A stretch of DNA of 64,000 bases. Source: a virus (Duplodnaviria > Heunggongvirae > Uroviricota > Caudoviricetes). The notes beneath the pieces were generated by a model. That model searched no databases and was not told where the DNA came from. It saw nothing but the letters and a program-made list of their open reading frames with translations. Location: IMG/VR virus record IMGVR_UViG_3300032116_012976. One strand, written 5' to 3'. Of the stretch, positions 1 through 64,000 are shown piece by piece. How positions within the stretch are numbered: position 1 is the first letter of the stretch; each line of letters starts with the position of its first letter. A program made the translations under genes and the position numbers.

Positions 1-612
1 TATGTCAAGCAGTTGTGCGACGGGCGCATAGAACACTTCATGCAGTACGTGAGTTTAGACGGCTGGGGCTCACAAGCAGAATACATGCGTCACGGTATGG
101 ACTTCAATTTACTATGGGACAGGGTAAATCAATTTCTAACAGAAGTACCCAGCTACAACAGTCTAACGTTTATTGTGACCATGAACAATCTATCAGTAAC
201 CAGCTTGGAAAACCTGTTTGCTGGCATTCTAGGTCTGCGTAAAACCTATAGCAAAACCTATCAACGTGTGTGGTTTGATACACCTGTACTACGCGAACCG
301 GCTTGGCAGAGTTTGCAAATACTGCCAGAAAGCTATGCTGAACGACTGGAATATCTCTGGGCGTGGATGATACGTTGGACAGAAACTGCCGAAGATCCAT
401 TCCACGGATTCAAAGACTACGAACTTGCTAGACTGGACAGAGACATTGCATGGATGCGAGCAGGCCAAGGACAAGATCATTCCGCAGCAAAGGCAGACTT
501 TTATAGATTCTTTCGAGAACACGATCGCCGCAGAGGCACTGACTTTTTAAAGACCTTTCCAGAAATGAAAAGCTGGTGGGCAGAATGTGCATATCATGCT
601 AGGAACACATAA
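1..612 (+). CDS. radical SAM paralog, C-terminal fragment; the 5' end lies before the window
   Basis: The reading frame is open from nt 1. The motif GSQAEYMRHGMDFNLLWDRV matches the conserved G..EYIR.G.DW block in the C-terminal halves of the radical SAM paralogs at 1686, 3027, 4283, 6490 and 40403. Confidence 0.45.
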   Translation, partial: YVKQLCDGRIEHFMQYVSLDGWGSQAEYMRHGMDFNLLWDRVNQFLTEVPSYNSLTFIVTMNNLSVTSLENLFAGILGLRKTYSKTYQRVWFDTPVLREPAWQSLQILPESYAERLEYLWAWMIRWTETAEDPFHGFKDYELARLDRDIAWMRAGQGQDHSAAKADFYRFFREHDRRRGTDFLKTFPEMKSWWAECAYHARNT

Positions 613-1699
613 GCTCATAGTAGACGAATGGGCCGAAGTCTGGGACTTGCTCAAGCCATATGCTGACAGCAGTTTTTGGCAGTTGCCCAGCTTGGATCCT
701 GCCAATGTGTATGTTGTTGGCCGTGTGATATTGAAAGACAACTGGCAGACAATAACTGACTGGGCCACTCAGCACCCTGGACGCATTGTGTTCTCCAACC
801 CTGCAGAAGGATCAGAAACCATACTGCTACAGCTCAAGCGACTGCGCATTGCTGACTTGGTCCAAGACGGGCGCATAGGACTGTTGACGTCTGGGGATTT
901 AGAACCAGGGTGGAGCTATTGTAAAACAGACTGTTACTTTTCAAACATAGTGGAATACACAGAAAACAAATCGGCGCAACTACAAGCTGACATGGATTCA
1001 AAAGCGCATCGCCCATATGATTTTCTTTTTTTAAATGGCCGCCTGCGCCCACATCGCAAAGCACTGATAGACGGCCTGCGTGAAAATCAGCTGTTGGATC
1101 ATGCATTATGGACCAACCTGGGCAGTTCTGTTGAAATGGCATTTACTTCTGCACTGCAAACCAATCAGCTTGAGCCTATTAGACTGTTGCCCCCAGAATA
1201 TGAAATTGAACGTGCTGTACCCAACATGGAATCAGCGTATGCACACAGTTTTTGCAAGCATCATTTGTTTGGCAATACCTGGGGCGATGCCATTGTTAAT
1301 CCTGCTTGCTACACAAGCACATGGTTCTCAGTGGTAACAGAAACCATATTTGATTACCCGCACACATTTAGAACAGAAAAGATATGGAAGCCCATATTAA
1401 TGGCACACCCATTTGTGGCAGCTGCCAACAGGGGTTACTTGCGAGACTTGCGCAACGCAGGATTCCGCACGTTCCACAACTACATCGACGAATCCTACGA
1501 CCAAATTGATTGTCCAAGCAAGCGAATAGATAGTATAATAGCAACAATTGGCGAGATCTGTCAGAACGGTGCTGCTGAATTCTGGACAGCCGCCCAGGAT
1601 ATCTGTAAATATAATCAACAGCACCTAGTGGAGCACAATCAATTGGAACGTGCCCAACTCCCCATCAATTTAGAAAAGTATTTAGATGAACGATCTTGA
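587..1699 (+). CDS. GT10-like (TEK-motif) glycosyltransferase paralog
   Basis: The C-terminal block ...VTETIFDYPHTFRTEKIWKPILMAHPFVAAANRG...GFRTFHNYIDESYDQ is shared with ORFs 5478, 13420, 14594, 55318 and 58621. The TEK(F/I)(W/F)K...P(V/I)V pattern resembles the alpha1,3-fucosyltransferase (GT10) motif. The call rests on recalled motifs. Confidence 0.4.
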   Translation: MHIMLGTHKLIVDEWAEVWDLLKPYADSSFWQLPSLDPANVYVVGRVILKDNWQTITDWATQHPGRIVFSNPAEGSETILLQLKRLRIADLVQDGRIGLLTSGDLEPGWSYCKTDCYFSNIVEYTENKSAQLQADMDSKAHRPYDFLFLNGRLRPHRKALIDGLRENQLLDHALWTNLGSSVEMAFTSALQTNQLEPIRLLPPEYEIERAVPNMESAYAHSFCKHHLFGNTWGDAIVNPACYTSTWFSVVTETIFDYPHTFRTEKIWKPILMAHPFVAAANRGYLRDLRNAGFRTFHNYIDESYDQIDCPSKRIDSIIATIGEICQNGAAEFWTAAQDICKYNQQHLVEHNQLERAQLPINLEKYLDERS

Positions 1700-3017
1700 G
1701 TTCCGTCAGCAAGTATTAGACCCTCTCTCAGCCAGCTTTTGTGCGGCAAAATGGTATAACGCAACCATTTGGTTAGGAAGTGGACAGACCACAAGTTGTC
1801 ATCACCCGCCAGCTCATTTGATCGACAAAGATAAAGTCAGCATCAACCCTAGGCTACTGCACAATACTGATCAAAAGAAGGCAGATCGCCAACAAATGAT
1901 CAACGGGGAGCGTCCCCCTGGCTGTGAGTACTGTTGGAAAATAGAAGACATGGGTCGCAATGCCATTTCAGACCGTGTGTATAAGAGTAAGATATATCCC
2001 ATAGAGGCATTACATGAAGCTAGAAATACACCATACACTGAAGACGTCAACCTCCGTACACTTGAGATCGCTTTTGATCGCACTTGTCAGTTTGCTTGTA
2101 GCTATTGTAATCCAGCTTTCAGTTCAACATGGGTTAAAGACATCCGACGCAACGGAGCTTACCAGAACTTGGTCAGTGATGGTCGCAACCATTTTACCCA
2201 TGATCATGCTAACGCACAACTTTGGGATTATGGAGAACACAATCCTTACATTGATGCATTTTTTAAGTGGTGGGAGTCGGATCTGCATCGCACACTGCAA
2301 GAGCTCCGTATCACAGGAGGAGAGCCCCTCATGTCTGGTCACACATGGAAGCTCATTGACTGGTTTCGAACAAATTCAGGCAAGAGTTCAACACGCCTGG
2401 CTATCAACAGTAACCTAGGCACAGACGTAGACATTGACCGCTTGCTAGATGCAACGCAAAACATGGCAATTGACATATACACTTCAAACGAAGCTGTGGG
2501 TGTGCAAGCAGAGTACATACGCGACGGGTTGGTCTGGGCGGACTGGATGAACAATGTCAACCGCTTGTTAAGTTCCAAGCAGTTCCGTAGCATACATGTG
2601 ATGTGTACCATCAATGCCCTGTGCCTAGACAGCTTGGATCAATTGCTAGAGTGCATAGTGAAATGGAAGCTGGAGTATGGGCGTGATGCTATATCATTCA
2701 CACTAAACATCTTGCGTTTTCCCAGCTTTCAAAGTCCGTTGATACTGCCTGCGGAGTTGAAAACACACTACAAAACAGTGTTGGAAACTTGGCTCACAAA
2801 TCACAGCCACAGTGAATACCTGCACGAACACGAAATCAATCATTTACAAAGATTGATTGATTACCTGGATGTGGTGAAAACACCGCATTCAGACACATTT
2901 GAAATGCCCAAGCTATTGAATGATTTCAAACAATTCCACACACAGTATGACCAGCGTCGCAACAAAGACTTTGGCACAGCGTTCCCAAATCTGCAGGCCT
3001 GGTATAATTCACTATAA
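1686..3017 (+). CDS. radical SAM enzyme, paralog 2
   Basis: Radical SAM signature CQFACSYC (CxxxCxxC). An N-terminal Cys cluster is present (C..C...CxxC: PPGCEYCW). The start overlaps the stop of the upstream gene by 4 bp, which indicates translational coupling. Confidence 0.7.
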   Translation: MNDLEFRQQVLDPLSASFCAAKWYNATIWLGSGQTTSCHHPPAHLIDKDKVSINPRLLHNTDQKKADRQQMINGERPPGCEYCWKIEDMGRNAISDRVYKSKIYPIEALHEARNTPYTEDVNLRTLEIAFDRTCQFACSYCNPAFSSTWVKDIRRNGAYQNLVSDGRNHFTHDHANAQLWDYGEHNPYIDAFFKWWESDLHRTLQELRITGGEPLMSGHTWKLIDWFRTNSGKSSTRLAINSNLGTDVDIDRLLDATQNMAIDIYTSNEAVGVQAEYIRDGLVWADWMNNVNRLLSSKQFRSIHVMCTINALCLDSLDQLLECIVKWKLEYGRDAISFTLNILRFPSFQSPLILPAELKTHYKTVLETWLTNHSHSEYLHEHEINHLQRLIDYLDVVKTPHSDTFEMPKLLNDFKQFHTQYDQRRNKDFGTAFPNLQAWYNSL

Positions 3018-3026
3018 TTCACTATA

Positions 3027-4286
3027 ATGTCATATAATTACAACTCTACAGATCTAGTAAGACCCACAGAATTAACTGAGCGTGAGGAATTCTTACTAAA
3101 AGATTCAAAGACATTTTGCATTTATCCCTGGATCCATTTGCACGCCTATCCCACAGGCGAGGCATATCCCTGCTGTCATGCTGAAATGAAGCCAGGCATA
3201 GTAGGCAACTGTAGAACAAATACCTTAGAAGAAATATGGCAGGATGCACCCATGCAGAAGCTACGTGCAGACATGCTGAGCGAAACGCCACACGCTGCCT
3301 GCACACGTTGTTATGAGCAGGAAGAATCAGGATTCTTTTCAGGCCGTAAGAGTGCCAACAAACATCACGGACATCACATAAAGAAGCTGGATCAAAATCC
3401 TTTTGAAATGACCTACTGGGACATTCGTTTCTCAAACTTGTGCAATCTAAAATGCCGTAGCTGCGGATACATATTCAGCTCACAATGGTATCAGGATCAA
3501 GCCAAACTTGCTGGCGGCGACTGGAAAGCCCGCAACACAGTGCTAAACTATGCAGGGCGTACTGAAACTGACATGTGGGAACAATTAAAGCCTCATTTGG
3601 ACTATGTGGAACAGATCTACTTTGCTGGCGGTGAACCCTTGCTTATGGCGGAACACTACAATATTCTAGACGAGCTGGTGCGAAGAAAACGCTTTGACGT
3701 TAGACTCATATACAACACCAACTTCACACACACGGATCTCAAGGGTCGTTCAGTATTTGAATACTGGCGCCAGTTCGATTCAGTTGCTGTGGGTGCCAGC
3801 CTGGATGCGTCGGGCGCACGTGGGGAATACATTAGAAAAGGCACAGACTGGGCCGTAGTAGAACAGAACAGACGTGATATGTTGCGTGTGTGCCCTGAAG
3901 TGGATTTTTACATTTCACCTACCTTGAGCATAATGAATGCCTGGCACCTGCCTGATTTCCACCGTGACTGGGTGGAAAAAGGCCTGATCCGCGCACAGGA
4001 TTTAAATATAAATATCCTACAAGATCCTGCGCACTATAGAATAGACATTGCCACAGCCGAATACAAACACTCACTCACAGCACTGTATCAAAATCATATC
4101 CATTGGCTTAAAGGTCAGGACCCGCTAAATCGTGCCACACAAGGCTTTGAATCAGCCATTACCTTTATGATGGCCACAGACAACACACACTTGATAGATA
4201 CATTCTGGCGCAAAACAAATGAACTAGATTCAATAAGAAATGAATCAATATTGGATATAATTCCAGAATTGGCGGCACTAAAATGA
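3027..4286 (+). CDS. radical SAM enzyme, paralog 3
   Basis: Motif FSNLCNLKCRSCG (CxxxCxxC). N-terminal Cys cluster FCIYPW...YPCCHA...CTRCY. A GGEPL-like motif FAGGEPLLM. The C-terminal block GARGEYIRKGTDW. Confidence 0.7.
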   Translation: MSYNYNSTDLVRPTELTEREEFLLKDSKTFCIYPWIHLHAYPTGEAYPCCHAEMKPGIVGNCRTNTLEEIWQDAPMQKLRADMLSETPHAACTRCYEQEESGFFSGRKSANKHHGHHIKKLDQNPFEMTYWDIRFSNLCNLKCRSCGYIFSSQWYQDQAKLAGGDWKARNTVLNYAGRTETDMWEQLKPHLDYVEQIYFAGGEPLLMAEHYNILDELVRRKRFDVRLIYNTNFTHTDLKGRSVFEYWRQFDSVAVGASLDASGARGEYIRKGTDWAVVEQNRRDMLRVCPEVDFYISPTLSIMNAWHLPDFHRDWVEKGLIRAQDLNINILQDPAHYRIDIATAEYKHSLTALYQNHIHWLKGQDPLNRATQGFESAITFMMATDNTHLIDTFWRKTNELDSIRNESILDIIPELAALK

Positions 4287-5500
4287 ATATTCCACACGAT
4301 CAATTTTGCGTATTGCCCTGGGTGAGTTTAGAAGCCTCTCCCATTGGCACTGTACGCCCATGTTGTCTGGCAGATGATGAACTGACGGATGACTCTGGCA
4401 CAAAGTTCTCGCTATTGAATGCTAACTTTGCTGACATACAAAACTCACGTGCAATGACACGCCTGCGTGAACAGTTTCTTGCAGGCGAAAAGCCACAGAC
4501 CTGCCGCAAGTGCTGGATGGAAGAACGTGCTGGCCGCACATCAAAACGCATGCACACCTTGGACAGAATGAAACACATGGGCATATCAGGAGAATGGACC
4601 ACTGACGCCAAGCCGCTGATGTTCCTGGATTTGAAGCTGGGCAACATCTGCAATTTAAAATGTCGTATATGCGGATCATGGTCATCAAGCCAATTTGCCA
4701 CAGAAGAATTAAATGACATGCATCCAGATGACGATAAGAAAAAGACATTTCCCTATCAGATGCTGCGAGCAGGTGCGTGGCCCAGGGAAAATCAATCATT
4801 TTGGACAGAAATTGATGCCTGTTTAAATGACATACGCTACATTGAATTTACAGGTGGCGAGCCATTCATGATTGATCAGCACTTTGACATGTTGCAGGGC
4901 ATTGTGGATCGCGGAATTGCACATCAAGTGGAAATACACTACAACACAAATGGCACACAATGGCCTGCTCGCGGCCCGGACATCTGGCGCCATTTTAAAA
5001 CAGTAGAAGTGGCGTTCTCAATAGATGATGTGGGTGAACGCTTTGAATATCAACGCACCAATGCAGACTGGGCATTGGTGCTGGACACAATCACAAGTTT
5101 TCAATATCTTAGAGATCAACTGCCCAACCTGCGTTTACAATGCTGTAGTACCGTGAATGTGTTTAATGTGCGGTACATTGATCAACTAGCACACTGGATA
5201 GCACTGCAACGCTTTGACTTTGTGTACTGGAACATGATGCATGATGCCTGGTACTTTTCAATTGCCACACTGCCTGACACAGCCAAAGCTGCTGTCACAG
5301 AACACCTACGTTCAGCAGATGTGCCCGCACAATATCGTGAGGAGTTTGATAGAATCACAGACTTTATGAATGGGGGTGCGTCAACGGACGGCTTTATGTT
5401 GCGAATGAAAGTACGTGATTTAGATCGCAAAAGAAAACAAAATTTACGTGATGTAGCGCCAGAATTTGCTGAAATAATTGGGTATGACTATGACCAGTAA
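4283..5500 (+). CDS. radical SAM enzyme, paralog 4
   Basis: Motif GNICNLKCRICG. N-terminal Cys cluster CVLPW...RPCCL...CRKCW. Motif FTGGEPFM. Overlaps the neighbouring genes at both ends. Confidence 0.7.
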   Translation: MNIPHDQFCVLPWVSLEASPIGTVRPCCLADDELTDDSGTKFSLLNANFADIQNSRAMTRLREQFLAGEKPQTCRKCWMEERAGRTSKRMHTLDRMKHMGISGEWTTDAKPLMFLDLKLGNICNLKCRICGSWSSSQFATEELNDMHPDDDKKKTFPYQMLRAGAWPRENQSFWTEIDACLNDIRYIEFTGGEPFMIDQHFDMLQGIVDRGIAHQVEIHYNTNGTQWPARGPDIWRHFKTVEVAFSIDDVGERFEYQRTNADWALVLDTITSFQYLRDQLPNLRLQCCSTVNVFNVRYIDQLAHWIALQRFDFVYWNMMHDAWYFSIATLPDTAKAAVTEHLRSADVPAQYREEFDRITDFMNGGASTDGFMLRMKVRDLDRKRKQNLRDVAPEFAEIIGYDYDQ

Positions 5501-6497
5501 TCTGGTATTGATGCACGACACCAGACTGGTTCCTGCCAATTTGTCAAGGCATTTTCCTGTGGACTATGAGTTTTTTGATCCTGGCAAAACATATCCCAGC
5601 AACACAGTTTTTGTTTATGATCATTATCTCAGTGAAATTGCAGTCAAACAGCATCTTGACAGTCATCTGCAAGCTGGCTACAGAGTAATATACGACAACA
5701 AAAATGAACATTGGTTTACCACTGACCAATGGTGGATTGTTGAGCTGCTACAAAAATATCCACAACAACACCTTTTGTTTAGTTTGGGATCACAGCCTGG
5801 CGCATTGCCTGGACTCAGAGTGCAGGCTGTGCCTGCTTGGATATGGCTGCGTTGCCGAGACTATTGGGAAAAATTGAACTATCACAATATTGCATATACT
5901 CCAACTGCACGGTATAAAACATTGTGTATGATCAACTACACACGACCCTGGCGAGACCTGGTGTGGCAAGCATTGAATCCCATGGAGGCAGATGTGATGC
6001 GTAGTTATTTGTCCCAGGGGATCAGCATGCCCGACGATGTTACAGGTGATGGACACTTGTGGCAGGTAAATCCACGTTGGTTTCATATTTCTGCAATGAG
6101 CTTGGTGTGCGAAAGTTCAATTGGTGCTGTTTCTGGAGAAATTTCAGTCACTGCACCGTCAGGTGTGTTTGTGAGCGAAAAAAGTCTAAAGCCCATGGCC
6201 ATGCAACATCCATTTATTGTGGTAGCAACCCCGGGTACCCTAGCAGAGATACAGAGTTTTGGATTTGAAACATTCCCAGAGTTATGGGACGAAAGCTACG
6301 ATTCAATTGTGGACTTTGGTCAGCGATTAAACGTCATTATGCAACAAGTGCAACAGTTTGATACAGCACAATTAAACCAGCTGGTAGTGCAACAAAAACT
6401 CCAACACAATCAGCACAGGATTTTTGATCCTGCGGTAACACAGCAATTGCTACAGCAACAGGTGTTGGATCCCATATTAGAATTTTTAAATGAATAA
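5478..6497 (+). CDS. GT10-like (TEK-motif) glycosyltransferase paralog
   Basis: Block FVSEKSLKPMAMQHPFIVVATPG...FGFETFPELWDESYD. The start may be the ATG at 5484 or 5490. Confidence 0.4.
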   Translation: MGMTMTSNLVLMHDTRLVPANLSRHFPVDYEFFDPGKTYPSNTVFVYDHYLSEIAVKQHLDSHLQAGYRVIYDNKNEHWFTTDQWWIVELLQKYPQQHLLFSLGSQPGALPGLRVQAVPAWIWLRCRDYWEKLNYHNIAYTPTARYKTLCMINYTRPWRDLVWQALNPMEADVMRSYLSQGISMPDDVTGDGHLWQVNPRWFHISAMSLVCESSIGAVSGEISVTAPSGVFVSEKSLKPMAMQHPFIVVATPGTLAEIQSFGFETFPELWDESYDSIVDFGQRLNVIMQQVQQFDTAQLNQLVVQQKLQHNQHRIFDPAVTQQLLQQQVLDPILEFLNE

Positions 6498-7779
6498 ACC
6501 TGATACCATGTGCCTGGCACCTTGGGTGCATACCTATCTAAGCCCGCAAACTGAACGGCGCATGTGCTGTGCGTCACGCGAGCCTGCACAGAATTTTCGG
6601 CAGTACATAGACACTGAGTCAGGTACTGGTCAGTATATTCCTGTCACACTTGAAGAACATTGGAATTCAAATCACATGCGATCAGTGCGTCGCAGAATGA
6701 TGGCCGGAGAAACTTTACCTGAATGCGAAGTATGCAATGACCGACTCCTTAACACTAGCGTTTACCGCACCTACTTCGATCATTTATTTCAGCACAAACT
6801 GCCAGAAGTATACGCTAACACACAGCCCGATGGCACTACGACTATGGAACCTGTTTCATGGGATTATAGGTTCTCAAACTTATGTAACTTCAAATGCAGA
6901 ACCTGCGGAGATATGCTTTCAAGTGCCTGGGAGAGTGAACAAAAACAGAACAACATGGTCAACTGGGCTGATCCTAAAAACAATTGGATGCGAGACAGTA
7001 TACGTGACAGCATCTCCCAATTTCAGGATAGTCAAATTGAAGCCGAATTTGCTGCCGCCGTTGAACAACATCGTGTAGAAGAAATCTACTGGGTGGGCGG
7101 AGAGCCGCTAATGTACGAACAGCATTGGCGCCACATGAAAAGAATTGTTGAACTAGGAGATGGACCACGTGTTTATGCTAGATATAATACTAATCTCAGC
7201 CGTGTGCGTTACGGCGGTGTGGATCTATTTGATGATATCCTGGCGCACATTCGCGATTGGCAAATATGTGCTTCCCTGGATGGAACTGAGCAGATCGGGG
7301 AATATATTCGTACAGGATTGGATTATGCACAGTTCTGTCGTAATTTTGAACACGGACTCAAATACGCTACCAACCCTAGACAGATGCGTCTTGACTTTAC
7401 CCTCACACTGCCCGGCATGTTCGAGACTGGCGCAATGGAAAAGTTATCACAGACGTATGGGGTACAATTGTTAGCCAAAGTGATATTCAGCTTTAGTCCA
7501 GACATTGTTATGAGTCCACTTGCGCTGCCCAGACACTTGTTGGATCCATGGGTTGACGAACTAGCAGGCCGCTCCGCAGGTGACATGCGTGATGTACTGC
7601 TACAATTAAAGAACCGTCCATGCTTTGAGGAACAATGGCCGGATACATATCGCGCAGGACTTGCAAAAGGCAAAGCTCGTGTGTTACAATTAGAAAGCAT
7701 ACGCACACAGAAGATTACTATGGCAGAAATACTTGCTCAAAGACCAGCAGTGCTAGAATGGTGGAATAAAATTGCTTGA
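6490..7779 (+). CDS. radical SAM enzyme, paralog 5
   Basis: Motif FSNLCNFKCRTCG. N-terminal Cys cluster CLAPW...RMCCAS...CEVCN. Motif WVGGEPLM. Block GTEQIGEYIRTGLDY. Confidence 0.7.
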   Translation: MNKPDTMCLAPWVHTYLSPQTERRMCCASREPAQNFRQYIDTESGTGQYIPVTLEEHWNSNHMRSVRRRMMAGETLPECEVCNDRLLNTSVYRTYFDHLFQHKLPEVYANTQPDGTTTMEPVSWDYRFSNLCNFKCRTCGDMLSSAWESEQKQNNMVNWADPKNNWMRDSIRDSISQFQDSQIEAEFAAAVEQHRVEEIYWVGGEPLMYEQHWRHMKRIVELGDGPRVYARYNTNLSRVRYGGVDLFDDILAHIRDWQICASLDGTEQIGEYIRTGLDYAQFCRNFEHGLKYATNPRQMRLDFTLTLPGMFETGAMEKLSQTYGVQLLAKVIFSFSPDIVMSPLALPRHLLDPWVDELAGRSAGDMRDVLLQLKNRPCFEEQWPDTYRAGLAKGKARVLQLESIRTQKITMAEILAQRPAVLEWWNKIA

Positions 7780-8833
7780 TCACATTGAAATAGACCTACG
7801 CGGACAAAACAGCCTACTAACTGTGCATATAGATGTGGCGGACAACACACTAAGTCGCAAATGGCTAACCGCGCTAAATGACATCATTAGAACTGATCTT
7901 CATTTGGAAAAGAATTACTGTTGGATGGGATGGACTGAAAGTGAACGAAATGCACAATACCTTTGTGAGCAAATTAATGCTAGTATTGATCACATCAATC
8001 GAAGTGGTATTGGCTATTGTATTGATTGTGATGCTTATACTGTAGAGAATACCATTGAGCCAGGAATCATTGGCACCAATCTAATCATCGGTGGCGTGGT
8101 GCATGAAAAAATGAACAATCTACACAGGTATTTTGAAGACCTACAAGGGTGGTCAGGTGGCATTTCAAATTATTATACTCGTGCAGATCCTGCTACACGC
8201 TGGCACATACGTCAACTAAATCTCCTGTGTCATGAATATGAAAGTCTTGTATTGAGCATGCGCAAGGCTGTGCATGCCCCTGAATGGCGCAGACCCTCAC
8301 AGTTGATGTGTTGGCTTAATGCACCGCGTTTTGCACTAGAACCCGCGGACTATGAATTGTTTGGCGTAGAAACCATCAACAGAACTCTAGGCGGTGTTTA
8401 TTTGGGTGTAAATAAAGCAGTTGGCAAACATCACTGGGAGGTGTTCAATGATGAAGGTAGGGATTCGCGTGTTGGCGAGCTTGTTACTACAGGACTGCGT
8501 GCTCAAACTGAAGCCGCTGGCGACTTTGATATCGAATGGGCCCGTGACCCAGGAGCATATCACTGGCAAATCAAAAAGTTACAAGAATTCCGCGCCTGGC
8601 TATTGGACAATGGGTTTGATCCAGAGGACAAAAGTCTCACCATTGGTCACCCAAAGGTGGCACAAGTTGACGTGATGCGAACATTTGGAACAACGGATTA
8701 TGAAAAGATTTGGGCGCAGTTGGCTCAACATCTTGATGTGTTGAGCATACGTACCGGGTGGGGCGAAGCTACATACAACTATCGCTGGAGCGATCCAGAC
8801 TATCATGAACAGCAAATAAGGAGATTGAAATGA
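7772..8833 (+). CDS. hypothetical protein
   Basis: A 353-aa ORF coupled to the upstream radical SAM gene. No recognisable motif. Confidence 0.4.
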   Translation: MLDHIEIDLRGQNSLLTVHIDVADNTLSRKWLTALNDIIRTDLHLEKNYCWMGWTESERNAQYLCEQINASIDHINRSGIGYCIDCDAYTVENTIEPGIIGTNLIIGGVVHEKMNNLHRYFEDLQGWSGGISNYYTRADPATRWHIRQLNLLCHEYESLVLSMRKAVHAPEWRRPSQLMCWLNAPRFALEPADYELFGVETINRTLGGVYLGVNKAVGKHHWEVFNDEGRDSRVGELVTTGLRAQTEAAGDFDIEWARDPGAYHWQIKKLQEFRAWLLDNGFDPEDKSLTIGHPKVAQVDVMRTFGTTDYEKIWAQLAQHLDVLSIRTGWGEATYNYRWSDPDYHEQQIRRLK

Positions 8834-8927
8834 ATTGGATTAGACAAATTTGGGATAGAATTACACTAGAGTATCGTTATCGTAAAAAACTAAAAGAGCT
8901 ACGCAAAAGAGATCCTTTTATCTACAA

Positions 8928-9575
8928 ATGAAAAATCAGTTACTCACAATAGGTGATAGCTTTACACATGGTGACGAATTGTCAGATGTGTATCAAGCCT
9001 GGCCCTATCGTCTGTCAGACAAACTAGGATACGAAGTCCACAATCTTGGACAGTCAGGGTGCAGTAACGCTAGTATTTTGCGTAGAACATTAGAAGAACT
9101 TGCGACCAATCATTATGATTTAGTTATTATAGGGTGGACTTATCCGGGTAGAATTGAATGGAAAGATGACATTGGCATAGCGTATGATTTATGGCCAGGT
9201 GTGCCCAACGATACTAAATTTTTTAAAGATCATCCTTGGAGAGTTGATTTTTTAAACTTTATAAGTCAACATCACAATTCTGCTTATCTATACCAACAGT
9301 ATCTGATACAAACAATTTTGTTGCAATCGTTTTGCCAAGTCAACAGCATTGATTATAGAATGTTAGATGTACAATGGCACAATTACTACAGAAAAGTTGG
9401 ATCAGAAATGCATGATAAGTTAGAAGCAAAAATAGATACAACAAAATTTATAGGTTGGCAAAAGTTTGGTATGAGAGAACTAGTGGCTGATTTACCAAAA
9501 GGTCCTCAAAATCATCCGCTAGAACAAGGACATGAGAGAATAGCAAATGAAATCGCAAAACATATTGGGAATTAG
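8928..9575 (+). CDS. SGNH/GDSL-family hydrolase
   Basis: N-terminal GDSL block LLTIGDSFTHGDEL, with a downstream G and a GHER motif. Confidence 0.5.
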   Translation: MKNQLLTIGDSFTHGDELSDVYQAWPYRLSDKLGYEVHNLGQSGCSNASILRRTLEELATNHYDLVIIGWTYPGRIEWKDDIGIAYDLWPGVPNDTKFFKDHPWRVDFLNFISQHHNSAYLYQQYLIQTILLQSFCQVNSIDYRMLDVQWHNYYRKVGSEMHDKLEAKIDTTKFIGWQKFGMRELVADLPKGPQNHPLEQGHERIANEIAKHIGN

Positions 9576-11037
9576 TGCAGGCTTTCATGACGCTGCCTTG
9601 ACCTTGTTAGACCAGCACGGCAAGATTGTGTTTGCCGGCCATTCAGAACGTTACAGCAAGCAAAAAAATGATGCTGATATTTCATCAGCCATGCTTGACG
9701 AAATTGACATGAGTCAGGTAGGTACCATTGCGTACTACGAACGTCCGTGGATGAAACAACTGCGTCAATGGTATGCAGGACAGGGTATTGAGTGGAACAA
9801 AGTAACCACAAGACAAATACTAGAGCAACAGCTTGGCGCTGACCAAGTCAATGGCAAACGCATTAAAAACTACAATCATCATTTGTGTCATGCTGCTGCT
9901 GGTTTTCAAACAAGCCCTTATCCCATAGCCACAGTGGTTGTGATAGATGCTGTGGGCGAATGGGACACAGTGTCAATCTGGGGAGCAATGTATGATAAAA
10001 ATCTTAAAGCAACGTATACTCGACTTTGGTCGCAGAGTTATCCACATTCAATTGGATTATTCTACAGTGCTATTACTAAGCGCATTGGCCTACACCCACT
10101 AGACGAAGAATACATCACCATGGGCATGGCCGGATGGGGAACACCTCGATGGACCGAAGTCATGCGTGATGTACTCGTGGACAATCCAGAACAACTGCGG
10201 TTTAGATCAAACTTACACACAGGACTTGATTCAAGTTTTTTAGATTGTGCAACCAATGAAGATATTGCTGCTTCGGCACAACAACTCACAGAGTATCTAA
10301 TACACCAAGTTATGACCAAGGCCAAAAACTTTGGGTGGAGTGACAACTTGGTTTACATGGGCGGAGTGGCGCTAAACTGTTTGGCCAATAGGAGGTTAGG
10401 TGAATACTTTGATAACATATGGATTATGCCTTGTCCTGGTGATGCTGGCAGTAGCCTGGGCGCCGCCGCTCTTGCACACGGCGGTTGTGTTCAGTGGACT
10501 AGTGCTAGTCTTGGCCATAATATACCTGGTGATTACCCTGTTTACAATGCCATGGCTGCTCTTCTCACTGATCGTATTGTGGGTGTGGCATCGGGCCGAG
10601 CAGAATTCGGACCCAGAGCCCTAGGCAATAGATCATTGCTAGCAGACCCCCGTGGCGCTGACATAAAAGACCAAGTGAATTCGATCAAACGCAGACAAAA
10701 ATTTAGACCTTTTGCCCCAGTTATTCTGGAGGAGTTGGCTGACGATTACTTTGATATGCCTCGTTGCTGGAGTGACAGTAGGTATATGCAAATTGTCGCT
10801 CGTTGCCGGCATCCTGACTTATTTCCCGCTGTTATTCATGTTGACGGCACTAGTCGTGTACAGACTGTGCCCCGCGACGGATCAGGCATAAGAAAGCTGT
10901 TGGAAGCATGGTACGCCGAGACAGGTTGCCCTATGTTGCTTAATACAAGTTTAAACATACGTGGGGAGCCAATGGTAAACGACAGAGCAGACGCAGACCG
11001 ATTTGAAACACTGTATGGTGTAAAGGTATGTTCATGA
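9547..11037 (+). CDS. carbamoyltransferase (NodU/CmcH family)
   Basis: The N-terminus ILGISAGFHDAALTLLDQHGKIVFAGHSERYSKQKND is typical of NodU/CmcH/HypF-like carbamoyltransferases. Length 496 aa. Confidence 0.7.
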   Translation: MKSQNILGISAGFHDAALTLLDQHGKIVFAGHSERYSKQKNDADISSAMLDEIDMSQVGTIAYYERPWMKQLRQWYAGQGIEWNKVTTRQILEQQLGADQVNGKRIKNYNHHLCHAAAGFQTSPYPIATVVVIDAVGEWDTVSIWGAMYDKNLKATYTRLWSQSYPHSIGLFYSAITKRIGLHPLDEEYITMGMAGWGTPRWTEVMRDVLVDNPEQLRFRSNLHTGLDSSFLDCATNEDIAASAQQLTEYLIHQVMTKAKNFGWSDNLVYMGGVALNCLANRRLGEYFDNIWIMPCPGDAGSSLGAAALAHGGCVQWTSASLGHNIPGDYPVYNAMAALLTDRIVGVASGRAEFGPRALGNRSLLADPRGADIKDQVNSIKRRQKFRPFAPVILEELADDYFDMPRCWSDSRYMQIVARCRHPDLFPAVIHVDGTSRVQTVPRDGSGIRKLLEAWYAETGCPMLLNTSLNIRGEPMVNDRADADRFETLYGVKVCS

Positions 11038-11720
11038 TTATAATTATGGGCGATAGTTGGGGCGTGGGAGAATGGGGATCGGATAAAGATCGCAGTTGTT
11101 GTTTAACGGGTCCGGGAATAGGTCAATTGTTTTCTTTGCATGGCAAAGTAATAAATTTTAGTCAGGGCGGTGCTAATAATTTTGAACAACAACAGGAGTT
11201 TGAACGGTTGTTGGCAAAATTCAAACCAGATGACAATGATCAATTTTATTGGATAGTTACAGATCCTTTAAGAAATGTTGTACCTAGCACGTTACTAGAA
11301 ACTGCTTCAAGTATTGAATCTGCCGCACAAGAACTGTTAAATTTGTTTTTTAAAAATATTAATTTCATTGCAACTAGTCGCAATATAACCATTAGGTTAA
11401 TTGGAGGGCTCTGTGATCTTGAACCTATATCTTACAGCCATTTAAAAGTGGTTGTTCCAAGTTGGTGCAAAATGCTTAATGCAACTCATACATCATCAAT
11501 TTTTGTAGATGACACAATTAAAGAGCTTGCACCATATATTGCAGCGCATAGGCCTGATTTAAAACATGAATGGACAGAAATAGCCAAAACTGCATTGGAC
11601 AAAAGAAAAAGTGTTAAGTACTTAGAATCTTGTGGGCTAATAGTGGCAGACCATCCTTCAAGACAAGCGCACAGATTACTAAGAGATTATTTGTCACCGG
11701 GCAACGAAAATGTTTTTTAA
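11028..11720 (+). CDS. GDSL-like hydrolase (second copy, divergent)
   Basis: N-terminal block IIIMGDSWGVGEWG. It is flanked by a duplicated gene-end junction (see findings). Confidence 0.4.
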   Translation: MFMIIIMGDSWGVGEWGSDKDRSCCLTGPGIGQLFSLHGKVINFSQGGANNFEQQQEFERLLAKFKPDDNDQFYWIVTDPLRNVVPSTLLETASSIESAAQELLNLFFKNINFIATSRNITIRLIGGLCDLEPISYSHLKVVVPSWCKMLNATHTSSIFVDDTIKELAPYIAAHRPDLKHEWTEIAKTALDKRKSVKYLESCGLIVADHPSRQAHRLLRDYLSPGNENVF

Positions 11721-11777
11721 AAACATTGGTGTTAATATAATGCTAATTCAATCAGTTGATTCTTGTGGGAGTTTGAC

Positions 11778-11864
11778 CTTGCACATACGTGGTGAGCCCA
11801 TGGTCAACGATAGAGCAGATGCAGATAGATTTGAACGTGAGTATGGTGTCAAGGTCTGTTCATG
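11778..11864 (+). repeat. 87-nt degenerate duplication (~79% identity) of the carbamoyltransferase 3' end (10951-11037)
   Basis: An ungapped alignment of the two 87-mers. Both end in gttcATGa, which overlaps the start of the next gene. Confidence 0.6.
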
Positions 11865-12407
11865 AATGTGCATGCAATTCATTTGCCCAATCAGGCTCGA
11901 TGTTTTTTAATTGACAGCTTTTTCCCACAAAGTCATCTAGCCAGCATACATGAAATATGTGAGGCTTTCAGCAAAGAGTCTGTGGCCTGGCAGCATCCTG
12001 AGTGGACCACGTATCGTTACATATATCAAAACTGCTCACCTGAATGGCAGTCAGTTGTGGACTATCTAAAAGTTCCCAACCCAGAACTCACTCAAGCACT
12101 GGGCTATGCTGTGACATGTGATGAAGTGTTGTTATGGGCAGAGTTTCAAGGCATTGGAATATTGCAACCGCATGTTGAAATACCCGGCGGTAAAAATCTC
12201 AGTCAGTTGTATATTACCAAACAGCCAGTGCCCAATAACGGCACTACCATCTATACCGATCAAAAAGAAATATTATGCTTGTTGCCGTATCGTGACAACT
12301 TTGGATGGTTCTTTGATGACAGTGGTCGAGTCATGCATGGGCGTGACAATGACGTACCACCAGACATCATACGTTTTACCATGATGATGCACTGGTCTAA
12401 AGTGTAA
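11862..12407 (+). CDS. hypothetical protein
   Basis: A 181-aa ORF. Its ATG overlaps the duplicated TCATGA junction sequence. Confidence 0.4.
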   Translation: MNVHAIHLPNQARCFLIDSFFPQSHLASIHEICEAFSKESVAWQHPEWTTYRYIYQNCSPEWQSVVDYLKVPNPELTQALGYAVTCDEVLLWAEFQGIGILQPHVEIPGGKNLSQLYITKQPVPNNGTTIYTDQKEILCLLPYRDNFGWFFDDSGRVMHGRDNDVPPDIIRFTMMMHWSKV

Positions 12408-13448
12408 TTACAGATAAGTTTCTAAACCGCCACGACGGCGGATATCCTGTGTGCAACAAGATATACCGCCGTCCCAGAAGTAGCTGTGACGCAACTCACA
12501 TATAATGGGTTCAATCCCATGCTTCCTACAGTAATCAAAAACTTCTTTGTTGTACGCACTAAAGATCACGTGCGATTCATCTAACACAAGACAGTTGACA
12601 TCAAACACAGTTTCGGCCACAAAGCCAGTCCATTTGGTCAGATAAGTGTTCACAAAGTCTGTGAACTCAGGTGTGGGTGTTTGGCCTTGCACATACCATG
12701 CGCCAGGTGATTGTTCGTACTTGAACTTGCCCACTTCCATAGCGGCCCAGATTGAACTGTCCCAGATCTTACATACGTCCCAGCCAGGAAAGTCTTTGGC
12801 TAGATCCAAGTTAACATCGTGCTTGCTGGACAGTAACACACCGGGTTTGAGAATAGCAAACACAGCATCACCGTGTCCATCTGTAACAGCTTCGTGTATG
12901 CGATACTCTGGACCTAGGCAATTGTCCACAATCCAACGAGTTTGATCAGGACGCAAAAAGTCTGAGTTGTCAAAGAACACATCACGCCCCACACGCACAA
13001 TACAACTTGCACTTGCACCATTTAGTATGCAATCTGGATCCCAGGCGCTTTTGTGTGGGTTAATGACTGCATCTCCGTAGCCTCGGCAAACGTTATCCAG
13101 TTCAGGCATGGCCAACACACGCAACAATTTGCCGCCCAAGGTGATTTGCCAGTCGCGTGGTGTGAGTGGCGGCAGCGGAGCACCTCCTCCTTCAGTTTGG
13201 AACCATACAAATTGATCTTTTGCAGGTAGATCTGGACGACGAACTTGAGCTCCAAACTGCTCAATGGTCTTGGACAAGTTAGCAAGATCTTCTTCAGTTT
13301 CATGGAGAATCTGTTGCAGTTGATTGCGCACTTGTGGATTGTCTATGAAATCAAAGTAGTCAGGCGAGTAAGCACGACCCACAATTACTTCTTCAAGTGG
13401 TTGCCAGCTGGTGTAGGAGTTAACGATATTGCTCATGTATTTTCTCAA
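12408..13448 (-). CDS. amidinotransferase-superfamily-like protein (tentative)
   Basis: The C-terminal motif HSYFWDGGISCCTQD resembles the catalytic Cys region (GG.x.C.T) of arginine deiminase / amidinotransferase / StrB1-type enzymes. Length 346 aa. Confidence 0.35.
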   Translation of the reverse strand: MRKYMSNIVNSYTSWQPLEEVIVGRAYSPDYFDFIDNPQVRNQLQQILHETEEDLANLSKTIEQFGAQVRRPDLPAKDQFVWFQTEGGGAPLPPLTPRDWQITLGGKLLRVLAMPELDNVCRGYGDAVINPHKSAWDPDCILNGASASCIVRVGRDVFFDNSDFLRPDQTRWIVDNCLGPEYRIHEAVTDGHGDAVFAILKPGVLLSSKHDVNLDLAKDFPGWDVCKIWDSSIWAAMEVGKFKYEQSPGAWYVQGQTPTPEFTDFVNTYLTKWTGFVAETVFDVNCLVLDESHVIFSAYNKEVFDYCRKHGIEPIICELRHSYFWDGGISCCTQDIRRRGGLETYL

Positions 13449-14610
13449 TCAAGCTATTTAAACGCTTGCTCTTGTTGGCAACAAATAATTGCTGGTTGTG
13501 TTCTATGTCTGCTCTGGCAGCTTCGAACAACTGCGGTAACCTGGGTTGAGCGGCTGCTATGCTGTCACGCAAGCTCTCCCAACGCTGTGTGTGGTTTGCA
13601 ATTTTATCGTAACTGTTATCCAGTATGCCATCAAACACACGATAGCCCAGATCACGCAACACTTGCAAACTACCAGCACCACCGCCCACAAAAAACAACT
13701 GCCCGTGTTTGATAGGTTTGAATGTTTTTTCTGTAACAAATGCACCATTTGACTGATCCACATCAAATTGACTTTCCAACACTATGTTACAGTATGCGTT
13801 TGCAAAATATTTTGGTTCCATTACAGAATGATTGTTGCGATCGCTATCACTTAGTTCATCGCTGATGTAAGGTGCCTGATCCAGGAACCGTTTGCGATCA
13901 TAACGCAGCTGACTGATCATATCTACTTCTATTGGGCAGTCGGTATCTTCACCGTAAGGTTCTTCACAATAACTCCAATAACTGTTGCTCAGTATACCAG
14001 AGCGATGCAGGTCTGCCATGGCAGTGGCCCGCCACCATTTGTGCAGTCTGCTCAAACAAGTAAAATCTCGTTCTCGTGGCAAGTTGTGAATTTCTAAAGG
14101 CGCACTGTTGATGTTGCGCTGATAATACCACAGTTCAAAGTCGTGAAATGTAACAAAGCCGGGCAACTGGTCTGCGGATGTATTACTGCTGACAAATATA
14201 TAACAGTCTGGTGGCAACAGGTGTTGTTCGGCTAATGCGTCCAGTCTGTTTTTGATTCGTCTAGGACTGTCACCTTCGTGGTACATGAACAACACACGTA
14301 ACTCACTGCGGTGCAGTTTTTTTCTTACAGCAACTGTCATTAATTCAAAGTAGTCAATGTCAAAGTCAAAGAATCCCAAGCAAACAGGATAGTATGTGTT
14401 GGCTGGCAAGCTGTGGTCGATGTTGTGAACTGTTAAATCAATACCATGTTGACCACAGTATTCTTGTATTCGCACAGGAGTAGTGTATGGCCAGTGCTCG
14501 CCAAACTGTCTCCAGCCGGGAGTGTAAGGTCTAGCTTCGTGCCGTGCCAGGGCAGGATATATTTTACCTTTGATGGTTTGATCAGCAACAAGATTAAGTT
14601 TGTAATTCAT
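13420..14610 (-). CDS. GT10-like (TEK-motif) glycosyltransferase paralog
   Basis: Block VLESQFDVDQSNGAFVTEKTFKPIKHGQLFFVGG...LGYRVFDGILDNSYD. Confidence 0.4.
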   Translation of the reverse strand: MNYKLNLVADQTIKGKIYPALARHEARPYTPGWRQFGEHWPYTTPVRIQEYCGQHGIDLTVHNIDHSLPANTYYPVCLGFFDFDIDYFELMTVAVRKKLHRSELRVLFMYHEGDSPRRIKNRLDALAEQHLLPPDCYIFVSSNTSADQLPGFVTFHDFELWYYQRNINSAPLEIHNLPRERDFTCLSRLHKWWRATAMADLHRSGILSNSYWSYCEEPYGEDTDCPIEVDMISQLRYDRKRFLDQAPYISDELSDSDRNNHSVMEPKYFANAYCNIVLESQFDVDQSNGAFVTEKTFKPIKHGQLFFVGGGAGSLQVLRDLGYRVFDGILDNSYDKIANHTQRWESLRDSIAAAQPRLPQLFEAARADIEHNQQLFVANKSKRLNSLIEKIHEQYR

Positions 14611-15790
14611 ACAACATGTTTTGTAGTTCAGGCCAAAGTATGCTAGTCAATCCGCCTTGGTAAAAATGATGAAAGTTGTGTTCTACTAAGGGCACACATG
14701 CACGATGAATTTGCTCACGTTCTTTCAACGACAAACTGTCAAGGTCCTTGAGTAATTTTACTACCTTTTCCACACGCAGTTGATCATCGGTTTCTTGGTC
14801 GTAACTTTCGTCAAACACAGAATCAAATGTTTTGAAACCATAACTGCGCATGTATTCCAAACTGCCAGCAGGCGCCATCAACACAAACGGCATTTCTAAT
14901 GCAATGGCCTTGAATGTTTTTTCAGTAATGTGCAATCGACGTCCAAAATAAACTGTTTCAGTTGGCACATACACAAGAGAATCCTGCGCTTCTGTAAAAT
15001 TGGTAAGCCAACAGCTGGCCATCTGTTGAGTTTCTTCGCCAGCAAACAGTCTAGGCAATTCAGCAGTTCGAAACACTTGCTCAATGTCTGGATATATGTT
15101 ATTATACTTCTTAGCAATGTCAACAATGTCAACATTTTCATACACACAGACTCGTGGAGCTGAAATGTGATTGTGTTCCAATTGCTGTTTGAACACATGA
15201 TACAAAAACAACACTCGATGATCACGTTTGCCAGCAACAATCCGATTGGGACTCATGAACGTTTTGGTAGGAGCACGATCACGTGCTCTAGGAATCAAAA
15301 AAGACTTATCGTATCCACGAAACCAATCTTGACAGGCCCATCCATGATAAAAATAGTAATGACTTTTCCAGCCATATATATCACACAACTGTTCAACTTG
15401 TTCTCCATGCTCGCTAACAATAACATGTCCTTGTGATGTTTTTATTTGTTTGTTTTTAATAATGTTTGCTAAATTTAGATCAGTATAATTTGCAATTAAA
15501 AAATCAGCCATGTTAATGTAGTTGCTGTCAGGATCGTTAAGTCTGTACACAACATCAGCCATGCGATCTAACACTTCGTTAAACAATCCTCCATGTGCAT
15601 CTAAATGAACTGGTTCTTGATCATGAAAAAATATATAATCTTCTTCCTCGATGCCATCATACCCAAAATTCAACAATGCGTTGGGGCTGGTATCACCAGG
15701 TGGATCACAAAAGAACATGCGTGTGCCAGGAACATTTTGCTTGATCCAAGGCCAAAATGTATTGTTGTAAATTTCGTCTATTCTAATCAT
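14594..15790 (-). CDS. GT10-like (TEK-motif) glycosyltransferase paralog
   Basis: Block ITEKTFKAIALEMPFVLMAPAG...YGFKTFDSVFDESYDQ. Confidence 0.4.
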   Translation of the reverse strand: MIRIDEIYNNTFWPWIKQNVPGTRMFFCDPPGDTSPNALLNFGYDGIEEEDYIFFHDQEPVHLDAHGGLFNEVLDRMADVVYRLNDPDSNYINMADFLIANYTDLNLANIIKNKQIKTSQGHVIVSEHGEQVEQLCDIYGWKSHYYFYHGWACQDWFRGYDKSFLIPRARDRAPTKTFMSPNRIVAGKRDHRVLFLYHVFKQQLEHNHISAPRVCVYENVDIVDIAKKYNNIYPDIEQVFRTAELPRLFAGEETQQMASCWLTNFTEAQDSLVYVPTETVYFGRRLHITEKTFKAIALEMPFVLMAPAGSLEYMRSYGFKTFDSVFDESYDQETDDQLRVEKVVKLLKDLDSLSLKEREQIHRACVPLVEHNFHHFYQGGLTSILWPELQNMLYELQT

Positions 15791-18700
15791 GTTTGATGTT
15801 TTTTATTCGGGGAAAAAACCCAATGTTGTGGTGGGAGTACAAGAAGCTGAATCGATTGATCATGCACGTCAGTTGAGTCGCACACGATATTTTTGGTGGA
15901 TACACTACTTAGCAGATCTCGAGCACTGGGATTTTTCTTGGGAGCCTGTACCGTGGCAAAGTCACCAACGCCACGCCTGGGCCAACCAACATCAACCTGA
16001 CGCTGGCATATATCTTGTGCCTGCAAACTGGGATGGGCAAGAAACCAATTATCACTCTGCTCCTGCAATACATCACGGGGTTGATGCAAACTACTGGCAC
16101 ATTCCCGGCTGGATTGATGCTACCAGCATAGATCCACAATGGAGTCCAGACCCAATGGATCCACCTTATATCTACGAGTTTCCTGTGGAGTGGGGATGGG
16201 ATAGAATTGGTGGGCCACAGTATCGAGTTCCTGGTGCTAGTGAAATCAAATACGTCAACGCTTTTGTAACAAAAACTCAGCACAATCCATTGCCTTGGTT
16301 TCAGCATTGTGAGTTTAACTGGACTGACGAAGCCTATCGTTGGCGCCCATGTCCCGAAGATCCTCCTTACATCTATGTGTTTGGTAATCAATGGTATCCA
16401 GCTGAAGTCATGCCTACTGTGGAATATCGAGTTCCTGGCGCCACAGAACGCAAATACATGGATCTGCGTGTGCAGTTACCAGAACGTCACACTAACCACT
16501 GGCACACTTTGCATGATTGCGAATGGGATTATTCATGGGTGCCAGACCCAGGAGATCCACCTTATATCTATGTTTTTGGCAATCAACATTGGCCTGCTGA
16601 AAAAATGCCCACAGTGGAATATCATGTGCCAGGCGCTACCGAGCGCAAGTACATGCACATGACTGCAAGATTACTCAGTGACAAAACCAATTGGACCATA
16701 CACGAATACATCAAACGATGGGACTATTCATGGGTGCCGGATCCAGGAGACCCACCATACATCTACATATGGGGCAATCAACATTGGCCCGGCGAGATCA
16801 TGCCCACCTTAACATATACAATGCCTGGTGCAACAGATATCAAATACGTAGATGGACCACAACCTGAGTTGGGCAGTTGCATGGGCAATTGGGAATGGTG
16901 CGAAGATATCAACGACAGTGAGTGGGATTGGACGTGGGTACCCAACCCCAAGGACCCTCCCTATATCTATGTGTTTGGCAATCAATGGAATCCGCCAGAA
17001 TTAAAAGCCAGTATCAAGTATCATGTAGATGGTGCTACAGAAGTCAAGTATATGGATCGACGCACCACAAGATTGCCGCAGCCTGATCTTTTTACTAATG
17101 TTCTTCCAGTGACGCAGTTTGATTACTCTTGGGAACCTGATCCCACAGATCCGCCAATGACCTATGTGTTTGGTAGTCAGTGGAATCCTGGTGTGCTAGA
17201 ACCCGCTGTAACATACAGCACTGGAGGCACAGAAATCAAGTATGTAGACAACATAATTGCTCAAGTGGCACCAAACCCTGAGTCCTGGACACTGCTGGAC
17301 GATGTGATAGAGTTTGACTACAGTTGGAGACCAAATCCCACAGATCCCCCTTACATTTATGTGTTTGGTAATCAATGGCTAAGTGCAGAAGTCCGACCTG
17401 CACTAGAGTATCATGTGCCAGGTGCTACAGAACGCAAGTACATGGATCATCCACGGGCTCAACGTCGTGGCAACCCAGAGTTATTTGTGAAGTTACATCC
17501 TTGTGCGTTTGATTGGTCGTGGGAACCAGAACCAGGATCGCCTCCTTACAAGTATGTGTTTGGTAATCAATGGCACGCCGCAGAAATCATGCCCACAGTT
17601 GAATACAACATGCCAGGTGCTACTGAACTCAAGTATATGGACGAGCCAAAAGCTAAACTACCCGAAAACCCCAATCGACCTTGGTACAATGTAGTTGAGA
17701 GCGACATGGATTATTCATGGGTACCGGATCCCGGAGATCCTCCATATATCTATGTGTTTGGCAATCAATGGCACTCAGCTGAAATCATGCCCACAGTAGA
17801 ATATCGCATGCCCGGCGCTACAGAACGCAAGTACGTGGATATATCCGCACAATTGCTACCTGACTTGACACACTGGCACATACCTGATCATGTTGATGTC
17901 ACGGACATGGACTTCTCTTGGGTACCTGATCCAGGTGAGCCGCCCTACATCTATCAGTTTGCCACACAGCACCAAAAAACAGGCGGCCCGCAATATCGGG
18001 TGCCATGTGCTAGTGAAGTCAAGTATGTGGATATGATGCGAGCCGAAGTCAAACGTGAGGCTGTGCCTATTTTTGAAATTGATCACATGGACGGCAATGC
18101 TGGTCAGATCCCTAACGTGGTCAAAAAGATTCGATATTTTGACAACTATAGAGACACTCTAATACGTCTGGCCAAGAGTCTAGTGGGCGAATACGAGCAT
18201 GTGTGGGTGTGTAGCAGTATATGCGATTACACTGACTTTGATTTTTCATGGCATCCAGAAACATGGCAAAGCACCATGCTCCATGTGTTCCCTAGCAACA
18301 AACAAAAGTTTGGGGACACATTCTACATGCATGTGCCTACCTTTGCTGAACGAGCAGAAAAGAAACAGTTGTTAGAATGGTATTCGGTAAACTATGTGTC
18401 ACGACGGGCAGTGCCACGCAGACCTATGCCTGTGATTGTGCATGATGGCGACAGTCAAGTTGATGCTGTAAAGTCACAAGACTTTGTGGGTCCATTGGCC
18501 ATGTTTACCAATCATGACTATGTGCCTAGCGACCTTGTTACAGTGCCCTTGTGGCGGCAAGAAACCAAGACTATTGTGCCTGTAAGTTCAGGCGCTGGCA
18601 GTGTAGTTGTGCCTAAAGTGGCTGTGCCCTTTATCAAGACACAGTTGTATGACTATCCGCACATAGACAAAACACAACGAATGTTGAAAGACAAGCCATT

Positions 18701-19388
18701 AGACATTGTGTTTATCAGCAATGGTGAAATCAACGCTAATCGACACTTTGAACATCTAGCCAGTGCGACTTGTAATTTAAAAAATAAACTGCATCGTGTG
18801 GATGGTGTGAATGGACGTGTGGCTGCTTATCATGCTGCCGCACAGGTCAGCGGTACACCTTGGTTCTTTGCAGTATTTGCTAAGTTGCAGGTCAATAAAG
18901 AATTTGACTGGAACTGGCAACCTGACCGCATGCAACAGGCCAAACACTATATCTTTCATGCCAAGAATCCTCTCAATGGACTGGTATACGGACACCAGGC
19001 CATGATTGCATACAACAAGAAGTTAGTGCTAGAGAACAAAGGTCTGGGCCTAGACTTCACACTAGACCAGCCACACGAAGTAGTACCCATCTTGTCAGGC
19101 ACAGCATGGTACACTGACTCACCGTGGATGGCCTGGCGTACTGCTTTCCGTGAAGTAATTAAACTGATGACCACTTTGCCTGATGTGGAAAGTGAATACC
19201 GCTTGAACAAATGGCTTGATATCAACAGCGACGAAGCGGACCCGCAGTGGAGTCGACTTGGTGCAGAAGATGCTGAGGAATATTACAACTCAGTCAACGG
19301 AGACTTTGCAGAACTGCGAAAGAGTTATGATTGGGCTTGGCTGGCTAGCTATGCGTTTATTAAACGATCTCTAACAACTGATCAATAA
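15789..19388 (+). CDS. large tandem-repeat protein (about 10 repeats of ~88 aa) with a distinct C-terminal domain
   Basis: A 1199-aa ORF. The repeated unit is W(D/E)(Y/F)SWVPDPGDPPYIYVFGNQW..AE(I/V)MPTVEY.VPGATE.KYMD. Copies are seen at PPYIYEF, PPYIYVFGNQWYP, PPYIYVFGNQHWP, PPYIYIWGNQHWP, PPYIYVFGNQWNP, PPMTYVFGSQWNP, PPYIYVFGNQWLS, PPYKYVFGNQWHA, PPYIYVFGNQWHS and PPYIYQFATQ. Confidence 0.6.
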   Translation: MFDVFYSGKKPNVVVGVQEAESIDHARQLSRTRYFWWIHYLADLEHWDFSWEPVPWQSHQRHAWANQHQPDAGIYLVPANWDGQETNYHSAPAIHHGVDANYWHIPGWIDATSIDPQWSPDPMDPPYIYEFPVEWGWDRIGGPQYRVPGASEIKYVNAFVTKTQHNPLPWFQHCEFNWTDEAYRWRPCPEDPPYIYVFGNQWYPAEVMPTVEYRVPGATERKYMDLRVQLPERHTNHWHTLHDCEWDYSWVPDPGDPPYIYVFGNQHWPAEKMPTVEYHVPGATERKYMHMTARLLSDKTNWTIHEYIKRWDYSWVPDPGDPPYIYIWGNQHWPGEIMPTLTYTMPGATDIKYVDGPQPELGSCMGNWEWCEDINDSEWDWTWVPNPKDPPYIYVFGNQWNPPELKASIKYHVDGATEVKYMDRRTTRLPQPDLFTNVLPVTQFDYSWEPDPTDPPMTYVFGSQWNPGVLEPAVTYSTGGTEIKYVDNIIAQVAPNPESWTLLDDVIEFDYSWRPNPTDPPYIYVFGNQWLSAEVRPALEYHVPGATERKYMDHPRAQRRGNPELFVKLHPCAFDWSWEPEPGSPPYKYVFGNQWHAAEIMPTVEYNMPGATELKYMDEPKAKLPENPNRPWYNVVESDMDYSWVPDPGDPPYIYVFGNQWHSAEIMPTVEYRMPGATERKYVDISAQLLPDLTHWHIPDHVDVTDMDFSWVPDPGEPPYIYQFATQHQKTGGPQYRVPCASEVKYVDMMRAEVKREAVPIFEIDHMDGNAGQIPNVVKKIRYFDNYRDTLIRLAKSLVGEYEHVWVCSSICDYTDFDFSWHPETWQSTMLHVFPSNKQKFGDTFYMHVPTFAERAEKKQLLEWYSVNYVSRRAVPRRPMPVIVHDGDSQVDAVKSQDFVGPLAMFTNHDYVPSDLVTVPLWRQETKTIVPVSSGAGSVVVPKVAVPFIKTQLYDYPHIDKTQRMLKDKPLDIVFISNGEINANRHFEHLASATCNLKNKLHRVDGVNGRVAAYHAAAQVSGTPWFFAVFAKLQVNKEFDWNWQPDRMQQAKHYIFHAKNPLNGLVYGHQAMIAYNKKLVLENKGLGLDFTLDQPHEVVPILSGTAWYTDSPWMAWRTAFREVIKLMTTLPDVESEYRLNKWLDINSDEADPQWSRLGAEDAEEYYNSVNGDFAELRKSYDWAWLASYAFIKRSLTTDQ

Positions 19389-20460
19389 TGTATTCTACCT
19401 CTAAGTCTGTAAGCTCAGGGTAGATAGGCAAACTCAAACATCTGCGGCTAAGTGCATAACTGGCACTCAACATGTCTGGCCCTTGGTACTGTTGGAATAC
19501 AGGCAGTTCCTGTAGTGGTTCGGCATAGTGGATCTTGGTTTCAATCTTGCGCAAAGAGAGATTGCGTTGCACAATGTCACGTTGATCCACTTCAATCACA
19601 AACTTGTGATAGCAATGTTTGTCAAAATTGCTTTTGTCAATCAATGATCGTATGGGTGACTTTTCCAAGCGGTTCATCCAATAGGCAGCAATAGTACTTC
19701 TACGACTTTGCCATGCAGCCAAGTGCCGGGTCTTGATCATCATTTGCGCACAGTCCACCTCACTCATGCGTGAGTTGGTGCCTATTTCGCTGTGCTTGAG
19801 ATACTTGCCGTTGTTTACATAGTCTCTAGCAAACTCTTGCAGTTCATACCTGTTGGTCACTACAGCACCACCGTTGCCGTAGTTGGCAAAGTTTTTTGTA
19901 GGGTCAAAACTTATAGCGGCTGATTCGCTATGTCTATGGCATTTGTCGGCCAACCAGTGCTGTGCGGCATCTTCCACAATGATGTCGCCGTGATTGCGCC
20001 AGTGCTGATGAACACTCTGTCCATACAGGCCAACAAGGCACACTGCTTGATAACTTAGGTCTCGAGGCAACTTTCTATAGTCCATTTGCCCATAGTTGTC
20101 TGTGTCCAAGATGTAGATATTCCAGCCGGCTCGAATCCAAGCATTGGCAGTGGCTGGATAGGTCAGCGCAGGTATGACCACTGTGGGTGGTGTGATGCCG
20201 ATCTTGCTTCTAAAGTATTCAGCAATGATCTCTAGGGCATGTGTGCCTGAGTGACACAAGGTAGCATACTTGACACCGTTCTTTCTGCTGATCCAATGCG
20301 CAAACTCAGCAGTATAGTTGCCATCCATCAGTTGTCCCGAACGCAACACTTCATCAGTCACGTCCAGGATTTCCTGTCGGAGATTGTTATACTGCTTGCG
20401 GAGACCAGTAAACGGAATTGTTAAGCCAGTGGTAGTAATTTTCAAATCCTTCTTGAACAT
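19360..20460 (-). CDS. DegT/DnrJ/EryC1/StrS-family PLP-dependent sugar aminotransferase
   Basis: Motif ILDVTDEVLRSGQLMDGNYTAEFAHWISRKNGVKYATLCHSGTHALEI. The PLP-lysine region SFDPTKNFANYGNGGAV is present. The probable start is the Met at 20460 (MFKKDL...). Confidence 0.7.
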   Translation of the reverse strand: MFKKDLKITTTGLTIPFTGLRKQYNNLRQEILDVTDEVLRSGQLMDGNYTAEFAHWISRKNGVKYATLCHSGTHALEIIAEYFRSKIGITPPTVVIPALTYPATANAWIRAGWNIYILDTDNYGQMDYRKLPRDLSYQAVCLVGLYGQSVHQHWRNHGDIIVEDAAQHWLADKCHRHSESAAISFDPTKNFANYGNGGAVVTNRYELQEFARDYVNNGKYLKHSEIGTNSRMSEVDCAQMMIKTRHLAAWQSRRSTIAAYWMNRLEKSPIRSLIDKSNFDKHCYHKFVIEVDQRDIVQRNLSLRKIETKIHYAEPLQELPVFQQYQGPDMLSASYALSRRCLSLPIYPELTDLEVEYIIDQLLEIV

Positions 20461-21382
20461 CAACCCGGGGATCAAAGCCTAATACTTGTCTGGCCTTGTC
20501 GATATTTAGTGCGCCACGGCTGGGAAAGTCTGCGTCTTTGTCTTTTACTTCTATTGAGCCCGAGCCCACAATGTCAACCACCATTTGGGCGGCCTGGAGG
20601 AGTGAGACTGAATGAGATTTAGTGATATTGTAAGTGTCGTTCGCAGCACCCACTTCCAATGCAGCCGCCACAATGCCATCCGCAGCGTCATCAACATAGG
20701 TAAAGTCAAGAGTCTCTCCCGCTCCGTTGACATTGAGAACTTGACCACGCATGGCTCGGAGCATAAATTTTGCCACAACACGATCTTCAACATCCAACGG
20801 ACCGTATACCGCTGAGGGGCGTATAATAACATATTCCATTCCTGTTCGACGAGCATAATCTTTTACCAGCCATTCTCCTGCAAGTTTCATGATGCCGTAT
20901 TGTCCAATTGGATTGCACGGAGCATCCTCAGTTACCTGATCGTCGAAGTCTCCGTACACCATTGAGCTTGAGATGTACACAAAGCGTCTAACACCGTATC
21001 TTTTGGCACTCTCAAGAACGTTGATCAGGCCACGCATCATTACATCAGCGCCGTGTGCAGGATTGGCGTTGACAACTTTCTGACGTGGAAATGAGGCCAT
21101 ATGGACAATCACTTCAGGCTGTTGAACTCTGATCACATAGTCAATGGTGTCCGCAGTTTCAATTGAGGCTGCATACAAAGGATGCCGATCAATCTTGACG
21201 GCTCGTTCTTCCATCAAGTAGTCTAATTCGGCCTGTGGAATAATGCCATAGTTGGTTTTGTTGTCAATGATGCTGACTGTGTGACCCTGGCGTTTGAGCC
21301 TTTGCACCACATTGTGTCCAATTAGGCCGTAGCCACCAGTTGTTAGTATTTTCATTTGTTTCTCCACTTCATTTGATACCAC
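20387..21382 (-). CDS. NAD-dependent epimerase/dehydratase (SDR family)
   Basis: Rossmann motif MKILTTGGYGLIGHNV. Catalytic YxxxK (YGIMK). Motif YISSSMVYG. Confidence 0.7.
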   Translation of the reverse strand: MVSNEVEKQMKILTTGGYGLIGHNVVQRLKRQGHTVSIIDNKTNYGIIPQAELDYLMEERAVKIDRHPLYAASIETADTIDYVIRVQQPEVIVHMASFPRQKVVNANPAHGADVMMRGLINVLESAKRYGVRRFVYISSSMVYGDFDDQVTEDAPCNPIGQYGIMKLAGEWLVKDYARRTGMEYVIIRPSAVYGPLDVEDRVVAKFMLRAMRGQVLNVNGAGETLDFTYVDDAADGIVAAALEVGAANDTYNITKSHSVSLLQAAQMVVDIVGSGSIEVKDKDADFPSRGALNIDKARQVLGFDPRVDVQEGFENYYHWLNNSVYWSPQAV

Positions 21383-21651
21383 ATATAGACTCGTTCGTCC
21401 ATTATGGTAAAGTTGCCTGCTCTACTGTAGTCCCAAAAACGCCCATTGATATATTGTCCTGGATAGCCATAAGTTTCGATCAACCAACGCTCTTGCTCTA
21501 TAGTATGCACACCTTTGTGTTTGTACAGTGTCATTGGCACAAACTTTTCACCATCCCATACCTGCTTGCGCACCGGAGGTGGGAGAACTATATCTGACTC
21601 GTCGGCATATTCTATTACTGGTTGCCACCCCATTTGAGCCTCCAGAAACAT
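21352..21651 (-). CDS. hypothetical protein
   Basis: A 99-aa ORF in an operonic position. Confidence 0.3.
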   Translation of the reverse strand: MFLEAQMGWQPVIEYADESDIVLPPPVRKQVWDGEKFVPMTLYKHKGVHTIEQERWLIETYGYPGQYINGRFWDYSRAGNFTIMDERVYMWYQMKWRNK

Positions 21652-21944
21652 TCATTCTGTTCGCTGAGTCTGGCCACAATATCATAACGATGCCCGTAAC
21701 TGGCATAGTCAGTAGTTCTGTGCCAGTAAGGTTTTTCCACAGCATGTTCCATGACGAATTTACCAGCATCACTTTCTTGCCATTCGTAAATGGGCTGTGC
21801 CACAAACAGGTCTGGATCTTCAACATCGCCCATGCGGATGGTGTGTACTATAACATCACGGAAACTGATCCATTTACCATCAACCCATTTGGTTTGAGAT
21901 GGTTGCCAGTGAGTGGGTTTGGTATGATCTTGTGTGATGCCCAT
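21615..21944 (-). CDS. hypothetical protein
   Basis: A 109-aa ORF. A consensus sigma70-like promoter lies immediately upstream at 21950-21978. Confidence 0.4.
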   Translation of the reverse strand: MGITQDHTKPTHWQPSQTKWVDGKWISFRDVIVHTIRMGDVEDPDLFVAQPIYEWQESDAGKFVMEHAVEKPYWHRTTDYASYGHRYDIVARLSEQNECFWRLKWGGNQ

Positions 21945-21949
21945 GTGCT

Positions 21950-21978
21950 AGTATAGCACACCGACTATGATTGTGCAA
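21950..21978 (-). promoter_or_regulatory. sigma70-like promoter TTGCAC-N17-TATACT
   Basis: The minus strand reads TTGCACaatcatagtcggtgtgcTATACT upstream of the gene that starts at 21944. Confidence 0.55.
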
Positions 21979-22657
21979 CCAAGTCTGCAGCCATTGGAAA
22001 GATTGCAGTAATGGCCTGGGCACAAGCACGGGCAATATCCATGTGTTCTTTTTGGGTGCCATTGCTGGCACGAAGTTCGATGTAATGTATCCACGAGCGC
22101 AATGTACCGTTCATGTACATGCGGCTAACAGTGAGACCTTCGGGCAACACTGCACGAGCTTGTTCTTTGGCAATACCGTTGTCAATAGCCCACTTGTACT
22201 CTTTCTTCACAGCATACAACACACGCTTTTGAGCACGTTCCCACTCGTAAGCAAGAAGCTTCTGCTCCTCATCCTCCATGTCCAAGTCTACGCTGTTCTG
22301 TCTATTCCGGGTGTCTTGGAATCGTGCCTCACGTAACACAAACGCCTCATCGAGTTCAGCTGTAGGATCAGCATATCGCTGGGAGAACTCTTGAAAGCTG
22401 AAACTTCTGTGACGTAGAATCTGTCGCGCAATGTCACGGGTGGTGACAATTTCCATGCAGGCAGAGACCATTTCGAGTGGGCTCCAGTGCTGGTGCTTGA
22501 TAAGGTATCTGATGAGTCGTTCGCTTGTGTCTGTGTTGAATTGATTGGCTGGGTTGGACACACGGGCGCAATACGCAATGAGTTCCTGAGCGTCATCAAC
22601 ACCTTGGGATCTAAATGATTCAGTTGGTTGACTGTAGGAAAGTAGCTTAACATTCAT
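21965..22657 (-). CDS. thyX: flavin-dependent thymidylate synthase
   Basis: The ThyX signature RHRSFSFQEFSQRY (RHRxxSxxxxSxR) is present. Length 230 aa. Confidence 0.75.
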   Translation of the reverse strand: MNVKLLSYSQPTESFRSQGVDDAQELIAYCARVSNPANQFNTDTSERLIRYLIKHQHWSPLEMVSACMEIVTTRDIARQILRHRSFSFQEFSQRYADPTAELDEAFVLREARFQDTRNRQNSVDLDMEDEEQKLLAYEWERAQKRVLYAVKKEYKWAIDNGIAKEQARAVLPEGLTVSRMYMNGTLRSWIHYIELRASNGTQKEHMDIARACAQAITAIFPMAADLVAQS

Positions 22658-22959
22658 TTTAATTTGATAAGAATTTTATCAGTTTCGGGTTGTACAATTT
22701 CGGCAACAGCCGCGGCATCAACAATAAAGTTAACGGTATGAAGATCAGCTTCAATTTCACTAAGTGTGCGGCCCACAACAATCTCTAGTTCTTCACTGTC
22801 GAGACCCTGGCGCCGCAGTGTCTGCAGATTGATGGTTTTCTGTTTGCCACCTTTCTGCCGAATCACCACTTTTTTAATACATTCAAGTGGAATTTGTGTT
22901 TTGGTAACCTCATCAATGAGGTGCTCCCACTTGGCTAGAAATTCGTCACTGAACGGCAT
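22654..22959 (-). CDS. hypothetical protein
   Basis: A 101-aa ORF coupled to thyX. Confidence 0.35.
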   Translation of the reverse strand: MPFSDEFLAKWEHLIDEVTKTQIPLECIKKVVIRQKGGKQKTINLQTLRRQGLDSEELEIVVGRTLSEIEADLHTVNFIVDAAAVAEIVQPETDKILIKLK

Positions 22960-23674
22960 GTGCGGTTACCTTGGCAGGTCGACCACGTTTCTTTGCTGGT
23001 GCAGCCACAGGTGCTTGCACGGTGTTGTTTACAACCACTCCAGGAAACATACGTTCAGCTTCTTTTTTCATTCTAGCAGCTTCGTTGATCAAGCCCTGTG
23101 CGTCAGCTTCCATGCGCTTGGCTTGCGTTAACATATTTGATGCAAGTGTTTTGTCATCCAGTGCATTGGAGGCATCGGCTTGCATGACTGGCATGCCGGC
23201 ACGTTGTTGAGCAGCTTCTTGTTCTAAACGTTGACGTTTGAACTCTTGCTCGGCCTGGCGCTTTTGCGCAGGATCAACCAAGCCAGAATTTGAATCTAGA
23301 TCAGCCATGCGTTTGGCAGCATCTTGACCTGATTCCATTTCTTTGACCAGTCGATTGAGTTCGTCTAGCTTGACTGAACTGGTTGTGGTAGGAGTAACAA
23401 TAACTTGATTGGTAGGAATCTTTTTAAGCATGCCTTCTTTGTGCAATGCTTCAAGGATTGCACGACCATCAGGCAGCAAGCTACGATGTAATGCATTGGC
23501 TAATGAAGTTTCTTGTTGTCCTGTTGGACTTTCTAACACTCTCATTACGGTATCATGAATGTGTGTGGGCAACACATCTGGATAAATTACAAGGCACATG
23601 TGATCTTCGCCAGGTATCTCTCTGAATATAATTGCGACCTTTCGATCGCCGTGACGTCCTACGTGTTTAAGCAT
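22946..23674 (-). CDS. hypothetical protein with a low-complexity Q/A/E-rich C-terminus
   Basis: The probable start is MLKHVGRHG at 23674, with the strong SD AAGGAGATCAAA upstream. The ORF track gives a longer form extending to 23758. Confidence 0.4.
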   Translation of the reverse strand: MLKHVGRHGDRKVAIIFREIPGEDHMCLVIYPDVLPTHIHDTVMRVLESPTGQQETSLANALHRSLLPDGRAILEALHKEGMLKKIPTNQVIVTPTTTSSVKLDELNRLVKEMESGQDAAKRMADLDSNSGLVDPAQKRQAEQEFKRQRLEQEAAQQRAGMPVMQADASNALDDKTLASNMLTQAKRMEADAQGLINEAARMKKEAERMFPGVVVNNTVQAPVAAPAKKRGRPAKVTAHAVQ

Positions 23675-23861
23675 TTTGATCTCCTTGTGCTTGTTGTGCT
23701 TGTAGTTGAGCTTGACTATGGTCGAGAAACTTAGACAGTTTGTCATAGAGTCCACCAACAGTGCTCATTTCGGCTGCTTTGAATGCACCCCGATTGCAAG
23801 CCGCTTCGAGAAGCGACTTCATTGAAGCCATATCGGCTAGGGTAAGTTGTACATTTTCCAT
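23667..23861 (-). CDS. hypothetical small protein
   Basis: A 64-aa ORF whose stop overlaps the downstream start (ATGCTTAA). Confidence 0.3.
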   Translation of the reverse strand: MENVQLTLADMASMKSLLEAACNRGAFKAAEMSTVGGLYDKLSKFLDHSQAQLQAQQAQGDQNA

Positions 23862-23899
23862 ACAGATATTTAATATATAAACATCTGACGGAAATGTTT

Positions 23900-24106
23900 T
23901 TATGGGGTATTTTGGAAGAATTTGTTGGCCTTTTGGACAGCCTCTTCAATGGTCAGCGCAGGCACTATCACAAATGCCTGGTTGCTCACTATCTCCATGT
24001 CGTAAGGTATGCTACCAGTAAAACAAAAATCTTCTGGCACTTCCACCTGCACTTCAAAGTCCTGCATGCGGCGTGCTCGATCAATTACGTCAAGATGATC
24101 GCTCAC
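23900..24106 (-). CDS. hypothetical small protein
   Basis: A 68-aa ORF in a minus-strand gene train. Confidence 0.3.
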   Translation of the reverse strand: MSDHLDVIDRARRMQDFEVQVEVPEDFCFTGSIPYDMEIVSNQAFVIVPALTIEEAVQKANKFFQNTP

Positions 24107-24291
24107 AGGATCTTACGCTCGTGGATCAGTGTTTCAAAGGTATCCCAGACTTTTTGGAACTTGCGTTCGTAGTAGTCAATCAGGACCTTGGTGTCTTCAA
24201 TGCTGGCACCTTGATCAATGTACATTTGCAAATCATTCGTGATCTTCCAGCACTCCATAATTTCTTGCTCAAAATCAAAACGGTCACTCAT
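24103..24291 (-). CDS. hypothetical small protein
   Basis: A 62-aa ORF with a 4-bp overlap to its neighbours. Confidence 0.3.
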   Translation of the reverse strand: MSDRFDFEQEIMECWKITNDLQMYIDQGASIEDTKVLIDYYERKFQKVWDTFETLIHERKIL

Positions 24292-24569
24292 TTGAACTCC
24301 TTTAGTTCTTTGGGTTTCACAAAAATAAAATTATGCACTCGGCCATCCAGCTTGATAGGCAAATCCAAATGCACACTCACACGCGGACCTTCTACTAAGT
24401 TTATCTGCGTGTCATTGCCTACAGTGCCTCGGAATGGAATTTTGTTCCAAGTGCCTTGCACACGGTCTCCTATAAACCAAGTTGGCTTATATCCCACACG
24501 ATTAAAATAATCAGTTTGATTACCCACGGGGCTGACTCCATTCATCACGTGCCAGTTTGAACTCTGCAT
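24288..24569 (-). CDS. hypothetical protein
   Basis: A 93-aa ORF with a 4-bp overlap. Confidence 0.3.
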   Translation of the reverse strand: MQSSNWHVMNGVSPVGNQTDYFNRVGYKPTWFIGDRVQGTWNKIPFRGTVGNDTQINLVEGPRVSVHLDLPIKLDGRVHNFIFVKPKELKEFK

Positions 24570-24659
24570 ACACTCGGCGGAGCATGGTCACCACAGGAAT
24601 AAAGAAAAAGCCCGCAATAAATCCATACAGCAACCACTTTACGGCTTCCCATAAATCCA

Positions 24660-24893
24660 TCATACAATTTGTCCTAGTCCTGCATAGATAAGTTGATCCA
24701 GCTCTGTTTGATAATCTGTACGACCCATTCTGCGTTTAAGCCAAATAGCGTTCAACAAATCTTTGGCACCATGCGAACTGTCAACAGGCAACTCGGCTCT
24801 AGACTCTAGTTCTTCTAAGAGATCTTCAGTATCAAAGTCACCAAGATCAACATCTACTTCTACTTCTGTGGTAATAGTTCTATACATCTTCAA
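24660..24893 (-). CDS. hypothetical small acidic protein
   Basis: A 77-aa ORF. Confidence 0.3.
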   Translation of the reverse strand: MKMYRTITTEVEVDVDLGDFDTEDLLEELESRAELPVDSSHGAKDLLNAIWLKRRMGRTDYQTELDQLIYAGLGQIV

Positions 24894-25104
24894 TTCCTAA
24901 TGTTGCAGGAGCATGATCCAACACATCTTGATCATCGCGGCGATAAAAATGCGCATCTGGATCTGTTATGGTCACACACAAATCACTGTGAGCGATGTCG
25001 TAGTCAACAAAGTCTCCACTGCTATTGTATACTCTAAACAAATAGGTGTCAAGTAATGCACTGTAGATCAAATGCCCTTCCACGCCGTTTGCAGATTGTG
25101 TCAT
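24880..25104 (-). CDS. hypothetical protein
   Basis: The start is the internal Met MTQSANG at 25104, preceded by the RBS GAGGAAAAG. The longer ORF-track form overlaps the vWA gene. Confidence 0.35.
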   Translation of the reverse strand: MTQSANGVEGHLIYSALLDTYLFRVYNSSGDFVDYDIAHSDLCVTITDPDAHFYRRDDQDVLDHAPATLGIEDV

Positions 25105-25105
25105 C

Positions 25106-26416
25106 TTACTTTTCCTCGTAGTAGGCGTATTGACCCCAGGGCGGAACAATGCTGTCGGTGCCATGCAGTATCCATACAGTGTCTGCATAATTCTCATCAC
25201 CCCACGAACCAAACGGGTAGCCGTCTGTAAACACAACCAGACGCTTGGGCTCAATTTCATTTTCTTTGAGATAGCGGAAGATAGCATCAAAGTCTGTTCC
25301 GCCGCCACCTGCGACTTCGTAATCACAAATACCGTCCAAATTGTCCGAGTCGTATTGTGCAGGGTTATAACACTCGGTATCAAAGGTAACCACATGGATT
25401 CGGTATGCAGGGAACGATTCCATGATGCCTTGGATTTCGCTTAAGAAGTCCTTGAGCATGCTCTCGCTAATGGATCCACTTGCATCCAACGCCACTGCAA
25501 TATCAATCATAGGATCCAGCTTCATGCCTGGCATCACAGCATCCATGTGCCAACCTTTGCGGCTGGCTCGCATCCATGTGTAGTCTGACTTGATGGTTGA
25601 CTCCAATTGCATACGGAGCAATTCGCGCCAGTTCATCTTGGGCTCGGTCAAGTCCTGAATCAGACGTTTGACACCTGCGGGCAAGTTACCTGCTCCATCC
25701 ACTGTAGCGGCAGCCGCTAACATGGCTTCCTTGATCTCGTCCTTAATTGCTTGACGCTCTTCGGGTGTGAGTTTGGGGCGACCCTTGCCTTTGCCTTCCT
25801 CGTCTCCGTCTCCGTCACCATCTGCGGGATCGCCATCACCGTCCAGATGGTCGTCCAACAACTTGTCAACAAGGTCGCTCAAGTTAATTTTCTTGGCGTT
25901 CTTCATCAAGTCATCATACACTTCCTCCGAACTCATACCCTCATACTTCTTGTCATACAGGCAAGGCACGGAAGTAATGAACTCACCCACATTGTGCTTT
26001 TTCAAGTCTGCGTTAACACAGAAGTCATTGGCAACGTTCCAAATCTGCGGGTCCCGCTCGCCACGGCGTCCAAAGTGGTCATACACACAATGCAACACCT
26101 CATGTCCAAACAAGAATTCAACTTCTTTGGGCTTGAGCAATTTAATGAACTTGCAGTTATAGTAGAAATTGCGTCCATCCGTTGCGGCAGTAGGACACCA
26201 TTCGTCAGCGTTCACCAACTTCAAACGAGTAGCAAGATTGCCAAAGAAACTGGCCTTAAGCAACAAACCCACACGGGCAGTAATCAATTGTTCACGCACC
26301 TCGCGATCCAGTTTGGGATCCATCTTGCCCAATAGATTTTTAAACTTGTCTGCTTCTTTGGAGTCAGCAGTGGTGCCTGCTTTGGCATATAACATGTCTG
26401 GATTGAAATATTGCAT
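25106..26416 (-). CDS. vWA-domain protein with an N-terminal HExxH metallopeptidase-like motif (DUF2201/CobT-like)
   Basis: HExxH motif (HEVLHCVYDHF). MIDAS-like DIAVALDASGS. Block ...VVFTDGYPFG. The start is MQYFNPDM at 26416, with RBS AAGGAAC upstream and a promoter at 26451-26489. Confidence 0.6.
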   Translation of the reverse strand: MQYFNPDMLYAKAGTTADSKEADKFKNLLGKMDPKLDREVREQLITARVGLLLKASFFGNLATRLKLVNADEWCPTAATDGRNFYYNCKFIKLLKPKEVEFLFGHEVLHCVYDHFGRRGERDPQIWNVANDFCVNADLKKHNVGEFITSVPCLYDKKYEGMSSEEVYDDLMKNAKKINLSDLVDKLLDDHLDGDGDPADGDGDGDEEGKGKGRPKLTPEERQAIKDEIKEAMLAAAATVDGAGNLPAGVKRLIQDLTEPKMNWRELLRMQLESTIKSDYTWMRASRKGWHMDAVMPGMKLDPMIDIAVALDASGSISESMLKDFLSEIQGIMESFPAYRIHVVTFDTECYNPAQYDSDNLDGICDYEVAGGGGTDFDAIFRYLKENEIEPKRLVVFTDGYPFGSWGDENYADTVWILHGTDSIVPPWGQYAYYEEK

Positions 26417-26450
26417 GGGCTGTTCCTTAGTTGATGTGTATATTATAGCA

Positions 26451-26489
26451 AAAGATGATTTATTCGTCAACTTACGACTTCAGTATTAG
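26451..26489 (-). promoter_or_regulatory. sigma70-like promoter TTGACG-N17-TGCTATAAT
   Basis: The minus strand reads TTGACGaataaatcatcttttgcTATAAT upstream of the vWA gene. Confidence 0.6.
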
Positions 26490-26775
26490 TTGTGGGTCTG
26501 TTCAGGTATTTGAGCTGGAACCAACTTTGTGCGGCTTCGCTAAAGAAGTCAACATGCACTTGCTGTTCGTAGTGCATGCTGGGACCGTCTTTGTATGGAT
26601 GCTCGTTTGCAACCAAGCCACGATGGTGCCGATACGTGAAACCCATCTCTTTTCGAAGCTGAGTCCGCAGTGCCATTTTCATGCCAAAGTCTCGAAGAAT
26701 CATGGCATAGATGTCCGACCACTCTCCGGGGTTGTGAAAGATGATCAAGTTCTTTTTGACAGTTACTTTGGACAT
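26467..26775 (-). CDS. hypothetical protein
   Basis: A 102-aa ORF. Confidence 0.3.
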   Translation of the reverse strand: MSKVTVKKNLIIFHNPGEWSDIYAMILRDFGMKMALRTQLRKEMGFTYRHHRGLVANEHPYKDGPSMHYEQQVHVDFFSEAAQSWFQLKYLNRPTTNTEVVS

Positions 26776-26841
26776 ACTCTAAAAAGAGAGAGCCGTGTAG
26801 TCCACAGCCCGTGTATTTAATCTACACAGCCCTCTCTTATA

Positions 26842-27927
26842 TTAGGCTGATGCCTGCAAGATGTACTTGCCGTATTTGCTGTGGAACTCGTCAAAGTTCT
26901 TGAGCTTGGTGGGCAAGAACGGCAAGTCGTATGTGGTAAGTGCAATACGAGCACCCATCACAGTGAGCTCAGTCTCAAAGTTCTTCATCATGAAACCCAG
27001 GAAGTTATCCGCCATCTCATGGAACTTCTTGTCCTCAACCTTCTTCTCCACTGCATCCTTGAGCTCATAGCACATGGAGATAACCAGTGAGTACATGGCA
27101 CTGACCTCTTTCACGTTCAAGTCCTTGACCTTGCCTGCCAACACATCTGCAGGGTTGGGCATCTTGCTGGACACCTTGCGGTGGGCCATGAACTTAACTG
27201 CAAGACCTTCGCCCACAGTACCAGCAATCAAGTTGGTAAGGGTATCATTGTCTCCATCCTCGTCCTCCAACAGCTGGCTCACAAAGGTCCAGGTACGTGG
27301 AGTAGCAAAGGCACGGCTAGAACTCTTGGCATCAAAGTCGTACAAGTCCTGCTTGGCAAAACTCAAGTAACCCACCACGTCCTTGTGGATTTTGTTTTTA
27401 ACAGCCCAGTCTTGGTAGCTGGCAAAGTCCACTTTCATTTCCTGGTGCAGGAAACGGTTTGCAAGCGGAGTAGGCATGCGGTAGGTAACACCCTTGTCCG
27501 ACTCACGGTTACCTGCGGCAACCATCACAACGTTCTTGGGCAAGTGGTACTTGCCAATGCGTCGATTCAGAATCAACTGGTATGCGGCACTCTGCACTGA
27601 CGGAGCCGCAGAGTTGAGCTCGTCCAAGAACAGTACCACAATGGGATACTGGCTGGCAGTAGCCTCATCAGGCAATTCCACAGGAGGTGCCCAATCCATG
27701 ACACCTTTGTCTTTGTTGTAATAGGGAATGCCACGGATGTCTGTGGGCTCCATCTGACCCAAGCGGAGGTCAATCATGAGTCCGTCAAGTTCTTTAGTAA
27801 TGCCCTCAACCAGCTCTGACTTGCCGATGCCGGGAGGACCCCACAGGAACAACGGACGCTGAACTTTAAATGCTTTGAGCAGGCTTTTACGTGCCTGGAC
27901 GGAATTGACGGTGCGGGTATCTGACAT
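26842..27927 (-). CDS. MoxR/CobS-type AAA+ ATPase
   Basis: Walker A motif FLWGPPGIGKSELVEG. Length 361 aa. It is adjacent to the vWA partner, a typical pairing. RBS AAGGACACAGCCCATG. Promoter at 27962-27990. Confidence 0.7.
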   Translation of the reverse strand: MSDTRTVNSVQARKSLLKAFKVQRPLFLWGPPGIGKSELVEGITKELDGLMIDLRLGQMEPTDIRGIPYYNKDKGVMDWAPPVELPDEATASQYPIVVLFLDELNSAAPSVQSAAYQLILNRRIGKYHLPKNVVMVAAGNRESDKGVTYRMPTPLANRFLHQEMKVDFASYQDWAVKNKIHKDVVGYLSFAKQDLYDFDAKSSSRAFATPRTWTFVSQLLEDEDGDNDTLTNLIAGTVGEGLAVKFMAHRKVSSKMPNPADVLAGKVKDLNVKEVSAMYSLVISMCYELKDAVEKKVEDKKFHEMADNFLGFMMKNFETELTVMGARIALTTYDLPFLPTKLKNFDEFHSKYGKYILQASA

Positions 27928-27961
27928 GGGCTGTGTCCTTAAAATGTGTTAGTAAGCCGTT

Positions 27962-27990
27962 AGTATAACTGAAGTTGATTTATTGGTCAA
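27962..27990 (-). promoter_or_regulatory. sigma70-like promoter TTGACC-N17-TATACT
   Basis: Upstream of the MoxR/CobS-like gene. Spacer exactly 17 nt. Confidence 0.6.
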
Positions 27991-28162
27991 CTATTGCAAG
28001 TCTCAAAAGGACTAAACAATTCTTCGTGATTGTCGCTTTCTTGCGACAGTTGTTCGTAGACCCACTCCACAGGGATCTCAAGATATCGTGCAATGGCACG
28101 AGGTTCGTGGCCTTCTTCCAGCATGGATTGGATGTCAATGCTAAGTTCGCTCATTCTACTCA

Positions 28163-28465
28163 TTATACAGTTCCTTCAAGGTAAGGTTGAATTCGTTTGG
28201 CTTGACGGAAATCTTTTTCGGTCCACAACAGCCAGCTGTCAATGTCTTTTCTAGAGTCAGACAGTGTCATGTAATAACAAATATGGTGTCCACTGGGTGA
28301 TTTGGCAAGCAGAGTATTTTTATAATCTTCGTATGTGACAGCGGCTGGATTAAACACCTTGACAAGGCGAGTGTAAGGATCGTAAAAATGCGTCTGTGTG
28401 ACCAGCTCCACGTAGAAATCTCTTAGTTCAGAAAAATTACTCATTATGCAGTCTCCTTCATGCAA
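28163..28465 (-). CDS. hypothetical protein
   Basis: A 100-aa ORF. Confidence 0.3.
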   Translation of the reverse strand: MHEGDCIMSNFSELRDFYVELVTQTHFYDPYTRLVKVFNPAAVTYEDYKNTLLAKSPSGHHICYYMTLSDSRKDIDSWLLWTEKDFRQAKRIQPYLEGTV

Positions 28466-28707
28466 TATTCAAACAAAACCCACTTGGCGCGGTTCAAAAA
28501 TTGACGAGCATAGTCGGCACGCTTGGCGTTAACCTTACCATATTCCGAGTCGATCATTTCCTGGGCATCACTCATCAAACTGGCTACCAACGTAGCAGGA
28601 CTAGAATAACGATAGATCAGGTCTTGCTCAACTTCTTCGCGCAATTCTGCTTCGGTCATGCCATACATGTGGATATCGCGTTTTTGACTTTCATTTAGTT
28701 GCTTCAT
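28444..28707 (-). CDS. hypothetical protein
   Basis: An 87-aa ORF with a promoter at 28738-28766. Confidence 0.35.
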   Translation of the reverse strand: MKQLNESQKRDIHMYGMTEAELREEVEQDLIYRYSSPATLVASLMSDAQEMIDSEYGKVNAKRADYARQFLNRAKWVLFEYCMKETA

Positions 28708-28737
28708 TCCAGGCTCCTTTTTGCTTTGTATGCCACT

Positions 28738-28766
28738 ATTGTAGCAGATAGGGATTTATTGGTCAA
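28738..28766 (-). promoter_or_regulatory. sigma70-like promoter TTGACC-N17-TGCTACAAT
   Basis: The minus strand reads TTGACCaataaatccctatctgcTACAAT. It lies immediately after a terminator. Confidence 0.55.
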
Positions 28767-28768
28767 AC

Positions 28769-28798
28769 CAAAAAAAAAGCCCTACATGTTGTAGGGCT
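28769..28798 (-). terminator. rho-independent terminator
   Basis: On the minus strand, the hairpin agccctacaacatgtagggct is followed by T9. It lies downstream of the dioxygenase-like gene. Confidence 0.6.
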
Positions 28799-28843
28799 AT
28801 TGTAACACTTGAGTATTACCTTTTGAAATGTAGTACTCTAGTA

Positions 28844-29575
28844 TTACATTGGGATCAAATGCTCCAGCTCGCTTTGCCCATGCACATCAATGATAAAGTG
28901 CAGTCTTGGATGTGGGCTGTTATTTTTTACCCAGTGCTTTAGACCTGCGTTGAAAAAATAAACACGACCGTCTGCTGGTAGGTGCTGTTCTTGTATGCCT
29001 TGTTTGGTTAGCATAAACATACTGACGTCAGGGTGAGTCAGCACAGGAATGTGAAACCTTGTGACATAACTGGGGTCATAATCAAAGTGCGGTTTGATTT
29101 CGTGACCTGCTCCTAGGTATGCCAGTCTTGCTCTAGTAATTCGACTGGTAAACATGTCAAAAATCCGTTCAATCTCACCAGTCACCATGTTGGTGCGTAC
29201 TCCGTAGTTGAGATCGTCAGCTTCGGGCACATACCGAGGATCATTGGGATCCTGACGCTTGACTCGTTCTATCATGGTTGTGGCTTTAACTTCCACAGGC
29301 CCACGGCTTTTTGATTTGTCAAACTCAGTAAGTTGTATCTGTCTAAATTTTTCACTTTCCAAACTGGGTGCATCTGCTTCTTTAAACAAATTATCCAAGG
29401 TCCATTGGTTGGCTTTGATGAATGGAGTGAATGCACCATCAGTACTGGCCTTGACATCAACATAGTGATCCCAGTCTAGGAGACTGTTGTCTTTCAAGTG
29501 TTTGATCAATTGTGGTGTGTCTATGTGAAAATTGTTCAGATAGCCAAACGCTGGAAGTTGTTTTCGTGTTTTCAT
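28844..29575 (-). CDS. Fe(II)/2-oxoglutarate dioxygenase-like protein (PhyH-like)
   Basis: A HxD...H arrangement: HEIKPHFDYDP...GLKHWVKNNSPHPRLHF. Length 243 aa. Followed by a rho-independent terminator. Confidence 0.4.
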   Translation of the reverse strand: MKTRKQLPAFGYLNNFHIDTPQLIKHLKDNSLLDWDHYVDVKASTDGAFTPFIKANQWTLDNLFKEADAPSLESEKFRQIQLTEFDKSKSRGPVEVKATTMIERVKRQDPNDPRYVPEADDLNYGVRTNMVTGEIERIFDMFTSRITRARLAYLGAGHEIKPHFDYDPSYVTRFHIPVLTHPDVSMFMLTKQGIQEQHLPADGRVYFFNAGLKHWVKNNSPHPRLHFIIDVHGQSELEHLIPM

Positions 29576-30303
29576 TGTTTGACCAGTCTAATTAAATATC
29601 CAGCAACATCAATTTGCCACCACTTTAGTCCAAAGCGCCAGTCACTGGGATTGGCATGATGATTGTTGTGCCATCCTTCGCCCCACACAAGTACACCTAA
29701 AATAGGATTGTTAACACTGGTATCTTTGCCAGGATAATCTTGCCAGCCTATGGTGTGACCAATGTTGTTGATCAAACCGCCTGCATGGAATAAAAACAAA
29801 GCAGGCACCAAGTGAGCATAGACCACAGCCATTGGATCTATAGCATACAGTATCACAGCATACGCACCGTGTATGGCCCAATAGTAATTGTGCATGAATG
29901 CATGAAATCTACTGCGCATGAGATCAGTAACCATTCTAAGACTGGGCTGATTGAACATGATTAAAAATTGCACACGGAAGAATCCTTTGTGCAAGGGACT
30001 GTGGGGATCGCGTTCGGTATCCACAAATTTATGATGTTCACGATGTATGGCAACCCAAGCAATACTAGAGCCCACTCCACCGAGAGTGCCAATTATGGTG
30101 CCAAGGTATTCCCACCAAGCAGGTGCTTTATAACTTCTATGACTCAATAGTCTGTGAAAAGTTGCACTGGCACCAATACTGCCAGTTACAACGTATACGC
30201 CAAACGCTACGGCCCATTGCCACCATTCACCATTCACCATTAGGCACACCAAGGCAGCTATGCACATGGTTTGAAAAACAAACAACCAGTTTATGCGTTT
30301 CAT
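29572..30303 (-). CDS. membrane fatty-acid desaturase (delta9-like)
   Basis: Three histidine boxes: HRLLSHRSY, HREHHKF and HNNHHANP. The N-terminus is hydrophobic. Confidence 0.75.
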   Translation of the reverse strand: MKRINWLFVFQTMCIAALVCLMVNGEWWQWAVAFGVYVVTGSIGASATFHRLLSHRSYKAPAWWEYLGTIIGTLGGVGSSIAWVAIHREHHKFVDTERDPHSPLHKGFFRVQFLIMFNQPSLRMVTDLMRSRFHAFMHNYYWAIHGAYAVILYAIDPMAVVYAHLVPALFLFHAGGLINNIGHTIGWQDYPGKDTSVNNPILGVLVWGEGWHNNHHANPSDWRFGLKWWQIDVAGYLIRLVKQ

Positions 30304-31079
30304 GATCTTACTACCTCGCCATAGATTCTTCTAGTGTTGTTGCCACCAGCCAAAGAAACAATCTCTCCCGGTTCTACATCTCTAGTAACAGTGATTCGAG
30401 GATGTAGTTCAGCATTACTACCAATATTTGGTCCGCGCTCATTGTTAAATTTGCCGTACCCTACAATTGCAGTGTCAGGGTGAATTAACACATTGTCACC
30501 TAATGTTACTCTACTACAAATTTTTACAAATTCATGTAGGATGCAATTTTTTCCAATAGTGGTATGATGCGCAACAGTAGTAGAATTATGTATTCGGCTG
30601 TGAGCACCAATCTTTGTATAATGTGCTACTCCGGCGTTGAATCCAATATAGCACCCTGGGCCAATTTCTGCTTCGTCATACACCTCACTGGCTGGATGTA
30701 TCAGCGTTGCACAGTTGAGTTTATGTTGATCAATCAGATCAATATACGCAAGTCTTTTGGATTTCGATCTTAGATCAAGACTTGACCAAGACATTCCAAC
30801 AAAAAAATCATACTGGTCTCGAGCAGCCTCAAAATCAAACGAGTCTTCGCTTCCAATCACAGGCAATCCATTTTTAGTATCAGTGTTCCTGTAATAATCA
30901 CTGTCAACAATACCTGCAACGGGTATGTTACGAAGAGTACACACTCTTATAAAAATTTCTAAGTTTGTACTGGTGCCTAAAAAAACAATTGGTTTGTGCA
31001 TGCGATTATTTAAGTTAGTGTGCGAGCAAATAAATATTTCATATGAAAATCTCTCGCTCCTTGATCGACCCAGTGGCAC
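30300..31079 (-). CDS. NeuD/PglD-like hexapeptide-repeat sugar N-acetyltransferase
   Basis: N-terminal Rossmann-like IVFLGTST...AGIVDSD. A left-handed beta-helix repeat region IGPGCYIGFNAGVAHYTKIGAHSRIHNSTTVAHHTTIGKNCILH. Confidence 0.6.
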   Translation of the reverse strand: MPLGRSRSERFSYEIFICSHTNLNNRMHKPIVFLGTSTNLEIFIRVCTLRNIPVAGIVDSDYYRNTDTKNGLPVIGSEDSFDFEAARDQYDFFVGMSWSSLDLRSKSKRLAYIDLIDQHKLNCATLIHPASEVYDEAEIGPGCYIGFNAGVAHYTKIGAHSRIHNSTTVAHHTTIGKNCILHEFVKICSRVTLGDNVLIHPDTAIVGYGKFNNERGPNIGSNAELHPRITVTRDVEPGEIVSLAGGNNTRRIYGEVVRS

Positions 31080-31093
31080 TCAGTTCCGTTGGC

Positions 31094-31825
31094 ATGTTAT
31101 TTCCAATTTGGACAGTGATCTGGTTGACAATAAACTGGTCATGGACTACATTTTTTGTTGTGCTATTGACCAGTTGGTTTATGGGAATTCACATCACTAT
31201 GTTTGCGCATCGCGCCTGGTGTCATCGCGCCTGGAAACCTAGTTCAGTAGTTGATTTGTATGGACTTGTTGTATTTACCTTGTGCCTAGTAGGCAACAGC
31301 ATTGGATGGGTGGGAATTCATCGCGAACATCATGCACATTGTGACACTGACCGTGATCCACATTCTCCATATCATAAGAGTCGGTGGGCTATTCAATTTT
31401 TGAGCTATTTCAATCAAGTCAAAACCAAATACATTGTGGACCTTGGTAGAGATTCTCGCCATCTTTGGTTTTATCATTGGTACTGGGCCCTCAACATAGT
31501 TTGGTTTGCATTGTTATTTGCAATTGATCCTGCCCTGGTAGGATTATGGATAGCAGTAATTGGACTCACAGTGTTCAAACTTCACACAATCAATTCATTG
31601 TGTCATCGCACACCTTGGTTCTTGCTACCTATACACAATGATGACACCAGCAGTAACAGTGTGCTGATGGTGTTATTAAACATCAACAATGGCGAAGCTT
31701 GGCACAAGAACCATCATCAAAATGCAGCCAACTATAGATTCAGTCAACGCTGGTATGAAATTGACCCACCTGCCAGAATAATTGAACTACTGGCGCAATT
31801 CAAGCTGGCCAGTATCAATCGCTGA
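31094..31825 (+). CDS. membrane fatty-acid desaturase, second copy
   Basis: His boxes HRAWCHRAW, HREHHAH and HKNHHQN. The ORF track starts at 31043; the internal Met at 31094 avoids overlap with the divergent gene. Confidence 0.65.
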   Translation: MLFPIWTVIWLTINWSWTTFFVVLLTSWFMGIHITMFAHRAWCHRAWKPSSVVDLYGLVVFTLCLVGNSIGWVGIHREHHAHCDTDRDPHSPYHKSRWAIQFLSYFNQVKTKYIVDLGRDSRHLWFYHWYWALNIVWFALLFAIDPALVGLWIAVIGLTVFKLHTINSLCHRTPWFLLPIHNDDTSSNSVLMVLLNINNGEAWHKNHHQNAANYRFSQRWYEIDPPARIIELLAQFKLASINR

Positions 31826-32698
31826 CCCATCAAATGGGCTAACATAGCCCATGGCTCTCCACAACAGACGGTTTTCAATATTTTCAAATGCAGGACGAGC
31901 ATGCATGCTCAACCACTGGCAATTGATAATTATTTCATAGTCTTGCCAATGATGAGCGTACTGGTACTTGGGCTGAGTTAGAAATTTGTACAGATAACTG
32001 AACCATGCTTGTTGTCCAGCGTTTGGAACTGGTGTTTTGCCAATATAGAATATTGGATTTTGCATGGGTGACCAATGGATGCCCGTGGCCCCTGATTTGT
32101 TTTGAGTAACAAATTTGTTAAATCCTGTTCTGCCTTGATAGTTAACGTCTGCAGCCATAGGCCCGTTATCTGTACTGCCTGAGTAATTGTAATAACACAT
32201 GAGCTGATCCAGACTTCTTAATAGTCCAACTGGTGTATCGGTTGCTTGCCTAAGATCGTTTAATGCTTGTATGCTGTTGGTAAATCCTGTGATGCTGCCT
32301 TCAGTATGTTCTACCCCGTACAAACACAAAGCATCGGGACGTTCTGCGGCAGTTCTTCCTGGTTCGTTGCAGTGCCAAGGCAAATCATCTGGCATGCCAA
32401 ATAATCCAGTGATTTCACCGTGGACATCTTTCTTACCAGTGACTCTGATAATTTCTTTGTTGGTTTGTTCGACAAATATTTTTTCTTTGGCTGGAAGATC
32501 GTTATTGAGATCATCAAACACACCAGAAGTAAATTGATGATATTGATCAATGGTTAACGGTTGCGTGTTATGGATTACAACCAGCAAGTTGGTATAAGGT
32601 AGCGTTCTTAATTGATCGCGTTCGGTGCTGTTTACATCTAGCACGTTTAGTTGATCTACATGCACTACCCAGCCGTTTGGATCTAAAGTTAATTTCAT
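31787..32698 (-). CDS. TauD/TfdA-like dioxygenase-superfamily protein (tentative)
   Basis: Motif DLPWHCNEPG. Paralogous to 33739..34608 (KLTLDPNGWVVHVD / KIQLHENGWTSIITD). Metal ligands are not firmly assigned. Confidence 0.3.
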   Translation of the reverse strand: MKLTLDPNGWVVHVDQLNVLDVNSTERDQLRTLPYTNLLVVIHNTQPLTIDQYHQFTSGVFDDLNNDLPAKEKIFVEQTNKEIIRVTGKKDVHGEITGLFGMPDDLPWHCNEPGRTAAERPDALCLYGVEHTEGSITGFTNSIQALNDLRQATDTPVGLLRSLDQLMCYYNYSGSTDNGPMAADVNYQGRTGFNKFVTQNKSGATGIHWSPMQNPIFYIGKTPVPNAGQQAWFSYLYKFLTQPKYQYAHHWQDYEIIINCQWLSMHARPAFENIENRLLWRAMGYVSPFDGSAIDTGQLELRQ

Positions 32699-32817
32699 AA
32701 TTGTAATAAAATTACCGGTTACGACTCCGGTGCTGAACTATGGTGTCAGCCGTTCTGATCTGTACCCTATCACTTCACCATACTTTCACAAGCAGAGGGC
32801 TAGGCAGAAAGCCGCCT

Positions 32818-33438
32818 TTAATCTACATGATGCTCAGTTTTGAAATTGCCGTTTTGCAAGCCAATCCGTCCACCTTCTGCTTCAATGCGTTTGTACACAT
32901 CTTCCAACAAGATAGGCGCAAAATCAGTCTGCTCCACACATACGCAATGATACCGCACATCCAGTTCTGTGCCATACAAGATCTCTCCTGTACGGGCATC
33001 AACACCACGAGCTTTCTTAACTCGAGTGGCGTGCAAGTGTCCGTGGATGTTTACACCAAAGCGACCCAAGCTAGATTCATGCACAGGAATGTGACTCAAG
33101 ATCATTCCGTTCAACACATGATATGCTCGCAATTCACGAAAGTACCTGCGGTACTCATCATCACGGAAGATATCATGGTTGCCGCGGATCAATACCTTGT
33201 CGCCGTTCAAGCGATGTAACGTAGGCAATGCCTTGCGGTTAATAACCACGTCACCCAAATGGTAGACCTTGTCTGATGGACGAACACGGTCGTTCCAACG
33301 GCGGATCATTTCCTCATCCATCTCTGCAGGATCATCCCACGGACGCAATTTCACAGTGTCATCATCTGGGTGTGTAAACTTGCACACGCCAACATGACCA
33401 AAATGCGTGTCGCTTACCAAAAATGTTGCTGGCATCAT
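32818..33438 (-). CDS. calcineurin-like metallophosphoesterase
   Basis: Motifs GDVV...GNHD. Length 206 aa. Confidence 0.6.
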   Translation of the reverse strand: MMPATFLVSDTHFGHVGVCKFTHPDDDTVKLRPWDDPAEMDEEMIRRWNDRVRPSDKVYHLGDVVINRKALPTLHRLNGDKVLIRGNHDIFRDDEYRRYFRELRAYHVLNGMILSHIPVHESSLGRFGVNIHGHLHATRVKKARGVDARTGEILYGTELDVRYHCVCVEQTDFAPILLEDVYKRIEAEGGRIGLQNGNFKTEHHVD

Positions 33439-33449
33439 GTGCCTCCTTT

Positions 33450-33683
33450 TTATTCTACTACTTTACAATAACGGCACTGAAATGCAAATGCTAATTTTTG
33501 ATGAGTTTTTCTCTCACCATTGTCTTGCCATTCGTATTCAATCCAGTCACCGTCTACTGTGACAATTTTGACTTCGCGGTTACTGCCGTCGGCAGGTGCC
33601 CAGCGTTGACCGCTTGCAAGCTCGTCGGCCGGGAAGAAGTGGCCACAAACAAGGTTGCGACCGTTTACAGTTTCAATTCTCAT
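33450..33683 (-). CDS. hypothetical protein
   Basis: A 77-aa ORF with a promoter at 33710-33738. Confidence 0.35.
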   Translation of the reverse strand: MRIETVNGRNLVCGHFFPADELASGQRWAPADGSNREVKIVTVDGDWIEYEWQDNGERKTHQKLAFAFQCRYCKVVE

Positions 33684-33709
33684 TTTGCACTCCTTTCTGT
33701 TAATGTGTA

Positions 33710-33738
33710 ATTATAGCAGATCAGGAATTTTTGGTCAA
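33710..33738 (-). promoter_or_regulatory. sigma70-like promoter TTGACC-N17-TGCTATAAT
   Basis: The minus strand reads TTGACCaaaaattcctgatctgcTATAAT. Confidence 0.6.
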
Positions 33739-34608
33739 TCACACTAAAGTATTAGAAATGTTGCAGTGATCAAAGTTAAGAGCAATGCGATGCACCACTC
33801 GATTCTGAATGTTTTCACAGCGCCATCTTTTGTGAATACTTAACCATTGTTCACTTAACACAATGTCACCGTCTTGCCAATCGTGGTGATATGTGTATTT
33901 TTCTTGCTCCACATGTTGTCGTAATTTTTGAATTAGGGCATCGCTTTTGTCTTTGTCAAAACCCAGTATCTGATGAATTTGTAAAAACGAAAAAAACATG
34001 CCTGTGACACCAGCCTGGTTGGTGTGTAACAAACTTGGATACCAATTGTGGTTGATGGCATTTGAATCTCGACTGGTGATTGTGTAAGTGTCTTCAGAGA
34101 TCACCCTAGCATCAAACCCCATGACCAGTTTTAAATCTTTGATTTGTTCTTTGAGTTCTTGGTCAAGATCTTGATAACTCAAAATGTTGTTGATCCAACT
34201 GGTTCGGCTGCCAACAGAATCTTTTACTGAATACAACCAAATCAACGGATCTCGGTCTTCACTACCGGTTCTATTGCAGTGCCAATCTAGATCACTCACA
34301 TGTTCAAACACACCTGGTTGTCCATGATGGTGACCACCGCCACCTACTCTGACAATTTTACCACGCCCGCCTTGTACTAATTTTGTGCCCGGTGTTGGCG
34401 TATTAGCCGGCGCCACTTGCTCACATGCACCAATTTTTTCACAGATGTCAACTTCGTCTCCGGGCAAAAGGTGTTGATCGCGTATCACAACCACGGTGTC
34501 TTTGGCAGCAAGCCAAGCAATGGTATTCATCTCTTGCTGTGAAGCAGAACGTAAATCAATATCAGTAATGATTGAAGTCCAACCATTTTCGTGTAGTTGT
34601 ATTTTCAT
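33739..34608 (-). CDS. TauD/TfdA-like dioxygenase-superfamily protein, paralog (tentative)
   Basis: Motif DLDWHCNRTG. Paralog of 31787..32698. Confidence 0.3.
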   Translation of the reverse strand: MKIQLHENGWTSIITDIDLRSASQQEMNTIAWLAAKDTVVVIRDQHLLPGDEVDICEKIGACEQVAPANTPTPGTKLVQGGRGKIVRVGGGGHHHGQPGVFEHVSDLDWHCNRTGSEDRDPLIWLYSVKDSVGSRTSWINNILSYQDLDQELKEQIKDLKLVMGFDARVISEDTYTITSRDSNAINHNWYPSLLHTNQAGVTGMFFSFLQIHQILGFDKDKSDALIQKLRQHVEQEKYTYHHDWQDGDIVLSEQWLSIHKRWRCENIQNRVVHRIALNFDHCNISNTLV

Positions 34609-35030
34609 GTGTCTAATTGCACTTCTTGCCAGGTCGAGTCGCCGAGCATTTTAACTGCCATCACGTAGGTGTGCTGTTCTCCAGGGCCAGCGCACCAGTG
34701 ATGCGGATGATTCATACTCAACCAATGCTCGTTTTTTATTGAGTTAAAATACACATAGTAAGTTTTACCATGTCGAGGTTGTAAGCCGTACTTGACGCCG
34801 TGCATGATCTCACTAACATGCAGGCGTTGTTGAAGTGCGTCGGCCTGTTGTTTTAACACTTCAACTTGTTGCATGATCCTGTCATATTCTTGTTGAGCAT
34901 GCATTCGCCCTACATTGAGTATGACATCTTTTTCTCGTTCAACAGGAACAGGGGCAAACGCAGGACTGCCCAACTCCATTGGGTAAGGCAGACTGTTTCT
35001 TCTATCTCCGTCTTCTTTAGATAGATCCAT
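34605..35030 (-). CDS. hypothetical protein
   Basis: A 141-aa ORF with a 4-bp overlap. Confidence 0.3.
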   Translation of the reverse strand: MDLSKEDGDRRNSLPYPMELGSPAFAPVPVEREKDVILNVGRMHAQQEYDRIMQQVEVLKQQADALQQRLHVSEIMHGVKYGLQPRHGKTYYVYFNSIKNEHWLSMNHPHHWCAGPGEQHTYVMAVKMLGDSTWQEVQLDT

Positions 35031-35286
35031 TGGTTCTACGTCTACGTCGGGGTTCTAAATCTTGTTCGCGATAGAGATAGTCTCTTGTGATTTTGCCTTG
35101 TTCAATTTCTTCAAGTACTGCCACTGAGTTGCTGTTTTTACTTGCAACTTTTCGCATGTCGCCGCGATTGAGTTCGCGCAATCGTCGAGAAGCCACTAGC
35201 ACCAAGTCATAGCGATTGCCAATTGCGGCTACTGCGGCTTCGCTGGTCAACCCGGCTGTTCTGTCGTTACTGTGAATAATTTTCAT
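35017..35286 (-). CDS. rpoZ: DNA-directed RNA polymerase omega-subunit-like protein
   Basis: The segment EAAVAAIGNRYDLVLVASRRLRELN...VAVLEEIEQGKI aligns with the conserved core of bacterial RpoZ (IGNRFDLVLVAARRARQ...ALREIEEG). Confidence 0.5.
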   Translation of the reverse strand: MKIIHSNDRTAGLTSEAAVAAIGNRYDLVLVASRRLRELNRGDMRKVASKNSNSVAVLEEIEQGKITRDYLYREQDLEPRRRRRTNGSI

Positions 35287-35572
35287 TGTTGTTTCCGTTT
35301 GAGTGATGGTGGTTGAGGGAATCTAAATCTTGAAATAGTTTTTTCTCTTGGGCTGTAAGTTTGTCTTTATGTGTCTTACGTGGATTGCCACACAAGTAAC
35401 ATGCAGGATTGCCGCAGTCCATGGCATGATGTTTGGCCAGGCGATGTGTTTGCCTAATGCTTCGTAAGTTGTAGGTGCTATGACTTTTGGCAATTTTGAC
35501 TTGTCTAGCAATTGCAACATCTGTTTTATGACGGCGAGCTGAGTTTTTGAATTTAGCAAAGTCGTTAGCCAT
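35267..35572 (-). CDS. hypothetical basic protein with CxxC...CxxC zinc-ribbon-like motif
   Basis: Motif CGNPACYLCGNP. Length 101 aa. Confidence 0.3.
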   Translation of the reverse strand: MANDFAKFKNSARRHKTDVAIARQVKIAKSHSTYNLRSIRQTHRLAKHHAMDCGNPACYLCGNPRKTHKDKLTAQEKKLFQDLDSLNHHHSNGNNNENYSQ

Positions 35573-35760
35573 CAGCCACCTCTTCCGCTGGCTTTTCTAA
35601 CAGGTGCTCCTTTGATCATTGGTGCGCCGTAGTTTTGTTTGGTCTTGGTAGTTTTGGTTTTTACTGTGGGTCGAGCAGCCTCATGCTTTTTGGCAAGAGC
35701 CTCTCGCACAGCGTCAGTGAGTTTGGAAGATTTTGGATCGTTCATATAACTATTTAACAA
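35572..35760 (-). CDS. hypothetical small basic protein
   Basis: A 62-aa lysine-rich ORF. Confidence 0.3.
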   Translation of the reverse strand: MLNSYMNDPKSSKLTDAVREALAKKHEAARPTVKTKTTKTKQNYGAPMIKGAPVRKASGRGG

Positions 35761-35797
35761 TGTAGAACCAGTATAACACAGTTCTACATTGTTGTCA
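35755..35797. repeat. 13-bp perfect inverted repeat (hairpin) downstream of rubredoxin
   Basis: aacaatgtagaac...gttctacattgtt. Confidence 0.45.
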
Positions 35798-35799
35798 AG

Positions 35800-35928
35800 T
35801 TACATTGCCTGGAATTCTTCCTTACCGCAACCACACTCTGGACAGTTATAGTATTTTGGCAAATCGTCAAATTTACCATCTGTCTCTTCATTGTGGACAT
35901 GGCCACATACAGTGCATACGTATTCCAT
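35800..35928 (-). CDS. rubredoxin-like protein
   Basis: Motif MEYVCTVCGHV...CPECGCG (CxxCG...CPxCG). It has its own RBS GGAGA 6 nt upstream of the ATG at 35928. The ORF track gives a longer N-extended form. Confidence 0.6.
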   Translation of the reverse strand: MEYVCTVCGHVHNEETDGKFDDLPKYYNCPECGCGKEEFQAM

Positions 35929-35938
35929 TTCCGTCTCC

Positions 35939-36376
35939 TTATTGTGCTTCTTTGTGAGCAGCCAGGGCTTTGGTGAAACGATTGGCATGTGAGCGTTCGG
36001 CTTTGGCCAGTGTTTCAAACCAGTCAGCAATCTCGTCTAAGCCTTCGTCTCTGGCAGTTTTGGCCATGCCAGGATACATGTCAGTGTATTCATGTGTTTC
36101 GCCATGAATAGCACTTTCCAGAGCCTGCTCAACAGATTTGGCACTCATGCCAGTGGCGGGATCTCCAGCACCACCTTCGATCAAGTATTCCATATGACCG
36201 TGTGCATGTCCAGTTTCGCCTTCGGCAGTTGAACGGAACAAGGCAGCAACGTCATTGTCGCCTGCTACGTCGGCCATGTTTGCGAAATACAAGTATCGAC
36301 GATTGGCTTGCGATTCTCCGGCAAATGCCGCCTTCAAGTTTTCTTCGGTACGGGTACCTTTTACAGATTGTGTCAT
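35939..36376 (-). CDS. rubrerythrin (ferritin-like diiron domain only)
   Basis: Diiron E..H motifs: [13 protein letters not shown] and [18 protein letters not shown] promoter lies upstream at about 36401-36430. Confidence 0.65.
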
Positions 36377-36400
36377 GTTTCCTCCTATAGTGACATCACT

Positions 36401-36430
36401 AGTATATAGTATAGAACATACCTAAGTCAA
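36401..36430 (-). promoter_or_regulatory. sigma70-like promoter TTGACT-N16/18-TATATA/TATACT
   Basis: Upstream of the rubrerythrin gene, which has RBS GGAGG. Confidence 0.45.
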
Positions 36431-36478
36431 GGCATTTTGCTATTGTATTTTTCTATGACGGAGTTTGAGGTTTTTTAT

Positions 36479-36553
36479 TGGCCGGCCCTGAGAGGATCGA
36501 ACTCCCACCGCTTGTTTCGAAGACAAGCATGATATCCATTTCACCAAGGGCCG
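36479..36553 (-). tRNA. tRNA-Arg(TCG)
   Basis: A hand-folded cloverleaf. T-arm GGGAGTTCGATCCTCTC. Anticodon loop CTTCGAA. CCA is encoded. Confidence 0.65.
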
Positions 36554-36636
36554 AGAATTGGTGCTCCCAACTGGTAACGATCCAGTGTTTCTACATTACC
36601 AATGTAGTGTAATGCCTTTATACTATGAGAGCTAAG

Positions 36637-36710
36637 TGGAGCAGGATACCAGAATCGAACTGGTGACTGGACCTTGGCAAGGTTCTATTTTACCCCTAAA
36701 CTAATCCTGC
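36637..36710 (-). tRNA. tRNA-Gly(GCC)
   Basis: T-arm CCAGTTCGATTCTGG. Anticodon loop TTGCCAA. CCA is encoded. Confidence 0.6.
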
Positions 36711-36723
36711 ATTCCGTTACTTA

Positions 36724-37200
36724 TTAGGCAGCTCGTAAACTCTTAAATCTATCTGCCGCGTATGATGCTGCAAATGCTTCTGGCTTCACAAACGGAATCA
36801 CATTGCATGTTCCTTTGATGTAGCCCACAGCTTGCGAGATCACACAACTTGAACCGTATTGTTCGTCTGGGTTGATGTCCAAGTGAACTTCAACTTGACG
36901 GCCTTCTAGTACGTCAGCCAGTTTCAAATACAGTTCTGAAACCTTGTACACTTCGGTCATCAAACGCATGGCAGGTTTGCCTGGTTTCACGTCCCACACA
37001 CGCTCGCGTTGAACTTCGCCAAACAGTTTGCAGCCGTTGTTGCCGTTGATGTGTACCACAATGGCCAACACATAGTCGGCATACCAGGTACCGTCAATTT
37101 TGATTCGTTCAGAGTCGCAGCCAAGGTAGATGCGAGTTTCGGGCGTTTGTTTCTGGATAAATTCTGCTACTGATGCTATATCGAGCTTTTTCATTTTCAA
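36724..37200 (-). CDS. hypothetical protein (possibly RNase H-like / DUF458-like)
   Basis: A 158-aa ORF. There is only a weak family impression from ...VHLDINPDEQYG.... Confidence 0.3.
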   Translation of the reverse strand: MKMKKLDIASVAEFIQKQTPETRIYLGCDSERIKIDGTWYADYVLAIVVHINGNNGCKLFGEVQRERVWDVKPGKPAMRLMTEVYKVSELYLKLADVLEGRQVEVHLDINPDEQYGSSCVISQAVGYIKGTCNVIPFVKPEAFAASYAADRFKSLRAA

Positions 37201-37223
37201 CTTTCAAAAATATTTATTGATAG

Positions 37224-37300
37224 TGGTACCCCAGGAGGGATTCGAACCCTCAGAATTCTCCTTTTGAGAGAGACACGTATTCCAGTTCCGTCACCGGGGC
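37224..37300 (-). tRNA. tRNA with anticodon CAA (Leu) on a class-I scaffold
   Basis: T-arm GAGGGTTCGAATCCCTC. By position counting, the anticodon loop is CTCAAAA. The variable region is short. Confidence 0.5.
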
Positions 37301-37305
37301 ATTTG

Positions 37306-37342
37306 CAAAAAAAAAAACAGTAGGACTGGCCTACTGTTTTTA
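37306..37342. terminator. bidirectional rho-independent terminator
   Basis: The A11 run, the 8-bp stem acagtagg/cctactgt and the T5 run. Confidence 0.55.
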
Positions 37343-37371
37343 TAACTTGTGTCAGACAATCTGATCATGCG

Positions 37372-37707
37372 TTATTCTGTATAATCTTCTACAGTAAATG
37401 ACACAGGAACAACACTAAAAGTTGAAAGTTGTGCAGTCATCCATTCAACAAAGTCTTCTGCATTTTTTTTGTTTTCCCATTTTCGAGTTACAGTTAAATG
37501 GGTGGGACCTAGTTCTGACGGGTCGAGACCTGCGGTACCAACCACAGTAAAGTCATCATGCCCACCGTCTCCAACAATTTGTAAATAATTACTCCAAGGG
37601 ATAATAGTTCTTGCTGTTTCTCGATCTTCTACAGACGCATACACCAACACAGTTTTAGCAACTATAGCCATAATAATCTCCTTTTTGTATTTATTGCTTT
37701 GCGGCAA
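37372..37707 (-). CDS. hypothetical protein
   Basis: A 111-aa ORF followed by a bidirectional terminator. Confidence 0.3.
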   Translation of the reverse strand: MPQSNKYKKEIIMAIVAKTVLVYASVEDRETARTIIPWSNYLQIVGDGGHDDFTVVGTAGLDPSELGPTHLTVTRKWENKKNAEDFVEWMTAQLSTFSVVPVSFTVEDYTE

Positions 37708-38464
37708 TCACGCTTAAATGCCAACCTAGCTGTTGATTGACAGCCTGGCGTTGTGCATCGCTCATGGCAGCAAACCATGGTTCCAACACATAATTTCCTT
37801 GTTTGTACTGCTCTACATTGTACATAAAACAGTAATCTTGCTTGATGCTTTTGATATCAAAGTGTACGTCCAGCAGTTTTTGTATTTCTCCTTGACTGTA
37901 AACTCTGGCATATGGGCAGTTGTCTTGCGCTTCAAACTGGTCCAGCCCAGACTGAATCATTGCCCATTTCCAACTGTTGCGAGCATACACTAGGAAACGA
38001 AACTCCCCATCAGATGCTAGACTTGCGTAAGCATTGCTGACCACTTGTTCTACATTGGGATAGTGATGCAATACACCACAAGCATACACCATATCAAATT
38101 GTCCTAGCCCTGCAACACGCTGACTGTCGCCTGCGTCCATGTGATAGAATTCAGCATCTAATCCCATAACAGTAAATCTCTGCTCACAAAGTTCTATGCT
38201 ACGACTGCTAAGATCAATCCCAACGTATTCAGCACCATGCCGTACAAATTGTTCAGCATCAGATCCAATGCCGCATCCTAGTTCTAGCACCCGCCGTCCC
38301 TTGCAGTTTTCAAAGTCGGCCAACTGCCACAAATGCGGCCCAACAAACCATCTACGACGATTGATGTTGTTCCAAAATTCTTCTGTGCCTTCTGGTGCCA
38401 ACCCATGCTTTATATTACAAGGTTGTTGATCCCAGTACTGTTCTATTTGAGTAATTGTAGCCAT
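37691..38464 (-). CDS. class I SAM-dependent methyltransferase
   Basis: Motif I RVLELGCGIGSD. Length 257 aa. Confidence 0.6.
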   Translation of the reverse strand: MATITQIEQYWDQQPCNIKHGLAPEGTEEFWNNINRRRWFVGPHLWQLADFENCKGRRVLELGCGIGSDAEQFVRHGAEYVGIDLSSRSIELCEQRFTVMGLDAEFYHMDAGDSQRVAGLGQFDMVYACGVLHHYPNVEQVVSNAYASLASDGEFRFLVYARNSWKWAMIQSGLDQFEAQDNCPYARVYSQGEIQKLLDVHFDIKSIKQDYCFMYNVEQYKQGNYVLEPWFAAMSDAQRQAVNQQLGWHLSVIAAKQ

Positions 38465-38502
38465 ACAGTGTATTTAAAAGTCTGTGCAAGCTACATTAAA
38501 TT

Positions 38503-38579
38503 TGGTGCCCCAGAGGAGACTCGAACTCCTAAAATTTGGCTTCTAAGACCAACACGTATACCAATTCCGTCACCGGGGC
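38503..38579 (-). tRNA. tRNA with anticodon TAG (Leu) on a class-I scaffold
   Basis: The acceptor/D-arm GCCCCGGTGACGGAA.TGG.ATACGTG is nearly identical to that of the tRNA at 37224. Anticodon loop CTTAGAA. Confidence 0.5.
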
Positions 38580-38795
38580 TTAAATACATCATGCAAACCA
38601 AACAAGACTCCATCAAAAAAATAGAGCGTTTGCTTGCAATGGAAACATTGGGCAAAACGTTTGTGACCAAACAACAACAGTTGGCCTACGAGCGCGGATA
38701 TCTAACAGGCTTGCTGGCTGCTATGGCCTACAACGACAATTCAGTCGAGCATGTGGTGAATCAACGCATCAAACATCTTACACCTAAAATCTAAC

Positions 38796-38871
<76 letters not shown>

Positions 38872-38876
38872 ATGAA

Positions 38877-38951
38877 TGGTGGGTGATGAGAGGATCGAAC
38901 TCCCGACAAACTGCGTGTAAGGCAGCGACTCTACCGCTGAGCTAATCACCC
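38877..38951 (-). tRNA. tRNA-Val(TAC)
   Basis: Anticodon loop CTTACAC. T-arm GGGAGTTCGATCCTC. Confidence 0.65.
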
Positions 38952-38956
38952 GTATA

Positions 38957-39047
38957 TGGTGGAAGTGGTGAGATTCGAACTCACGGACCCCTTTCGGAGC
39001 CGGCAGTTTTCAAGACTGCTGCAATCAACCAACTCTGCCACACTTCC
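38957..39047 (-). tRNA. tRNA-Ser(TGA)
   Basis: A long variable arm. Anticodon loop CTTGAAA. T-arm GTGAGTTCGAATCTCAC. Confidence 0.65.
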
Positions 39048-39240
39048 TAAAAAATTAAAAAAGATACTGCTTTGCGTTTAAAGGTACTGAACATCCTTTC
39101 GGGTAGCTCACATCCTTCCTGGCACATGGTTCGACTGTGACTAGCAGTCTGGAACTTAATCCCAGCGGCACCTGGATAACGTTAAGGTCCCTAGCAGTTG
39201 GGCCCATAGTCAATGAGTTTTTCACACATCTTTTCTAAAC

Positions 39241-39316
39241 TTGGAGTAGGTGACAGGACTCGAACCTGCATTATACGGATTTGCAATCCGGCGCCTAGCC
39301 ATTCGGCACACACCTA
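39241..39316 (-). tRNA. tRNA-Cys(GCA)
   Basis: Anticodon loop TTGCAAA. T-arm GCAGGTTCGAGTCCTGT. Confidence 0.55.
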
Positions 39317-39322
39317 CATCTA

Positions 39323-39399
39323 TTGGTCGGAGTACGAGGGTTCGAACCTCGGACCTCCTGGTCCCAAACCAGGCGCACTACCAGGCTGTGCTATACTCC
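39323..39399 (-). tRNA. tRNA-Pro(TGG)
   Basis: Anticodon stem CCTGG/CCAGG. Anticodon loop TTTGGGA. Confidence 0.65.
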
Positions 39400-39406
39400 G
39401 TGTATT

Positions 39407-39625
39407 TTATTTTACTTTGGGTTCTTGACTTTTGTCAAGTTCATGGGGTTCAGCAAATCTTGTGCCGTGGCCCAGATTCCAACTGTCTGCTGTGAAAATT
39501 TTTACAGGCTTCCAGTAACGACTTATGATGTTGTTGACAGCAACAGCCGCCGCCACAATCACTACAAATCCTATTGCTGTCAAAATACTACCAGCTAAGA
39601 ATACAGCCGCTTGATCCATGTCCAT
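39407..39625 (-). CDS. small hydrophobic (membrane) protein embedded in the tRNA array
   Basis: A 72-aa ORF with the hydrophobic core AVFLAGSILTAIGFVVIVAAAVAV. RBS AAGGAAC 7 nt upstream of the ATG. Confidence 0.35.
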   Translation of the reverse strand: MDMDQAAVFLAGSILTAIGFVVIVAAAVAVNNIISRYWKPVKIFTADSWNLGHGTRFAEPHELDKSQEPKVK

Positions 39626-39638
39626 TGTTTGTTCCTTG

Positions 39639-39712
39639 TGGAGCAGGGTAGGGGAATCGAACCCCTCGCTTTAGCTTGGAAGGCTAAGGTATTACCACTA
39701 TACGAACCCTGC
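39639..39712 (-). tRNA. tRNA-Gly(TCC)
   Basis: Anticodon loop CTTCCAA. T-arm GGGGTTCGATTCCCC. Confidence 0.65.
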
Positions 39713-39760
39713 GTTAAAATACTTATTATACAACACTCAGACACTGTTGTAAAGATCATT

Positions 39761-39835
39761 TGGTTGCCATGGACAGTTTCGAAATGTCGACCTATCGCTT
39801 ATCAAGCGATTGCTCTTCCTCTGAGCTACACGGCA
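39761..39835 (-). tRNA. tRNA-Ile(GAT)
   Basis: Anticodon loop TTGATAA. D-arm GCTCAGAGGAAGAGC. The T-arm is aberrant/palindromic (GACATTTCGAAACTGTC). Confidence 0.55.
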
Positions 39836-39841
39836 AAAACT

Positions 39842-39915
39842 TGGCACGGGTACTAGGGCTCGAACCTAGAATGACAGAGTCAAAGTCTGTAGTGTTACCA
39901 TTACACTATACCCGA
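39842..39915 (-). tRNA. tRNA-Gln(TTG)
   Basis: Anticodon loop CTTTGAC. A T1:T72 mismatch at the top of the acceptor stem. Confidence 0.55.
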
Positions 39916-39925
39916 ACAAAAACTA

Positions 39926-40002
39926 TTTGGTGGATGTAAGTAGAGTCGAACTACCACTTGACTCCGTATGAAGGAGGCGCACTACCATTATGCTATACAT
40001 CC
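39926..40002 (-). tRNA. tRNA with anticodon CAT (Met or Ile2)
   Basis: Anticodon loop TTCATAC. T-arm GTAGTTCGACTCTAC. Confidence 0.6.
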
Positions 40003-40006
40003 ATGT

Positions 40007-40098
40007 TGGTACCCCCACCGGGAGTCGAACCCAGATGAACCAATTATCTGTTGCTTACGGGATATAAATCCGCCGTTTTACCATTAAACTATAGGGGC
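40007..40098 (-). tRNA. class-II-like tRNA (92 nt), anticodon unresolved (candidate UAU)
   Basis: The acceptor, D-arm (TAGTTTAATGGTAAAAC) and T-arm (CTGGGTTCGACTCCCGG) are clear. There is a 25-nt variable arm. The anticodon arm GCGGA-TTTATAT-CCCGT folds imperfectly. Confidence 0.4.
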
Positions 40099-40103
40099 AT
40101 GTC

Positions 40104-40188
40104 TGGGGTGTCGTATGAGAATCGAACTCATGACAGCGGAATCACAACCCGCGGTTTTGCCACTAAACTAACGTCACCATATAGGAAC
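40104..40188 (-). tRNA. tRNA-His(GTG) with encoded G-1
   Basis: Anticodon loop TTGTGAT. An extra 5' G pairs with C73, which is the bacterial His identity element. Confidence 0.65.
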
Positions 40189-40266
40189 ACACTCAGGCGT
40201 AGTAGTTCGTTAGCCCACTAAGATACACGGCTACCACCCGTGTCATTAGTTGAATGTGTTTTTATA

Positions 40267-40341
40267 TGGTAGGGGCGCCGGGATTCGAACCCGAAATTGG
40301 CAGATTAAAAGTCTGCTGTGATACCGTTTCACCACACCCCC
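40267..40341 (-). tRNA. tRNA-Lys(TTT)
   Basis: Anticodon loop CTTTTAA. T-arm TCGGGTTCGAATCCCGG. Confidence 0.65.
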
Positions 40342-40402
40342 GGTATCTTGTCACTCTTGTCACTATTCATGACAGACTCTCCTTTTTAAAATAAGTATTT
40401 GA

Positions 40403-41527
40403 ATGAACAAATATTGTCCAAAACCATTTGTTAGTATTCATATGTATACTGATAAAGATCTCAATCCAACTGTTAGGCCTTGTTGCAATTACAAACCTAT
40501 CAAGCAGTACGCAACGATTAATGATTATTTGCAATCATCTGAACTAGCGTCTCTTCAGCAACATTTGCTTACAAAAGAATCATTGCCAGATGGATGCAAG
40601 GCATGCAAAGTAGACGAAGATAATAACTTGCCTAGTATCCGAAACAAGTATATTAAAGTGTTTGAGCATGAAACCAAAACTAAAATTGTTGACTTGGAAA
40701 TTTTCCCTGGCAACGCATGTAATCTCAGTTGCTTGTCGTGCAATCCTTCTCATAGTACCAAATCAGGTCAGGAATATGCCAAACTTGGATGGATTAAACA
40801 ATCAATAGTGATCAATCACGAAGATCATGCACTTGAAGTTATTAAACAGTTGCCAGACCTTAAATCAATAGGTTTTATTGGCGGCGAATTTTTTGTAACC
40901 AAACACAATATTGAATTGCTCGATGCGGTTATTGAAAAAAATCTTAAAACACGAATTATTACCAATGCCACTCAACTAACCAAAAAACATCTTGAGCGGT
41001 TACAAAAAATATCTGACCTTGATGTGATGGTTAGTGTAGACGGTACTGGGCCAACATTTGAATTTTTACGCTATCCGGCACAATGGTCAGTTGTGCAATC
41101 AAACATTGTTGCACTACAACAGGCATTGCCCGGAGCAAAGATACATTTGTCGGCAGTGTTGCAATTTTTAAATTTGCAAAATATCATTGAACTGTTTGAA
41201 TACGCCAATGTCCGTCGACTGCCATTTAATGTGATCCCTTTATCTTATCCTGTTTGGCTACAGTCAGAAGTGCTTACCACTCTCGAACGTCAGCAGTTGA
41301 TTGCAGTTATACAAAAACAACTAACAGTTGCAAAACTTACCAAAACACAAAAACAGTTAATGACTGATACATGTAGTATGCTAGAAACAATACAGCACTC
41401 ACCTGCTCAACGAGAACAGTTTGTGTCTCGAACAAGCCAGCTGATTCGACTGCGCAACATCACACAACACACAATCAACTCAGTGTTTGGTGTGCTAGAA
41501 AATTTAGCGCAAGAAGTTATACAATAG
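40403..41527 (+). CDS. radical SAM enzyme, paralog 6 (inside the tRNA array)
   Basis: Motif GNACNLSCLSCNP (CxxxCxxC). N-terminal Cys cluster C..CC...CKACK. Motif FIGGEFFV. Block GPTFEFLRYPAQW. Confidence 0.65.
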   Translation: MNKYCPKPFVSIHMYTDKDLNPTVRPCCNYKPIKQYATINDYLQSSELASLQQHLLTKESLPDGCKACKVDEDNNLPSIRNKYIKVFEHETKTKIVDLEIFPGNACNLSCLSCNPSHSTKSGQEYAKLGWIKQSIVINHEDHALEVIKQLPDLKSIGFIGGEFFVTKHNIELLDAVIEKNLKTRIITNATQLTKKHLERLQKISDLDVMVSVDGTGPTFEFLRYPAQWSVVQSNIVALQQALPGAKIHLSAVLQFLNLQNIIELFEYANVRRLPFNVIPLSYPVWLQSEVLTTLERQQLIAVIQKQLTVAKLTKTQKQLMTDTCSMLETIQHSPAQREQFVSRTSQLIRLRNITQHTINSVFGVLENLAQEVIQ

Positions 41528-41567
41528 CCAGGGACCTAACTCGTCAAGGGAGAGTATGGCTATGTGT

Positions 41568-41645
41568 TGGTACCACCTGAGAGATTCGAACTCCCCGCCC
41601 CTGCGTTCGTAGCACAGTGCTCTAATCCAAATGAGCTAAGGTGGT
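41568..41645 (-). tRNA. tRNA-Arg(ACG)
   Basis: Anticodon loop CTACGAA. D-arm GCTCATTTGGATTAGAGC. Confidence 0.6.
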
Positions 41646-41856
41646 GTATTGAATTTGAGAGTAGTAGCATCACTGTTATTGCTACCATTGACCCGTGTAA
41701 TAAAGCCGGCCGGGAGGGTGATACGTCACTTGGAATACTTAACACACAGATTGATTACTTAGTTGTGTACGGAATCACGCCGCCCGTGCTTTACACTAGG
41801 TTGACCTTCGAAGAATCTTCCTAGCGTGTCTTTCTCTTGCTGACACTCTCAAAACT

Positions 41857-41930
41857 TGGTGCCCCACGACAGAATCGAACTGCCATCACAGGATTACAAA
41901 ACCAGTGTACTACCATTGTACTAGTAGGGC
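41857..41930 (-). tRNA. tRNA with anticodon TGT (Thr); the anticodon stem carries two mismatches
   Basis: Position counting from both ends gives the loop TTTGTAA. The stem CTGGT/TCCTG has T:T mismatches. Confidence 0.45.
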
Positions 41931-41936
41931 GAATTG

Positions 41937-42026
41937 TGGTGGAAGACTAGGGAGTCGAACCCTATGACCCTATTACTAGAATCTACAGATTAGCAATCTG
42001 CTGCATTACCGTCCTGCCCGTCTTCC
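41937..42026 (-). tRNA. tRNA-Ser(GCT)
   Basis: A long variable arm. Anticodon loop TTGCTAA. Confidence 0.6.
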
Positions 42027-42031
42027 TGACT

Positions 42032-42107
42032 TGGCTCCCCAGCGTGGGATCGAACCACGGACACCTTGATTAACAGTCAAGTGCAACTACCGCTGTGCTA
42101 CTAGGGA
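42032..42107 (-). tRNA. tRNA-Asn(GTT)
   Basis: Anticodon stem CTTGA/TCAAG. Anticodon loop CTGTTAA. Confidence 0.65.
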
Positions 42108-42147
42108 ATAATCTACTTAGTAGGCACTCGAGCCTACTACAAAAATA

Positions 42148-42240
42148 TGGTGGAGCAACTTGGAGTCGAACCAAGAATGTTTACCACGAGGGGACGGATT
42201 TACAGTCCGCCGATGCACACGCCATAGCATCAATTGCTCC
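42148..42240 (-). tRNA. tRNA-Tyr(GTA), class II
   Basis: A long variable arm. Anticodon loop CTGTAAA. Confidence 0.6.
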
Positions 42241-42245
42241 ATATT

Positions 42246-42320
42246 TGGTGGACCGGCGGGGGATCGAACCCCGACTAAAGGCTTGCAAAGCCCCTGTGCT
42301 CCCATTATCACTACCAGCCC
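42246..42320 (-). tRNA. tRNA-Ala(TGC)
   Basis: Anticodon loop TTTGCAA. The G3:U70 Ala identity pair is present. Confidence 0.65.
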
Positions 42321-42326
42321 AAATTT

Positions 42327-42400
42327 TGGCATCCCGGGAGGGACTCGAACCCCCACGAACGGTTTTGGAGACCGTCATGCTGCCATTACACCACCGAGAC
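42327..42400 (-). tRNA. tRNA-Trp(CCA)
   Basis: Anticodon stem ACGGT/ACCGT. Anticodon loop CTCCAAA. Confidence 0.65.
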
Positions 42401-42574
42401 ATAATTTTAACACACTCTTGCGAATGTGTGTATTAAAACATTCTAAACTACTTAGGCTGCCTGTTTGTAAAGAATGTTTTAATACGCTCGGATTTTTTTA
42501 TGTACAAGAACATAAGCCATCCCCGAGGCCGCCCATTTGTAGTTTAGAGTGATACAGGCTCGCGTTGCCGTTGC

Positions 42575-42612
42575 ACTAAATGAAAAAACCCAGGGTTTTT
42601 ACGCCTGGGTCC
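42575..42612. terminator. terminator-like hairpin
   Basis: aaaaaacccaggg-ttttta-cgcctgggtcc. Confidence 0.35.
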
Positions 42613-42809
42613 TTGGGTAAGATACGGTTGTATACTACTTAGGACCCTCTGCCTCCTGGAATGCTATTCATGCGACCATAGGCGTGTGACCAAACTGGTG
42701 TCTGGGCAAACTTGGGTAGCAGTGAACAATATTGTGTTTTCATCATAAGTCCTATTGTACAGTATTTACCTTTTGAGGTCAACCACTGTGTTAAAGTTAT
42801 TTAGCCTTT

Positions 42810-42884
42810 CGGCTGAATTGGTTGCGGGGGAAGGAATCGAACCTCCGTCTCCCAGGTTATGAGCCTGGTGGTCTACCGCTGACG
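42810..42884 (-). tRNA. tRNA-fMet(CAT), putative initiator
   Basis: Anticodon loop CTCATAA. A C1:A72 mismatch, as in bacterial initiator tRNA. The anticodon stem CCAGG/CCTGG has two of the three initiator G:C pairs. Confidence 0.55.
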
Positions 42885-44014
42885 TACCCCGCGATTGAAT
42901 TATTTATATAGAAACACACTCTATGCTTGGGGAACAATTCATTGAATTGAGCAACCACCAACGGGTACGGAGTGCGTTTGTATATAAAGTGGCGGACTGA
43001 GAATACATCCTAACCCAGTAACACCTCGGACATTATTACAAACCTTGCGAGTCTGCTTTCTTCCGATTTCCACTGCAACCATATTGCTATGTATCACAGT
43101 CTGTTACCAGTATCGCCGTTTTTAAAGACAGGCAGTAGTCTTGTCATCACATGCTACTCTACACCATCTATCCCGTTGACCTTTAGAGCCATTCACTGTC
43201 GCTAAACAGTTACGAAACTTCCAGTATAAACAGATTTCACCTTGCGAGTTACGTCTGACTGTATTGCCTTGCGGCTACAGCATTAGATACTTTTCACACA
43301 TGACCGAGTCAGTCTTTGCTTTTATGTTAGATAGTGGTTTTGAAGCCACAGCCTATTCCTTAACAGGGAATTGCTCTACGATGAGCTATATCAACCTACT
43401 GCGATGTGCTGACTCAGTTGCTTCATACTCTTTTGGAATACAAAATACAACACACCACGTTCCTTTTGTCTTGCGAACTACTCAGACGTCTTTTGCGATC
43501 AGTGTCGGGTCTCGGCTTTCGCGTACCTCCACCAACCACTCAAACTGCATACGAGCCCTTGGGTGCAACCCCTCGGACCGATACGCTACCCTTTCTCATA
43601 CCAATTAACTGGGCTGGTTTTGTATAGAAGTCAGCACCACCTGTTACTTTTCTGCAACTCCGGTTACCCTTGCGGGCCGGTAAGTTACAGCTCTTTCCTA
43701 TACTCCCAGCGTCATTGTTACAACCACCGGTCTTATCAGTGATCGGATCCTCACGGACCTGAGCAGGCTTGTTTACATGAACCATTGCTGGCGGACTTAT
43801 GTAGGCATACATCCTTTGGCTGGGTCACCCCAGTTATTCTTCGTACAGCTGGGCGAACCATACTGCACAGGACAATAAACTGCCCTATGTATCTATTGTA
43901 AGACAAACGTCTTTTGTTGTCAAACAGTTTTGGATAAATTTGTTGTTTATCTATCCAAAATAGTCTGTAACAGTTTTCTGCAGTCGTGTTACAGTGGGCA
44001 AATAAGTACCCCAC

Positions 44015-44986
44015 ATGATCACTGAAATCTTAACCTATCACCACAGTCTCGACTGGAACATTGAACAATTCGTTGATAGCACATGTCTAGCAAACATTGT
44101 TCAGCCACACTGGCCAATGGTAACTTCTTCCAAAGGAGGATTGATACCAACAAATAAACCCAGCCGAGACTTTTTTGAGCTCAATAAAAAACGAGGACGT
44201 CCTACTGAACTTAGGAACAGTACCATTGACGCCTTGGTCAGTCTTGTGGCAACAAAATTGCATCTCAACGGATTTGTTACGAATGTGGTAGCAGAATGCA
44301 GTGGAAGCATGCATGCCTTGTACACTGCATCCATGGTGAGCTTGCAACACCAATTACCAGTGATTGTTTTTTGTGCTGATAATTTAGTTGATGACGAACT
44401 TCACATGTGGCGATTTGCCAGTATGGGTGCATTGGATCAATCCTCAGGAAGAGCATTTGACTCAACCAGTACTGGATTTCGAATGGGTAGAGGCATGGCT
44501 GCAATGTTGATAAAACATCCAAGTGTAAAATTCAACATGAGTGCATTTGCCACAATCAGCAATTATATCTTTCGTACCAACCCCACACTCATAGCCAATC
44601 CAGGTGATGCGCACCAATTGGCCAGAGATATTTCTGGCATCAATTTTGACACCATTGATTTTTGGAATGCACATGCAACAGGCACTCCAGTGGGAGATCA
44701 ATTTGAGTACAATGTTTTTAATTCTTTAGTTCACAAAGACATACCTATTGTCAGCTACAAAAGCCGCATAGGGCACTGTATCTCAGCCAGCGGCGCCATT
44801 GAAATGTGCATGAGTTTTGACGATTACCGTGCAAAAACCCTAAGACCCAATGTGTTAGCTGGTGATCTCATAGTCAAAGATTCAAGGATCATCGTAGATG
44901 CTGTGCCGTTTCCGGGCAAACGCATACTCAAGGCCAATTTTGGATTTGGCGGCAAAAACAGTTTTTGCCAAATTGACATTGAATAG
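44015..44986 (+). CDS. beta-ketoacyl-ACP synthase (FabF/FabB)-like protein lacking the N-terminal ~100 residues; possible gene remnant
   Basis: KAS motifs AECSGSMHAL (active-site Cys region), NAHATGTPVGD, KSRIGHCISASGAIE and NFGFGGKNSF. The alignment to FabF begins around residue 100. It is flanked by more than 1 kb of non-coding sequence on each side. Confidence 0.55.
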   Translation: MITEILTYHHSLDWNIEQFVDSTCLANIVQPHWPMVTSSKGGLIPTNKPSRDFFELNKKRGRPTELRNSTIDALVSLVATKLHLNGFVTNVVAECSGSMHALYTASMVSLQHQLPVIVFCADNLVDDELHMWRFASMGALDQSSGRAFDSTSTGFRMGRGMAAMLIKHPSVKFNMSAFATISNYIFRTNPTLIANPGDAHQLARDISGINFDTIDFWNAHATGTPVGDQFEYNVFNSLVHKDIPIVSYKSRIGHCISASGAIEMCMSFDDYRAKTLRPNVLAGDLIVKDSRIIVDAVPFPGKRILKANFGFGGKNSFCQIDIE

Positions 44987-44988
44987 AT

Positions 44989-45144
44989 TCTATAGTCAAG
45001 CACCGAGAGATGCTCAATTTATGCGTCCTCCGCTAAGAGTGCAATAGCCGATAGCAGTTATATTAGGATCCGTTCCCGGCCGGTTGGACCCGAATAGCGT
45101 AAGCGTCCTTACACGATACCTTTATCGGTGCTTGACTATAAAAA
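44989..45144. repeat. 16-bp perfect inverted repeat pair (tatagtcaagcaccga / tcggtgcttgactata) enclosing ~120 nt directly after the ketosynthase-like ORF
   Basis: Read directly from the sequence. Confidence 0.5.
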
Positions 45145-45596
45145 CTAAAAGTTCGGATTTGAAAATCAAATCCTCCCACTGCTAACTACTGCTTCCCAAT
45201 TTATCGTCCATCGGCACCCGTGGTAGGGCTTGCGATGCTCATCGGCCCTGAGTTCTGGCTCAGGTGATCCTTGGGATAGGACTGCTGGGCCTTGTCCTGC
45301 CCAGCATCAGGAAAATTAGTTGCTCTGCATCCCCCGGCGGTAATTGTAGTGCATCATCTCTTGGGTTGCCCCGCAATTCTCACACACCTTCCACCCGCTT
45401 CCCGACAGGGACCGCTATCGTGTTGCTAACGGCCTTTCGGTAAGAAGACTACCACCCTTGAGAGTCACCTCACTTCTTATCCTGCGGGTCACAGTATCCG
45501 CTAACCAAGCGGAACGTCGGGGAGAAGCCACGGTTGCAGGACCTAGTGCTCTTGCGAGGAAGTGTCCAGGCGATGTGGCTTCAAACTTGAGGCATC

Positions 45597-45676
45597 ATGT
45601 GGGATTCGAACCCACGCAAGAAAACCTTGATGATCATTCAAGGTTGAAGCAAACCACACTCCGTTACATCCTATGA
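45597..45676 (-). ncRNA. tRNA-like remnant or unknown structured RNA
   Basis: Read on the minus strand, a perfect T-arm GTGGGTTCGAATCCCAC and a pairing acceptor (GCGTCAT/ATGATGC) are present. The internal region does not fold as a standard tRNA, and no CCA is encoded. Confidence 0.3.
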
Positions 45677-46063
45677 CGCCATAAACTTGGTGGACAACAA
45701 TGGGAATCTAACCCACTTCTTCCTCGTATGCTATTACGAAGTTTCATACCAGCCTCAGGTAATTGACACATCATGTCCATAAACTTGGCGGTCCCAGGGG
45801 GTAACGATCCCCCTCCTCAGCAGTGACAGTGCTGTGTGCGTCCATGAACACCTTGAGACCAAATTAGGATAAGCTACTGGGTTCCACGCCAGCCCTTAAT
45901 TGAGCAGTTACTCTGTCCATCTCATTTATTCAAAGTCTGTGTGCAGTGAGATTCTGCCTATCAGAGTCTGTAAGGGTAGTCTCCATCCTTACGCTTACGG
46001 TCTTCTGCCACCGGATCTCTATCGCTAATCAAACGCTACTTTAACGAAAGTAGTAACGGGATT

Positions 46064-46138
46064 TGGTAGAGCGTAGGGGAATCGAACCCCTCTTACAGGC
46101 GTGAAAGGCTTGTGTCCTAACCGATAGACGAACGCTCC
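46064..46138 (-). tRNA. tRNA-Glu(TTC)
   Basis: Anticodon loop CTTTCAC. T-arm AGGGGTTCGATTCCCCT. Confidence 0.55.
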
Positions 46139-46473
46139 ATAGTTCACTATATGAAAACACATTAGGGAAGTTCTTGACACGCATCACCAACTTGCATCAA
46201 GACCTCATTACAGGCCCAGTAGTTCCGCCGCCTTCCTGGAGTTTGGTGTAGCCTTATCCCTCACGCTCGATGGTGTCTCGCGCTACTCTTAGGCCCTCCT
46301 GCTTCATGGGTATCCGGCTCGAATCAGCCTTTGTTCACCCCTAACGGACTAGGTAACCCTAATGTGTTTACATATAGTGCCCAGAACTTAATCTGGGGCA
46401 CTATACAAAATTAAATTTTTAACGAACTTCAAAGTAGTTTCGATCAACTGCCTTTGTTTTCTAACTAGTCTCT

Positions 46474-46502
46474 AGTATAGCATCTCCTGCTTTACTGGTC
46501 AA
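46474..46502 (-). promoter_or_regulatory. sigma70-like promoter TTGACC-N17-TGCTATACT (copy 1 of a tandem pair)
   Basis: It lies within a 26-nt direct repeat ttttctaact.gt.tctagtatagca. It is oriented toward tRNA-Glu and the non-coding region. Confidence 0.5.
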
Positions 46503-46572
46503 CTTGTTTTGTAAATGCCCCGCCTTGTTGCAGGGTCTTTACAAACTTCGCTGTTTTTCTAACTTGTGTCTA

Positions 46573-46601
46573 GTATAGCACCAATCCAATTATTGGTCTA
46601 C
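46573..46601 (-). promoter_or_regulatory. sigma70-like promoter TAGACC-N17-TGCTATACT (copy 2, weaker -35)
   Basis: The second copy of the direct repeat. Confidence 0.4.
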
Positions 46602-46607
46602 TGCCAT

Positions 46608-46638
46608 AAAAAAACCCGCCTACTTGGCGGGTTTTTTG
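46608..46638. terminator. bidirectional rho-independent terminator downstream of the porin-like gene
   Basis: aaaaaaacccgcctacttggcgggtttttt. Confidence 0.65.
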
Positions 46639-46656
46639 GTTTGTACTACTTCTGTT

Positions 46657-47547
46657 TTAGAACTGTACGACCAACCCGCCTGCTACTTGTTTGACATCAG
46701 TGGCTGCTGAGGTTCCCTCAACTGTACGATACAAAACTTGTGCATAGGTCTTTTTGCTGAAAGCATACTCAGCACCTACGTTGTAACTCTTGATGCCATT
46801 TTCAATGCGACCATAGCTGGCCTTCACTGTGACTGGTCCACCAAGTTTGTGTGCCACGCCGACCAACTGAGCACGGTTGGTGTTGGCAGCAACGCCTTTG
46901 TTGTCGCTTGCGCTGGCAAACACAGTGGTTGCACCAAATTTAGCACGAGCAGCCAACACGTCACTGGTTTCTGCGCCAGCTTCGTAACGAGCATAAGTCA
47001 ACACAGCAGGTCCAACTGCGGCAATCACGGATGCGGCATAAGGATCAGCGGCAGTGCCAACAGCACCAGTGCTACGATCAAAGTTAGCAGAGACATTGCC
47101 AAAGTTCACAGAAGTGAAAGCGGCATTGCTCAAACGCAAACCACGCAGGTTATGCACGTCGGCAGCTGAGCTACCAATCAATGTGCCAAATGGATCATTG
47201 TCGCTGATGGCCAAGAAGTGAGTGTGAACATTGCGACCAAGATCAACGCTACCCATTTTGTGAGCAATACCCACGGTGCTTTGGCGATCGCCAAGTCTAG
47301 TGTCAGTACCAGTGTCTGGGCTGTTGGCTTGGATGCCGGTCTCGTATGTGGCACGAGCTGTTAATCCGCCACCTAAGTTTTCAGTAGCACGAATGCCAAA
47401 GTGACTCAAGTCATTGGCCATGCCTTGCACGGTGGAAGCACCAGTTTTGGTGTTGTCAAGGTAAGTGCCAACACGACCATAGATACCAACTTGTGCGCTT
47501 GCAACACCAGCAACTGCCAGGGTCAACGCAATTAGAACTTTCTTCAT
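46657..47547 (-). CDS. outer-membrane beta-barrel porin-like protein
   Basis: Signal peptide MKKVLIALTLAVAGVASAQ. A Gly/Thr/Ala-rich body. C-terminal ...GGLVVQF ending in Phe. Its own promoter and terminator are present. Confidence 0.5.
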   Translation of the reverse strand: MKKVLIALTLAVAGVASAQVGIYGRVGTYLDNTKTGASTVQGMANDLSHFGIRATENLGGGLTARATYETGIQANSPDTGTDTRLGDRQSTVGIAHKMGSVDLGRNVHTHFLAISDNDPFGTLIGSSAADVHNLRGLRLSNAAFTSVNFGNVSANFDRSTGAVGTAADPYAASVIAAVGPAVLTYARYEAGAETSDVLAARAKFGATTVFASASDNKGVAANTNRAQLVGVAHKLGGPVTVKASYGRIENGIKSYNVGAEYAFSKKTYAQVLYRTVEGTSAATDVKQVAGGLVVQF

Positions 47548-47595
47548 AAGTAATTTTTCCTTGTTAATGAAATGATCAAATGTCGATCATAGAGT

Positions 47596-47625
47596 ATTAT
47601 ATAGCACAAACACTGAGAATGTCAA
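47596..47625 (-). promoter_or_regulatory. sigma70-like promoter TTGACA-N16-18-TGCTATATAAT
   Basis: Upstream of the porin-like gene. Confidence 0.5.
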
Positions 47626-47644
47626 AGAAAATGGCTACTTTCGC

Positions 47645-47680
47645 AGCCATTTTGGTGGTTTCTGTTACGAGGTATTTCCT
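47645..47680. terminator. terminator-like hairpin between the minihelix region and the porin promoter
   Basis: aaaatggct-actttcgc-agccatttt. Confidence 0.35.
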
Positions 47681-48024
47681 ACCCTAGACGACCTTAAGCG
47701 GCCATCAAGAATTTTTCATCATTTGCAGATAAAAGTTTTGCTTGATTTACGGTCATCGCCTACCGTGCTGTCCACTCTGTTACTCTTTGCCCTGTCGAAT
47801 CTAGGTCAGGCCCATCATAAAGAAACTTAATCTACGCTTAATGTTGTTAACAACAAGCATAATATTGGAAAAACAATTAATAAAAATTTTGCTAAATTTT
47901 CCATATTACCATAACTCACAGTTTTTTATTTTCTCTTCGTCCAATGTGGTATCACGTGTAAAATAAAATACACCAAACACTAACCAAAATAACAAAAATA
48001 AAACATAACCTATCATTAAACTTC

Positions 48025-48070
48025 CTTATGGTGGACCTGGGGGGATTCGCACCCCCGTCCAGAACACTTT
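48025..48070 (-). ncRNA. tmRNA/tRNA 3'-end-like minihelix (T-arm, acceptor 3' strand and CCA) without a 5' partner
   Basis: The minus strand reads GGACGGGGGTGCGAATCCCCCCAGGTCCACCA. This resembles tmRNA 3' ends (GGACG.GGGTTCAA.TCCC.CCAGCTCCACCA). No complementary 5' acceptor strand was found within 400 nt. Confidence 0.35.
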
Positions 48071-48278
48071 TCTCTCGGCTTCATACAGCAATAACTCGCA
48101 GTATATATTTATTCTTTGGGCTTGTCAACTGCTTTGGAGATGATGTCATACACTTGTGCGTATGCATCAGTAATTTTGTCTAGTTGTTGTTCCGACACCA
48201 AGTCTGTGTCCTCCAGACTGACCAAGTCTCGGGCTAGATTTTCTTGTAGTTTTTTTATGGGATTGAGCACATACCTAT

Positions 48279-48812
48279 TTATTCATCCCCGCTATCTACT
48301 GGGATCCAGCCCAACTTAAAAAAGTCTTCCTGGATTTCTTCTGTGACATGTCCTTCGGGTACATATCTTTTAACACCGTCAGCATCACCATTGCCCAGTC
48401 CATCGCCTATGCCCGAACAGTACCAATCAATATAGTCACCTTGTTCACGCATGTCGGCAACAATACCCCCGGCATAGCGCCACGAACAACTGTAGGTCTC
48501 TCCCTTTAGCAAAGGCCATACTTCGTTGCGTTGCCAGTCTTGATTGCACAAGGCTGCGTAGATGTTTTGAGCGTAGGTATCGCTGGCCTTGGCTTTGTCG
48601 CAAACCCACTTGGTGCTACGCAAATCATATTCAAGATTGTTTTCTCGCCACCGTTCGTCGGCTTCGCGTTGAGCCTGATGTTCGTTGATCATGCGTTCAA
48701 GATCTAAAGCTCGTTGAACATCTTCGTCAGTGGCAGGATCTCCTCCTTCCGCAATGACATCTTCAATTCTGCATTGACTGTGAAAGGTTCCGCGAGTAGG
48801 ACTTTTGTTCAT
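48279..48812 (-). CDS. hypothetical acidic protein
   Basis: The start is reassigned to the internal Met (MNKSPTRG) because the ORF-track N-terminus overlaps tRNA-Leu. Confidence 0.4.
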   Translation of the reverse strand: MNKSPTRGTFHSQCRIEDVIAEGGDPATDEDVQRALDLERMINEHQAQREADERWRENNLEYDLRSTKWVCDKAKASDTYAQNIYAALCNQDWQRNEVWPLLKGETYSCSWRYAGGIVADMREQGDYIDWYCSGIGDGLGNGDADGVKRYVPEGHVTEEIQEDFFKLGWIPVDSGDE

Positions 48813-48818
48813 AATGTT

Positions 48819-48904
48819 TGGTACCAGAGACGGGACTCGAACCCGTATGCCCTTGCAAGCGGCAGATTTTAAGTCTGCTGTGTATACCATTCCACCACTC
48901 TGGC
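48819..48904 (-). tRNA. tRNA-Leu(TAA), class II
   Basis: Anticodon stem GCAGA/TCTGC. Anticodon loop CTTAAAA. A long variable arm. Confidence 0.65.
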
Positions 48905-48922
48905 TTTGCGTTATTTAATACA

Positions 48923-48997
48923 TGGTCCGGCGTAGAGGAATCGAACCTCTATAATGACTTTAGAAGAATCATGTCCTATCCGTTGAACGAACGCCAG
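48923..48997 (-). tRNA. tRNA-Arg(TCT)
   Basis: Anticodon loop CTTCTAA. T-arm AGAGGTTCGATTCCTCT. Confidence 0.6.
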
Positions 48998-49002
48998 ATG
49001 TT

Positions 49003-49077
49003 TGGTGGGCCAACTTGGAATTGAACCAAGACTCGACCGATTATGAGTCGGTTGCTTTACCATTAAGCTATTGGCCC
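49003..49077 (-). tRNA. tRNA with anticodon CAT (third CAT tRNA; Ile2/Met)
   Basis: Anticodon stem ACCGA/TCGGT. Anticodon loop CTCATAA. Confidence 0.6.
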
Positions 49078-49085
49078 TGTGCTAC

Positions 49086-49114
49086 ATTGTAGCAGGAAAA
49101 CTATTTAGTGTCAA
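49086..49114 (-). promoter_or_regulatory. sigma70-like promoter TTGACA-N17-TGCTACAAT
   Basis: Immediately upstream of the tRNA trio at 48819-49077. Confidence 0.55.
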
Positions 49115-49481
49115 CTGTTCCGTCGGCCAGGTGGTCATGTTTGATTTCTTTTACAGGATGCCCTAAAATGCTGGCAACAGAATTTTTGTAAGCAATACGT
49201 TTGTTGTTATGATCTCTAATGGCAATGGCTCGGCGACCAATCTCCTGAAGGCTCAACATTTGCTCCACGCCTGATTTGAGCTGCCATTCTAGATCCCAGA
49301 TAGCATGATGGATGTCGGTCATTGCTTGAATGTCCTCATCTAGTTCTGCGCTTTGTGGTAGTTGTCGAAACTTGTCCTCGTACCAATCAAGTTCAACTTG
49401 GTTGGCGCCTTTGGTTCGTGCATGTTTTACTCTGGCAATGCAGAGTCGATCAATTAGTTCTAATACTGGAAGAAATTCCAT
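49101..49481 (-). CDS. hypothetical protein
   Basis: A 126-aa ORF with a consensus promoter at 49511-49539. Confidence 0.35.
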   Translation of the reverse strand: MEFLPVLELIDRLCIARVKHARTKGANQVELDWYEDKFRQLPQSAELDEDIQAMTDIHHAIWDLEWQLKSGVEQMLSLQEIGRRAIAIRDHNNKRIAYKNSVASILGHPVKEIKHDHLADGTVDTK

Positions 49482-49510
49482 AGCATACCCTTTCTATTTT
49501 GTATAGAATT

Positions 49511-49539
49511 ATTATACAAAAATGCTAAGTGTTTGTCAA
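49511..49539 (-). promoter_or_regulatory. sigma70-like promoter TTGACA-N17-TATAAT
   Basis: The minus strand reads TTGACAaacacttagcatttttgTATAAT. Confidence 0.6.
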
Positions 49540-50300
49540 CGGTCTTTGTCAGTTCTTACCAATTGAATTAAGCGGTATCCAGGATCAAATTCCCACCATT
49601 TTTTGCCAAACTGTGGATCTGCGGCAGCGGCGTGATGATTGTTGTGCCAGCCCTCTCCACCAGTCAAATATCCTACCAGCAGGTTATTTGAACTTTGATC
49701 ACGTGTGTCAAAATTTCTATATCCTGATGGACTGTGAGTGAGAGAGTTGGTCAGTGAACTGGCATGTTGCAACAATAGTGACGGAACCAAATAAGCATAC
49801 ACTACTGCATAAGGATCTATCATGTAAACTGCCACCCCGACCAAGATAGTGTACAACCAATGATTGTAGTACATGTGCATGTGAAATTTGGATTTCACAA
49901 TCTCTGGAGCATAACTTAATTTTGGAGTAGCAGGTGTGAGTCTAAATTGCACGGCTAGATAACCGTATACCGCAGGTGAGTGCGGATCATCTTTTGTGTC
50001 AGAGTGTCTATGATGCGCTCGATGTATTGCTACCCAATACAACATTGGTAAAGTTGTGCCAGGAATAGCAATCAATGTTCCTAGATATTCAAACCATTTT
50101 GGTGCTTGAAAAGAACGATGGGTGATCAGCCGATGAACTGTTACAGTTCCGACTACCATCTTGATATAGTAGACCAACAGACATATTGCCCACTGCCATG
50201 CTTCACTGTTGAAGATAAAGTAGACCAGGATCACATGTAGACAGGCACTGTATGCAATCATTTCGTTGTGCGAAGGCACAAACCAGTTTTTCTTTTTCAT
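49536..50300 (-). CDS. membrane fatty-acid desaturase, third copy
   Basis: His boxes HRLITHRSF, HRAHHRH and HNNHHAA. Confidence 0.7.
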   Translation of the reverse strand: MKKKNWFVPSHNEMIAYSACLHVILVYFIFNSEAWQWAICLLVYYIKMVVGTVTVHRLITHRSFQAPKWFEYLGTLIAIPGTTLPMLYWVAIHRAHHRHSDTKDDPHSPAVYGYLAVQFRLTPATPKLSYAPEIVKSKFHMHMYYNHWLYTILVGVAVYMIDPYAVVYAYLVPSLLLQHASSLTNSLTHSPSGYRNFDTRDQSSNNLLVGYLTGGEGWHNNHHAAAADPQFGKKWWEFDPGYRLIQLVRTDKDR

Positions 50301-50463
50301 GCAGATACTTATGCATCTACTTGCAGTAGGTCAGCCTCTTGATCCATTTCCATTTCGGTAATCAGCAGGTCAGCAAATTGCTGACAGAAGATAGCAAACC
50401 AAAGTTGGTCCATCGCTTCTTCGGGTGCGCCAGCGGCCCGCACCAGGCGTTCAAGTTCAGTAT

Positions 50464-50760
50464 TCATAGCCTGGAATCATAAGTGAAGGCAGCAAGATAT
50501 CGCATGCTGGCACGGCTGGGAATGTGCTGATTACAGAACCGTTGGTATGCCGCACGCCAACGCTTTTGGACAGGTGCTGGCGCATGGCAAGCAAGATAAT
50601 GCAAGTGGCCAAATCTGCGCCCAATGCTGATGTGATTGGGCTTCCAGCCTGCAGGATACCATTTGTCGCGAGTTTGCCAATTGTAGTTTACCCAGACACC
50701 CATTCGGCGTTCTTGCATGATATACTTTTTAGATATATCTTGTGGTCTAAATCGGTTCAT
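50464..50760 (-). CDS. hypothetical protein
   Basis: A 98-aa ORF. Confidence 0.3.
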   Translation of the reverse strand: MNRFRPQDISKKYIMQERRMGVWVNYNWQTRDKWYPAGWKPNHISIGRRFGHLHYLACHAPAPVQKRWRAAYQRFCNQHIPSRASMRYLAAFTYDSRL

Positions 50761-51551
50761 TTTTGCATCATCAGCGCATTGAAGTTTGCAGGAACAACAA
50801 TTGTTTGCACACGACCGTTCTTGATACCTTCTGAGATATTCATCATAGCCTGCGCTTGCATGTAAGCAATTGACTGAGCACCTTGATTACTCAATGCTTG
50901 CATACGTTCTGCTTCCATCTTAGCAGTCTTAACTTCAACTTCTTTTTGTTTCAATTCATTCTTGGCACGAACCAACTCATTTGCACTCGCAACCACAGAA
51001 TCTGCAGGTACAATATTCCGAATCAACACTTGACCAACAACCAAACTACCATCAAGTTTTTCATCAGCCAAACTCTTTTGAATTTGTTCTTTAATTGCTT
51101 GTTCCATCACTTGGCGATTATCAGCCATGTCTAGTGCCTCGTACTTTCGGGCTTCTTTGTAGATGGCATTACGAGTGGTTTGAACCATATAGTTGTACAT
51201 CAAGTAGATGTCGCCGTTGTGCCGAGCATGGAATGCTTGACTCTTTTGGCTATACAACTCGGCTACCTGTGCTTGATTGATGTTATAGATAACCACTGCA
51301 TCAAAGTCTTTCATTGTTGAGTTATCTTTAGCAACAGGTGTCATGTCCTCCAGTTTGACATTAACGTCCTTGATTGGGAATGTAAGAACATCACCCCAAA
51401 AGGTTTGATTAAACGAGCCAGGCATTAATTCACCTTGCTGGACTTGTTTATCAAAGCCAACACGTACACCAACTTCACCTGTTTCGATACGAGTACAACC
51501 TGTTGCCAGCACAGCCGCGGCAAGAACGGAGAGAGTCAAAATACGTTTCAT
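50757..51551 (-). CDS. SPFH/band-7 (prohibitin-like) lipoprotein
   Basis: Lipobox LATGC. A coiled-coil/SPFH-like body. Length 264 aa. Confidence 0.45.
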   Translation of the reverse strand: MKRILTLSVLAAAVLATGCTRIETGEVGVRVGFDKQVQQGELMPGSFNQTFWGDVLTFPIKDVNVKLEDMTPVAKDNSTMKDFDAVVIYNINQAQVAELYSQKSQAFHARHNGDIYLMYNYMVQTTRNAIYKEARKYEALDMADNRQVMEQAIKEQIQKSLADEKLDGSLVVGQVLIRNIVPADSVVASANELVRAKNELKQKEVEVKTAKMEAERMQALSNQGAQSIAYMQAQAMMNISEGIKNGRVQTIVVPANFNALMMQK

Positions 51552-51560
51552 TTTATTTCC

Positions 51561-51749
51561 TTAAAAAAGTACCACAAGGGCAAGTAGACTACCAAAAGTA
51601 AGTATAGCACAAAATGCACTGTAAGTCAAGAGTTTTACCAAACTCCACGATTCTTTTCCGGACATGTTCCGTAGGTACTGAATGCCGAAAAAGAACATGC
51701 CAAACACAACAACAAAAGCCAATAGGATTCTAATCATCACACTCTCCAA
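51561..51749 (-). CDS. small membrane protein
   Basis: A 62-aa hydrophobic ORF. Confidence 0.3.
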   Translation of the reverse strand: MESVMIRILLAFVVVFGMFFFGIQYLRNMSGKESWSLVKLLTYSAFCAILTFGSLLALVVLF

Positions 51750-52210
51750 ATTTCTTCAAAACCTTCCGACAAGTCTGGCTCTTCCCAGTCCCGAATCATG
51801 CGAGCAATCACCTCAGATGGGATTGTTTTGCCCGGACGGCCGGCCAATCGTCTAGCCAATTCTTCAGGCTCGGGCGTTCGAAATACCACAGCAATGGCCG
51901 AGTATTCCGGCAACATGCGAAACTTTTTGGCCCGGCTTGCCCGTGTGGTGCTGGTCTGATCCCAGATGATGTCGTTGTTGTTAGCCTGTGCAGTCAACGC
52001 ATGGTTGGTCATCAGGCGAACAGCAATAGGCATGTATTCTTCAAACACTTCTGAATAGGTCTTGCCTTGGCTCCGGGCATAATCTTCCACCCAGGGGTCT
52101 GTGCTGACCACACTCAAGCCCAAGGCCCAGACCTGGTCTTTGATCCAGGTGCTTTTGCCTGATCCTGGCACTCCTACCAACATGTACAATTTAGGCACTT
52201 TCAACTCCAA
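51737..52210 (-). CDS. P-loop NTPase, predicted kinase
   Basis: Walker A LVGVPGSGKST. Length 157 aa. Confidence 0.55.
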   Translation of the reverse strand: MELKVPKLYMLVGVPGSGKSTWIKDQVWALGLSVVSTDPWVEDYARSQGKTYSEVFEEYMPIAVRLMTNHALTAQANNNDIIWDQTSTTRASRAKKFRMLPEYSAIAVVFRTPEPEELARRLAGRPGKTIPSEVIARMIRDWEEPDLSEGFEEIWRV

Positions 52211-52418
52211 AATGTTCTTTGATATTCTTTGCAGAAAAGGTCAACGCTCTATCCCATTGATTATTACCGTGCCCGTTACCAATGCTTGCTTGTTCAATAC
52301 ATTCTCTCACAATCAACTCGGCGAATTTTTTACACTCTGGCATATCCCAGTGTCCAATGCCAAACATATCTTTTTCGTAGCCAGCCTGTTCAGCAAGTTG
52401 TCGAATTCGTTCGTTCAT
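52191..52418 (-). CDS. small protein, paralog A
   Basis: MNERIRQLAEQAG...KFAELIVRECI, paralogous to 52785..53078. Confidence 0.4.
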   Translation of the reverse strand: MNERIRQLAEQAGYEKDMFGIGHWDMPECKKFAELIVRECIEQASIGNGHGNNQWDRALTFSAKNIKEHFGVESA

Positions 52419-52624
52419 ATCATACCCTCAAACAATTTTTTAACCGATATCGCCTGACCTGTAGTATAAACAATATCAAAACTATCATTCTCAATGTGAT
52501 ACCGATTGCGGTTGCAATTTACATACTCACCCTTGTCATCAGTATACACTTGTCGCATCTGTGTATAGGTTTTATCCACAGCACCATCAAAGATAACCCG
52601 TGTAGTGATTTTACGCTTGTTCAT
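52415..52624 (-). CDS. hypothetical small protein
   Basis: A 69-aa ORF. Confidence 0.3.
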   Translation of the reverse strand: MNKRKITTRVIFDGAVDKTYTQMRQVYTDDKGEYVNCNRNRYHIENDSFDIVYTTGQAISVKKLFEGMI

Positions 52625-52784
52625 TCTTCAACCTCTGTTTCAAAAGTAGAAATTTCTTGATCTTCTGTCAGATCCAGACTTTCTAGTGCGTATTCTAAAT
52701 TGTTCCTGGATGCAAACACACGGACACTCACATCGGGCACTTCACTGTCTTTGTCAAATGTTTGAACAGCATAGCCGTAGACTT

Positions 52785-53078
52785 TCATTCTTCAACTCCA
52801 AATTTCTTTTTCGCTAATTCTTGTTCGCATTGAGCAATGGAGGCGTCAAGCATAGCAGTTGTGATTTCTTTGGGATTCATTCCAAAATGCAATTTAATCA
52901 AATCTACTCCCTGACCGCGACTGATCATGTCACGCAACATGGGATTCAATGCTATGCAACATTCCCGCACAATCAACTCGGCGAACTTTTCAATTTCGTC
53001 ATCTAACAATGAAACAGCATGGTCATTGCTGTATACTGCGCCAGCCTCAACCGCAAGTAGTTTAATTTGTTCGTTCAT
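52785..53078 (-). CDS. small protein, paralog B
   Basis: MNEQIKLLAVEAG...KFAELIVRECC. Confidence 0.4.
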   Translation of the reverse strand: MNEQIKLLAVEAGAVYSNDHAVSLLDDEIEKFAELIVRECCIALNPMLRDMISRGQGVDLIKLHFGMNPKEITTAMLDASIAQCEQELAKKKFGVEE

Positions 53079-53285
53079 TTTACATCCTTATATAACCATC
53101 GGCGGAATCTTGTTGATACTGTTGTTAGCACATTTATGCCAATAATAACAACGACTGCAATAACAATAACAATTTCAATCATTCTTTAACTCCAAAATGT
53201 TTTTTACATTTGTGAAATGGCATAATACGACCAAGCCATCCAATCAGTTCACCGCAATTTTGGCAACAGTATGATGGGTATTTCT

Positions 53286-53564
53286 TCATTTCAAATCGCC
53301 ACGCAGGGTGTGCCACATTTTGGGATCGGTGCCCAAGTAGATGCGATACTTTTGATAATTGCGCCACTGGCTCAGTCGGTTCACACCACGCTCGACCCAG
53401 TCAAACATGGCACTGCGGAACCACAAGGGATTCACAATGGCCACAATCAGTGCTGCCGCCACAGGCACAATCAGCACAGCCACAACCACCCAATGAAATG
53501 TCATGGCACGGTAGTAACGGCCACCACCAGGCACCAGTTCAATTTCTTTACTCATATTTGCCAT
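53286..53564 (-). CDS. membrane protein
   Basis: A 92-aa ORF with the hydrophobic segment HWVVVAVLIVPVAAALIVAIV. Confidence 0.35.
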   Translation of the reverse strand: MANMSKEIELVPGGGRYYRAMTFHWVVVAVLIVPVAAALIVAIVNPLWFRSAMFDWVERGVNRLSQWRNYQKYRIYLGTDPKMWHTLRGDLK

Positions 53565-53965
53565 TCCTTTTTTGTTTTGCGTTTGAAAGTTGTTGGGTCA
53601 ATCACTGCCGACAGGGCTTGCGTGACATCTTCCGCAGTGTCTGGGTCAGTGCTCTTTTTGAGTCCTAGTGCAACCTTTTCTTCTGCTGTGAGTTTACGCA
53701 GGGCCGCACGCCGCAGGCGCAGACGCTCTTGTTTGCGTTCTTCCTTTTCGCGGGCCTTGCGGTCTGCTTCTTTGTGTTTAGCCCACCATTCACGCACCTC
53801 GTCATCACGGAGCAACAACAGATCTTCAATCTTGTTGTTTTCCAGTTCAGTCATGGCCTTGCAGGCAATGCGAGCCAGCATGTCAGCACGGTCTTTGAGA
53901 TCGCGATACTGCCAACTGTCAGTGGGGCTGGAATAACTGTCTGATGCATAATCTCTACAGGGCAT
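53552..53965 (-). CDS. hypothetical charged/coiled-coil protein
   Basis: A 137-aa ORF rich in K/E/R. Confidence 0.35.
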   Translation of the reverse strand: MPCRDYASDSYSSPTDSWQYRDLKDRADMLARIACKAMTELENNKIEDLLLLRDDEVREWWAKHKEADRKAREKEERKQERLRLRRAALRKLTAEEKVALGLKKSTDPDTAEDVTQALSAVIDPTTFKRKTKKEWQI

Positions 53966-53966
53966 G

Positions 53967-54359
53967 TTACTCTCCTTGTGTCTGCAGGGCTTTCAAAAAC
54001 TCCACACATGCGGCCTCGGTGCGCTTGGTCACTACCACCCGGCCACCCCAGAAGCCCACATACAGACTGCGGTGCTCCACAAACTTCACTTCACCGTCAG
54101 CACCAGTATGCTTTTGACGAGCCGCTGGCTTTGCAGGCACTGCCTTTTTTGCAGGTGCTTTAGGCACTGCGGCCACCACAGGCTTTGCTGTCACTGCCTT
54201 TGCAGGTGCAGGCACTGCAAGCGGACGATGCTCAAAGCCATGTTTCTTATCATACTTGGCAATGGCTTTTTCATCCATGCCCCATGTGGCCAGTAGTCGG
54301 CGAACTTCAGTGCCGGGCAGTTGATTCCAGTGTATGATAGGGTCAGTCCAGTTGGTCAT
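53967..54359 (-). CDS. hypothetical protein with an A/K/P-rich (histone H1-like) segment
   Basis: Segment PAPAKAVTAKPVVAAVPKAPAKKAVPAKPAARQK. Confidence 0.35.
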   Translation of the reverse strand: MTNWTDPIIHWNQLPGTEVRRLLATWGMDEKAIAKYDKKHGFEHRPLAVPAPAKAVTAKPVVAAVPKAPAKKAVPAKPAARQKHTGADGEVKFVEHRSLYVGFWGGRVVVTKRTEAACVEFLKALQTQGE

Positions 54360-54369
54360 GTTGGGCTCC

Positions 54370-54570
54370 TTAATAAGATTGATGTGAATGTCCGATACGA
54401 TACACGGGTGCGCCTGGCGTCAAATCATTTTCCGGAGTATACACTTCCGGCAACATGATATCCGCAAACTCACCGTAGGAGTAATAACCAGACTCGGTCA
54501 CTACCAAGCGAGCATCAGCGGGCAGGGCACGGAGTGCCTCAATCATTTGTGCTACAGTTATAGTGGTCAT
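54370..54570 (-). CDS. hypothetical small protein
   Basis: The start is the internal Met MTTITVAQ with RBS AAGGAG. The longer ORF-track form would run through the promoter at 54598-54626. Confidence 0.35.
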   Translation of the reverse strand: MTTITVAQMIEALRALPADARLVVTESGYYSYGEFADIMLPEVYTPENDLTPGAPVYRIGHSHQSY

Positions 54571-54597
54571 CTCAAGCTCCTTAGTGTCTATGTGTGT

Positions 54598-54626
54598 ATT
54601 ATAGCAAATTGGGAATTTTTGGTCAA
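54598..54626 (-). promoter_or_regulatory. sigma70-like promoter TTGACC-N17-TGCTATAAT
   Basis: The plus strand reads tgtgtgtattatagca...ttggtcaacc. Confidence 0.6.
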
Positions 54627-54823
54627 CCGTGCAGAGCAGTCCAGGTTTCCCAGGGCTGATCGCGAATGTATTGTATTGCCTTAACACCACCTTTAACCCT
54701 GCAGGCATACTGCATGGCTGTGGCAAATTTGCCACGCTGACGATGTGTTTTGCGAGCTAATCCTACCGGATTGAGCTTCCATTTCCACAGCGAGTCATAT
54801 TTGCCGCGAATCATCTTGTGCAT
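54623..54823 (-). CDS. hypothetical small basic protein
   Basis: A 66-aa ORF with RBS AGGAG. A perfect-consensus promoter lies at 54851-54879. Confidence 0.35.
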   Translation of the reverse strand: MHKMIRGKYDSLWKWKLNPVGLARKTHRQRGKFATAMQYACRVKGGVKAIQYIRDQPWETWTALHG

Positions 54824-54850
54824 GGTGGCTCCTCTGTTGTCTATGTGTGT

Positions 54851-54879
54851 ATTATAGCAAAACGGTGATTTGGTGTCAA
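54851..54879 (-). promoter_or_regulatory. sigma70-like promoter TTGACA-N17-TGCTATAAT (perfect consensus)
   Basis: The minus strand reads TTGACAccaaatcaccgttttgcTATAAT. Confidence 0.65.
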
Positions 54880-55205
54880 CCGTTTTGCTTCACGCGAACG
54901 TCCGTGTTCAGCGCAGGTGCATACTTTTGTATTAACTCGCGCTCCAACTTATGTGCGGCATCTTTGCCACGCACAATGTCCACGATAGCCACGTTCATTG
55001 CTTCAGTACCGTTTGCGCGAATTGCTTCGTACAAGTTCCAGCCTTTGTCTTCTGTGCGGCTACGGTAGATGTGCTTGTTCACACGGCTACGGAGCGACAT
55101 GTTGATTGTGCGCTGGGTTTTTGCGGTAATACCAATGTAGTACTCAAATCCAATTTGGATCATGTACACTATGTGGCTGCGATCAGTACGTTTCTTTCTC
55201 ATCAT
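54876..55205 (-). CDS. GIY-YIG nuclease-domain protein
   Basis: Motif [15 protein letters not shown] (GIY...YIG) with R and N downstream. Length 109 aa. Promoter at 55212-55240. Confidence 0.5.
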
Positions 55206-55211
55206 GTGTGT

Positions 55212-55240
55212 ATTATAGCATTTTGGGCATTTTTGGTCAA
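55212..55240 (-). promoter_or_regulatory. sigma70-like promoter TTGACC-N17-TGCTATAAT
   Basis: Upstream of the GIY-YIG gene. Confidence 0.6.
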
Positions 55241-55349
55241 CCGAAATGCCTGTTGCAAAAATACAACAAAAGTACTACTTTTTTTAGCCCTAAAAGTAGT
55301 ACTTTTTTCAGCAAAAATTGAATATTTGGTCAACCAAAGTGTGGGCTAT

Positions 55350-56433
55350 AAGTAACAGCATGGACACTGATCTTTACCACGACATTTACACTAGCGAAAT
55401 TTTTGACACCAGCCAATGCATATGGCACGAAAATAATACCATGAATTTCTTTCACAGTTTGTTGATCAAACTGGGATATGAGCCTGTGCAAGATGGACAC
55501 AAAACATGGCGCCGTGGAGACCGTACTGTGGTGCTGTGTCTGGTAGACGACTACATCTCTACCACATACGACTATGACACACCAGTGGCATATCGATTTG
55601 ATCGCAATACCACAGTGATCACAGACAACTATGTTACCAGTCCAACCTTGTACAAGGTGTTTCAACTGCCATCCAGTTTCTTTGGCATCTATCATTATGA
55701 ACCCAAGCTGACCAATTTCAATCCCACACGCAGATTTAATTTTTCAGTCAATCGCATTGATTCCAAACGCATGTTGACCATGCTGGAAATTGCGTTGCGT
55801 TGTGAAAAGTATCCAGATGCTGAAACGTTGGACTTTATCAATTTCAACTGCTGGAGTTGGGAAGGTGACAATTCCACAGCTGAAGGATGCAATCAAAATT
55901 TCAGAGATGCCTACGAAAAACTAGAGCCACAATACAAAGCAGTGTATGGTGACACTTTTGAACGCATTGCTCAAACCATGCCATTTAAAAATCATGACAT
56001 GTCAGTTGAGCAGGCACACCTCAGTGCTTATGTGAACATGGTAATTGAAACCTACTCCAGTGACAGTTCAATTGCTCTCAGCGAGAAGATATTCCGTGCA
56101 TTGGTCACTCCGGCACCCTGGCAAGTGTATGCTGGCCGCCATGCAGTGGCCTATCTGGAAAGTCTAGGATTTGACACACTCAAAGACATTGTCAATCACA
56201 GTTACGATGTCATGATGGAAAACAAAACTGCTGCCTATGGTGACAAACTGGTTGAATACATCTTTGCTGGCGCAGATACATTTACCAAACTCAGTGCTAT
56301 GGATCGCACAGAACTGCGACATCGTTGCCTTACTGCCAGCAGACAAAATCAAAAGGTGCTCAAAGACATGAGTGCTCGTTGGCCTGCAGAGTTTGCCGCT
56401 TGGTTGCCGGCTGTTATAGACCATATCAAATAA
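55350..56433 (+). CDS. GT10-like (TEK-motif) glycosyltransferase paralog
   Basis: Block SEKIFRALVTPAPWQVYAG...LGFDTLKDIVNHSYD. The ORF track starts at 55318; the ATG at 55350 (MDTDLY) is an alternative. Confidence 0.4.
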
Positions 56434-56434
56434 C

Positions 56435-57976
56435 ATGTGTGGTGTTCTATACGTAAAAAGCACCACTGATATACCGCTAGAAAAGCACAACCAAGCTCTA
56501 GAAATTTTAAAAGATCGCGGTCCAGATTTTACCTGTTACCAACATCATGGTCGTGTGTTCTGTGCGCAAACAGTTCTGCACATCACTGGCAACACACAAT
56601 TTTACAATCGACAGTCAGATGATTTTTTTGCATTCAATGGCGAAATCTACAACTATCGCTGGTTTGGTTCCTACAGCAACGACACTGAGCTGATGTATCG
56701 TGCTGTAAAAGACGCACCAGTAAAAAAACTCAAATACTTTGAAGGACCGTGGGCGTGGGTGTATGCTCAAGGCGACCAAGTGATATATGCCACTGATCCA
56801 CAAGGCGAAAGATGCCTGTACAGATATCAAGACAACAACATACTGATTGTGAGTTCTGAGGTGGCAGCTATTTTGGTATACATCCGACCAAAATTACAAG
56901 ACATTGATTACACAACCAAACACTATCCAATTTGGCAAAACACGCCTTGGCAAGGAATTGAACGATGTGTGCCAGGTGTGATGTATGATCAGTCGGGCAA
57001 CACCACAGTGATTGACAGTATCTTTTCATGGGCCAAACCCAGTAGTATTCAAACATTGGACCAGGCCTGGGAAGAATATCAACCCTTGTGGGAACGGGTA
57101 ATCACTGACATGCGGCCAGAAACATCTTATGCCTGCACATTCAGTGGTGGGCTTGATTCTGGCGTGGTTGCAAAAAGTCTTCCACAAAGTCAGCACTATT
57201 ATACCACCAACATGCTGGGCAAAGACCCAGTGAGTGAACAATCTCAACGTATGTTGGAAGGCAGTCAACGAGACAAAATCATCAACATTGGTGTTACAGA
57301 ACAGCAATGGGCCGATGCATTTGAGCAAGTGTGTCGTCGCACACTGATGCCAGTTCAAAGCTACAGTTTTGTTGGCCAGTGGATAATTGCTCAACACTGC
57401 AAAGAACGTGTGTTGTTTACTGGTGTAGGCGCTGATGAACTGTTTGGTGGCTATGGCGTTTACTCACAGCTTGAATACACCACACAAACAAGTGCAAGTC
57501 CTTACAGTTCATTTGGCAATGACACTCACGCTCAACAACTGTGGCAACAATGTTTGCATGCACATCAAGGTCAAGCAGAGCCAGCCACTCTGTTGATGGA
57601 TTATATCACTCAAATTTGTGCAATAGACATGCGTGGCATTGACGTTTGTACCATGGCACATGGCATTGAACCACGCTCGCCATTTGTGCATCCTAAGATC
57701 ATTCGGTTTGCACTTGGCCTTCCCATGCACCTGAGGCGCGGCAAACCTTTGATTCGTCGACAGTTTTTGGCCTCCTGGCCTGAAGAAATGATACTTCCCA
57801 AAAAAGGATTCACTGGACATTGCAATGATTCATTGCCTTGGATGAAATTCACTGTGCCAGATCAGGCTCGGGCACCACAGTGGAAGCAAATTGTCAAAAC
57901 TGGATTTAGATATTATGCCAATCAATATCTTGATCAAACCACTCAGGACTTATCCGCACATGCGGATGTTGCTTGA
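56435..57976 (+). CDS. asparagine-synthase (AsnB)-family glutamine amidotransferase
   Basis: The N-terminus MCGV carries the Ntn Cys2. The PP-loop motif SGGLDSGVVA is present. Length 513 aa. Confidence 0.65.
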   Translation: MCGVLYVKSTTDIPLEKHNQALEILKDRGPDFTCYQHHGRVFCAQTVLHITGNTQFYNRQSDDFFAFNGEIYNYRWFGSYSNDTELMYRAVKDAPVKKLKYFEGPWAWVYAQGDQVIYATDPQGERCLYRYQDNNILIVSSEVAAILVYIRPKLQDIDYTTKHYPIWQNTPWQGIERCVPGVMYDQSGNTTVIDSIFSWAKPSSIQTLDQAWEEYQPLWERVITDMRPETSYACTFSGGLDSGVVAKSLPQSQHYYTTNMLGKDPVSEQSQRMLEGSQRDKIINIGVTEQQWADAFEQVCRRTLMPVQSYSFVGQWIIAQHCKERVLFTGVGADELFGGYGVYSQLEYTTQTSASPYSSFGNDTHAQQLWQQCLHAHQGQAEPATLLMDYITQICAIDMRGIDVCTMAHGIEPRSPFVHPKIIRFALGLPMHLRRGKPLIRRQFLASWPEEMILPKKGFTGHCNDSLPWMKFTVPDQARAPQWKQIVKTGFRYYANQYLDQTTQDLSAHADVA

Positions 57977-58622
57977 AATATTTTTCAACCCAATCCAAGC
58001 ATTGTGATTCGCTAGGAGTCACTGACCTAGTGCGAGAACTGTTGAATTCATACCAGTACAACCCGTATGGTGCCTGAGAATCTGTAAATCTAAAAGTAAA
58101 CAACTGTCCGGGATCTGCTCCGCACAGTTTGGCAAATCTATCAAAAGTTGTGATTGGTTCAAAGTCTGAATACAAGTGTGCTCGACTGTGATGTGTGGTA
58201 ATAAATCCTGGCACAGTTTGTATTTCGGGCAATCGTTCTAGACATCGCAATCGTGAATCTCCATTGCCAGCAAGATATGTGCCATCACCCTGATCTAACA
58301 CCAAAAATGGTTTTATAATGCCCTGTGCTCGTATGTCTCGTATCCACATGTTGAGCTTGACAAGATTGGCAATGTCATAGTGATTGCGCGGCTCAGCTAG
58401 AAACCCTGCTGGCCCATCATGATCTAGCCACTGATTGGCCCATTCGCAAAGATCATTCAGTCGTTGGTTGGTTGAAAAGTGTCGAAATTCGCAACTGGGA
58501 TTCCAGAACAAGCAATGCATGCCTTGATTTGAACTGATCTGAATGGGATCTTGTTTGCTGGGCCAGTGAAATTCCACAAGAGGATTATTCCAATACATAG
58601 ATCTACTTAGTAAATAGGTCAT
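57906..58622 (-). CDS. hypothetical protein
   Basis: A 238-aa ORF. Confidence 0.35.
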   Translation of the reverse strand: MTYLLSRSMYWNNPLVEFHWPSKQDPIQISSNQGMHCLFWNPSCEFRHFSTNQRLNDLCEWANQWLDHDGPAGFLAEPRNHYDIANLVKLNMWIRDIRAQGIIKPFLVLDQGDGTYLAGNGDSRLRCLERLPEIQTVPGFITTHHSRAHLYSDFEPITTFDRFAKLCGADPGQLFTFRFTDSQAPYGLYWYEFNSSRTRSVTPSESQCLDWVEKYFKQHPHVRISPEWFDQDIDWHNI

Positions 58623-59580
58623 GGACTATACATCTTTGTTTGCCAACACACTCTCTGGCTTGGGGTTTGATCTGCATGCAGTTTACAACTGCTTTGATCC
58701 GCCATATCGTCCAGAAACTGGTTGGCCGTTAAAGTTGCCCAACATTGAATTCAAACACAACACACTGCTGTTGTTGCATTTTCAAGATTTCATAACACCA
58801 TGTCAGGGTCGCATACTTGAACTGGAACAAGTAGAACGCCACTATGGCGCCAATGCACATCGTGTGCTGGTAACTTATTGGAGTCATAATTTACAAAAAT
58901 ACTATCAAGGACCAGTGAACCTTATCGAATTCAGCAATCACAACATGGCCACTGTGACTGCTATCCAAGCTCGTGAGTCACAATGGACCAATTCAATAAA
59001 TGCAAAAACTTCAGCATGGCAATGCCTCAATGGTCGCATGTGCTTGCATCGTCGACGTGCTGTGGACATCTTGCAACATTGGCCTAATGGTGTGTTAAGT
59101 TACGGCAACGACATTCCACTTGATGCTTGGGCTTATGACACCTATCGCGGCACAGAAAACGAAGATAACTTCATGCGACTGTTGCCGGTATATGCAAAAT
59201 GTCAAGTGAACATTGTGACTGAAACACAGTATGATGAGCCGCCAGGCATTGTGAGCGAAAAAACATTGATGGCGATGATTGCACAGCAGGTACCCATTGT
59301 GATTGGTCACCAAGGTATTGTGCAAGACTGTAGAGAGCTTGGGTTTGACATGTTTGACGACCTGGTGGACACCAGCTATGATAGCATGTCCAATGACGTT
59401 CGAGTCGAACAAGCCATAATGAAAAATCAAGATCTCATACTGGGAAAAATTAACCTTGCGCCATACCAAGAGCGACTGCAAAAACAAAGAAGTTTTTTGC
59501 TTGATGAATTTATAACTGGCACACAACAACGGTACATTCAAGACGTTGAACAGTTGGCTAAAAAACTAAGTGCGATTTAA
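58621..59580 (+). CDS. GT10-like (TEK-motif) glycosyltransferase paralog
   Basis: Block VSEKTLMAMIAQQVPIVIGHQG...LGFDMFDDLVDTSYD. Confidence 0.4.
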   Translation: MDYTSLFANTLSGLGFDLHAVYNCFDPPYRPETGWPLKLPNIEFKHNTLLLLHFQDFITPCQGRILELEQVERHYGANAHRVLVTYWSHNLQKYYQGPVNLIEFSNHNMATVTAIQARESQWTNSINAKTSAWQCLNGRMCLHRRRAVDILQHWPNGVLSYGNDIPLDAWAYDTYRGTENEDNFMRLLPVYAKCQVNIVTETQYDEPPGIVSEKTLMAMIAQQVPIVIGHQGIVQDCRELGFDMFDDLVDTSYDSMSNDVRVEQAIMKNQDLILGKINLAPYQERLQKQRSFLLDEFITGTQQRYIQDVEQLAKKLSAI

Positions 59581-59931
59581 AAACTTCAACCACTTTTCTA
59601 GATCGCCGTACATGGCCAACATCACTGCCTGCTGACTGCCAAACAAAACAATTTGCGGATGCTTGCCAATTTTAATGTAGTAAGGGCAATCTAACTTTTT
59701 ATCCAAGGTCAGTAAATGTTTGGGTTTAGCAACCAAGTCAGAAGGAGCATCAAATGCGTATGTTTCTAAGTCACAAGTACCAATTGCTGTATATCCAGCA
59801 TTGGTCAGTCTGAATCCGCCGCCATCTCTAAAGTTCATCCACCATGACTTGCAGGCTTCGTCGTAGGTCAGTTGGTCTTCCGACGGAAGACCTGTCAGTA
59901 TGCGTTCGGTAATCTGTTGTTTAGTTAACAT
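59566..59931 (-). CDS. hypothetical protein
   Basis: A 121-aa ORF. Confidence 0.3.
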   Translation of the reverse strand: MLTKQQITERILTGLPSEDQLTYDEACKSWWMNFRDGGGFRLTNAGYTAIGTCDLETYAFDAPSDLVAKPKHLLTLDKKLDCPYYIKIGKHPQIVLFGSQQAVMLAMYGDLEKWLKFLNRT

Positions 59932-60229
59932 TGGGGTACACTTGTTCCCCTTGTGTTAACAGCATGACTGTGAATTTGTCAGTCTTGAACTGTGCATTTA
60001 ATTTTTTTGCCAAATTTTTAGCATGCCCTGGATTTGAGAAACTGACTTTTTTGTACTTGGGTCCGGGGTATTGCGTAAGCATGTTACCAGTCTTGAGATT
60101 GATTGGCTTTTGATCGTAAAAGACCGCCCACACACCTTCAGAGGCCAATACTTGTTCGGTCTTATAGGTTTGTTTCTCAGTGTGCTCAATTAGAACTAGC
60201 GGTTTGGGTCTACTCATATTTTCTCCCAA
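59921..60229 (-). CDS. hypothetical protein
   Basis: A 102-aa ORF. Confidence 0.3.
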   Translation of the reverse strand: MGENMSRPKPLVLIEHTEKQTYKTEQVLASEGVWAVFYDQKPINLKTGNMLTQYPGPKYKKVSFSNPGHAKNLAKKLNAQFKTDKFTVMLLTQGEQVYPNVN

Positions 60230-60247
60230 GTTTATTTATCTAATAAA

Positions 60248-60463
60248 CTAGGTGTTTTTGAAGCTTCCGCCTGCGAGTTCTACCGTAATCACTTCATTGG
60301 AATTTGTAGCAGTGTTTGACCGTAGTTCTTCCAAAGTTACCAATAGCTTGGTAATGTCTGCATGCAGATCCTTAGCGTCACGAAGTGTCATGATAAAATC
60401 ACGTTGGTTGCGTGACTCATGCGCCTTGATAGAATCAACAAATCGGTGTATGTGTAAACTCAT
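60248..60463 (-). CDS. hypothetical small protein
   Basis: A 71-aa ORF. Confidence 0.3.
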   Translation of the reverse strand: MSLHIHRFVDSIKAHESRNQRDFIMTLRDAKDLHADITKLLVTLEELRSNTATNSNEVITVELAGGSFKNT

Positions 60464-60849
60464 TTTTTAAGATATGGGTTGAGATCAGGTGGCGTCCAGC
60501 CTACAGGTTTGAGTACCTTACCATCTTCGCGCTTGCGAACCTTGCCGGTGTCTCGATCAATCTTGGCAAAGTTAGTTTTCATGACTTCTTTCCAAGCACC
60601 TTCGGCATCTGCGCCCATACTGTGTAATGCACCAATAGTAACAACCAAAATGTCAATAAGTGCATCAACAGTTTCGACTTGGTCGTGTGCTGTGATTGCA
60701 TCAGCCAATTCGTTGGCTTCTTCTTCAATCAATGTAACATACAAGTTAAATTGATCTTTGTTAAACTCGTTGACACTTTGGTCGCAAGCCTTCATAAATT
60801 TTTCTTGATCTCTAAACGGATTGGTCATAAGTTCTCCCGAAGTTCCCAA
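60460..60849 (-). CDS. mazG: MazG-like nucleotide pyrophosphohydrolase
   Basis: Motifs LYVTLIEEEANELADA...VDALIDILVVTIG...AWKEVMKTNFAK (the EExxE NTP-PPase fold). Confidence 0.55.
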   Translation of the reverse strand: MGTSGELMTNPFRDQEKFMKACDQSVNEFNKDQFNLYVTLIEEEANELADAITAHDQVETVDALIDILVVTIGALHSMGADAEGAWKEVMKTNFAKIDRDTGKVRKREDGKVLKPVGWTPPDLNPYLKK

Positions 60850-61451
60850 AGTGCTACCCAGCCATTAGATTTTGGAAAATAACTGGTTTGTAATTTATGT
60901 GATATTTTTAAATCATATCCCATATTTGACAGTGATTGATTAATAATAAAGAAGGGAGTTTTAAAATTGACCCCACAATGCTTCCAAGATTTTCGAAGTT
61001 GTCTCGACCCGCTGATATTAATATCTTCTGGTAGATAAGCTAACGGATGCTCGGCAGTTACACAATCAAGCATTATGTATTTTGGTGTATTATAATTTAC
61101 AAATAGTTCCAACAGATGCAATGAACTATGATGATGATACAACACACCAAAACAAATTACAACATCAAATGGTTTAGCATCTCTCATAAGCCAAACATCA
61201 TCAACCACAACTTTGTCTACTCCAGGAATATCTTCTAATGTAGATTGGTGAACTATATTCCCTTCAATGCATTCTAAGTAACATGGTGCATGTTTTGCAA
61301 TTAATTTAGTGTGTTTTCCAACATGCGGCCCTACTTCAAGTACTCGAGCATTAGCACATACCTTCAAATAGTTTTCATCTATAAAATTATAATATTCAGT
61401 CTCATTACCAGTAACAGTTTTTACATCTTCTTTAAAGTCATAAGGATGCAT
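60825..61451 (-). CDS. SAM-dependent methyltransferase-like protein
   Basis: Motif I-like RVLEVGPHVGKHT. Confidence 0.45.
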   Translation of the reverse strand: MHPYDFKEDVKTVTGNETEYYNFIDENYLKVCANARVLEVGPHVGKHTKLIAKHAPCYLECIEGNIVHQSTLEDIPGVDKVVVDDVWLMRDAKPFDVVICFGVLYHHHSSLHLLELFVNYNTPKYIMLDCVTAEHPLAYLPEDINISGSRQLRKSWKHCGVNFKTPFFIINQSLSNMGYDLKISHKLQTSYFPKSNGWVALWELRENL

Positions 61452-61881
61452 TTGCTTGCTCCTCGGTGTAAAATGGTCCTTGATAGGTATAACGTTCTAG
61501 CACAATTAGTTTGGGATTCTGTAGCACTTTCCAACTGCGATGTTGTTTGATCGAATACCATCCGGCAGCAAACCATGATTTGCTTTTGGTTGTTTTGGTA
61601 AACAACGGCAATTTTAACTGCACATTCCACATGCCATTGTGTGTTCGGCAACCTGTAGGATAACCATGCACACAATCTTTTGGAATAGGCGTGACATGTT
61701 CTGGTTCAGCAAATTCAATGTTGGCCTGTCGGCGCAACATTCGAATGGTTTTAAATTTAGCAACCTTGTTGCGGATGGTAAGAGCAAACCCACCATCTAC
61801 AGCTTGAACGTTGCCAATTTTTTCATCGTCTTGTTTGAGTATCCAGTATTGATTGTCAATTACCGGTTTTGCTACTATCAT
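61438..61881 (-). CDS. hypothetical protein
   Basis: A 147-aa ORF. Confidence 0.3.
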   Translation of the reverse strand: MIVAKPVIDNQYWILKQDDEKIGNVQAVDGGFALTIRNKVAKFKTIRMLRRQANIEFAEPEHVTPIPKDCVHGYPTGCRTHNGMWNVQLKLPLFTKTTKSKSWFAAGWYSIKQHRSWKVLQNPKLIVLERYTYQGPFYTEEQANASL

Positions 61882-62912
61882 TTTAACACTCCTTGATATG
61901 TTTGATTCAGCCAGCGACCAATTGGTTCGGCTTGGTCACTCAGCTTGGTAAGCTCATACTTGCCACAGAACTTGAGAAAGTGTGCGCCCACCATCCCTAT
62001 GTCTTTGTTACTGACTTGTTCACCAATCACAGCATCCACAGTATCTTTTACTTCTTGTGGTTGTGCAGTAAGGTCAATTAGTGTGACATTGCGTTCGTAG
62101 TCTTCGAGCACCTTGTGTTCTTTTTCTTCGTGGTCGGTCCAACGTTGCAACATGAGATTGTTCCAATTGTAGCCTTTTTTGTTGCGATCTTCAAATGCTT
62201 CTGTAATGCCTACACGATTCTTTGTGCCTTTTACTGGTGCACCAGGGTATGCTGAGAACACATTGTCGCCGGGATCACCGCGCACACATTTCAAGAACAG
62301 CACCCATTTCTGATAGTCAGTTGGGGCCACAAAGCTCCGGTCGGCTTTGCCTACTTTGATCTTTGAATTGCTTTCGATTGTGAAACTCAATTTGTTGCCT
62401 TTGGCATCAGTTACGCCATCAATACTGAACAGGTGGTCGTTTATGCCATTGTACAATTGCACATTTGGTGCAACCAACTGAACGAAGTCTGAATCACTGC
62501 TGACAATAATATGTTCATCTTGGGGGTGTAGTGCAATCCAGCGGCCTATGATATCGTCCGCTTCTGCTGTTGCGCAACGAATCACGCTACAATTTGTTTT
62601 CTCAGACAAGTATTTAGTCAGCTCATCATAGGTTTCCCAAAACAACTTGTCCTCTTCTGCTTCAGTTTCACTCATGGCACCACGGGCCACAGCACGATTA
62701 GCTTTGTAGGGCTTGTAGTGATCTTTACGCCAGCTACGCCCTTCTAGTGCAAAAACCACATGGTCTACACCAAAACGCCTAGCTACTTTATTTGCACTCA
62801 TCATGGTCAAGTGCAGTGCAAAGCCTAATTTAGTCCATGTGTCGCTGGCCCTGTGTGCTGAATGGCGGGCACGGAAAAACATGTTAGCAGTATCAATCAG
62901 TAGATATTTCAT
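61878..62912 (-). CDS. 5'-3' exonuclease / flap endonuclease (phage RNase H-like)
   Basis: The N-terminus MKYLLIDTANMFFRARH matches the FEN/PIN family (LLLVDGSxLxYRA). Length 344 aa. Confidence 0.55.
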   Translation of the reverse strand: MKYLLIDTANMFFRARHSAHRASDTWTKLGFALHLTMMSANKVARRFGVDHVVFALEGRSWRKDHYKPYKANRAVARGAMSETEAEEDKLFWETYDELTKYLSEKTNCSVIRCATAEADDIIGRWIALHPQDEHIIVSSDSDFVQLVAPNVQLYNGINDHLFSIDGVTDAKGNKLSFTIESNSKIKVGKADRSFVAPTDYQKWVLFLKCVRGDPGDNVFSAYPGAPVKGTKNRVGITEAFEDRNKKGYNWNNLMLQRWTDHEEKEHKVLEDYERNVTLIDLTAQPQEVKDTVDAVIGEQVSNKDIGMVGAHFLKFCGKYELTKLSDQAEPIGRWLNQTYQGVLK

Positions 62913-63621
62913 TAGGGCGGTCCAGAAGTTTGTGTTCCTTCAAGTATTGTAACACATATTCCGACCAAAATCTATGACCATCGGCTCCAAAGTGATAACT
63001 TTTGGGATTCACATGCTCAAATCCGTTGTTTTTTAGTATGGCATTCCAACTGTGGTCTCTTGAATATGGCTCAATGTAATGCCCTTGCCAATCTCTTAGA
63101 TTAAATAAATCACTAAATGTACTGTTGCCACTGTAGAATAAATGTCGTACATTTAGATCTTTCAACCGACAATGCAGGTGCCATATTTTGTTATGCCATT
63201 CATCTGTTTTTTGAGTCCAGTTGACATCCAAAATGTACTGACGATACCTATCTTCAAGCTCTGGTGGTACCATGTCCACACCACTGGCGTTTACTTGATA
63301 GCATCGGCCTTCATACTCCCATTCTTCTCGTTCCCAAGTGGTCCATTGGATTACCATCACAGTGTCATACAAACGGCTATAGTTCTCATGAATCCACTTG
63401 TTAGTGGTACGCAGTATGCGGTCATTGCTGGCTGCTGACTCAGCATCACAGTAAAATTCAGTGTTGAGCATTCGGCTCAATTGCTTGCCCCAGCTGGCTT
63501 CCAAGTTGATTGGATGAGGTCTACGGTCAATGCCATATCTACCATCATCCACAGCAAAGCAATCAGGCACCACTGCTTCGGCAGCCGCTGTATGGCTGCA
63601 TCCATTTACATACAAGATCAT
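62893..63621 (-). CDS. hypothetical protein
   Basis: A 242-aa ORF with N-terminal LYVNGCSHT. Confidence 0.3.
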   Translation of the reverse strand: MILYVNGCSHTAAAEAVVPDCFAVDDGRYGIDRRPHPINLEASWGKQLSRMLNTEFYCDAESAASNDRILRTTNKWIHENYSRLYDTVMVIQWTTWEREEWEYEGRCYQVNASGVDMVPPELEDRYRQYILDVNWTQKTDEWHNKIWHLHCRLKDLNVRHLFYSGNSTFSDLFNLRDWQGHYIEPYSRDHSWNAILKNNGFEHVNPKSYHFGADGHRFWSEYVLQYLKEHKLLDRPNEISTD

Positions 63622-64000
63622 TTTTGTAGCAGTACTTTTTCGGTCTCTGCGGCAACCACACGCTTGCGCAGGCTACTGGATGAGAATGAGTGATCTCGGC
63701 CGTTGAATACTAGTTCAATCCCGCGGTCATAGCATTCGTCGCGACCGGTAAAGTCTTTGTGTTCGTATTCTACTCCCAGTACTCGAACATCTAATGGCAG
63801 AATTAGTAGAAGGTCACGTAGATCTTGTTCGGTTTGGTACACAACAACTTCATCAACGTAACGGCATGCAGCCAGCTGTATCTGTCTCTCCACAATACTT
63901 TGTATCGGACGATTCTTAGTCTCAGGCCTATCGATAGTTGGGTCCGTTTGGAGCCCACAGATGAGGTAGTCACAGTGATTTTTTGCTTCAGAAAGCATGG
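63618..64000 (-). CDS. cytidylyltransferase-like nucleotidyltransferase (RfaE-II/TagD-like), C-terminal part; the N-terminus lies beyond the window end
   Basis: ...RYVDEVVVY...DVRVLGVEYEHKDF...LVFNGRDHSFSSSSLRKRV resembles the C-terminal half of glycerol-3-phosphate / ADP-heptose cytidylyltransferases. Confidence 0.45.
   Translation of the reverse strand, partial: MLSEAKNHCDYLICGLQTDPTIDRPETKNRPIQSIVERQIQLAACRYVDEVVVYQTEQDLRDLLLILPLDVRVLGVEYEHKDFTGRDECYDRGIELVFNGRDHSFSSSSLRKRVVAAETEKVLLQK

Follow-up and report, generated by a model that had tools for sequence, protein, structure and literature searches.

The window analysed here, a 64,000-nucleotide stretch of a freshwater phage genome of ~350 kb, carries six very divergent radical SAM (rSAM) copies, five of which lie within a 21-kb sugar-building locus (1-21.4 kb). 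By their sequences, all six ORFs are radical SAM proteins of the N-terminal-twitch family NF033640 (NCBIfam N_Twi_rSAM, twitch domain-containing rSAM; cut-off 170 bits), and a profile built from the five full copies recovered exactly these ORFs, A to F, and none besides in the window. Copy A (1..612, + strand) is a C-terminal fragment truncated at the window edge, matching NF033640 with 98.8 bits across model positions 230-397; its full-length orthologs in 78 related loci measure 456-656 aa as stop-to-stop ORF lengths. The full copies, all on the + strand, are copy B (1686..3017, 443 aa, 297 bits), an ortholog of Ralstonia phage RsoM2USA gp349 (33% identity, 225 bits); copy C (3027..4286, 419 aa, 387 bits), which is nearest to the family mainstream, with 35-41% identity to most bacterial representatives; copy D (4283..5500, 405 aa, 329 bits); copy E (6490..7779, 429 aa, 281 bits); and copy F (40403..41527, 374 aa, 199 bits), whose Pfam Radical_SAM score of 40.4 bits exceeds the gathering score. 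Because they are only 18-28% identical to one another, the copies are ancient paralogs rather than recent duplicates. The preliminary description had recognized the five full ORFs and the 5′-truncated ORF 1-612 on the + strand as rSAM paralogs, and all of them indeed match NF033640. The family cannot, however, be called previously undescribed, as was tentatively proposed there, because the five full copies score 199-387 bits against the cut-off of 170; they also match PHROG 14086. The curated NF033640 model, which carries no function, covers no fewer than 6,334 clusters (50% identity), and its members come from Bacteroidota, Bdellovibrionota, Elusimicrobia, Paenibacillus and numerous phages, the cultured ones including Vibrio K566/K567, RsoM2USA and KVP40-type phages.

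Copies A-E belong to a single co-directional gene string. Four copies had been described as lying back-to-back with 1-4 bp overlaps, but only 1686, 3027 and 4283 are directly adjacent, separated by a 9-nt spacer and, between copies C and D, joined by a 4-nt ATGA overlap; the remaining junctions are overlaps of 8-29 nt. Nor do all six copies share one operon, since copy F sits 32 kb from the string, alone in a tRNA array as the sole + strand gene among − strand tRNA genes (tRNA-Lys at 40267-40341 and tRNA-Arg at 41568-41645), a setting repeated in other contigs. The glycosyltransferase-like genes reported to be interleaved with the rSAM genes were borne out: these ORFs are predicted to fold as GT-B glycosyltransferases, in a model of medium confidence, and the paralogs are related by BLAST and profile searches. 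Paralog 1 (596..1699, +; the listed ORF begins at GTG 587, while orthologs start at ATG 596) is followed by paralog 2 (5478..6497, +; family profile 283 bits), an insertion between copies D and E that shares 32% identity with paralog 1 across the C-terminal 96 aa and varies in presence across loci, being missing from many related ones. Paralog 3 (13420..14610, −; 336 bits) matches paralogs 1 and 2 by BLAST at E 2e-12 and 1e-10, and paralog 4 (14594..15790, −; 305 bits) matches the paralogs at E 1e-9 to 2e-12.

The other genes of the locus include several assigned to carbohydrate-related enzyme families. Conserved protein X (7772..8833, +; 353 aa), which yielded no Pfam, NCBIfam, PHROG or PDB-sequence match, was found in 75 of the searched loci and always follows copy E. 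It is succeeded by a conserved 33-aa micro-ORF, MNWIRQIWDRITLEYRYRKKLKELRKRDPFIYK (8830..8931, +), with ATGA overlaps at both ends, then by an SGNH/GDSL-type esterase or acyltransferase (8928..9575, +; Pfam DUF6071 E 9e-11, Lipase_GDSL_2 E 4e-7) and a NodU/CmcH-type carbamoyltransferase (9547..11037, +; Carbam_trans_N E 3e-38, Carbam_trans_C E 1e-48, PHROG 1601 E 2e-90). Two ORFs without a family match come next, one with an N-terminal GDSW motif seen in its translation only (11028..11720, +) and one of 181 aa (11862..12407, +). An amidinotransferase homolog (12408..13448, −) matched AGAT 2jdx (E 3e-16), StrB1 1bwd (E 6e-13), HsvA and SxtG by phmmer against the PDB, and its C-terminal GGISCCTQDIRRRG aligns with the catalytic-Cys motif. 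Beyond the last two GT-B-like genes lies a 1199-aa protein (15789..19388, +) made of about ten tandem 65-aa repeats (W.PDP.DPPYIY.FGNQ..., spaced 65-68 aa) and a C-terminal domain; it has no Pfam or PDB match, but its residues 971-1193 match RsoM2USA gp348 and gp350, the neighbours on either side of the copy-B ortholog gp349. A DegT/DnrJ/EryC1-family sugar aminotransferase (19360..20475, −; Pfam E 5e-53), with PseC and 4-amino-4,6-dideoxyhexose transaminases as nearest NCBIfam models, all under cut-off, and an extended-SDR NDP-sugar 4,6-dehydratase/epimerase (20387..21382, −; Epimerase E 3e-46, GDP_Man_Dehyd E 7e-35), nearest to the dTDP-glucose 4,6-dehydratase model and likewise under cut-off, complete the locus, which thyX adjoins.

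The cysteine motifs define two predicted cluster sites. In ORF 3027 numbering, the N-terminal C31, C49, C92 and C95, the CxxxCxxC cysteines C139, C143 and C146, GGE 201-203, and E267/R270 of the 'EYIR' block are invariant in the five full copies, which agrees with the conservation noted earlier for the last three elements. Both Cys motifs are present in every one of the 429 homologs from 82 clade loci (81 related loci plus the window), a conservation therefore far beyond chance. The N-terminal spacing had been given as C-x8-9-CC; the first pair is in fact C-x17-21-C with G-x4-C, the SPASM/twitch signature, and the CC doublet is missing from copy 1686. Pfam SPASM matches sit at the rSAM N-termini (residues 31-96 of copy C, E 7e-12; residues 9-78 of copy D), and the auxiliary ligands C169, C187, C232 and C235 of BtrN, the butirosin 2-deoxy-scyllo-inosamine dehydrogenase (PDB 4M7T), align one-to-one with C31, C49, C92 and C95. 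These matches substantiate the suggested auxiliary Fe-S site and assign the N-terminal Cys4 site, at the sequence level, to a twitch domain. Since twitch domains known previously are, to our knowledge, C-terminal, the domain order appears permuted in these rSAMs. The [4Fe-4S] site predicted from CxxxCxxC should cleave SAM to the 5′-deoxyadenosyl radical, and a second putative [4Fe-4S] cluster, read partly from motifs, would be held by four Cys ligands in the twitch domain ahead of the barrel. The AF2 model of copy C reached pLDDT 94 and pTM 0.91, and the proteins carry an extra C-terminal helical region of ~80 aa. A domain profile search found no B12-binding domain in the rSAM copies, which makes the C-methylation suggested earlier unlikely as a cobalamin-type reaction.

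Comparison with known rSAM systems placed the phage proteins closest to NF033640 itself, which the five copies match full-length above cut-off with like domain order and invariant residues. The rSAM HMM searches proposed in advance thus found matches, and the models for QueE, NrdG, MoaA and viperin stayed far below their cut-offs, so that the copies are neither QueE nor anaerobic RNR activases. BtrN resembles them in having one auxiliary [4Fe-4S] cluster with four Cys that are spaced almost identically (C-x17-C-x42-44-CxxC; E 3.6e-5 for the alignment of the twitch regions) and in a carbohydrate or cyclitol setting with a DegT-type transaminase; however, its twitch is C-terminal, only the generic rSAM core is otherwise common, and its 250 aa lack the additional helical region. 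A fully Cys-ligated auxiliary cluster accompanies two-electron oxidations in BtrN, PqqE and SuiB (PMC9012708). The top Foldseek match was the anaerobic sulfatase maturase anSMEcpe/AtsB (PDB 4K36; E 3e-5, 20-22% identity over ~255 columns, but TM only 0.38-0.44), likewise an oxidising rSAM with auxiliary clusters; its SPASM domain is C-terminal and holds two such clusters, and its substrate is a peptide, in contrast to the N-terminal twitch here, and sulfatase maturase membership was rejected (NCBIfam sulfatase_rSAM, 17 bits vs cut-off 349). Viperin gave the best PDB sequence match of the rSAM core (E 2.5e-5); viperin_w_prok was sub-threshold for all five full copies and second-best model for B, D, E and F, and moaA was listed, also sub-threshold, for B, D and F. 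With 17-35 bits against cut-offs of 180-284, both identities were rejected; viperin lacks an auxiliary cluster, and the MoaA twitch is C-terminal with three Cys rather than N-terminal with four.

The array recurs widely. At least 228 related contigs were found, with genomes of ~340-352 kb, and the backbone R-G-R-R-R-(insert)-R-X-carbamoyltransferase, with five rSAM copies, recurs in 82 related loci examined, which hold 4-8 rSAM copies each amid mosaic gene content; having five to eight divergent copies in one locus of a genome is unusual compared with the single copy in most bacterial NF033640 loci examined. Among 34 bacterial members, the commonest neighbour families were GT2 (8), PhyH (8), other rSAM (6), SDR (4), ABC transporter (4) and carbamoyltransferase (3), and one Bacteroidetes locus combines a member with an ABC-2 exporter permease, a carbamoyltransferase, GDSL, GT4 and an NDP-sugar epimerase. 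The bacterial homologs lie in polysaccharide-type loci and share partner families with the phage locus. No gene of the phage GT-B-like family was detected next to NF033640 members of bacteria or Vibrio phages. Some bacterial members adjoin ACP, ketosynthase and SDR genes instead of sugar genes, and others carry fused TPR repeats, a hint that their partners may be proteins or peptides. No description of a multi-copy rSAM array was found in the literature searched.

The locus product is most likely a heavily decorated glycan, and we favour, with a rough probability of 0.55, a phage glycan pathway in which the rSAM enzymes dehydrogenate or epimerise sugars by radical chemistry. Such a role in sugar tailoring is consistent with the surrounding genes, in which five rSAM copies would be co-transcribed with GT-B glycosyltransferases in a 21-kb carbohydrate locus, and with the bacterial neighbourhoods. 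In the proposed pathway, 4-amino-4,6-dideoxy sugar nucleotides would come from the transaminase together with the 4,6-dehydratase-like enzyme, and the GT-B paralogs would build an oligosaccharide attached to an acceptor, for which a virion protein or host envelope glycoconjugate is the most likely candidate. Every rSAM paralog may then take H from its own particular sugar carbon, the electron passing to the auxiliary cluster to yield a keto-sugar, as in the BtrN reaction, or, alternatively, H being given back on the opposite face to yield an epimer, and neighbouring enzymes would aminate, amidinate, carbamoylate or acylate the resulting positions. We infer the reaction type solely from the BtrN-like cofactor chemistry. 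Given the mosaic gene content of related phages, the structure of the glycan would diversify from one lineage to the next. Precedent for radical dehydrogenation, dehydration or epimerisation of sugars beside GTs and transaminases comes from the rSAM enzymes that tailor sugars in aminoglycoside pathways (AprD4, DesII, HygY and NeoN). AprD4 and DesII are among the weak fold matches (E 8e-3 to 2e-2; no specific homology), and in bacterial antibiotic clusters each such enzyme is present as a single copy. Phage and giant-virus glycan loci, e.g. that of mycobacteriophage virion glycosylation, likewise encode GTs and sugar-nucleotide enzymes. The earlier observation is partly confirmed and its interpretation partly supported.

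It is unlikely that the locus instead makes a free aminoglycoside- or aminocyclitol-like small molecule, acting on the host or competing phages, by a phage-borne natural-product route from twitch rSAM dehydrogenase through PLP transaminase to amidino- and carbamoyl-transfer, on the model of the butirosin, streptomycin and tobramycin pathways. The tailoring classes of such pathways are present (BtrN-type twitch cluster, DegT/StsC-family transaminase, StrB1/AGAT-family amidinotransferase and NodU/TobZ-type carbamoyltransferase), and a cyanophage genome paper called a similar trio 'antibiotic synthesis genes', their role being unclear (PMC12801897). However, neither a cyclitol synthase (2-deoxy-scyllo-inosose or inositol-phosphate synthase) nor an exporter was seen among the scanned locus ORFs; the four to six GT-B paralogs, the 1199-aa repeat protein and the mosaic content are more suggestive of a locus for a surface glycan, and the exporter of the bacterial example is of the ABC-2 polysaccharide type.

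Of the sugar-or-peptide modification suggested earlier, the sugar part fits the neighbours; a peptide substrate is possible but the weaker reading. SPASM/twitch enzymes act on PqqA or MftA, each with a crucial Tyr close to its C-terminus, and here the rSAMs might mature the 33-aa micro-ORF product or a virion protein that GTs and transferases then decorate. The micro-ORF is translationally coupled on both sides and present in 76 of 86 related loci, and its C-terminal 18 aa are nearly invariant while synonymous codons vary, the C-terminal RYRKKLKELRKRDPFIYK being under purifying selection at the protein level; structurally, the rSAM model comes closest to the peptide-modifying anSME, CteB and SkfB, and the bacterial TPR-repeat fusions point the same way. 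Yet those structural matches are weak (TM ≤0.44) and reflect the common rSAM core, no PqqD-like RiPP-recognition domain was detected in any copy, and the micro-ORF follows protein X rather than an rSAM and is absent beside bacterial members and from K566 and RsoM2USA, which do have the rSAMs. An 18-aa basic helix would also be an odd core for 5-8 distinct rSAMs, and the nucleotide-sugar genes would go unaccounted for, so that this reading is less likely still. Least likely is DNA hypermodification, in which GT-B enzymes would glycosylate DNA bases and rSAMs and transferases elaborate the sugars to evade host restriction: rSAM enzymes participate in known thymidine hypermodification pathways and thyX adjoins the locus, but ThyX implies that dTMP is made in the ordinary way, the scanned parts of the window showed no hydroxymethylase, 5-hmdU kinase or DpdA-type gene, and the bacterial homologs lie in polysaccharide loci.

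Partner genes of the proposed glycan pathway also occur in other viruses. Cyanophage S-SCSM2R has an amidinotransferase homolog with 30% identity, and its authors list a DegT-type transaminase and an rSAM as well (PMC12801897), the latter not detected as an NF033640 member by tblastn; in a marine virus contig, an amidinotransferase and an NF033640 member lie ~3 kb apart.

The first 11.7 kb of the window (1-11.7 kb, + strand) comprised one tight run of co-directional ORFs, in which radical SAM (rSAM) paralogs, designated copies A to F, were interleaved with glycosyltransferase-like (GT-like) genes. In order, the string carried rSAM copy A (1-612, truncated by the window edge), GT-like 1 (596-1699), copy B (1686-3017), copy C (3027-4286), copy D (4283-5500), GT-like 2 (5478-6497), copy E (6490-7779), protein X (7772-8833), a 33-aa micro-ORF (8830-8931), an SGNH esterase (8928-9575), a carbamoyltransferase (9547-11037) and an ORF without assigned product (11028-11720). 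Copies B and C were separated by a 9-nt spacer, ATGA overlaps joined C to D, protein X to the micro-ORF and the micro-ORF to the SGNH gene, and the remaining junctions overlapped by 8-29 nt. The B/C spacer sits in a perfect 10-bp tandem duplication (3005-3029; TAATTCACTA TAATTCACTA TAATG), the first unit of which covers the stop codon of copy B, while the ATG of copy C follows immediately after the second. A consensus scan was uninformative, with no excess of promoter-like or terminator-like sites within the string and counts close to the shuffled expectation. Given the tight junctions and the lack of excess sites, the string is plausibly an operon with translational coupling.

Copy F (40403-41527, +) lies 32 kb away from the other copies and is the sole + strand gene between tRNA-Lys and tRNA-Arg, within a - strand array of 30 tRNA genes and a tmRNA gene. 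This array (36479-49077, -) covers all 20 amino acids and has a few protein genes interspersed; the tmRNA (47603-48121, -; 519 nt) carries the tag ANDEKFLMAA and an asterisk flag from ARAGORN. In or beside the tRNA region are also a truncated ketoacyl-synthase-like gene (44015-44986, +) and a fatty-acid desaturase gene (49536-50300, -), lipid-metabolism genes that are unusual for a phage.

To assign the six paralogs, whole-protein HMM scores were compared with curated cut-offs. The five full-length copies scored 297 (B), 387 (C), 329 (D), 281 (E) and 199 (F) bits against the NCBIfam family NF033640 (N_Twi_rSAM), all above its cut-off of 170, and the truncated copy A scored 98.8 bits across the C-terminal 168 model positions, which established the family membership. 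All five full copies also matched PHROG 14086, and pairwise identity among the copies was 18-28%. Pfam SPASM matched the N-terminus of copies C, D and E (residues 31-96, 9-78 and 8-83, respectively), and Pfam PF04055 (Radical_SAM) matched weakly in mid-protein in all five, its gathering score of 29.5 being passed only by copy F (40.4; the other full copies, 20.9-27.9). Invariant in the five full copies, in copy C numbering, were C31, C49, C92, C95, C139, C143, C146, G201-G202-E203, N232, S258, E267, R270 and R404. Two cluster-binding motifs were thereby established: the canonical CxxxCxxC (C139/C143/C146), accompanied by the GGE SAM-binding motif and a partial TIM-barrel core whose copy C model matched rSAM structures, and the four invariant cysteines preceding it, as in the one-cluster twitch (half-SPASM) placed N-terminal to the rSAM core that defines NF033640. 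A two-cluster SPASM enzyme (7-8 Cys including CX2CX5CX3C) was rejected, since only four conserved cysteines lie upstream of the core and the aligned copies have none after the CxxC; because no further conserved cysteine exists, the domain is a twitch with one cluster. Cobalamin-dependent class B rSAM methyltransferases were likewise rejected, as the twitch fills the N-terminus and no B12-binding Pfam family matched at E 0.01 or better.

The preliminary description had asked whether the copies fall into a well-characterised family such as QueE or NrdG, and their scores placed them outside these: NrdG2 gave 15-18 bits (cut-off 131), and QueE was far below its cut-off, with a QueE-like PHROG reaching 28.7 bits in one copy only. 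Scores were similarly low for moaA (19-29 bits vs 284), viperin_w_prok (17-35 vs 180) and the anaerobic sulfatase maturase model sulfatase_rSAM (17 vs 349). Its suggestion of a previously undescribed family did not hold, as the proteins match the curated NF033640, which has phage members. With a profile built from the five full copies and counts taken as cluster representatives at 50% identity, the family comprised 6,334 clusters at an E-value threshold of 1e-30 and 11,867 at one of 1e-10. The observation behind it was real if imprecisely described, and the interpretation was right in kind: the rSAM paralogs are divergent, possess an auxiliary cluster and occur in a context of sugar modification.

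Next, PDB sequences were searched with a profile of copy C and 39 family representatives. The N-terminal 75 positions of this profile aligned with the C-terminal twitch of BtrN (E 3.6e-5, a likeness confined to the twitch region); the BtrN auxiliary ligands C169, C187, C232 and C235 fell exactly on the four conserved cysteines, and the G-x4-C signature was kept. The twitch is C-terminal in BtrN, whereas it is N-terminal here, which places the copies outside the BtrN-type twitch dehydrogenases. SPASM/twitch domains are described in reviews as C-terminal extensions (PMC9012708), and judged from the alignments the domain order in the NF033640 family is reversed relative to those enzymes. The AlphaFold2 model of copy C was confident (pLDDT 94, pTM 0.91) and had no close solved relative, the best match being anSMEcpe (E 3e-5, TM 0.38-0.44), followed by CteB, GDGT-MAS, SkfB, viperin and NifB. 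In the viral structure library BFVD, the predicted whole fold was shared by about 20 uncultured Caudovirales proteins and by 'MoaA/NifB/PqqE family' proteins of Vibrio phages KVP40 and phi-pp2.

The genes surrounding the rSAM copies were predominantly of sugar type. By structural modelling, the interleaved ORFs have the two Rossmann-like domains of the GT-B fold. Three paralogs of GT-like 1 lie within the locus (5478-6497, +; 13420-14610, -; 14594-15790, -), and two distant GT-B-like ones (55318-56433 and 58621-59580) are placed on either side of an asparagine-synthase-like amidotransferase (56435-57976); the latter three genes form a second small glycan-type module (55318-59580, +). The carbamoyltransferase of the locus is NodU-type, and its SGNH protein is SGNH/DUF6071, a further gene like it lying at 62893-63621 (-). 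The locus also holds an amidinotransferase homolog with the catalytic-Cys motif kept (AGAT, E 3e-16; StrB1, E 6e-13), a DegT-family transaminase nearest to 4-amino-4,6-dideoxyhexose transaminases and an SDR nearest to dTDP-glucose 4,6-dehydratase, and this set of sugar-nucleotide and transferase genes is regarded as established. A 1199-aa protein (15789-19388, +) carries about ten tandem 65-aa repeats (DYSWVPDPGDPPYIYVFGNQW..AE.MPTVEY.VPGATERKYMD) and matched neither Pfam nor PDB sequences; protein X had no PDB-sequence match either. The C-terminal domain of the repeat protein is homologous to gp348 and gp350 of Ralstonia phage RsoM2USA, the genes flanking gp349, which is the single N_Twi_rSAM there and the ortholog of copy B (33% identity).

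The conservation of the array was then evaluated across related phages. Metagenomes yielded thousands of relatives of copy C at 85-94% identity, the longest of their contigs reaching 352 kb, and copy C also matched at least 228 contigs in IMG/VR, of which several measure 340-352 kb. Megablast of window 1-9600 against 50,697 phage records gave no match, and tblastn of copy C retrieved only four phage records, all distant. The clade set comprised 82 loci extending 10 kb to either side of copy C, namely the window and 81 fetched loci; each carried 4-8 family members, and both Cys motifs were kept in 429/429 family ORFs. At 45% identity the clade rSAMs formed 12 types, with core types A-E each present in 78-82 loci and six rare accessory types; F lay elsewhere in the genome. 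The clade-wide backbone was fixed and well established, running R-G-R-R-R-(insert)-R-X-carbamoyltransferase (R, rSAM; G, GT-like; X, protein X), followed on the opposite strand by the amidinotransferase and GT-GT, and inserted extra GT-like, SGNH and rSAM genes produced more than 55 distinct architectures. By its gene content, such a conserved core with mosaic accessories resembles surface-polysaccharide loci. What is new is the system: in the glycan locus of a widespread jumbo-phage clade, five to eight permuted-twitch rSAM paralogs form an array that is conserved yet mosaic. The advance is one of annotation and holds no new principle. Two clade contigs (L083 and L084) were binned in a Haliscomenobacter MAG, and the window encodes a Gram-negative porin (46657-47547, -; Pfam Porin_4, E 3e-25), the only host hints noted.

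Outside the clade, bacterial loci were gathered with an alignment of copy-C-like representatives. Matches came mainly from Bacteroidota, Bdellovibrionota and Elusimicrobia, and also from isolates of Paenibacillus, Eubacterium, Reichenbachiella and Agaribacillus, with a single family copy in most loci. One Elusimicrobia MAG, MJ-2014_bin-0981, supplied 15 fetched contigs (L093, L096, L097, L101-L103, L106-L110, L112, L113, L118 and L137), several with long fused ORFs of about 1.6-3.4 kb that are arrayed in tandem and bear N_Twi_rSAM domains, an expansion exceeding that of the phage. Family representatives included tandem double and triple rSAM fusions and TPR fusions, and no informative enzyme fusion was found among them. 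Across 34 bacterial loci, two genes per side plus the non-family genes between copies were scanned (136 proteins after the longest were dropped), and the commonest Pfam families were PhyH dioxygenase (8), GT2 (8), other rSAM (6), SDR (4), ABC transporter (4), carbamoyltransferase (3), TPR (3) and GT1 (2). A Bacteroidetes locus (L156, syntenic with L115) carried, in this sequence, an ABC-2 permease, a family member, a carbamoyltransferase, a small ORF, GDSL, UbiA-type and GT4 genes and an NDP-sugar epimerase; by these annotations it is a locus of the polysaccharide-export type, and its partner families are those seen in the phage. The Paenibacillus member neighbours ACP, ketosynthase and SDR genes, and that of Eubacterium neighbours GT2, PIG-L deacetylase, other rSAM and ACP genes; because these contexts differ from the polysaccharide type, the family is probably multifunctional. 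Among cultured phages, Vibrio jumbo phages K566 and K567 carry four copies, with hypothetical genes lying between them. A search beside bacterial members and in K566 and RsoM2USA for the phage GT-B-like family, protein X and the micro-ORF located none of them outside phage-like contigs, so they could not serve as conserved partners. On a marine virus contig (MH319727), about 3 kb separate an amidinotransferase from a family member. The literature search returned no paper on NF033640, its function or such rSAM arrays, the one related item being a cyanophage paper in which a DegT-type transaminase, an amidinotransferase and an rSAM of S-SCSM2R were called 'antibiotic synthesis genes' of unclear purpose (PMC12801897).

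Taken by analogy, these gene contents suggest, at a probability of roughly 0.55, that the locus carries out rSAM oxidation or epimerisation of sugars, followed by decoration and GT-B chain building. In butirosin, streptomycin and tobramycin biosynthesis, a twitch-rSAM dehydrogenase is followed by a DegT-type transaminase and an amidino- or carbamoyl-transferase. Each phage rSAM would cleave SAM reductively and then remove a hydrogen from a carbon of the sugar; the auxiliary cluster, fully ligated by Cys, would take up the electron to give a keto-sugar, or an epimer would arise if hydrogen were given back. Such an electron-acceptor role has been proposed for the auxiliary clusters of BtrN, PqqE and SuiB (PMC9012708). 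The product would be decorated by transamination and by amidino-, carbamoyl- and acyl-transfer, and the GT-B paralogs would build the chain. A bolder version, that the locus is a combinatorial assembly line in which each permuted-twitch rSAM performs a different oxidation or epimerisation on an amidino-/carbamoyl-decorated oligosaccharide, an aminoglycoside-like product or the 33-aa peptide, is considered unlikely.

Two other products were weighed. The enzyme classes fit a free aminoglycoside-like metabolite; however, the locus ORFs that were scanned include neither a cyclitol synthase nor an exporter, and the layout, mosaic and rich in GTs, resembles a glycan locus, making such a metabolite quite improbable. 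The micro-ORF product (MNWIRQIWDRITLEYRYRKKLKELRKRDPFIYK, 33 aa) may act as a peptide substrate, as a regulatory or arrest peptide, or as a small subunit. It occurs in 76/86 related loci, and across these 76 the last 18 residues hardly change although their codons differ synonymously, whereas the N-terminal half is variable. That this peptide is what the rSAM enzymes modify, as its near-invariant C-terminus and ATGA coupling on both sides might suggest, is very doubtful, as the micro-ORF is missing wherever the family occurs outside the clade and the Pfam scan detected no RRE or PqqD-like recognition domain in any copy.

NF033640 is a very large family without a known reaction or solved structure (best TM about 0.4). 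If the assembly line is real, it would for the first time assign a function to this rSAM family, which exceeds 6,000 sequence clusters, and would be the first multi-rSAM pathway of the natural-product type to be encoded by a phage, testable in cultured Vibrio and Ralstonia jumbo phages. The clade of roughly 350-kb phages, with five core and accessory paralogs beside defined sugar enzymes, offers a tractable entry, and the distant cultured relatives K566/K567 and RsoM2USA are open to genetics. If sugar oxidation and chain building is the correct reading, the glycan might serve for virion coating, host-surface remodelling or competitor exclusion. The array also raises the question of why a phage of oxic fresh water carries five to eight oxygen-sensitive enzymes. 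Elsewhere in the window, a rubrerythrin gene (35939-36376) is followed directly by a rubredoxin-like 42-aa ORF (two CxxC pairs, inside ORF 35800-36030; the pair spanning 35800-36376, -), and the two might provide electron supply or oxygen protection for phage Fe-S enzymes. Several Fe(II)/2-oxoglutarate-type oxygenase genes were also found at 28844-34608 (-), including two of the TauD family (31787-32698 and 33739-34608, -) and an Asp/Asn beta-hydroxylase-like gene (28844-29575, -) adjoined by ORFs of the same size at 29572-30303 and 30300-31079.

Follow-up and report, generated by a model that had tools for sequence, protein, structure and literature searches.

A family of GT-B fold, glycosyltransferase-like paralogs, two of them interleaved with radical SAM genes, in a jumbo-phage locus

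Background

Phage islands of glycosyltransferase (GT) genes and the GT-B enzymes are already well known, and the kind of system described here is not new. Pelagimyophages possess hypervariable regions that hold several GTs and radical SAM cassettes and that differ in close genomes, from which O-chain modification has been inferred (PMC7029224). A cyanomyovirus carries a trio of DegT, radical SAM and amidinotransferase genes annotated as ‘antibiotic synthesis’ (PMC12801897). Alpha-1,3-fucosyltransferases, which belong to family GT10, display the motif F-x-(L/V)-x-F-E-N-S-x4-Y-x-T-E-K, in which Tyr246, Glu249 and Lys250 (H. pylori numbering) contact the donor, the E and K of TEK touching GDP-fucose (PMC11468063).

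The DNA analysed here, hereafter the window, is a 64-kb (64,000-nucleotide) stretch of a phage genome of approximately 340 kb. An initial annotation had described six of its ORFs as paralogs with a GT10-like C-terminal motif, and had read them as part of a variable glycan-decorating repertoire.

Results

Six paralogs with a common C-terminal module

All six ORFs are present where they had been annotated. They are listed here with strand, length and the core of the putative donor module:

587-1699, + strand: paralog 1 (ORF 587), 370 aa, GT-B fold glycosyltransferase-like; core E252 to D305, nt 1340-1501
5478-6497, + strand: paralog 2 (ORF 5478), 339 aa; core nt 6111-6302
13420-14610, - strand: paralog 3 (ORF 13420), 396 aa; core nt 13606-13776
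14594-15790, - strand: paralog 4 (ORF 14594), 398 aa; core nt 14798-14959
55318-56433, + strand: paralog 5 (ORF 55318), longest ORF 371 aa; core nt 56047-56208
58621-59580, + strand: paralog 6 (ORF 58621), 319 aa; core nt 59221-59382

A six-member HMM picked out no seventh copy (E ≤ 10) when the window's 358 stop-to-stop ORFs with a length of 60 aa or more were searched. The ORFs are true paralogs, as had been proposed, with pairwise phmmer E-values of 1e-5 to 1e-15 (1e-10 to 1e-15 for ORF 5478 against the others); the sole non-significant pair, ORFs 587 and 55318, is connected via the other four. ORF 14594 is nearest to the family consensus and has the top HMM score (527 bits), and it shares a 17-nt overlap with ORF 13420. 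ORF 58621 has the shortest N-terminal half. ORF 55318 is the most divergent copy, and its true start is probably the ATG at 55360: translation from there gives 357 aa, which is the length of the closest database protein (P0001, 99% identical).

The common C-terminal module reads E-x(11-21)-(S/T)EK...P(F/I)V...G(F/Y)xx(F/L)...(S/T)YD. The annotated motif occurs in every copy, taking the form ETIFDYPHTFRTEKIWKPILMAHPFVAAANRGYLRDLRNAGFRTFHNYIDESYD in ORF 587, and ORF 5478 has a longer E-to-EK spacer of 22 residues. In a MAFFT alignment of the six paralogs, E252, E264-K265, G292 and S303-Y304-D305 (ORF 587 numbering) are invariant. Across the six and sets of 45-128 diverse members, E252 and K265 are invariant, and E264, G292 and D305 are invariant or nearly so. 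A weaker second motif, N-x-R-x(3-5)-(H/W/K)R, opens the C-terminal domain in all six copies, with the variant N-Y-T-R-P-W-R in ORF 5478. On average, pairs of paralogs are 16.5% identical over the N-terminal part and 24.7% over the C-terminal part, and the description of divergent N-termini joined to a conserved C-terminal module is therefore correct. A chance or low-complexity match as the source of the shared block was rejected in view of the pairwise E-values, of invariant columns in hundreds of members, and of HMM confirmation of 98 of 99 motif-selected loci.

Predicted fold

Modelling places the six ORFs, with good confidence, in the GT-B glycosyltransferase fold. Two Rossmann-like alpha/beta domains face a cleft, and C-terminal helices then cross back. 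The sequences suggest the same arrangement, in that residues of donor-binding type are conserved in the C-terminal domain and the N-terminal domain is variable. Foldseek returned no match at E ≤ 1e-3, which sets the family far apart from every solved enzyme.

Relationship to GT10 fucosyltransferases

The GT10 reading of the initial annotation holds for the GT-B fold and for a resemblance in one short sugar-donor-binding motif; it fails for membership in GT10. The GT10 Pfam model, PF00852, was absent from the six paralogs (E ≤ 1), from 93 diverse members (E ≤ 1) and from 99 cellular members (E ≤ 0.01), whereas it was present in 120 of 120 genuine GT10 fragments searched as a positive control. 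Using hhalign, with GT10 represented by C-terminal fragments of 175 aa or less, a probability of 75-81% (P 1.3e-5 to 2.5e-5) was obtained across 30 columns only, and 15-50% with the full-length profile. Controls gave 0.2% (reversed profile), at most 2.9% (column shuffles), 0.2% (GT4) and 0.4% (GT9); the motif likeness is thus specific when set against GT4 and GT9.

The paralogs have the GT-B fold in common with the solved GT10 enzymes (H. pylori FucT, 2NZW/5ZOI; human FUT9, 8D0O; Arabidopsis FUT11, 9S6A; mango FucT13, 7YRO), and their ‘E ... (S/T)EK helix ... hydrophobic strand ... G’ aligns with the GT10 ‘FEN ... YxTEK ... VPVV.G’. GT10 structures are, however, not the nearest structural neighbours, ranking 10th, 36th, 41st and 46th for ORF 587 and 11th, 36th, 42nd and 43rd for ORF 55318. 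The ‘N-S’ of FENS is replaced by T/S-x in the paralogs, the Glu-to-Glu spacing is variable at 12-22 compared with 10 in GT10, and the equivalent of Tyr246 is F, F, F, H, A and I in the six copies. The G(F/Y)xx(F/L)...(S/T)YD and NxR...R blocks have no recognised counterpart in GT10. Neither GMD nor Fcl, the enzymes of GDP-fucose synthesis, was found in the window (gmd model 30 bits, Fcl 83 bits, cutoff 500).

Family size and distribution

The family is very large, with 13,536 clusters at 50% identity, all labelled ‘hypothetical’. It is modelled by none of the curated databases Pfam, NCBIfam and PHROGs, and the six paralogs returned nothing meaningful in searches of these or of PDB sequences. 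Members are found across many bacterial phyla, where they occur beside sugar-nucleotide genes, and uncultured jumbo phages, on contigs of about 330-350 kb, carry an expanded set of them. Cellular members match the HMM over the C-terminal ~130 residues only. Only about a quarter of their neighbours are recognisably sugar-related, and the commonest neighbours are GMD-type genes, although these account for only 6 of 142. Among 93 + 99 diverse relatives there was no bridging member with a known GT domain, and the only fusions were three to TPR and one to UDP-glucose dehydrogenase. No significant sequence link from the family to any characterised enzyme was found. Paralogs 14594 and 13420 had no tblastn match in 50,697 deposited phage genomes, and a megablast of 20 kb against the deposited phage collection was likewise without a match.

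Gene neighbourhood

Paralogs 1 and 2 lie within an operon-like run of radical SAM genes, and further genes of sugar-related type are found in the window:

13-7779, + strand: operon-like run: five twitch-domain radical SAM paralogs, with paralogs 1 and 2 set between them
13-612 (partial), 1686-3017, 3027-4286, 4283-5500 and 6490-7779, + strand: the twitch radical SAM genes
8928-9575, + strand: GDSL/SGNH-like protein (Pfam DUF6071, Lipase_GDSL_2)
9547-11037, + strand: NodU/CmcH-type carbamoyltransferase (Carbam_trans_N and Carbam_trans_C, E 1e-38 to 1e-49; NCBIfam NodU-like)
15789-19388, + strand: 1199-aa repeat protein (about 10 tandem copies of a unit of about 65 aa)
19360-20475, - strand: DegT-family C4-aminotransferase (Pfam DegT, 5e-53)
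20387-21382, - strand: NDP-hexose 4,6-dehydratase/epimerase (Pfam Epimerase, 3e-46)
56435-57976, + strand: asparagine-synthase-like glutamine amidotransferase (Pfam Asn_synthase, 2.6e-23; GATase_7)

Six of the seven gene junctions in the run overlap by 4-26 nt, and the other is a 9-nt gap. The four complete radical SAM genes score 281-387 bits with NCBIfam NF033640 (cutoff 170) and carry the CX3CX2C motif; the partial first copy was detected by HMM. The best NCBIfam matches of the aminotransferase (PseC-like) and the dehydratase (dTDP-glucose 4,6-dehydratase-like) are both below cutoffs, as is that of the amidotransferase (TIGR01536, 138 bits), which begins 1 nt downstream of paralog 5. The repeat protein is transcribed divergently from ORF 14594 and abuts its start codon. 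It has no Pfam, NCBIfam or PDB sequence match, nor has its C-terminal 399 aa in the PDB, and a DNA-level tandem repeat finder reported nothing in its gene, the repeats being visible at the protein level only. Speculatively, it could be a partner or substrate of the GT paralogs. There is also a weak amidinotransferase-fold match at 12408-13448, and the window contains a porin gene, an envelope-directed function.

Copy turnover

Loci of the family were located with a back-translated motif pattern, and there are 53 related phage loci. ORF 587 is the copy that is conserved across related phage contigs, and the others vary. The slot of ORF 5478 is highly variable (84-684 bits across related loci), and orthologs of ORF 13420 are present in only some of them. 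The number and type of family copies change quickly between related phages. The orthologous cluster is found on JGI Ga0492751_0000002 (335,186 bp) and on IMG/VR contigs of 331-353 kb. In one 335-kb contig, a 4820-aa protein is encoded beside the orthologous cluster.

Discussion

We propose that the six ORFs encode nucleotide-sugar glycosyltransferases whose joint product is a glycan specified by the phage, with the donor site in the C-terminal module, and we put the probability of this reading at about 0.65. Counting against it are the negative searches with curated GT models, the distance from solved enzymes, the existence of non-transferases with a GT-B fold, and the small sugar-related share of the cellular neighbours. 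The proposal of a variable glycan-decorating repertoire is supported in part; its GT10 or fucosyl identity is improbable. The enzymes would be soluble, cytoplasmic and nucleotide-sugar-dependent, with the conserved module as the donor-binding half. In the modelled layout, the N-x-R...R element opens the domain, and a beta-strand ending in the invariant Glu would lead to a helix starting (S/T)-E-K and a P(F/I)V strand, then to G(F/Y)xx(F/L), (S/T)YD and the long C-terminal helices. By analogy with the Y-x-T-E-K contact to GDP-fucose in GT10, the E-K pair may hold the donor sugar-diphosphate. The divergent, Rossmann-like N-terminal half would bind the acceptor, and each paralog would therefore add a different sugar or linkage. 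Together with the radical SAM enzymes, dehydratase, aminotransferase, carbamoyltransferase, SGNH protein and amidotransferase, the GTs would make and tailor an unusual amino-deoxy-sugar glycan. Since related phages keep ORF 587 and exchange the other copies, each phage would have its own version of this glycan. The acceptor may be a virion protein, a glycan of the host envelope, DNA or some small molecule.

Several more specific readings were weighed. It is unlikely that the GT and radical SAM genes form, in full, a fast-diversifying, phage-autonomous system of modular cassettes that decorates structural proteins with radical-SAM-tailored amino-deoxy sugars, a phage equivalent of the machinery with which giant viruses of eukaryotes make their glycans, in which a new GT family has a donor site that is an offshoot of GT10; the candidate acceptors may then be the 1199-aa repeat protein or the 4820-aa protein of the 335-kb contig. 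Somewhat easier to entertain, though still on the doubtful side, is that, in the infected cell, the enzymes remodel a glycan of the host envelope (the LPS O-chain or the capsule), which would block superinfection by competing phages. The GT and radical SAM hypervariable regions of pelagimyophages offer a precedent (PMC7029224), cellular homologs sit in polysaccharide-type clusters, the porin gene lies in the same window, and copy turnover would suit a cell-surface arms race. The six proteins, however, are without a membrane segment, and no initiating phosphoglycosyltransferase, flippase, polymerase or ligase-like multi-pass membrane protein was found, which is weak evidence from 64 kb of a genome of this size. 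True GT10 alpha-1,3/4-fucosyltransferases, moving fucose from GDP-fucose to a glycan of the host or the phage, as in surface mimicry, are improbable given the absent Pfam model, a homology signal of just 30 columns, best structural ranks of only 10th and 11th, the non-conserved FENS ‘NS’ and Tyr246, the different Glu spacing, and the lack of GMD and Fcl in the window.

We give similarly little credence to a small glycosylated secondary metabolite, in which the six GTs would act on the scaffold of an aminoglycoside-like pseudo-oligosaccharide. BtrN is a twitch enzyme, and the window holds an aminoglycoside-like set of twitch radical SAM, DegT, NodU/TobZ-type carbamoyltransferase and the weak amidinotransferase-fold match, for which the cyanomyovirus trio is a precedent (PMC12801897). 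Against this, no cyclitol synthase, export or resistance genes were recognised in the window, matches to specific pathway enzymes are all far below curated cutoffs, and enzymes of these classes are just as characteristic of pathways to O-antigens and protein glycans. Glycosylation of the phage DNA (a hypermodified base) as protection against restriction, like that by the T4 alpha- and beta-glucosyltransferases, is decidedly improbable, as neither a relationship to T4 BGT (GT63) or AGT (GT72) nor, in the window, a hydroxymethyl-pyrimidine pathway was found. The GT-B fold also occurs in non-transferases such as UDP-GlcNAc 2-epimerase and the phosphorylases, and with no significant sequence link to characterised enzymes the six proteins could be sugar-nucleotide epimerases, hydrolases or non-catalytic sugar-binding proteins, a reading that we consider highly improbable.

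On the preferred reading, as nucleotide-sugar glycosyltransferases, more than 13,000 clusters to which Pfam, NCBIfam and PHROGs assign no function are now placed with good confidence in the GT-B fold, with candidate catalytic residues named (the invariant Glu, the Glu-Lys pair and the (S/T)YD residues), and thousands of ‘hypothetical proteins’ in glycan clusters become testable enzymes. The family would serve as a marker of phage-encoded glycan diversification in which one copy is conserved and others turn over, and the close linkage of its genes to those of twitch-domain radical SAM enzymes may be a sign of unusual sugar chemistry. Should the virion or the host surface prove to be the acceptor, the system would bear on which hosts a phage can infect, on superinfection exclusion and on the evasion of immunity or defence.

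Comparison with known systems

Within the GT-B superfamily, identity of the paralogs to GT4 (WaaG, PimA, TreT), GT41 (OGT, SPINDLY) and the GT63/GT72 T4 DNA glucosyltransferases is only 5-14%, and they are matched by none of the GT models in Pfam, NCBIfam and PHROGs. No sequence relationship was detected to the viral GTs of the autonomous glycosylation systems encoded by viruses (the glycan machinery of chloroviruses and mimivirus, and virion glycosylation in mycobacteriophages), and virion proteins are only one of the candidate acceptors here. Moraphages have genomes of up to 307 kb and Bacteroidota hosts, and their description does not mention radical SAM/carbamoyltransferase genes (PMC12619734); theirs is probably a different lineage from the jumbo phages considered here. 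The hypervariable regions of aquatic myophages (pelagimyophages and cyanomyophages) likewise combine GT, radical SAM and sugar-nucleotide genes that vary between close genomes (PMC7029224, PMC12801897). The GTs of pelagimyophages belong to annotated families, mainly GT8 (PMC7029224), whereas those described here come from a family without annotation, carried by phages whose genomes, at about 330-350 kb, are roughly twice the size of those of pelagimyophages and cyanomyophages.

Six paralogs with a shared C-terminal module

The initial annotation described ORFs 587, 5478, 13420, 14594, 55318 and 58621 (paralogs 1 to 6) as having divergent N-termini and a common C-terminal module. All six ORFs were found, and the common block is directly visible in each translation. 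Pairwise phmmer comparisons demonstrate their paralogy (E values of 1e-5 to 1e-15), with 587/55318 being the sole pair lacking a direct match and joined through the other four. The multiple alignment that had been proposed was generated with MAFFT and revealed residues invariant in all six: E252, E264-K265, G292 and S303-Y304-D305 (ORF 587 numbering). Every copy contains the module core E(T/S)-x(9-19)-(S/T)EK-x(25-30)-G(F/Y)xx(F/L)-x(5-6)-(S/T)YD, and a second common element, N-x-R-x(3-5)-(H/W/K)R, lies ~100 residues upstream of it. Mean pairwise identity is 16.5% ahead of the module and 24.7% from the module onward, in agreement with the described architecture. All 358 stop-to-stop ORFs of the window that reach 60 aa were searched with an HMM built from the six members, and no seventh copy emerged. 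None of the six has a TM-like segment or any match in Pfam, PHROGs, NCBIfam or PDB sequences. For ORF 55318, the probable start is the ATG at 55360 and not the TTG at 55318, because the nearest database protein (99% identical) is 357 aa long. A weak GIY-YIG-like ORF (54876-55205, -) is located just upstream of this gene.

Fold and relation to GT10 fucosyltransferases

Fold comparison assigned the six paralogs to the GT-B fold.

Fold table (entry, value)
8xsh, 13.1
TreT, 12.7
WlaC, 12.6
T4 alpha-glucosyltransferase, 12.4
OGT, 12.2
chlorovirus B736L, 12.1

The initial annotation had further likened the module to the catalytic motif of GT10, the alpha-1,3/4-fucosyltransferases (PF00852). PF00852 matched none of the six paralogs, 93 diverse database members or 99 cellular members, and was present in 120 of 120 genuine GT10 fragments used as a positive control. 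An unbiased profile search of 45 diverse C-terminal modules against all 177,635 PDB sequences returned a single glycosyltransferase, the GT10 enzyme FUT11 of Arabidopsis (E 0.39, not significant), with the alignment falling exactly on 'S-x-x-x-E ... (T)EK ... VVG'. When a 430-sequence module alignment was compared using hhalign, the probability was 75% against three GT10 PDB fragments and 80.6% (P 1.3e-5) against 119 GT10 sequences, each time over only 30 columns comprising the TEK helix and the next strand. The same module gave 0.2% against GT4 (WaaG, WaaB, WcaL, WcaI, WcaC) and 0.4% against GT9 (WaaF, WaaC, WaaQ, WaaU), while the reversed profile gave 0.2% and twenty column shuffles gave at most 2.9%. 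The resemblance is thus real and specific, but local.

In GT10, Tyr246, Glu249 and Lys250 of the Y-x-T-E-K motif touch GDP-fucose, with Glu95 as the putative base (PMC11468063, PMC4202792). The E-K pair is likewise invariant in the six paralogs, whereas the Tyr246 position is occupied by F, F, F, H, A and I, the N-S of FENS is missing, and the two Glu residues are 12-22 residues apart as opposed to 10 in GT10. The likeness points to a donor site that either goes back to a very distant common ancestor or arose by convergence. It does not warrant placing the proteins in GT10 or labeling them fucosyltransferases.

Gene neighborhood

The gene context of the family was established for the window and for cellular carriers. 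Paralogs 1 and 2 (both +) sit inside a run of twitch-domain radical SAM paralogs in which six of seven gene junctions overlap, by 4-26 nt. Five of the six radical SAM paralogs are interleaved with GT genes, and all five complete copies carry a CX3CX2C motif and score 199-387 bits against NCBIfam NF033640 (cutoff 170).

Neighboring genes in the window
13-612 (partial), 1686-3017, 3027-4286, 4283-5500, 6490-7779 and 40403-41527, +, six twitch radical SAM paralogs (NF033640)
12408-13448, -, 346-aa protein with a 29-nt overlap with paralog 13420; weak dimethylargininase (amidinotransferase-fold) NCBIfam match, E 0.05
15789-19388, +, 1199-aa protein with ~10 tandem repeats of ~65 aa

Downstream of the run are an SGNH/GDSL protein and a NodU-type carbamoyltransferase, followed by paralogs 3 and 4 on the opposite strand, the 1199-aa protein, a DegT aminotransferase and an NDP-hexose 4,6-dehydratase/epimerase. 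The start codon of the 1199-aa protein abuts the divergent paralog 4 (14594-15790). Its repeat, 'DYSWxPDPxDPPYIYVFGNQW...VEYxVPGATExKY', was missed by a DNA-level tandem repeat finder, and the protein has no match in Pfam, NCBIfam or PDB. Paralog 5 is followed 1 nt on by an asparagine-synthase-like amidotransferase, and paralog 6 abuts a weak ParB_N-like gene. The best models for the window's sugar enzymes were PseC and dTDP-glucose dehydratase, both below their cutoffs, and GDP-fucose pathway models scored poorly. No large multi-pass membrane protein (a candidate flippase, polymerase, ligase or initiating transferase) was found in the window.

Among 142 immediate neighbors of cellular family members, the commonest was GDP-mannose 4,6-dehydratase/epimerase (6, best E 3e-154), followed by DegT aminotransferase (5), radical SAM (4), peptidase M1 (4), sulfotransferase, hexapeptide acyltransferase and FkbM methyltransferase (3 each), and UDP-glucose dehydrogenase (2). 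Peptidase M1 excepted, the most frequent families are enzymes of glycan biosynthesis clusters.

Family size and distribution

A word-indexed search with the six-member profile retrieved 3,238 proteins; every one is named 'hypothetical', and none carries a Pfam domain. Exhaustive HMMER searching of 1.84 billion cluster representatives yielded 13,536 matches at E<=1e-3, of which 10,341 reach E<=1e-10. Tandem fusions are frequent among the matched representatives, with lengths of 700-1000 aa and two separate stretches matching the profile (database proteins P0121, P0123, P0129-P0135 and others). These two-module fusions parallel the overlapping window gene pair 13420/14594.

The back-translated pattern G-F-x-T-F-x4-D-E-S-Y-D was run on GTDB genomes (one per species) and found 99 stretches, as against ~2 expected by chance by our own estimate; 98 of the 99 loci encode a protein matching the family HMM, usually over the C-terminal ~130 residues only. 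Carriers include Rhodospirillales (several copies per genome), Bdellovibrionales, Caulobacterales, Methylobacterium, Azospirillum, Haliscomenobacter, Acidobacteriota, Pelagibacterales, Legionellales and cyanobacteria. Using tblastn with two paralogs, no family member was found in the deposited phage collection. Two GTDB contigs of the 'Candidatus Neomarinimicrobiota RS350' MAG, PBPT01000016.1 (335,231 bp) and PBPT01000082.1 (153,204 bp), have family members adjoining twitch radical SAM genes, as in the phage, and the former matches jumbo-phage genomes in size. Both probably derive from phages and were mis-binned into the bacterial MAG.

Phage lineage and copy turnover

At the nucleotide level, none of 50,697 deposited phage genomes matches the window. 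[quoted passage not shown] Among cultured phages, the closest relatives found are those of the Pseudomonas jumbo phage PA5oct group, whose MoxR-type ATPase shares ~50% identity with the one in the window. This ATPase, the VWA/metallopeptidase pair, a 5'-3' exonuclease and ThyX are phage-typical genes.

Other genes in the window
25106-27927, -, MoxR-type AAA ATPase and VWA/metallopeptidase pair (PHROGs 1297, 1314)
46657-47547, -, Gram-negative porin (Pfam Porin_4, E 2.8e-25)
31787-32698 (-), 33739-34608 (-), 44015-44986 (+) and 21965-22657 (-), auxiliary-metabolism-type genes: two TauD/TfdA dioxygenases, a beta-ketoacyl synthase-like protein and ThyX

The porin gene may hint at a Gram-negative host and envelope remodeling. 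On the 335-kb orthologous contig (JGI Ga0492751_0000002; positions 1-1884 of locus L001), the ORF 587 ortholog is preceded ~8 kb upstream by the gene for a 4820-aa protein with a faint FG-GAP match, which may be a giant fiber or adhesin.

Within 10 kb on either side of the ORF 587 ortholog, which is kept across related contigs (540-806 bits), these contigs carry 1-5 family members each. Copies in the ORF 5478 slot score 84-684 bits, extra upstream copies reach only 34-47 bits to any window paralog, and ORF 13420 orthologs are present on some contigs only. Twitch radical SAM copies number mostly 5-6 per locus (range 1-8). These patterns demonstrate copy turnover and support the variable repertoire suggested in the initial annotation.

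Proposed function and comparison with known systems

We infer that the six paralogs are soluble GT-B glycosyltransferases. Their conserved C-terminal half would hold a nucleotide sugar, for which the E-K pair and the Glu upstream of it are candidate contact or catalytic residues, and their divergent N-terminal half would choose the acceptor. The six copies may build and tailor a phage-specified glycan in concert with the dehydratase, aminotransferase, carbamoyltransferase, SGNH protein, amidotransferase and twitch radical SAM enzymes, and the composition of this glycan would change upon cassette exchange. As acceptor, a host envelope glycan and a virion protein are roughly equal candidates, ahead of a small molecule and, last, DNA.

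The hypervariable regions of pelagimyophages contain glycosyltransferase and radical SAM cassettes that are reported to behave similarly, and host O-chain modification has been proposed for them (PMC7029224). A cyanomyovirus trio of DegT, radical SAM and amidinotransferase genes (PMC12801897) is comparable to the DegT, radical SAM and weak amidinotransferase-fold (12408-13448) genes of the window. The system itself is not of a new kind: GT-B enzymes and phage glycosyltransferase islands are already well known. The novelty lies in placing a very large, widespread family, one without a curated model in Pfam, PHROGs or NCBIfam, in the GT-B fold with a donor motif resembling that of GT10, and in the expansion of this family in an uncultured lineage of jumbo phages, where its genes are physically linked to those of twitch radical SAM proteins.

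Follow-up and report, generated by a model that had tools for sequence, protein, structure and literature searches.

The second copy of the carbamoyltransferase (CT) gene end at this locus is very probably a recombination scar, that is, the leftover CT tail from an illegitimate joining of two versions of one variable slot. The window, the whole 64,000-nt stretch of DNA from an uncultured giant tailed phage that was analysed, shares the frame rSAM, g7772, CT, variable slot and, on the opposite strand, g12408r with related giant-phage genomes, in which the slot between CT and g12408r ranges from 3 to 4631 nt. Two layouts of this slot bear on the window. In the first (P1-type; loci L098–L105 and L118/L119), homologues of the accessory gene GDSL2 (82–88% identity) are the only gene between CT and g12408r, with a 79-nt spacer before g12408r, as measured in L118/L119. 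In the second (P2-type), found in L106 and L110–L117 (g11862 at 93–97% DNA identity) and in L092–L097 (g11862 at 68–73% amino acid identity), the CT stop codon overlaps the start of this different accessory gene, g11862, and g12408r follows. The only structural differences between the window and the P2-type locus L112 are a GDSL1 insert and one extra unit of 828 nt, and the window is shown by these alignments to be a P2-type backbone carrying that unit.

An earlier note on this DNA had regarded GDSL2 as an insert and the duplicated CT end as the footprint of its gain. Comparison with related genomes supports both points: L106 and L110–L117 lack GDSL2, and their CT abuts g11862 directly. The interval proposed for the insert, 11028–11720, does not hold. 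The unit instead spans approximately 10955–11782 (equivalently, 11038–11865) and comprises a P1-like CT end, GDSL2, 36 nt of P1 intergenic DNA, 7 nt and a 25-nt antisense fragment of g12408r (Table 1).

Table 1. Features of the CT–g12408r interval, in window coordinates
Feature	Position	Strand	Description
CT, Nol-like carbamoyltransferase, 496 aa	9547..11037	+	Intact; P2-backbone-like body, last ~100–130 nt P1-like
Repeat copy A	10955..11037	+	Functional CT 3′ end; stop overlaps GDSL2 start (ATGA)
GDSL2, accessory gene, 228 aa	11034..11720	+	Predicted SGNH/GDSL-hydrolase-like fold; gained gene
P1-type intergenic remainder	11721..11756	+	Natively 3′ of GDSL2; 32/36 identical to L118/L119, contiguous with GDSL2 alignment
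TGATTCT, 7 nt	11757..11763		Internal deletion or switch junction
g12408r-family fragment, 25 nt	11764..11788	-	Codons YVQGQTPT; antisense, as in native orientation
ACATAC, 6-nt microhomology	11783..11788	+	Common to g12408r fragment and CT remnant; probable illegitimate junction (three-way display)
Repeat copy B	11783..11865	+	Probable displaced last 83 nt of P2-lineage CT; stop overlaps g11862 start
g11862, accessory gene, 181 aa	11862..12407	+	Directly after CT in P2-type genomes
g12408r, resident gene	12408..13448	-	Conserved right-hand anchor of variable slot; PHROG 25854

The duplicated gene end was confirmed as a direct repeat by pairwise alignment. Of the two intervals first proposed, 10951–11037 stands and 11778–11864 shifts to 11779–11865, and the identity, put at ~79%, rises to 71/87 (82%). 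A repeat search of the window delimited an ungapped match between 10955–11037 and 11783–11865 (83 nt, 69/83 identical, 83%), which lies far above the chance background (P(≥69/83) = 3e-28; ~7e-19 after correction for all window pairs). Homology to CT proper begins at 11783; the preceding TTGC derives from a different fragment, which is why copy B seems to carry an N-to-H change. The 64 kb contain exactly two occurrences of a degenerate 26-nt motif taken from the repeat, whereas 100 shuffles contain none, and each of 80 related loci has one CT end. Copy B translates, as had been claimed, to LHIRGEPMVNDRADADRFEREYGVKVCS*, and both copies end in TCATGA, the ATG of which starts the next gene. The description of copy B as lying in non-coding context is broadly correct, except that it is traversed by a chimeric open reading frame of 51 aa (11710–11865), or of 41 aa if the ATG at 11740 is used.

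The CT gene is intact and matches Carbam_trans_N (E 3e-38) and Carbam_trans_C (E 1e-48) with domain scores of 132.6 and 165.6 bits, above the Pfam cut-offs of 24 and 27, which places it among NodU/CmcH-type carbamoyltransferases, and it corresponds to PHROG 1601 (E 2e-90). GDSL2 and g11862 had no match in Pfam, PHROG or PDB sequence searches, and a protein-pattern scan of IMG/VR with g11862 likewise returned none. The predicted structure of GDSL2 (AF2 pLDDT 96.3, pTM 0.92) has an SGNH-hydrolase-like fold: its top ~30 Foldseek matches in the PDB are all SGNH/GDSL esterases, although these matches are weak (E 1e-3 to 1e-2, TM 0.3–0.5). Its residues G6, S8, N41 and H207 do not vary across 54 homologues, and D7 and N49 hardly do; unlike the usual DxxH spacing, the Asp adjoins the His. 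Similarity between GDSL2 and GDSL1 is not significant. The GC content of GDSL2 is 0.33–0.38, compared with 0.43–0.51 in its flanks. The resident g12408r is kept in nearly all related loci at 64–93% amino acid identity. When the region was compared at the DNA level with 50,697 phage records, the sole match was a 68-nt stretch of CT that resembles phage C48C1, and no close isolate was found; the best named relative is the Ralstonia jumbo phage RsoM2USA (CT 45% amino acid identity).

At the right-hand end of the unit, the stretch 11726–11763 initially showed no significant similarity to g12408r (887/2000 shuffles reached the same score), nor to any of 105 loci; alignment to L118/L119 then resolved 11721–11756 as the DNA that follows GDSL2 in P1-type genomes. 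For 11757–11763, no source sequence was found among the loci compared. The adjoining 25-nt fragment is 23/25 identical to the resident g12408r at 12672–12696, both differences being synonymous, and 24/25 identical to L056/L066. In 65 loci, its match to g12408r falls at the same place in the gene, 264 nt short of the 3′ end; the chance expectation is ~4e-5. The CT copy that overlaps this fragment by six bases represents the last 83 nt only, and the DNA upstream of it is unrelated to CT. A truncated CT copy, a non-homologous 6-nt joint and unrearranged parental layouts in relatives, three of the features looked for in a recombination scar, occur together at this locus.

The two copies also differ in ancestry. 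Copy B resembles the CT ends of other genomes at up to 73/87 positions, versus 71/87 for copy A, and over its first 62 nt it matches P2-type CT ends at 89% identity, compared with 77% for copy A. An ETLY signature links copy A with the P1-type CT ends of L098–L105, and an EREY signature links copy B with L106 and L110–L117, whose CT ends are intact. Because other CT ends are as close to copy B as copy A is, the two copies are, on these alignments, of different CT lineages. The CT body is 95–100% identical to L110/L112 over 9600–10560, whereas identity falls to 54–78% in the last 130 nt; the stretch 10920–10954 matches every sampled lineage poorly. Within copy B, the tract 11841–11859 is copy-A-like (8/10 diagnostic sites equal copy A). 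The 3′ 25 nt of copy B fit neither parent exactly, 2/10 diagnostic sites match nothing sampled, and no other locus carries this 25-mer within 3 mismatches.

These observations make it very unlikely that GDSL2 was inserted in situ at the CT/g11862 boundary, by element-encoded, site-specific or gene-end recombination, with an 83–87-nt target duplication that then diverged in place. Such an insertion would agree with direct repeats flanking the gained gene, with TCATGA at the end of both copies and with the position of the repeat in the most conserved DNA of CT (0.80 for 10921–11007, compared with a gene mean of 0.67, in a MAFFT alignment of 65 CT genes). The ancestry of copy B, however, speaks against it, as do the 13 codons at which the copies differ, 10 of them synonymous and 3 non-synonymous, a ratio unexpected for a decaying non-coding copy. 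The P1 intergenic DNA and g12408r fragment at the right end of the unit are explained solely by an origin in a CT–GDSL2–g12408r genome. Moreover, the unit contains no transposase or integrase, its only gene being the SGNH-like one; its ends do not pair among the longest 25 of 42 inverted-repeat pairs; and the repeat is present just twice in 64 kb. Nor does the unit qualify as a transposon, insertion sequence or integron cassette: the repeats are 83 nt long, 83% identical and of different lineages, and no transposase or integrase gene lies in it. The earlier proposal of duplication by recombination at the conserved gene end, or of one sequence duplicated in place, is accordingly not supported, with the right-hand junction appearing illegitimate and the copies descending from different lineages.

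The same scar is found in a second lineage. In L107–L109, the junction is identical to that of the window, but the backbone and the remnant are different. Their CT body is 93% identical to that of L115 and their g11862 is 96–99% identical to that of L115, and copy A is identical to the window's from 10954 onward. Their remnant is 79.5% identical to that of the window, compared with 93–98% for its flanks, and the last 53 nt of the L107 remnant (window 11813–11865) are identical to intact CT ends. Blocks of 99–100% identity alternate with blocks of 76–93% in CT, GDSL2, the remnant and g11862; no SNP was present over 10900–12000 in six near-identical strain contigs. The occurrence of one junction on another backbone with another remnant indicates that homologous exchange continued after the scar had formed. 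Judging from these two lineages, the remnant was probably used as an arm of homology. The modular exchange that the earlier note had envisaged for this island is borne out to this extent: slot content is highly variable, and later homologous exchange apparently used the CT body on one side and the remnant plus g11862 on the other as arms.

The good preservation of the remnant could instead mean that copy B is itself functional, either as a translated 41–51-aa protein that ends in the C-terminal 28 residues of CT or as a translation-initiation or coupling element for g11862. Both scar lineages preserve an uninterrupted reading frame that starts at 11710 or 11740 and closes with the TGA at the g11862 ATG overlap, although in L107 the ATG at 11710 is lost. 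Copy B has no disabling change at any residue invariant in the CT family, 17 nucleotide differences in the remnant between the two lineages alter only 2 residues, and g11862 starts at the ATGA overlap in every P2 genome. However, import from functional CT genes explains the synonymous pattern equally well. The adjoining 62 nt of non-coding scar are 98% conserved between the lineages, versus 79.5% for the remnant, which points to exchange rather than to constraint. By a rough estimate, the 24 stop-free codons upstream are not unusual (p ~0.3), and the frame has no family match. A scan of 10800–12600 gave promoter and terminator signals not above chance (6 promoter-like sites versus 4.8 expected and 1 terminator-like site versus 1.4), none of them in the repeat, and a 28-residue tail of a 496-aa enzyme would be unlikely to fold alone. 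We therefore consider a function for copy B improbable.

We also considered whether an assembler could have merged co-occurring P1 and P2 strains at their common CT end, given that both parental types occur in like samples and that the window is probably metagenomic. This possibility is negligible. The junction consists of 6 common bases, far under any assembler k-mer, and a mis-join could not produce the 25-nt g12408r fragment and the deleted spacer. The identical structure was recovered in six independent assemblies (JGI and ENA samples), and the diverged second lineage, with the same junction, in three more (JGI, ENA and Logan samples); independent assembly in at least nine samples argues that the structure is not an artefact. 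Samples that contain the phage include JGI 3300042691 and ENA ERZ27247975. Exact and degenerate searches of IMG/VR and JGI metagenome contigs returned no match to the junction; the source samples, evidently absent there, were found through an exact-protein index, in which the identical g11862 protein is listed in 67 assembly blocks.

The scar probably arose from the two parental slots as follows. During a mixed infection, an unequal, microhomology-mediated event, by break-join or replicative template switching, would have joined P1 DNA inside g12408r to P2 DNA 83 nt before the CT stop. A deletion of ~307 nt, or a second template switch within the same event, would account for the loss of the remaining P1 spacer and of the g12408r tail. 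The product would have retained both accessory genes, each still preceded by its native gene end and with the ATGA overlap of stop and start preserved. The remnant presumably has no carbamoyltransferase function and would afterwards have acted as passive homology. Exchange with P2-type genomes would then have moved the insert onto at least two backbones, or refreshed its flanks there, and such refreshing would be the reason that the remnant still resembles a CT end without decay. None of the sampled genomes is an exact donor, the best P1 relatives being those with GDSL2 at 82–88%.

The 828-nt GDSL2 unit might alternatively be a self-propagating cassette, which we regard as unlikely. Recombination between copies A and B would free an 828-nt circle, or its linear equivalent, with GDSL2 and one CT end, and the freed molecule would enter the conserved CT end of any related genome by Campbell-style integration, regenerating the duplication. 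The unit would then be a coding counterpart of the PeSL mini-circles known from T4-type phages. This route would explain why two backbones carry one and the same unit with both of its borders (10954 and 11789) at a single CT coordinate. A simple one-crossover mini-circle model, when checked by hand, did not fit the L107 copies without extra events, because the first 30 nt of the left copy should then be of recipient origin, and yet that copy equals copy A of the window.

The locus is a well-resolved case of known phage mosaicism rather than a new element or mechanism. The Hendrix/Hatfull model, which was developed for lambdoid phages and for mycobacteriophages, attributes the mosaic joints and gene remnants of tailed phages to illegitimate recombination. 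The scar resembles such joints in its few-base microhomology between unrelated sequences, in the truncated gene pieces at the joint, in the intact flanking genes that allow the joint to survive and in the parental arrangements seen in relatives. It differs in that the sampled genomes include the two parents as well as the composite and a second derived lineage, in that the joint lies inside genes rather than at a gene boundary, and in its permuted order, g12408r then CT, which is typical of unequal duplicative exchange. Rearrangements of the MMBIR/FoSTeS type arise by microhomology-mediated template switching with short templated insertions. Two close breakpoints enclosing a 25-nt stretch from a nearby gene, the 6-nt microhomology and the duplicative outcome are reminiscent of these, whereas the window's own sequence fits break-join followed by deletion equally well.

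The later exchange recalls the homeologous (relaxed) recombination performed by phage recombinases such as lambda Red (PMC2327257) and Rad52-like proteins (PMC3945230), with exchange at ~10–22% divergence giving mosaic blocks, as judged here from the pattern of those blocks. Another parallel is with the PeSL cassettes of T4-type phages, for which the shuffling of modules and the formation of mini-circles have been described in hyperplastic regions (PMC2839356, PMC4122927). In both cases, short repeats lie on either side of non-essential genes within a variable part of a large genome from a virulent-type phage, and direct repeats could here too excise a gene as a circle for re-insertion elsewhere. 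PeSL elements, however, are intergenic cassettes of a sigma-70-like promoter and a stem-loop terminator dispersed in many copies per genome, whereas the CT repeat is coding, is present in two copies and has no promoter or terminator signal above chance; it also appears to have arisen secondarily, from one illegitimate event.

At this locus, the gain of an accessory gene by a large virulent-type phage, in a hypervariable sugar- or surface-modification island and with the resident gene retained, can be traced base by base. The likely route was one microhomology-mediated unequal exchange between co-circulating variants, followed by homologous exchange that spread the new arrangement. For annotation, short and well-preserved 'ORFs' beside accessory genes can be displaced gene ends, and apparent purifying selection on them may be inherited or refreshed from intact genes in other genomes rather than reflect a function of their own. 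The chimeric frame across the remnant was annotated in one of six gene callings.

The 3′ end of the carbamoyltransferase gene (CT) occurs twice in the window, once as the functional gene end (copy A) and once as a displaced remnant downstream (copy B). A chance match between the copies is ruled out (P(≥69/83) = 3e-28), and a degenerate 26-nt motif based on the repeat has exactly two hits in the 64-kb window and none in 100 shuffles. The earlier note had described an 87-nt duplication of this gene end, and the observation as a whole is confirmed, with the second interval shifted by one nucleotide, to 11779-11865, and an identity (71/87) above the value given there. TCATGA terminates both copies alike, as described there, and its ATG is the start of the following gene, the GDSL-like gene GDSL2 at 11034 and g11862 at 11862.

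Features of the CT-end repeat and of the joint beside it (window positions)
Feature	Position	Strand	Description and basis
Copy A	10955-11037	+	Last 83 nt of CT (9547-11037); repeat search and alignment with copy B
Copy B	11783-11865	+	Recurrence of the CT end; ungapped, 69/83 identical to copy A
g12408r-family fragment	11764-11788	antisense	25 nt immediately left of copy B, codons YVQGQTPT; match to g12408r genes
ACATAC overlap	11783-11788		Shared by the g12408r fragment and copy B; microhomology of the illegitimate joint

The window is similar to contigs (up to 374 kb) from uncultured freshwater jumbo phages, and its nearest isolate is Ralstonia phage RsoM2USA, whose CT protein is 45% identical. 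A frame common to 80 related loci comprises tandem radical-SAM-like paralogues, g7772, CT, a variable slot and, on the opposite strand, g12408r, g13420r and g14594r. Across relatives, the slot between CT and g12408r measures 3 to 4631 nt; a second CT end was found in 0/80 of these loci, as was a GDSL2 homologue (E ≤ 1e-3). Several tandem radical-SAM/SPASM-like paralogues lie upstream of g7772 (window ~1700-7779), and the two ~396-aa genes downstream, g13420r and g14594r (13420-15790), are paralogous. The recurrence of this pattern in nearly all 80 loci (L001-L080) points to a conserved modification pathway whose accessory slots vary.

Genomes of each parental layout were recovered through exact-protein look-ups. 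In the P1-type layout, CT is followed by GDSL2, whose start overlaps the CT stop, and by the oppositely oriented g12408r; its members are L098-L101 (GDSL2 88%, CT 88-90%), L102-L105 (GDSL2 82%) and L118/L119 (GDSL2 84%). In the P2-type layout, g11862 stands between CT and g12408r, its start overlapping the CT stop, as seen in L106 and L110-L117 (g11862 DNA identity 93-97%) and in the more distant L092-L097. An alternative filling of the slot is present in L095-L097 (594-1716), where two g11862 paralogues stand in tandem (73% and 28% identity to that of the window) before a DUF6071-like (GDSL1-type) gene.

The CT body of the window (9600-10560) is 95-100% identical to that of P2-type L110/L112, with divergence confined to the last ~130 nt. 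A whole-region alignment against L112 leaves only two window-specific segments: the insert (8934-9576) carrying GDSL1, an upstream SGNH-like accessory gene, and one 828-nt unit, which the aligner places at 10966-11793, equivalent to 10955-11782. By these alignments, the window is a P2-type genome into which a P1-derived unit has entered, 83 nt before the CT end, and copy B is the resident CT end, pushed downstream by that unit.

The two copies derive from different CT lineages. They differ at 13 codons, 10 of them synonymously; the remaining three give N→H at the left margin and TL→RE over two family-variable positions. Copy B matches the CT ends of other genomes at 53-73 of 87 positions, so copy A (71/87) is not specially close to it. 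Moreover, copy B bears the EREY signature of P2-type CT ends and, over its first 62 nt, resembles them (89% identity) more than it does copy A (77%). Within its last 25 nt, the tract 11841-11859 equals copy A at 8/10 diagnostic sites, and every other locus has more than 3 mismatches to the 25-mer at the copy B 3′ end; the likely origin of this copy-A-like tail is a short gene conversion by copy A, or else a donor not yet sampled. Every relative keeps the C-terminal 28 CT residues almost unchanged, and at DNA level no part of the gene is more conserved than its 3′ region (mean pairwise identity 0.80 for 10921-11007, versus 0.67 overall), which reflects protein constraint and not a special linker.

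L118/L119 have a 79-nt spacer after GDSL2 that begins with 36 nt alignable to window 11721-11756 (32/36 identical), so this stretch of the window is P1 intergenic DNA. Left of the g12408r fragment, all of the scar is assigned except 7 nt (11757-11763). The fragment matches the resident g12408r (12672-12696) at 23/25 positions, both differences being synonymous, and L056/L066 at 24/25; in 65 loci it corresponds to one fixed g12408r position, 264 nt from the gene 3′ end. Its overlap with copy B at an illegitimate joint accounts for the apparent N→H change. The order at the joint, a g12408r piece and then a CT end, is a permutation of the usual one (CT, then g12408r), which is the signature of unequal, duplicative exchange. 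The earlier proposal is borne out as regards an insertion footprint in a modular island; its mechanism and boundaries were wrong and give way to an illegitimate ACATAC joint and a unit at 10955-11782.

Such a joint probably formed when P1 DNA inside g12408r was connected to P2 DNA inside CT, either by unequal break-join of co-infecting P1 and P2 genomes or by replicative template switching. About 307 nt, the remaining spacer and 264 nt of g12408r, would have been lost by later deletion or by a second switch in one event, and the 25-nt piece, flanked by two breakpoints, fits a second template switch. Homologous exchange inside CT, around 10920-10954, probably resolved the left side. Both accessory genes would have been retained, each with its native upstream sequence and ATGA overlap, plausibly preserving translational coupling. 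An alternative in which a transposon-like or site-specific cassette was inserted and duplicated its target is disfavoured, because the copies come from different CT lineages, a g12408r fragment and P1 spacer lie at the joint, both parental layouts are known, the unit is without any recombinase, and no inverted repeat pairs its ends among the longest 25 of 42 pairs found. An assembly artefact is excluded, given that the junction depends on 6 nt and is present in independent assemblies from six samples and three of a second lineage, with different pipelines.

L107-L109 share spacer, fragment and junction with the window, differing at 1 of 62 nt. In these contigs the CT body is closer to L115 (93% identity) than to the window (85%), g11862 is 96-99% L115-like, and the remnant has 17/83 differences from that of the window (2 amino-acid changes), its last 53 nt coinciding exactly with intact P2-type CT ends, those of L106/L115. 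With the junction shared and the flanks different, a single junction stands on two backbones. The L107 remnant (L107 positions 1275-1361) is itself mosaic, its first ~30 nt resembling P1-type CT ends (L098/L102) and its last 53 nt P2-type ends. The block common to the window and L107 is delimited by 10954 and 11789, one and the same CT coordinate on both sides, as would be expected if the 828-nt unit looped out during pairing with a P2 genome. We conclude that homologous exchange probably used the CT body as its left arm and the remnant with g11862 as its right, moving the insert or refreshing its flanks. Exchange through the remnant would explain both its undecayed look and the synonymous differences among remnants; it is unlikely that the unit is a self-propagating, repeat-bounded cassette. 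A functional copy B, as a small ORF or coupling element, is likewise an unlikely reading; it would agree with the 41-51-aa ORF kept in both scar lineages, but the adjoining, truly non-coding 62 nt are 98% conserved between lineages and the remnant only 79.5%, no signal was found and the ORF has no family match; this function is not needed to explain the data. Strain contig L089 is identical to the window from ~10399 to 17407 and 9-28% diverged leftward (radical-SAM-like genes, g7772, GDSL1 and the first CT half). Its mid-CT boundary at ~10398 is a homologous recombination breakpoint; exchange in this island is therefore frequent.

The scar fits the established picture of phage mosaicism, of which it is an unusually well-resolved case. 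In the Hendrix/Hatfull model, rare illegitimate joints are filtered by selection. Homeologous recombination by phage systems has been described (PMC2327257, PMC3945230). In its effect the scar repeat somewhat resembles the PeSLs that mediate shuffling in T4-type phages (PMC2839356); however, it lacks their defining features, having no promoter or terminator signal above chance, consisting of coding sequence and existing in only two copies.

GDSL2 had no match in sequence-family searches. Its structural model is confident (pLDDT 96.3), its top hits in the PDB are all SGNH/GDSL hydrolases, though weak ones, and all 54 homologues retain S8, N41 and H207, so the predicted 'GDSL-like' label is reasonable at the fold level. 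Sequence relatedness of GDSL2 to GDSL1 was not detectable. The GC content of both genes (8900-9500 and 11000-11750) is 0.32-0.40, compared with 0.43-0.51 in flanking conserved genes, consistent with histories separate from the island core. The GDSL2 stop codon lies within an A/T palindrome, ATGTTTTTTAAAAACAT (11710-11726), which is partly conserved in P1-type L098 and L118. GDSL1 (8928-9575) is likewise an insert relative to P2-type backbones L110/L112. The 9-nt CAAATGAAA, with an ATGA stop/start overlap, lies at both ends of this insert (8924-8932 and 9543-9551), but L110 has a single copy. CT is different over its first ~8 codons (MKSQNILGIS versus MKHTLGVS); its 5′ end therefore arrived with the insert. 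A 33-aa ORF, MNWIRQIWDRITLEYRYRKKLKELRKRDPFIYK (8830-8931), separates g7772 from the gene that follows and has ATGA-type overlaps on both sides; its protein is 100% conserved in L110 and it is called in all strain contigs.
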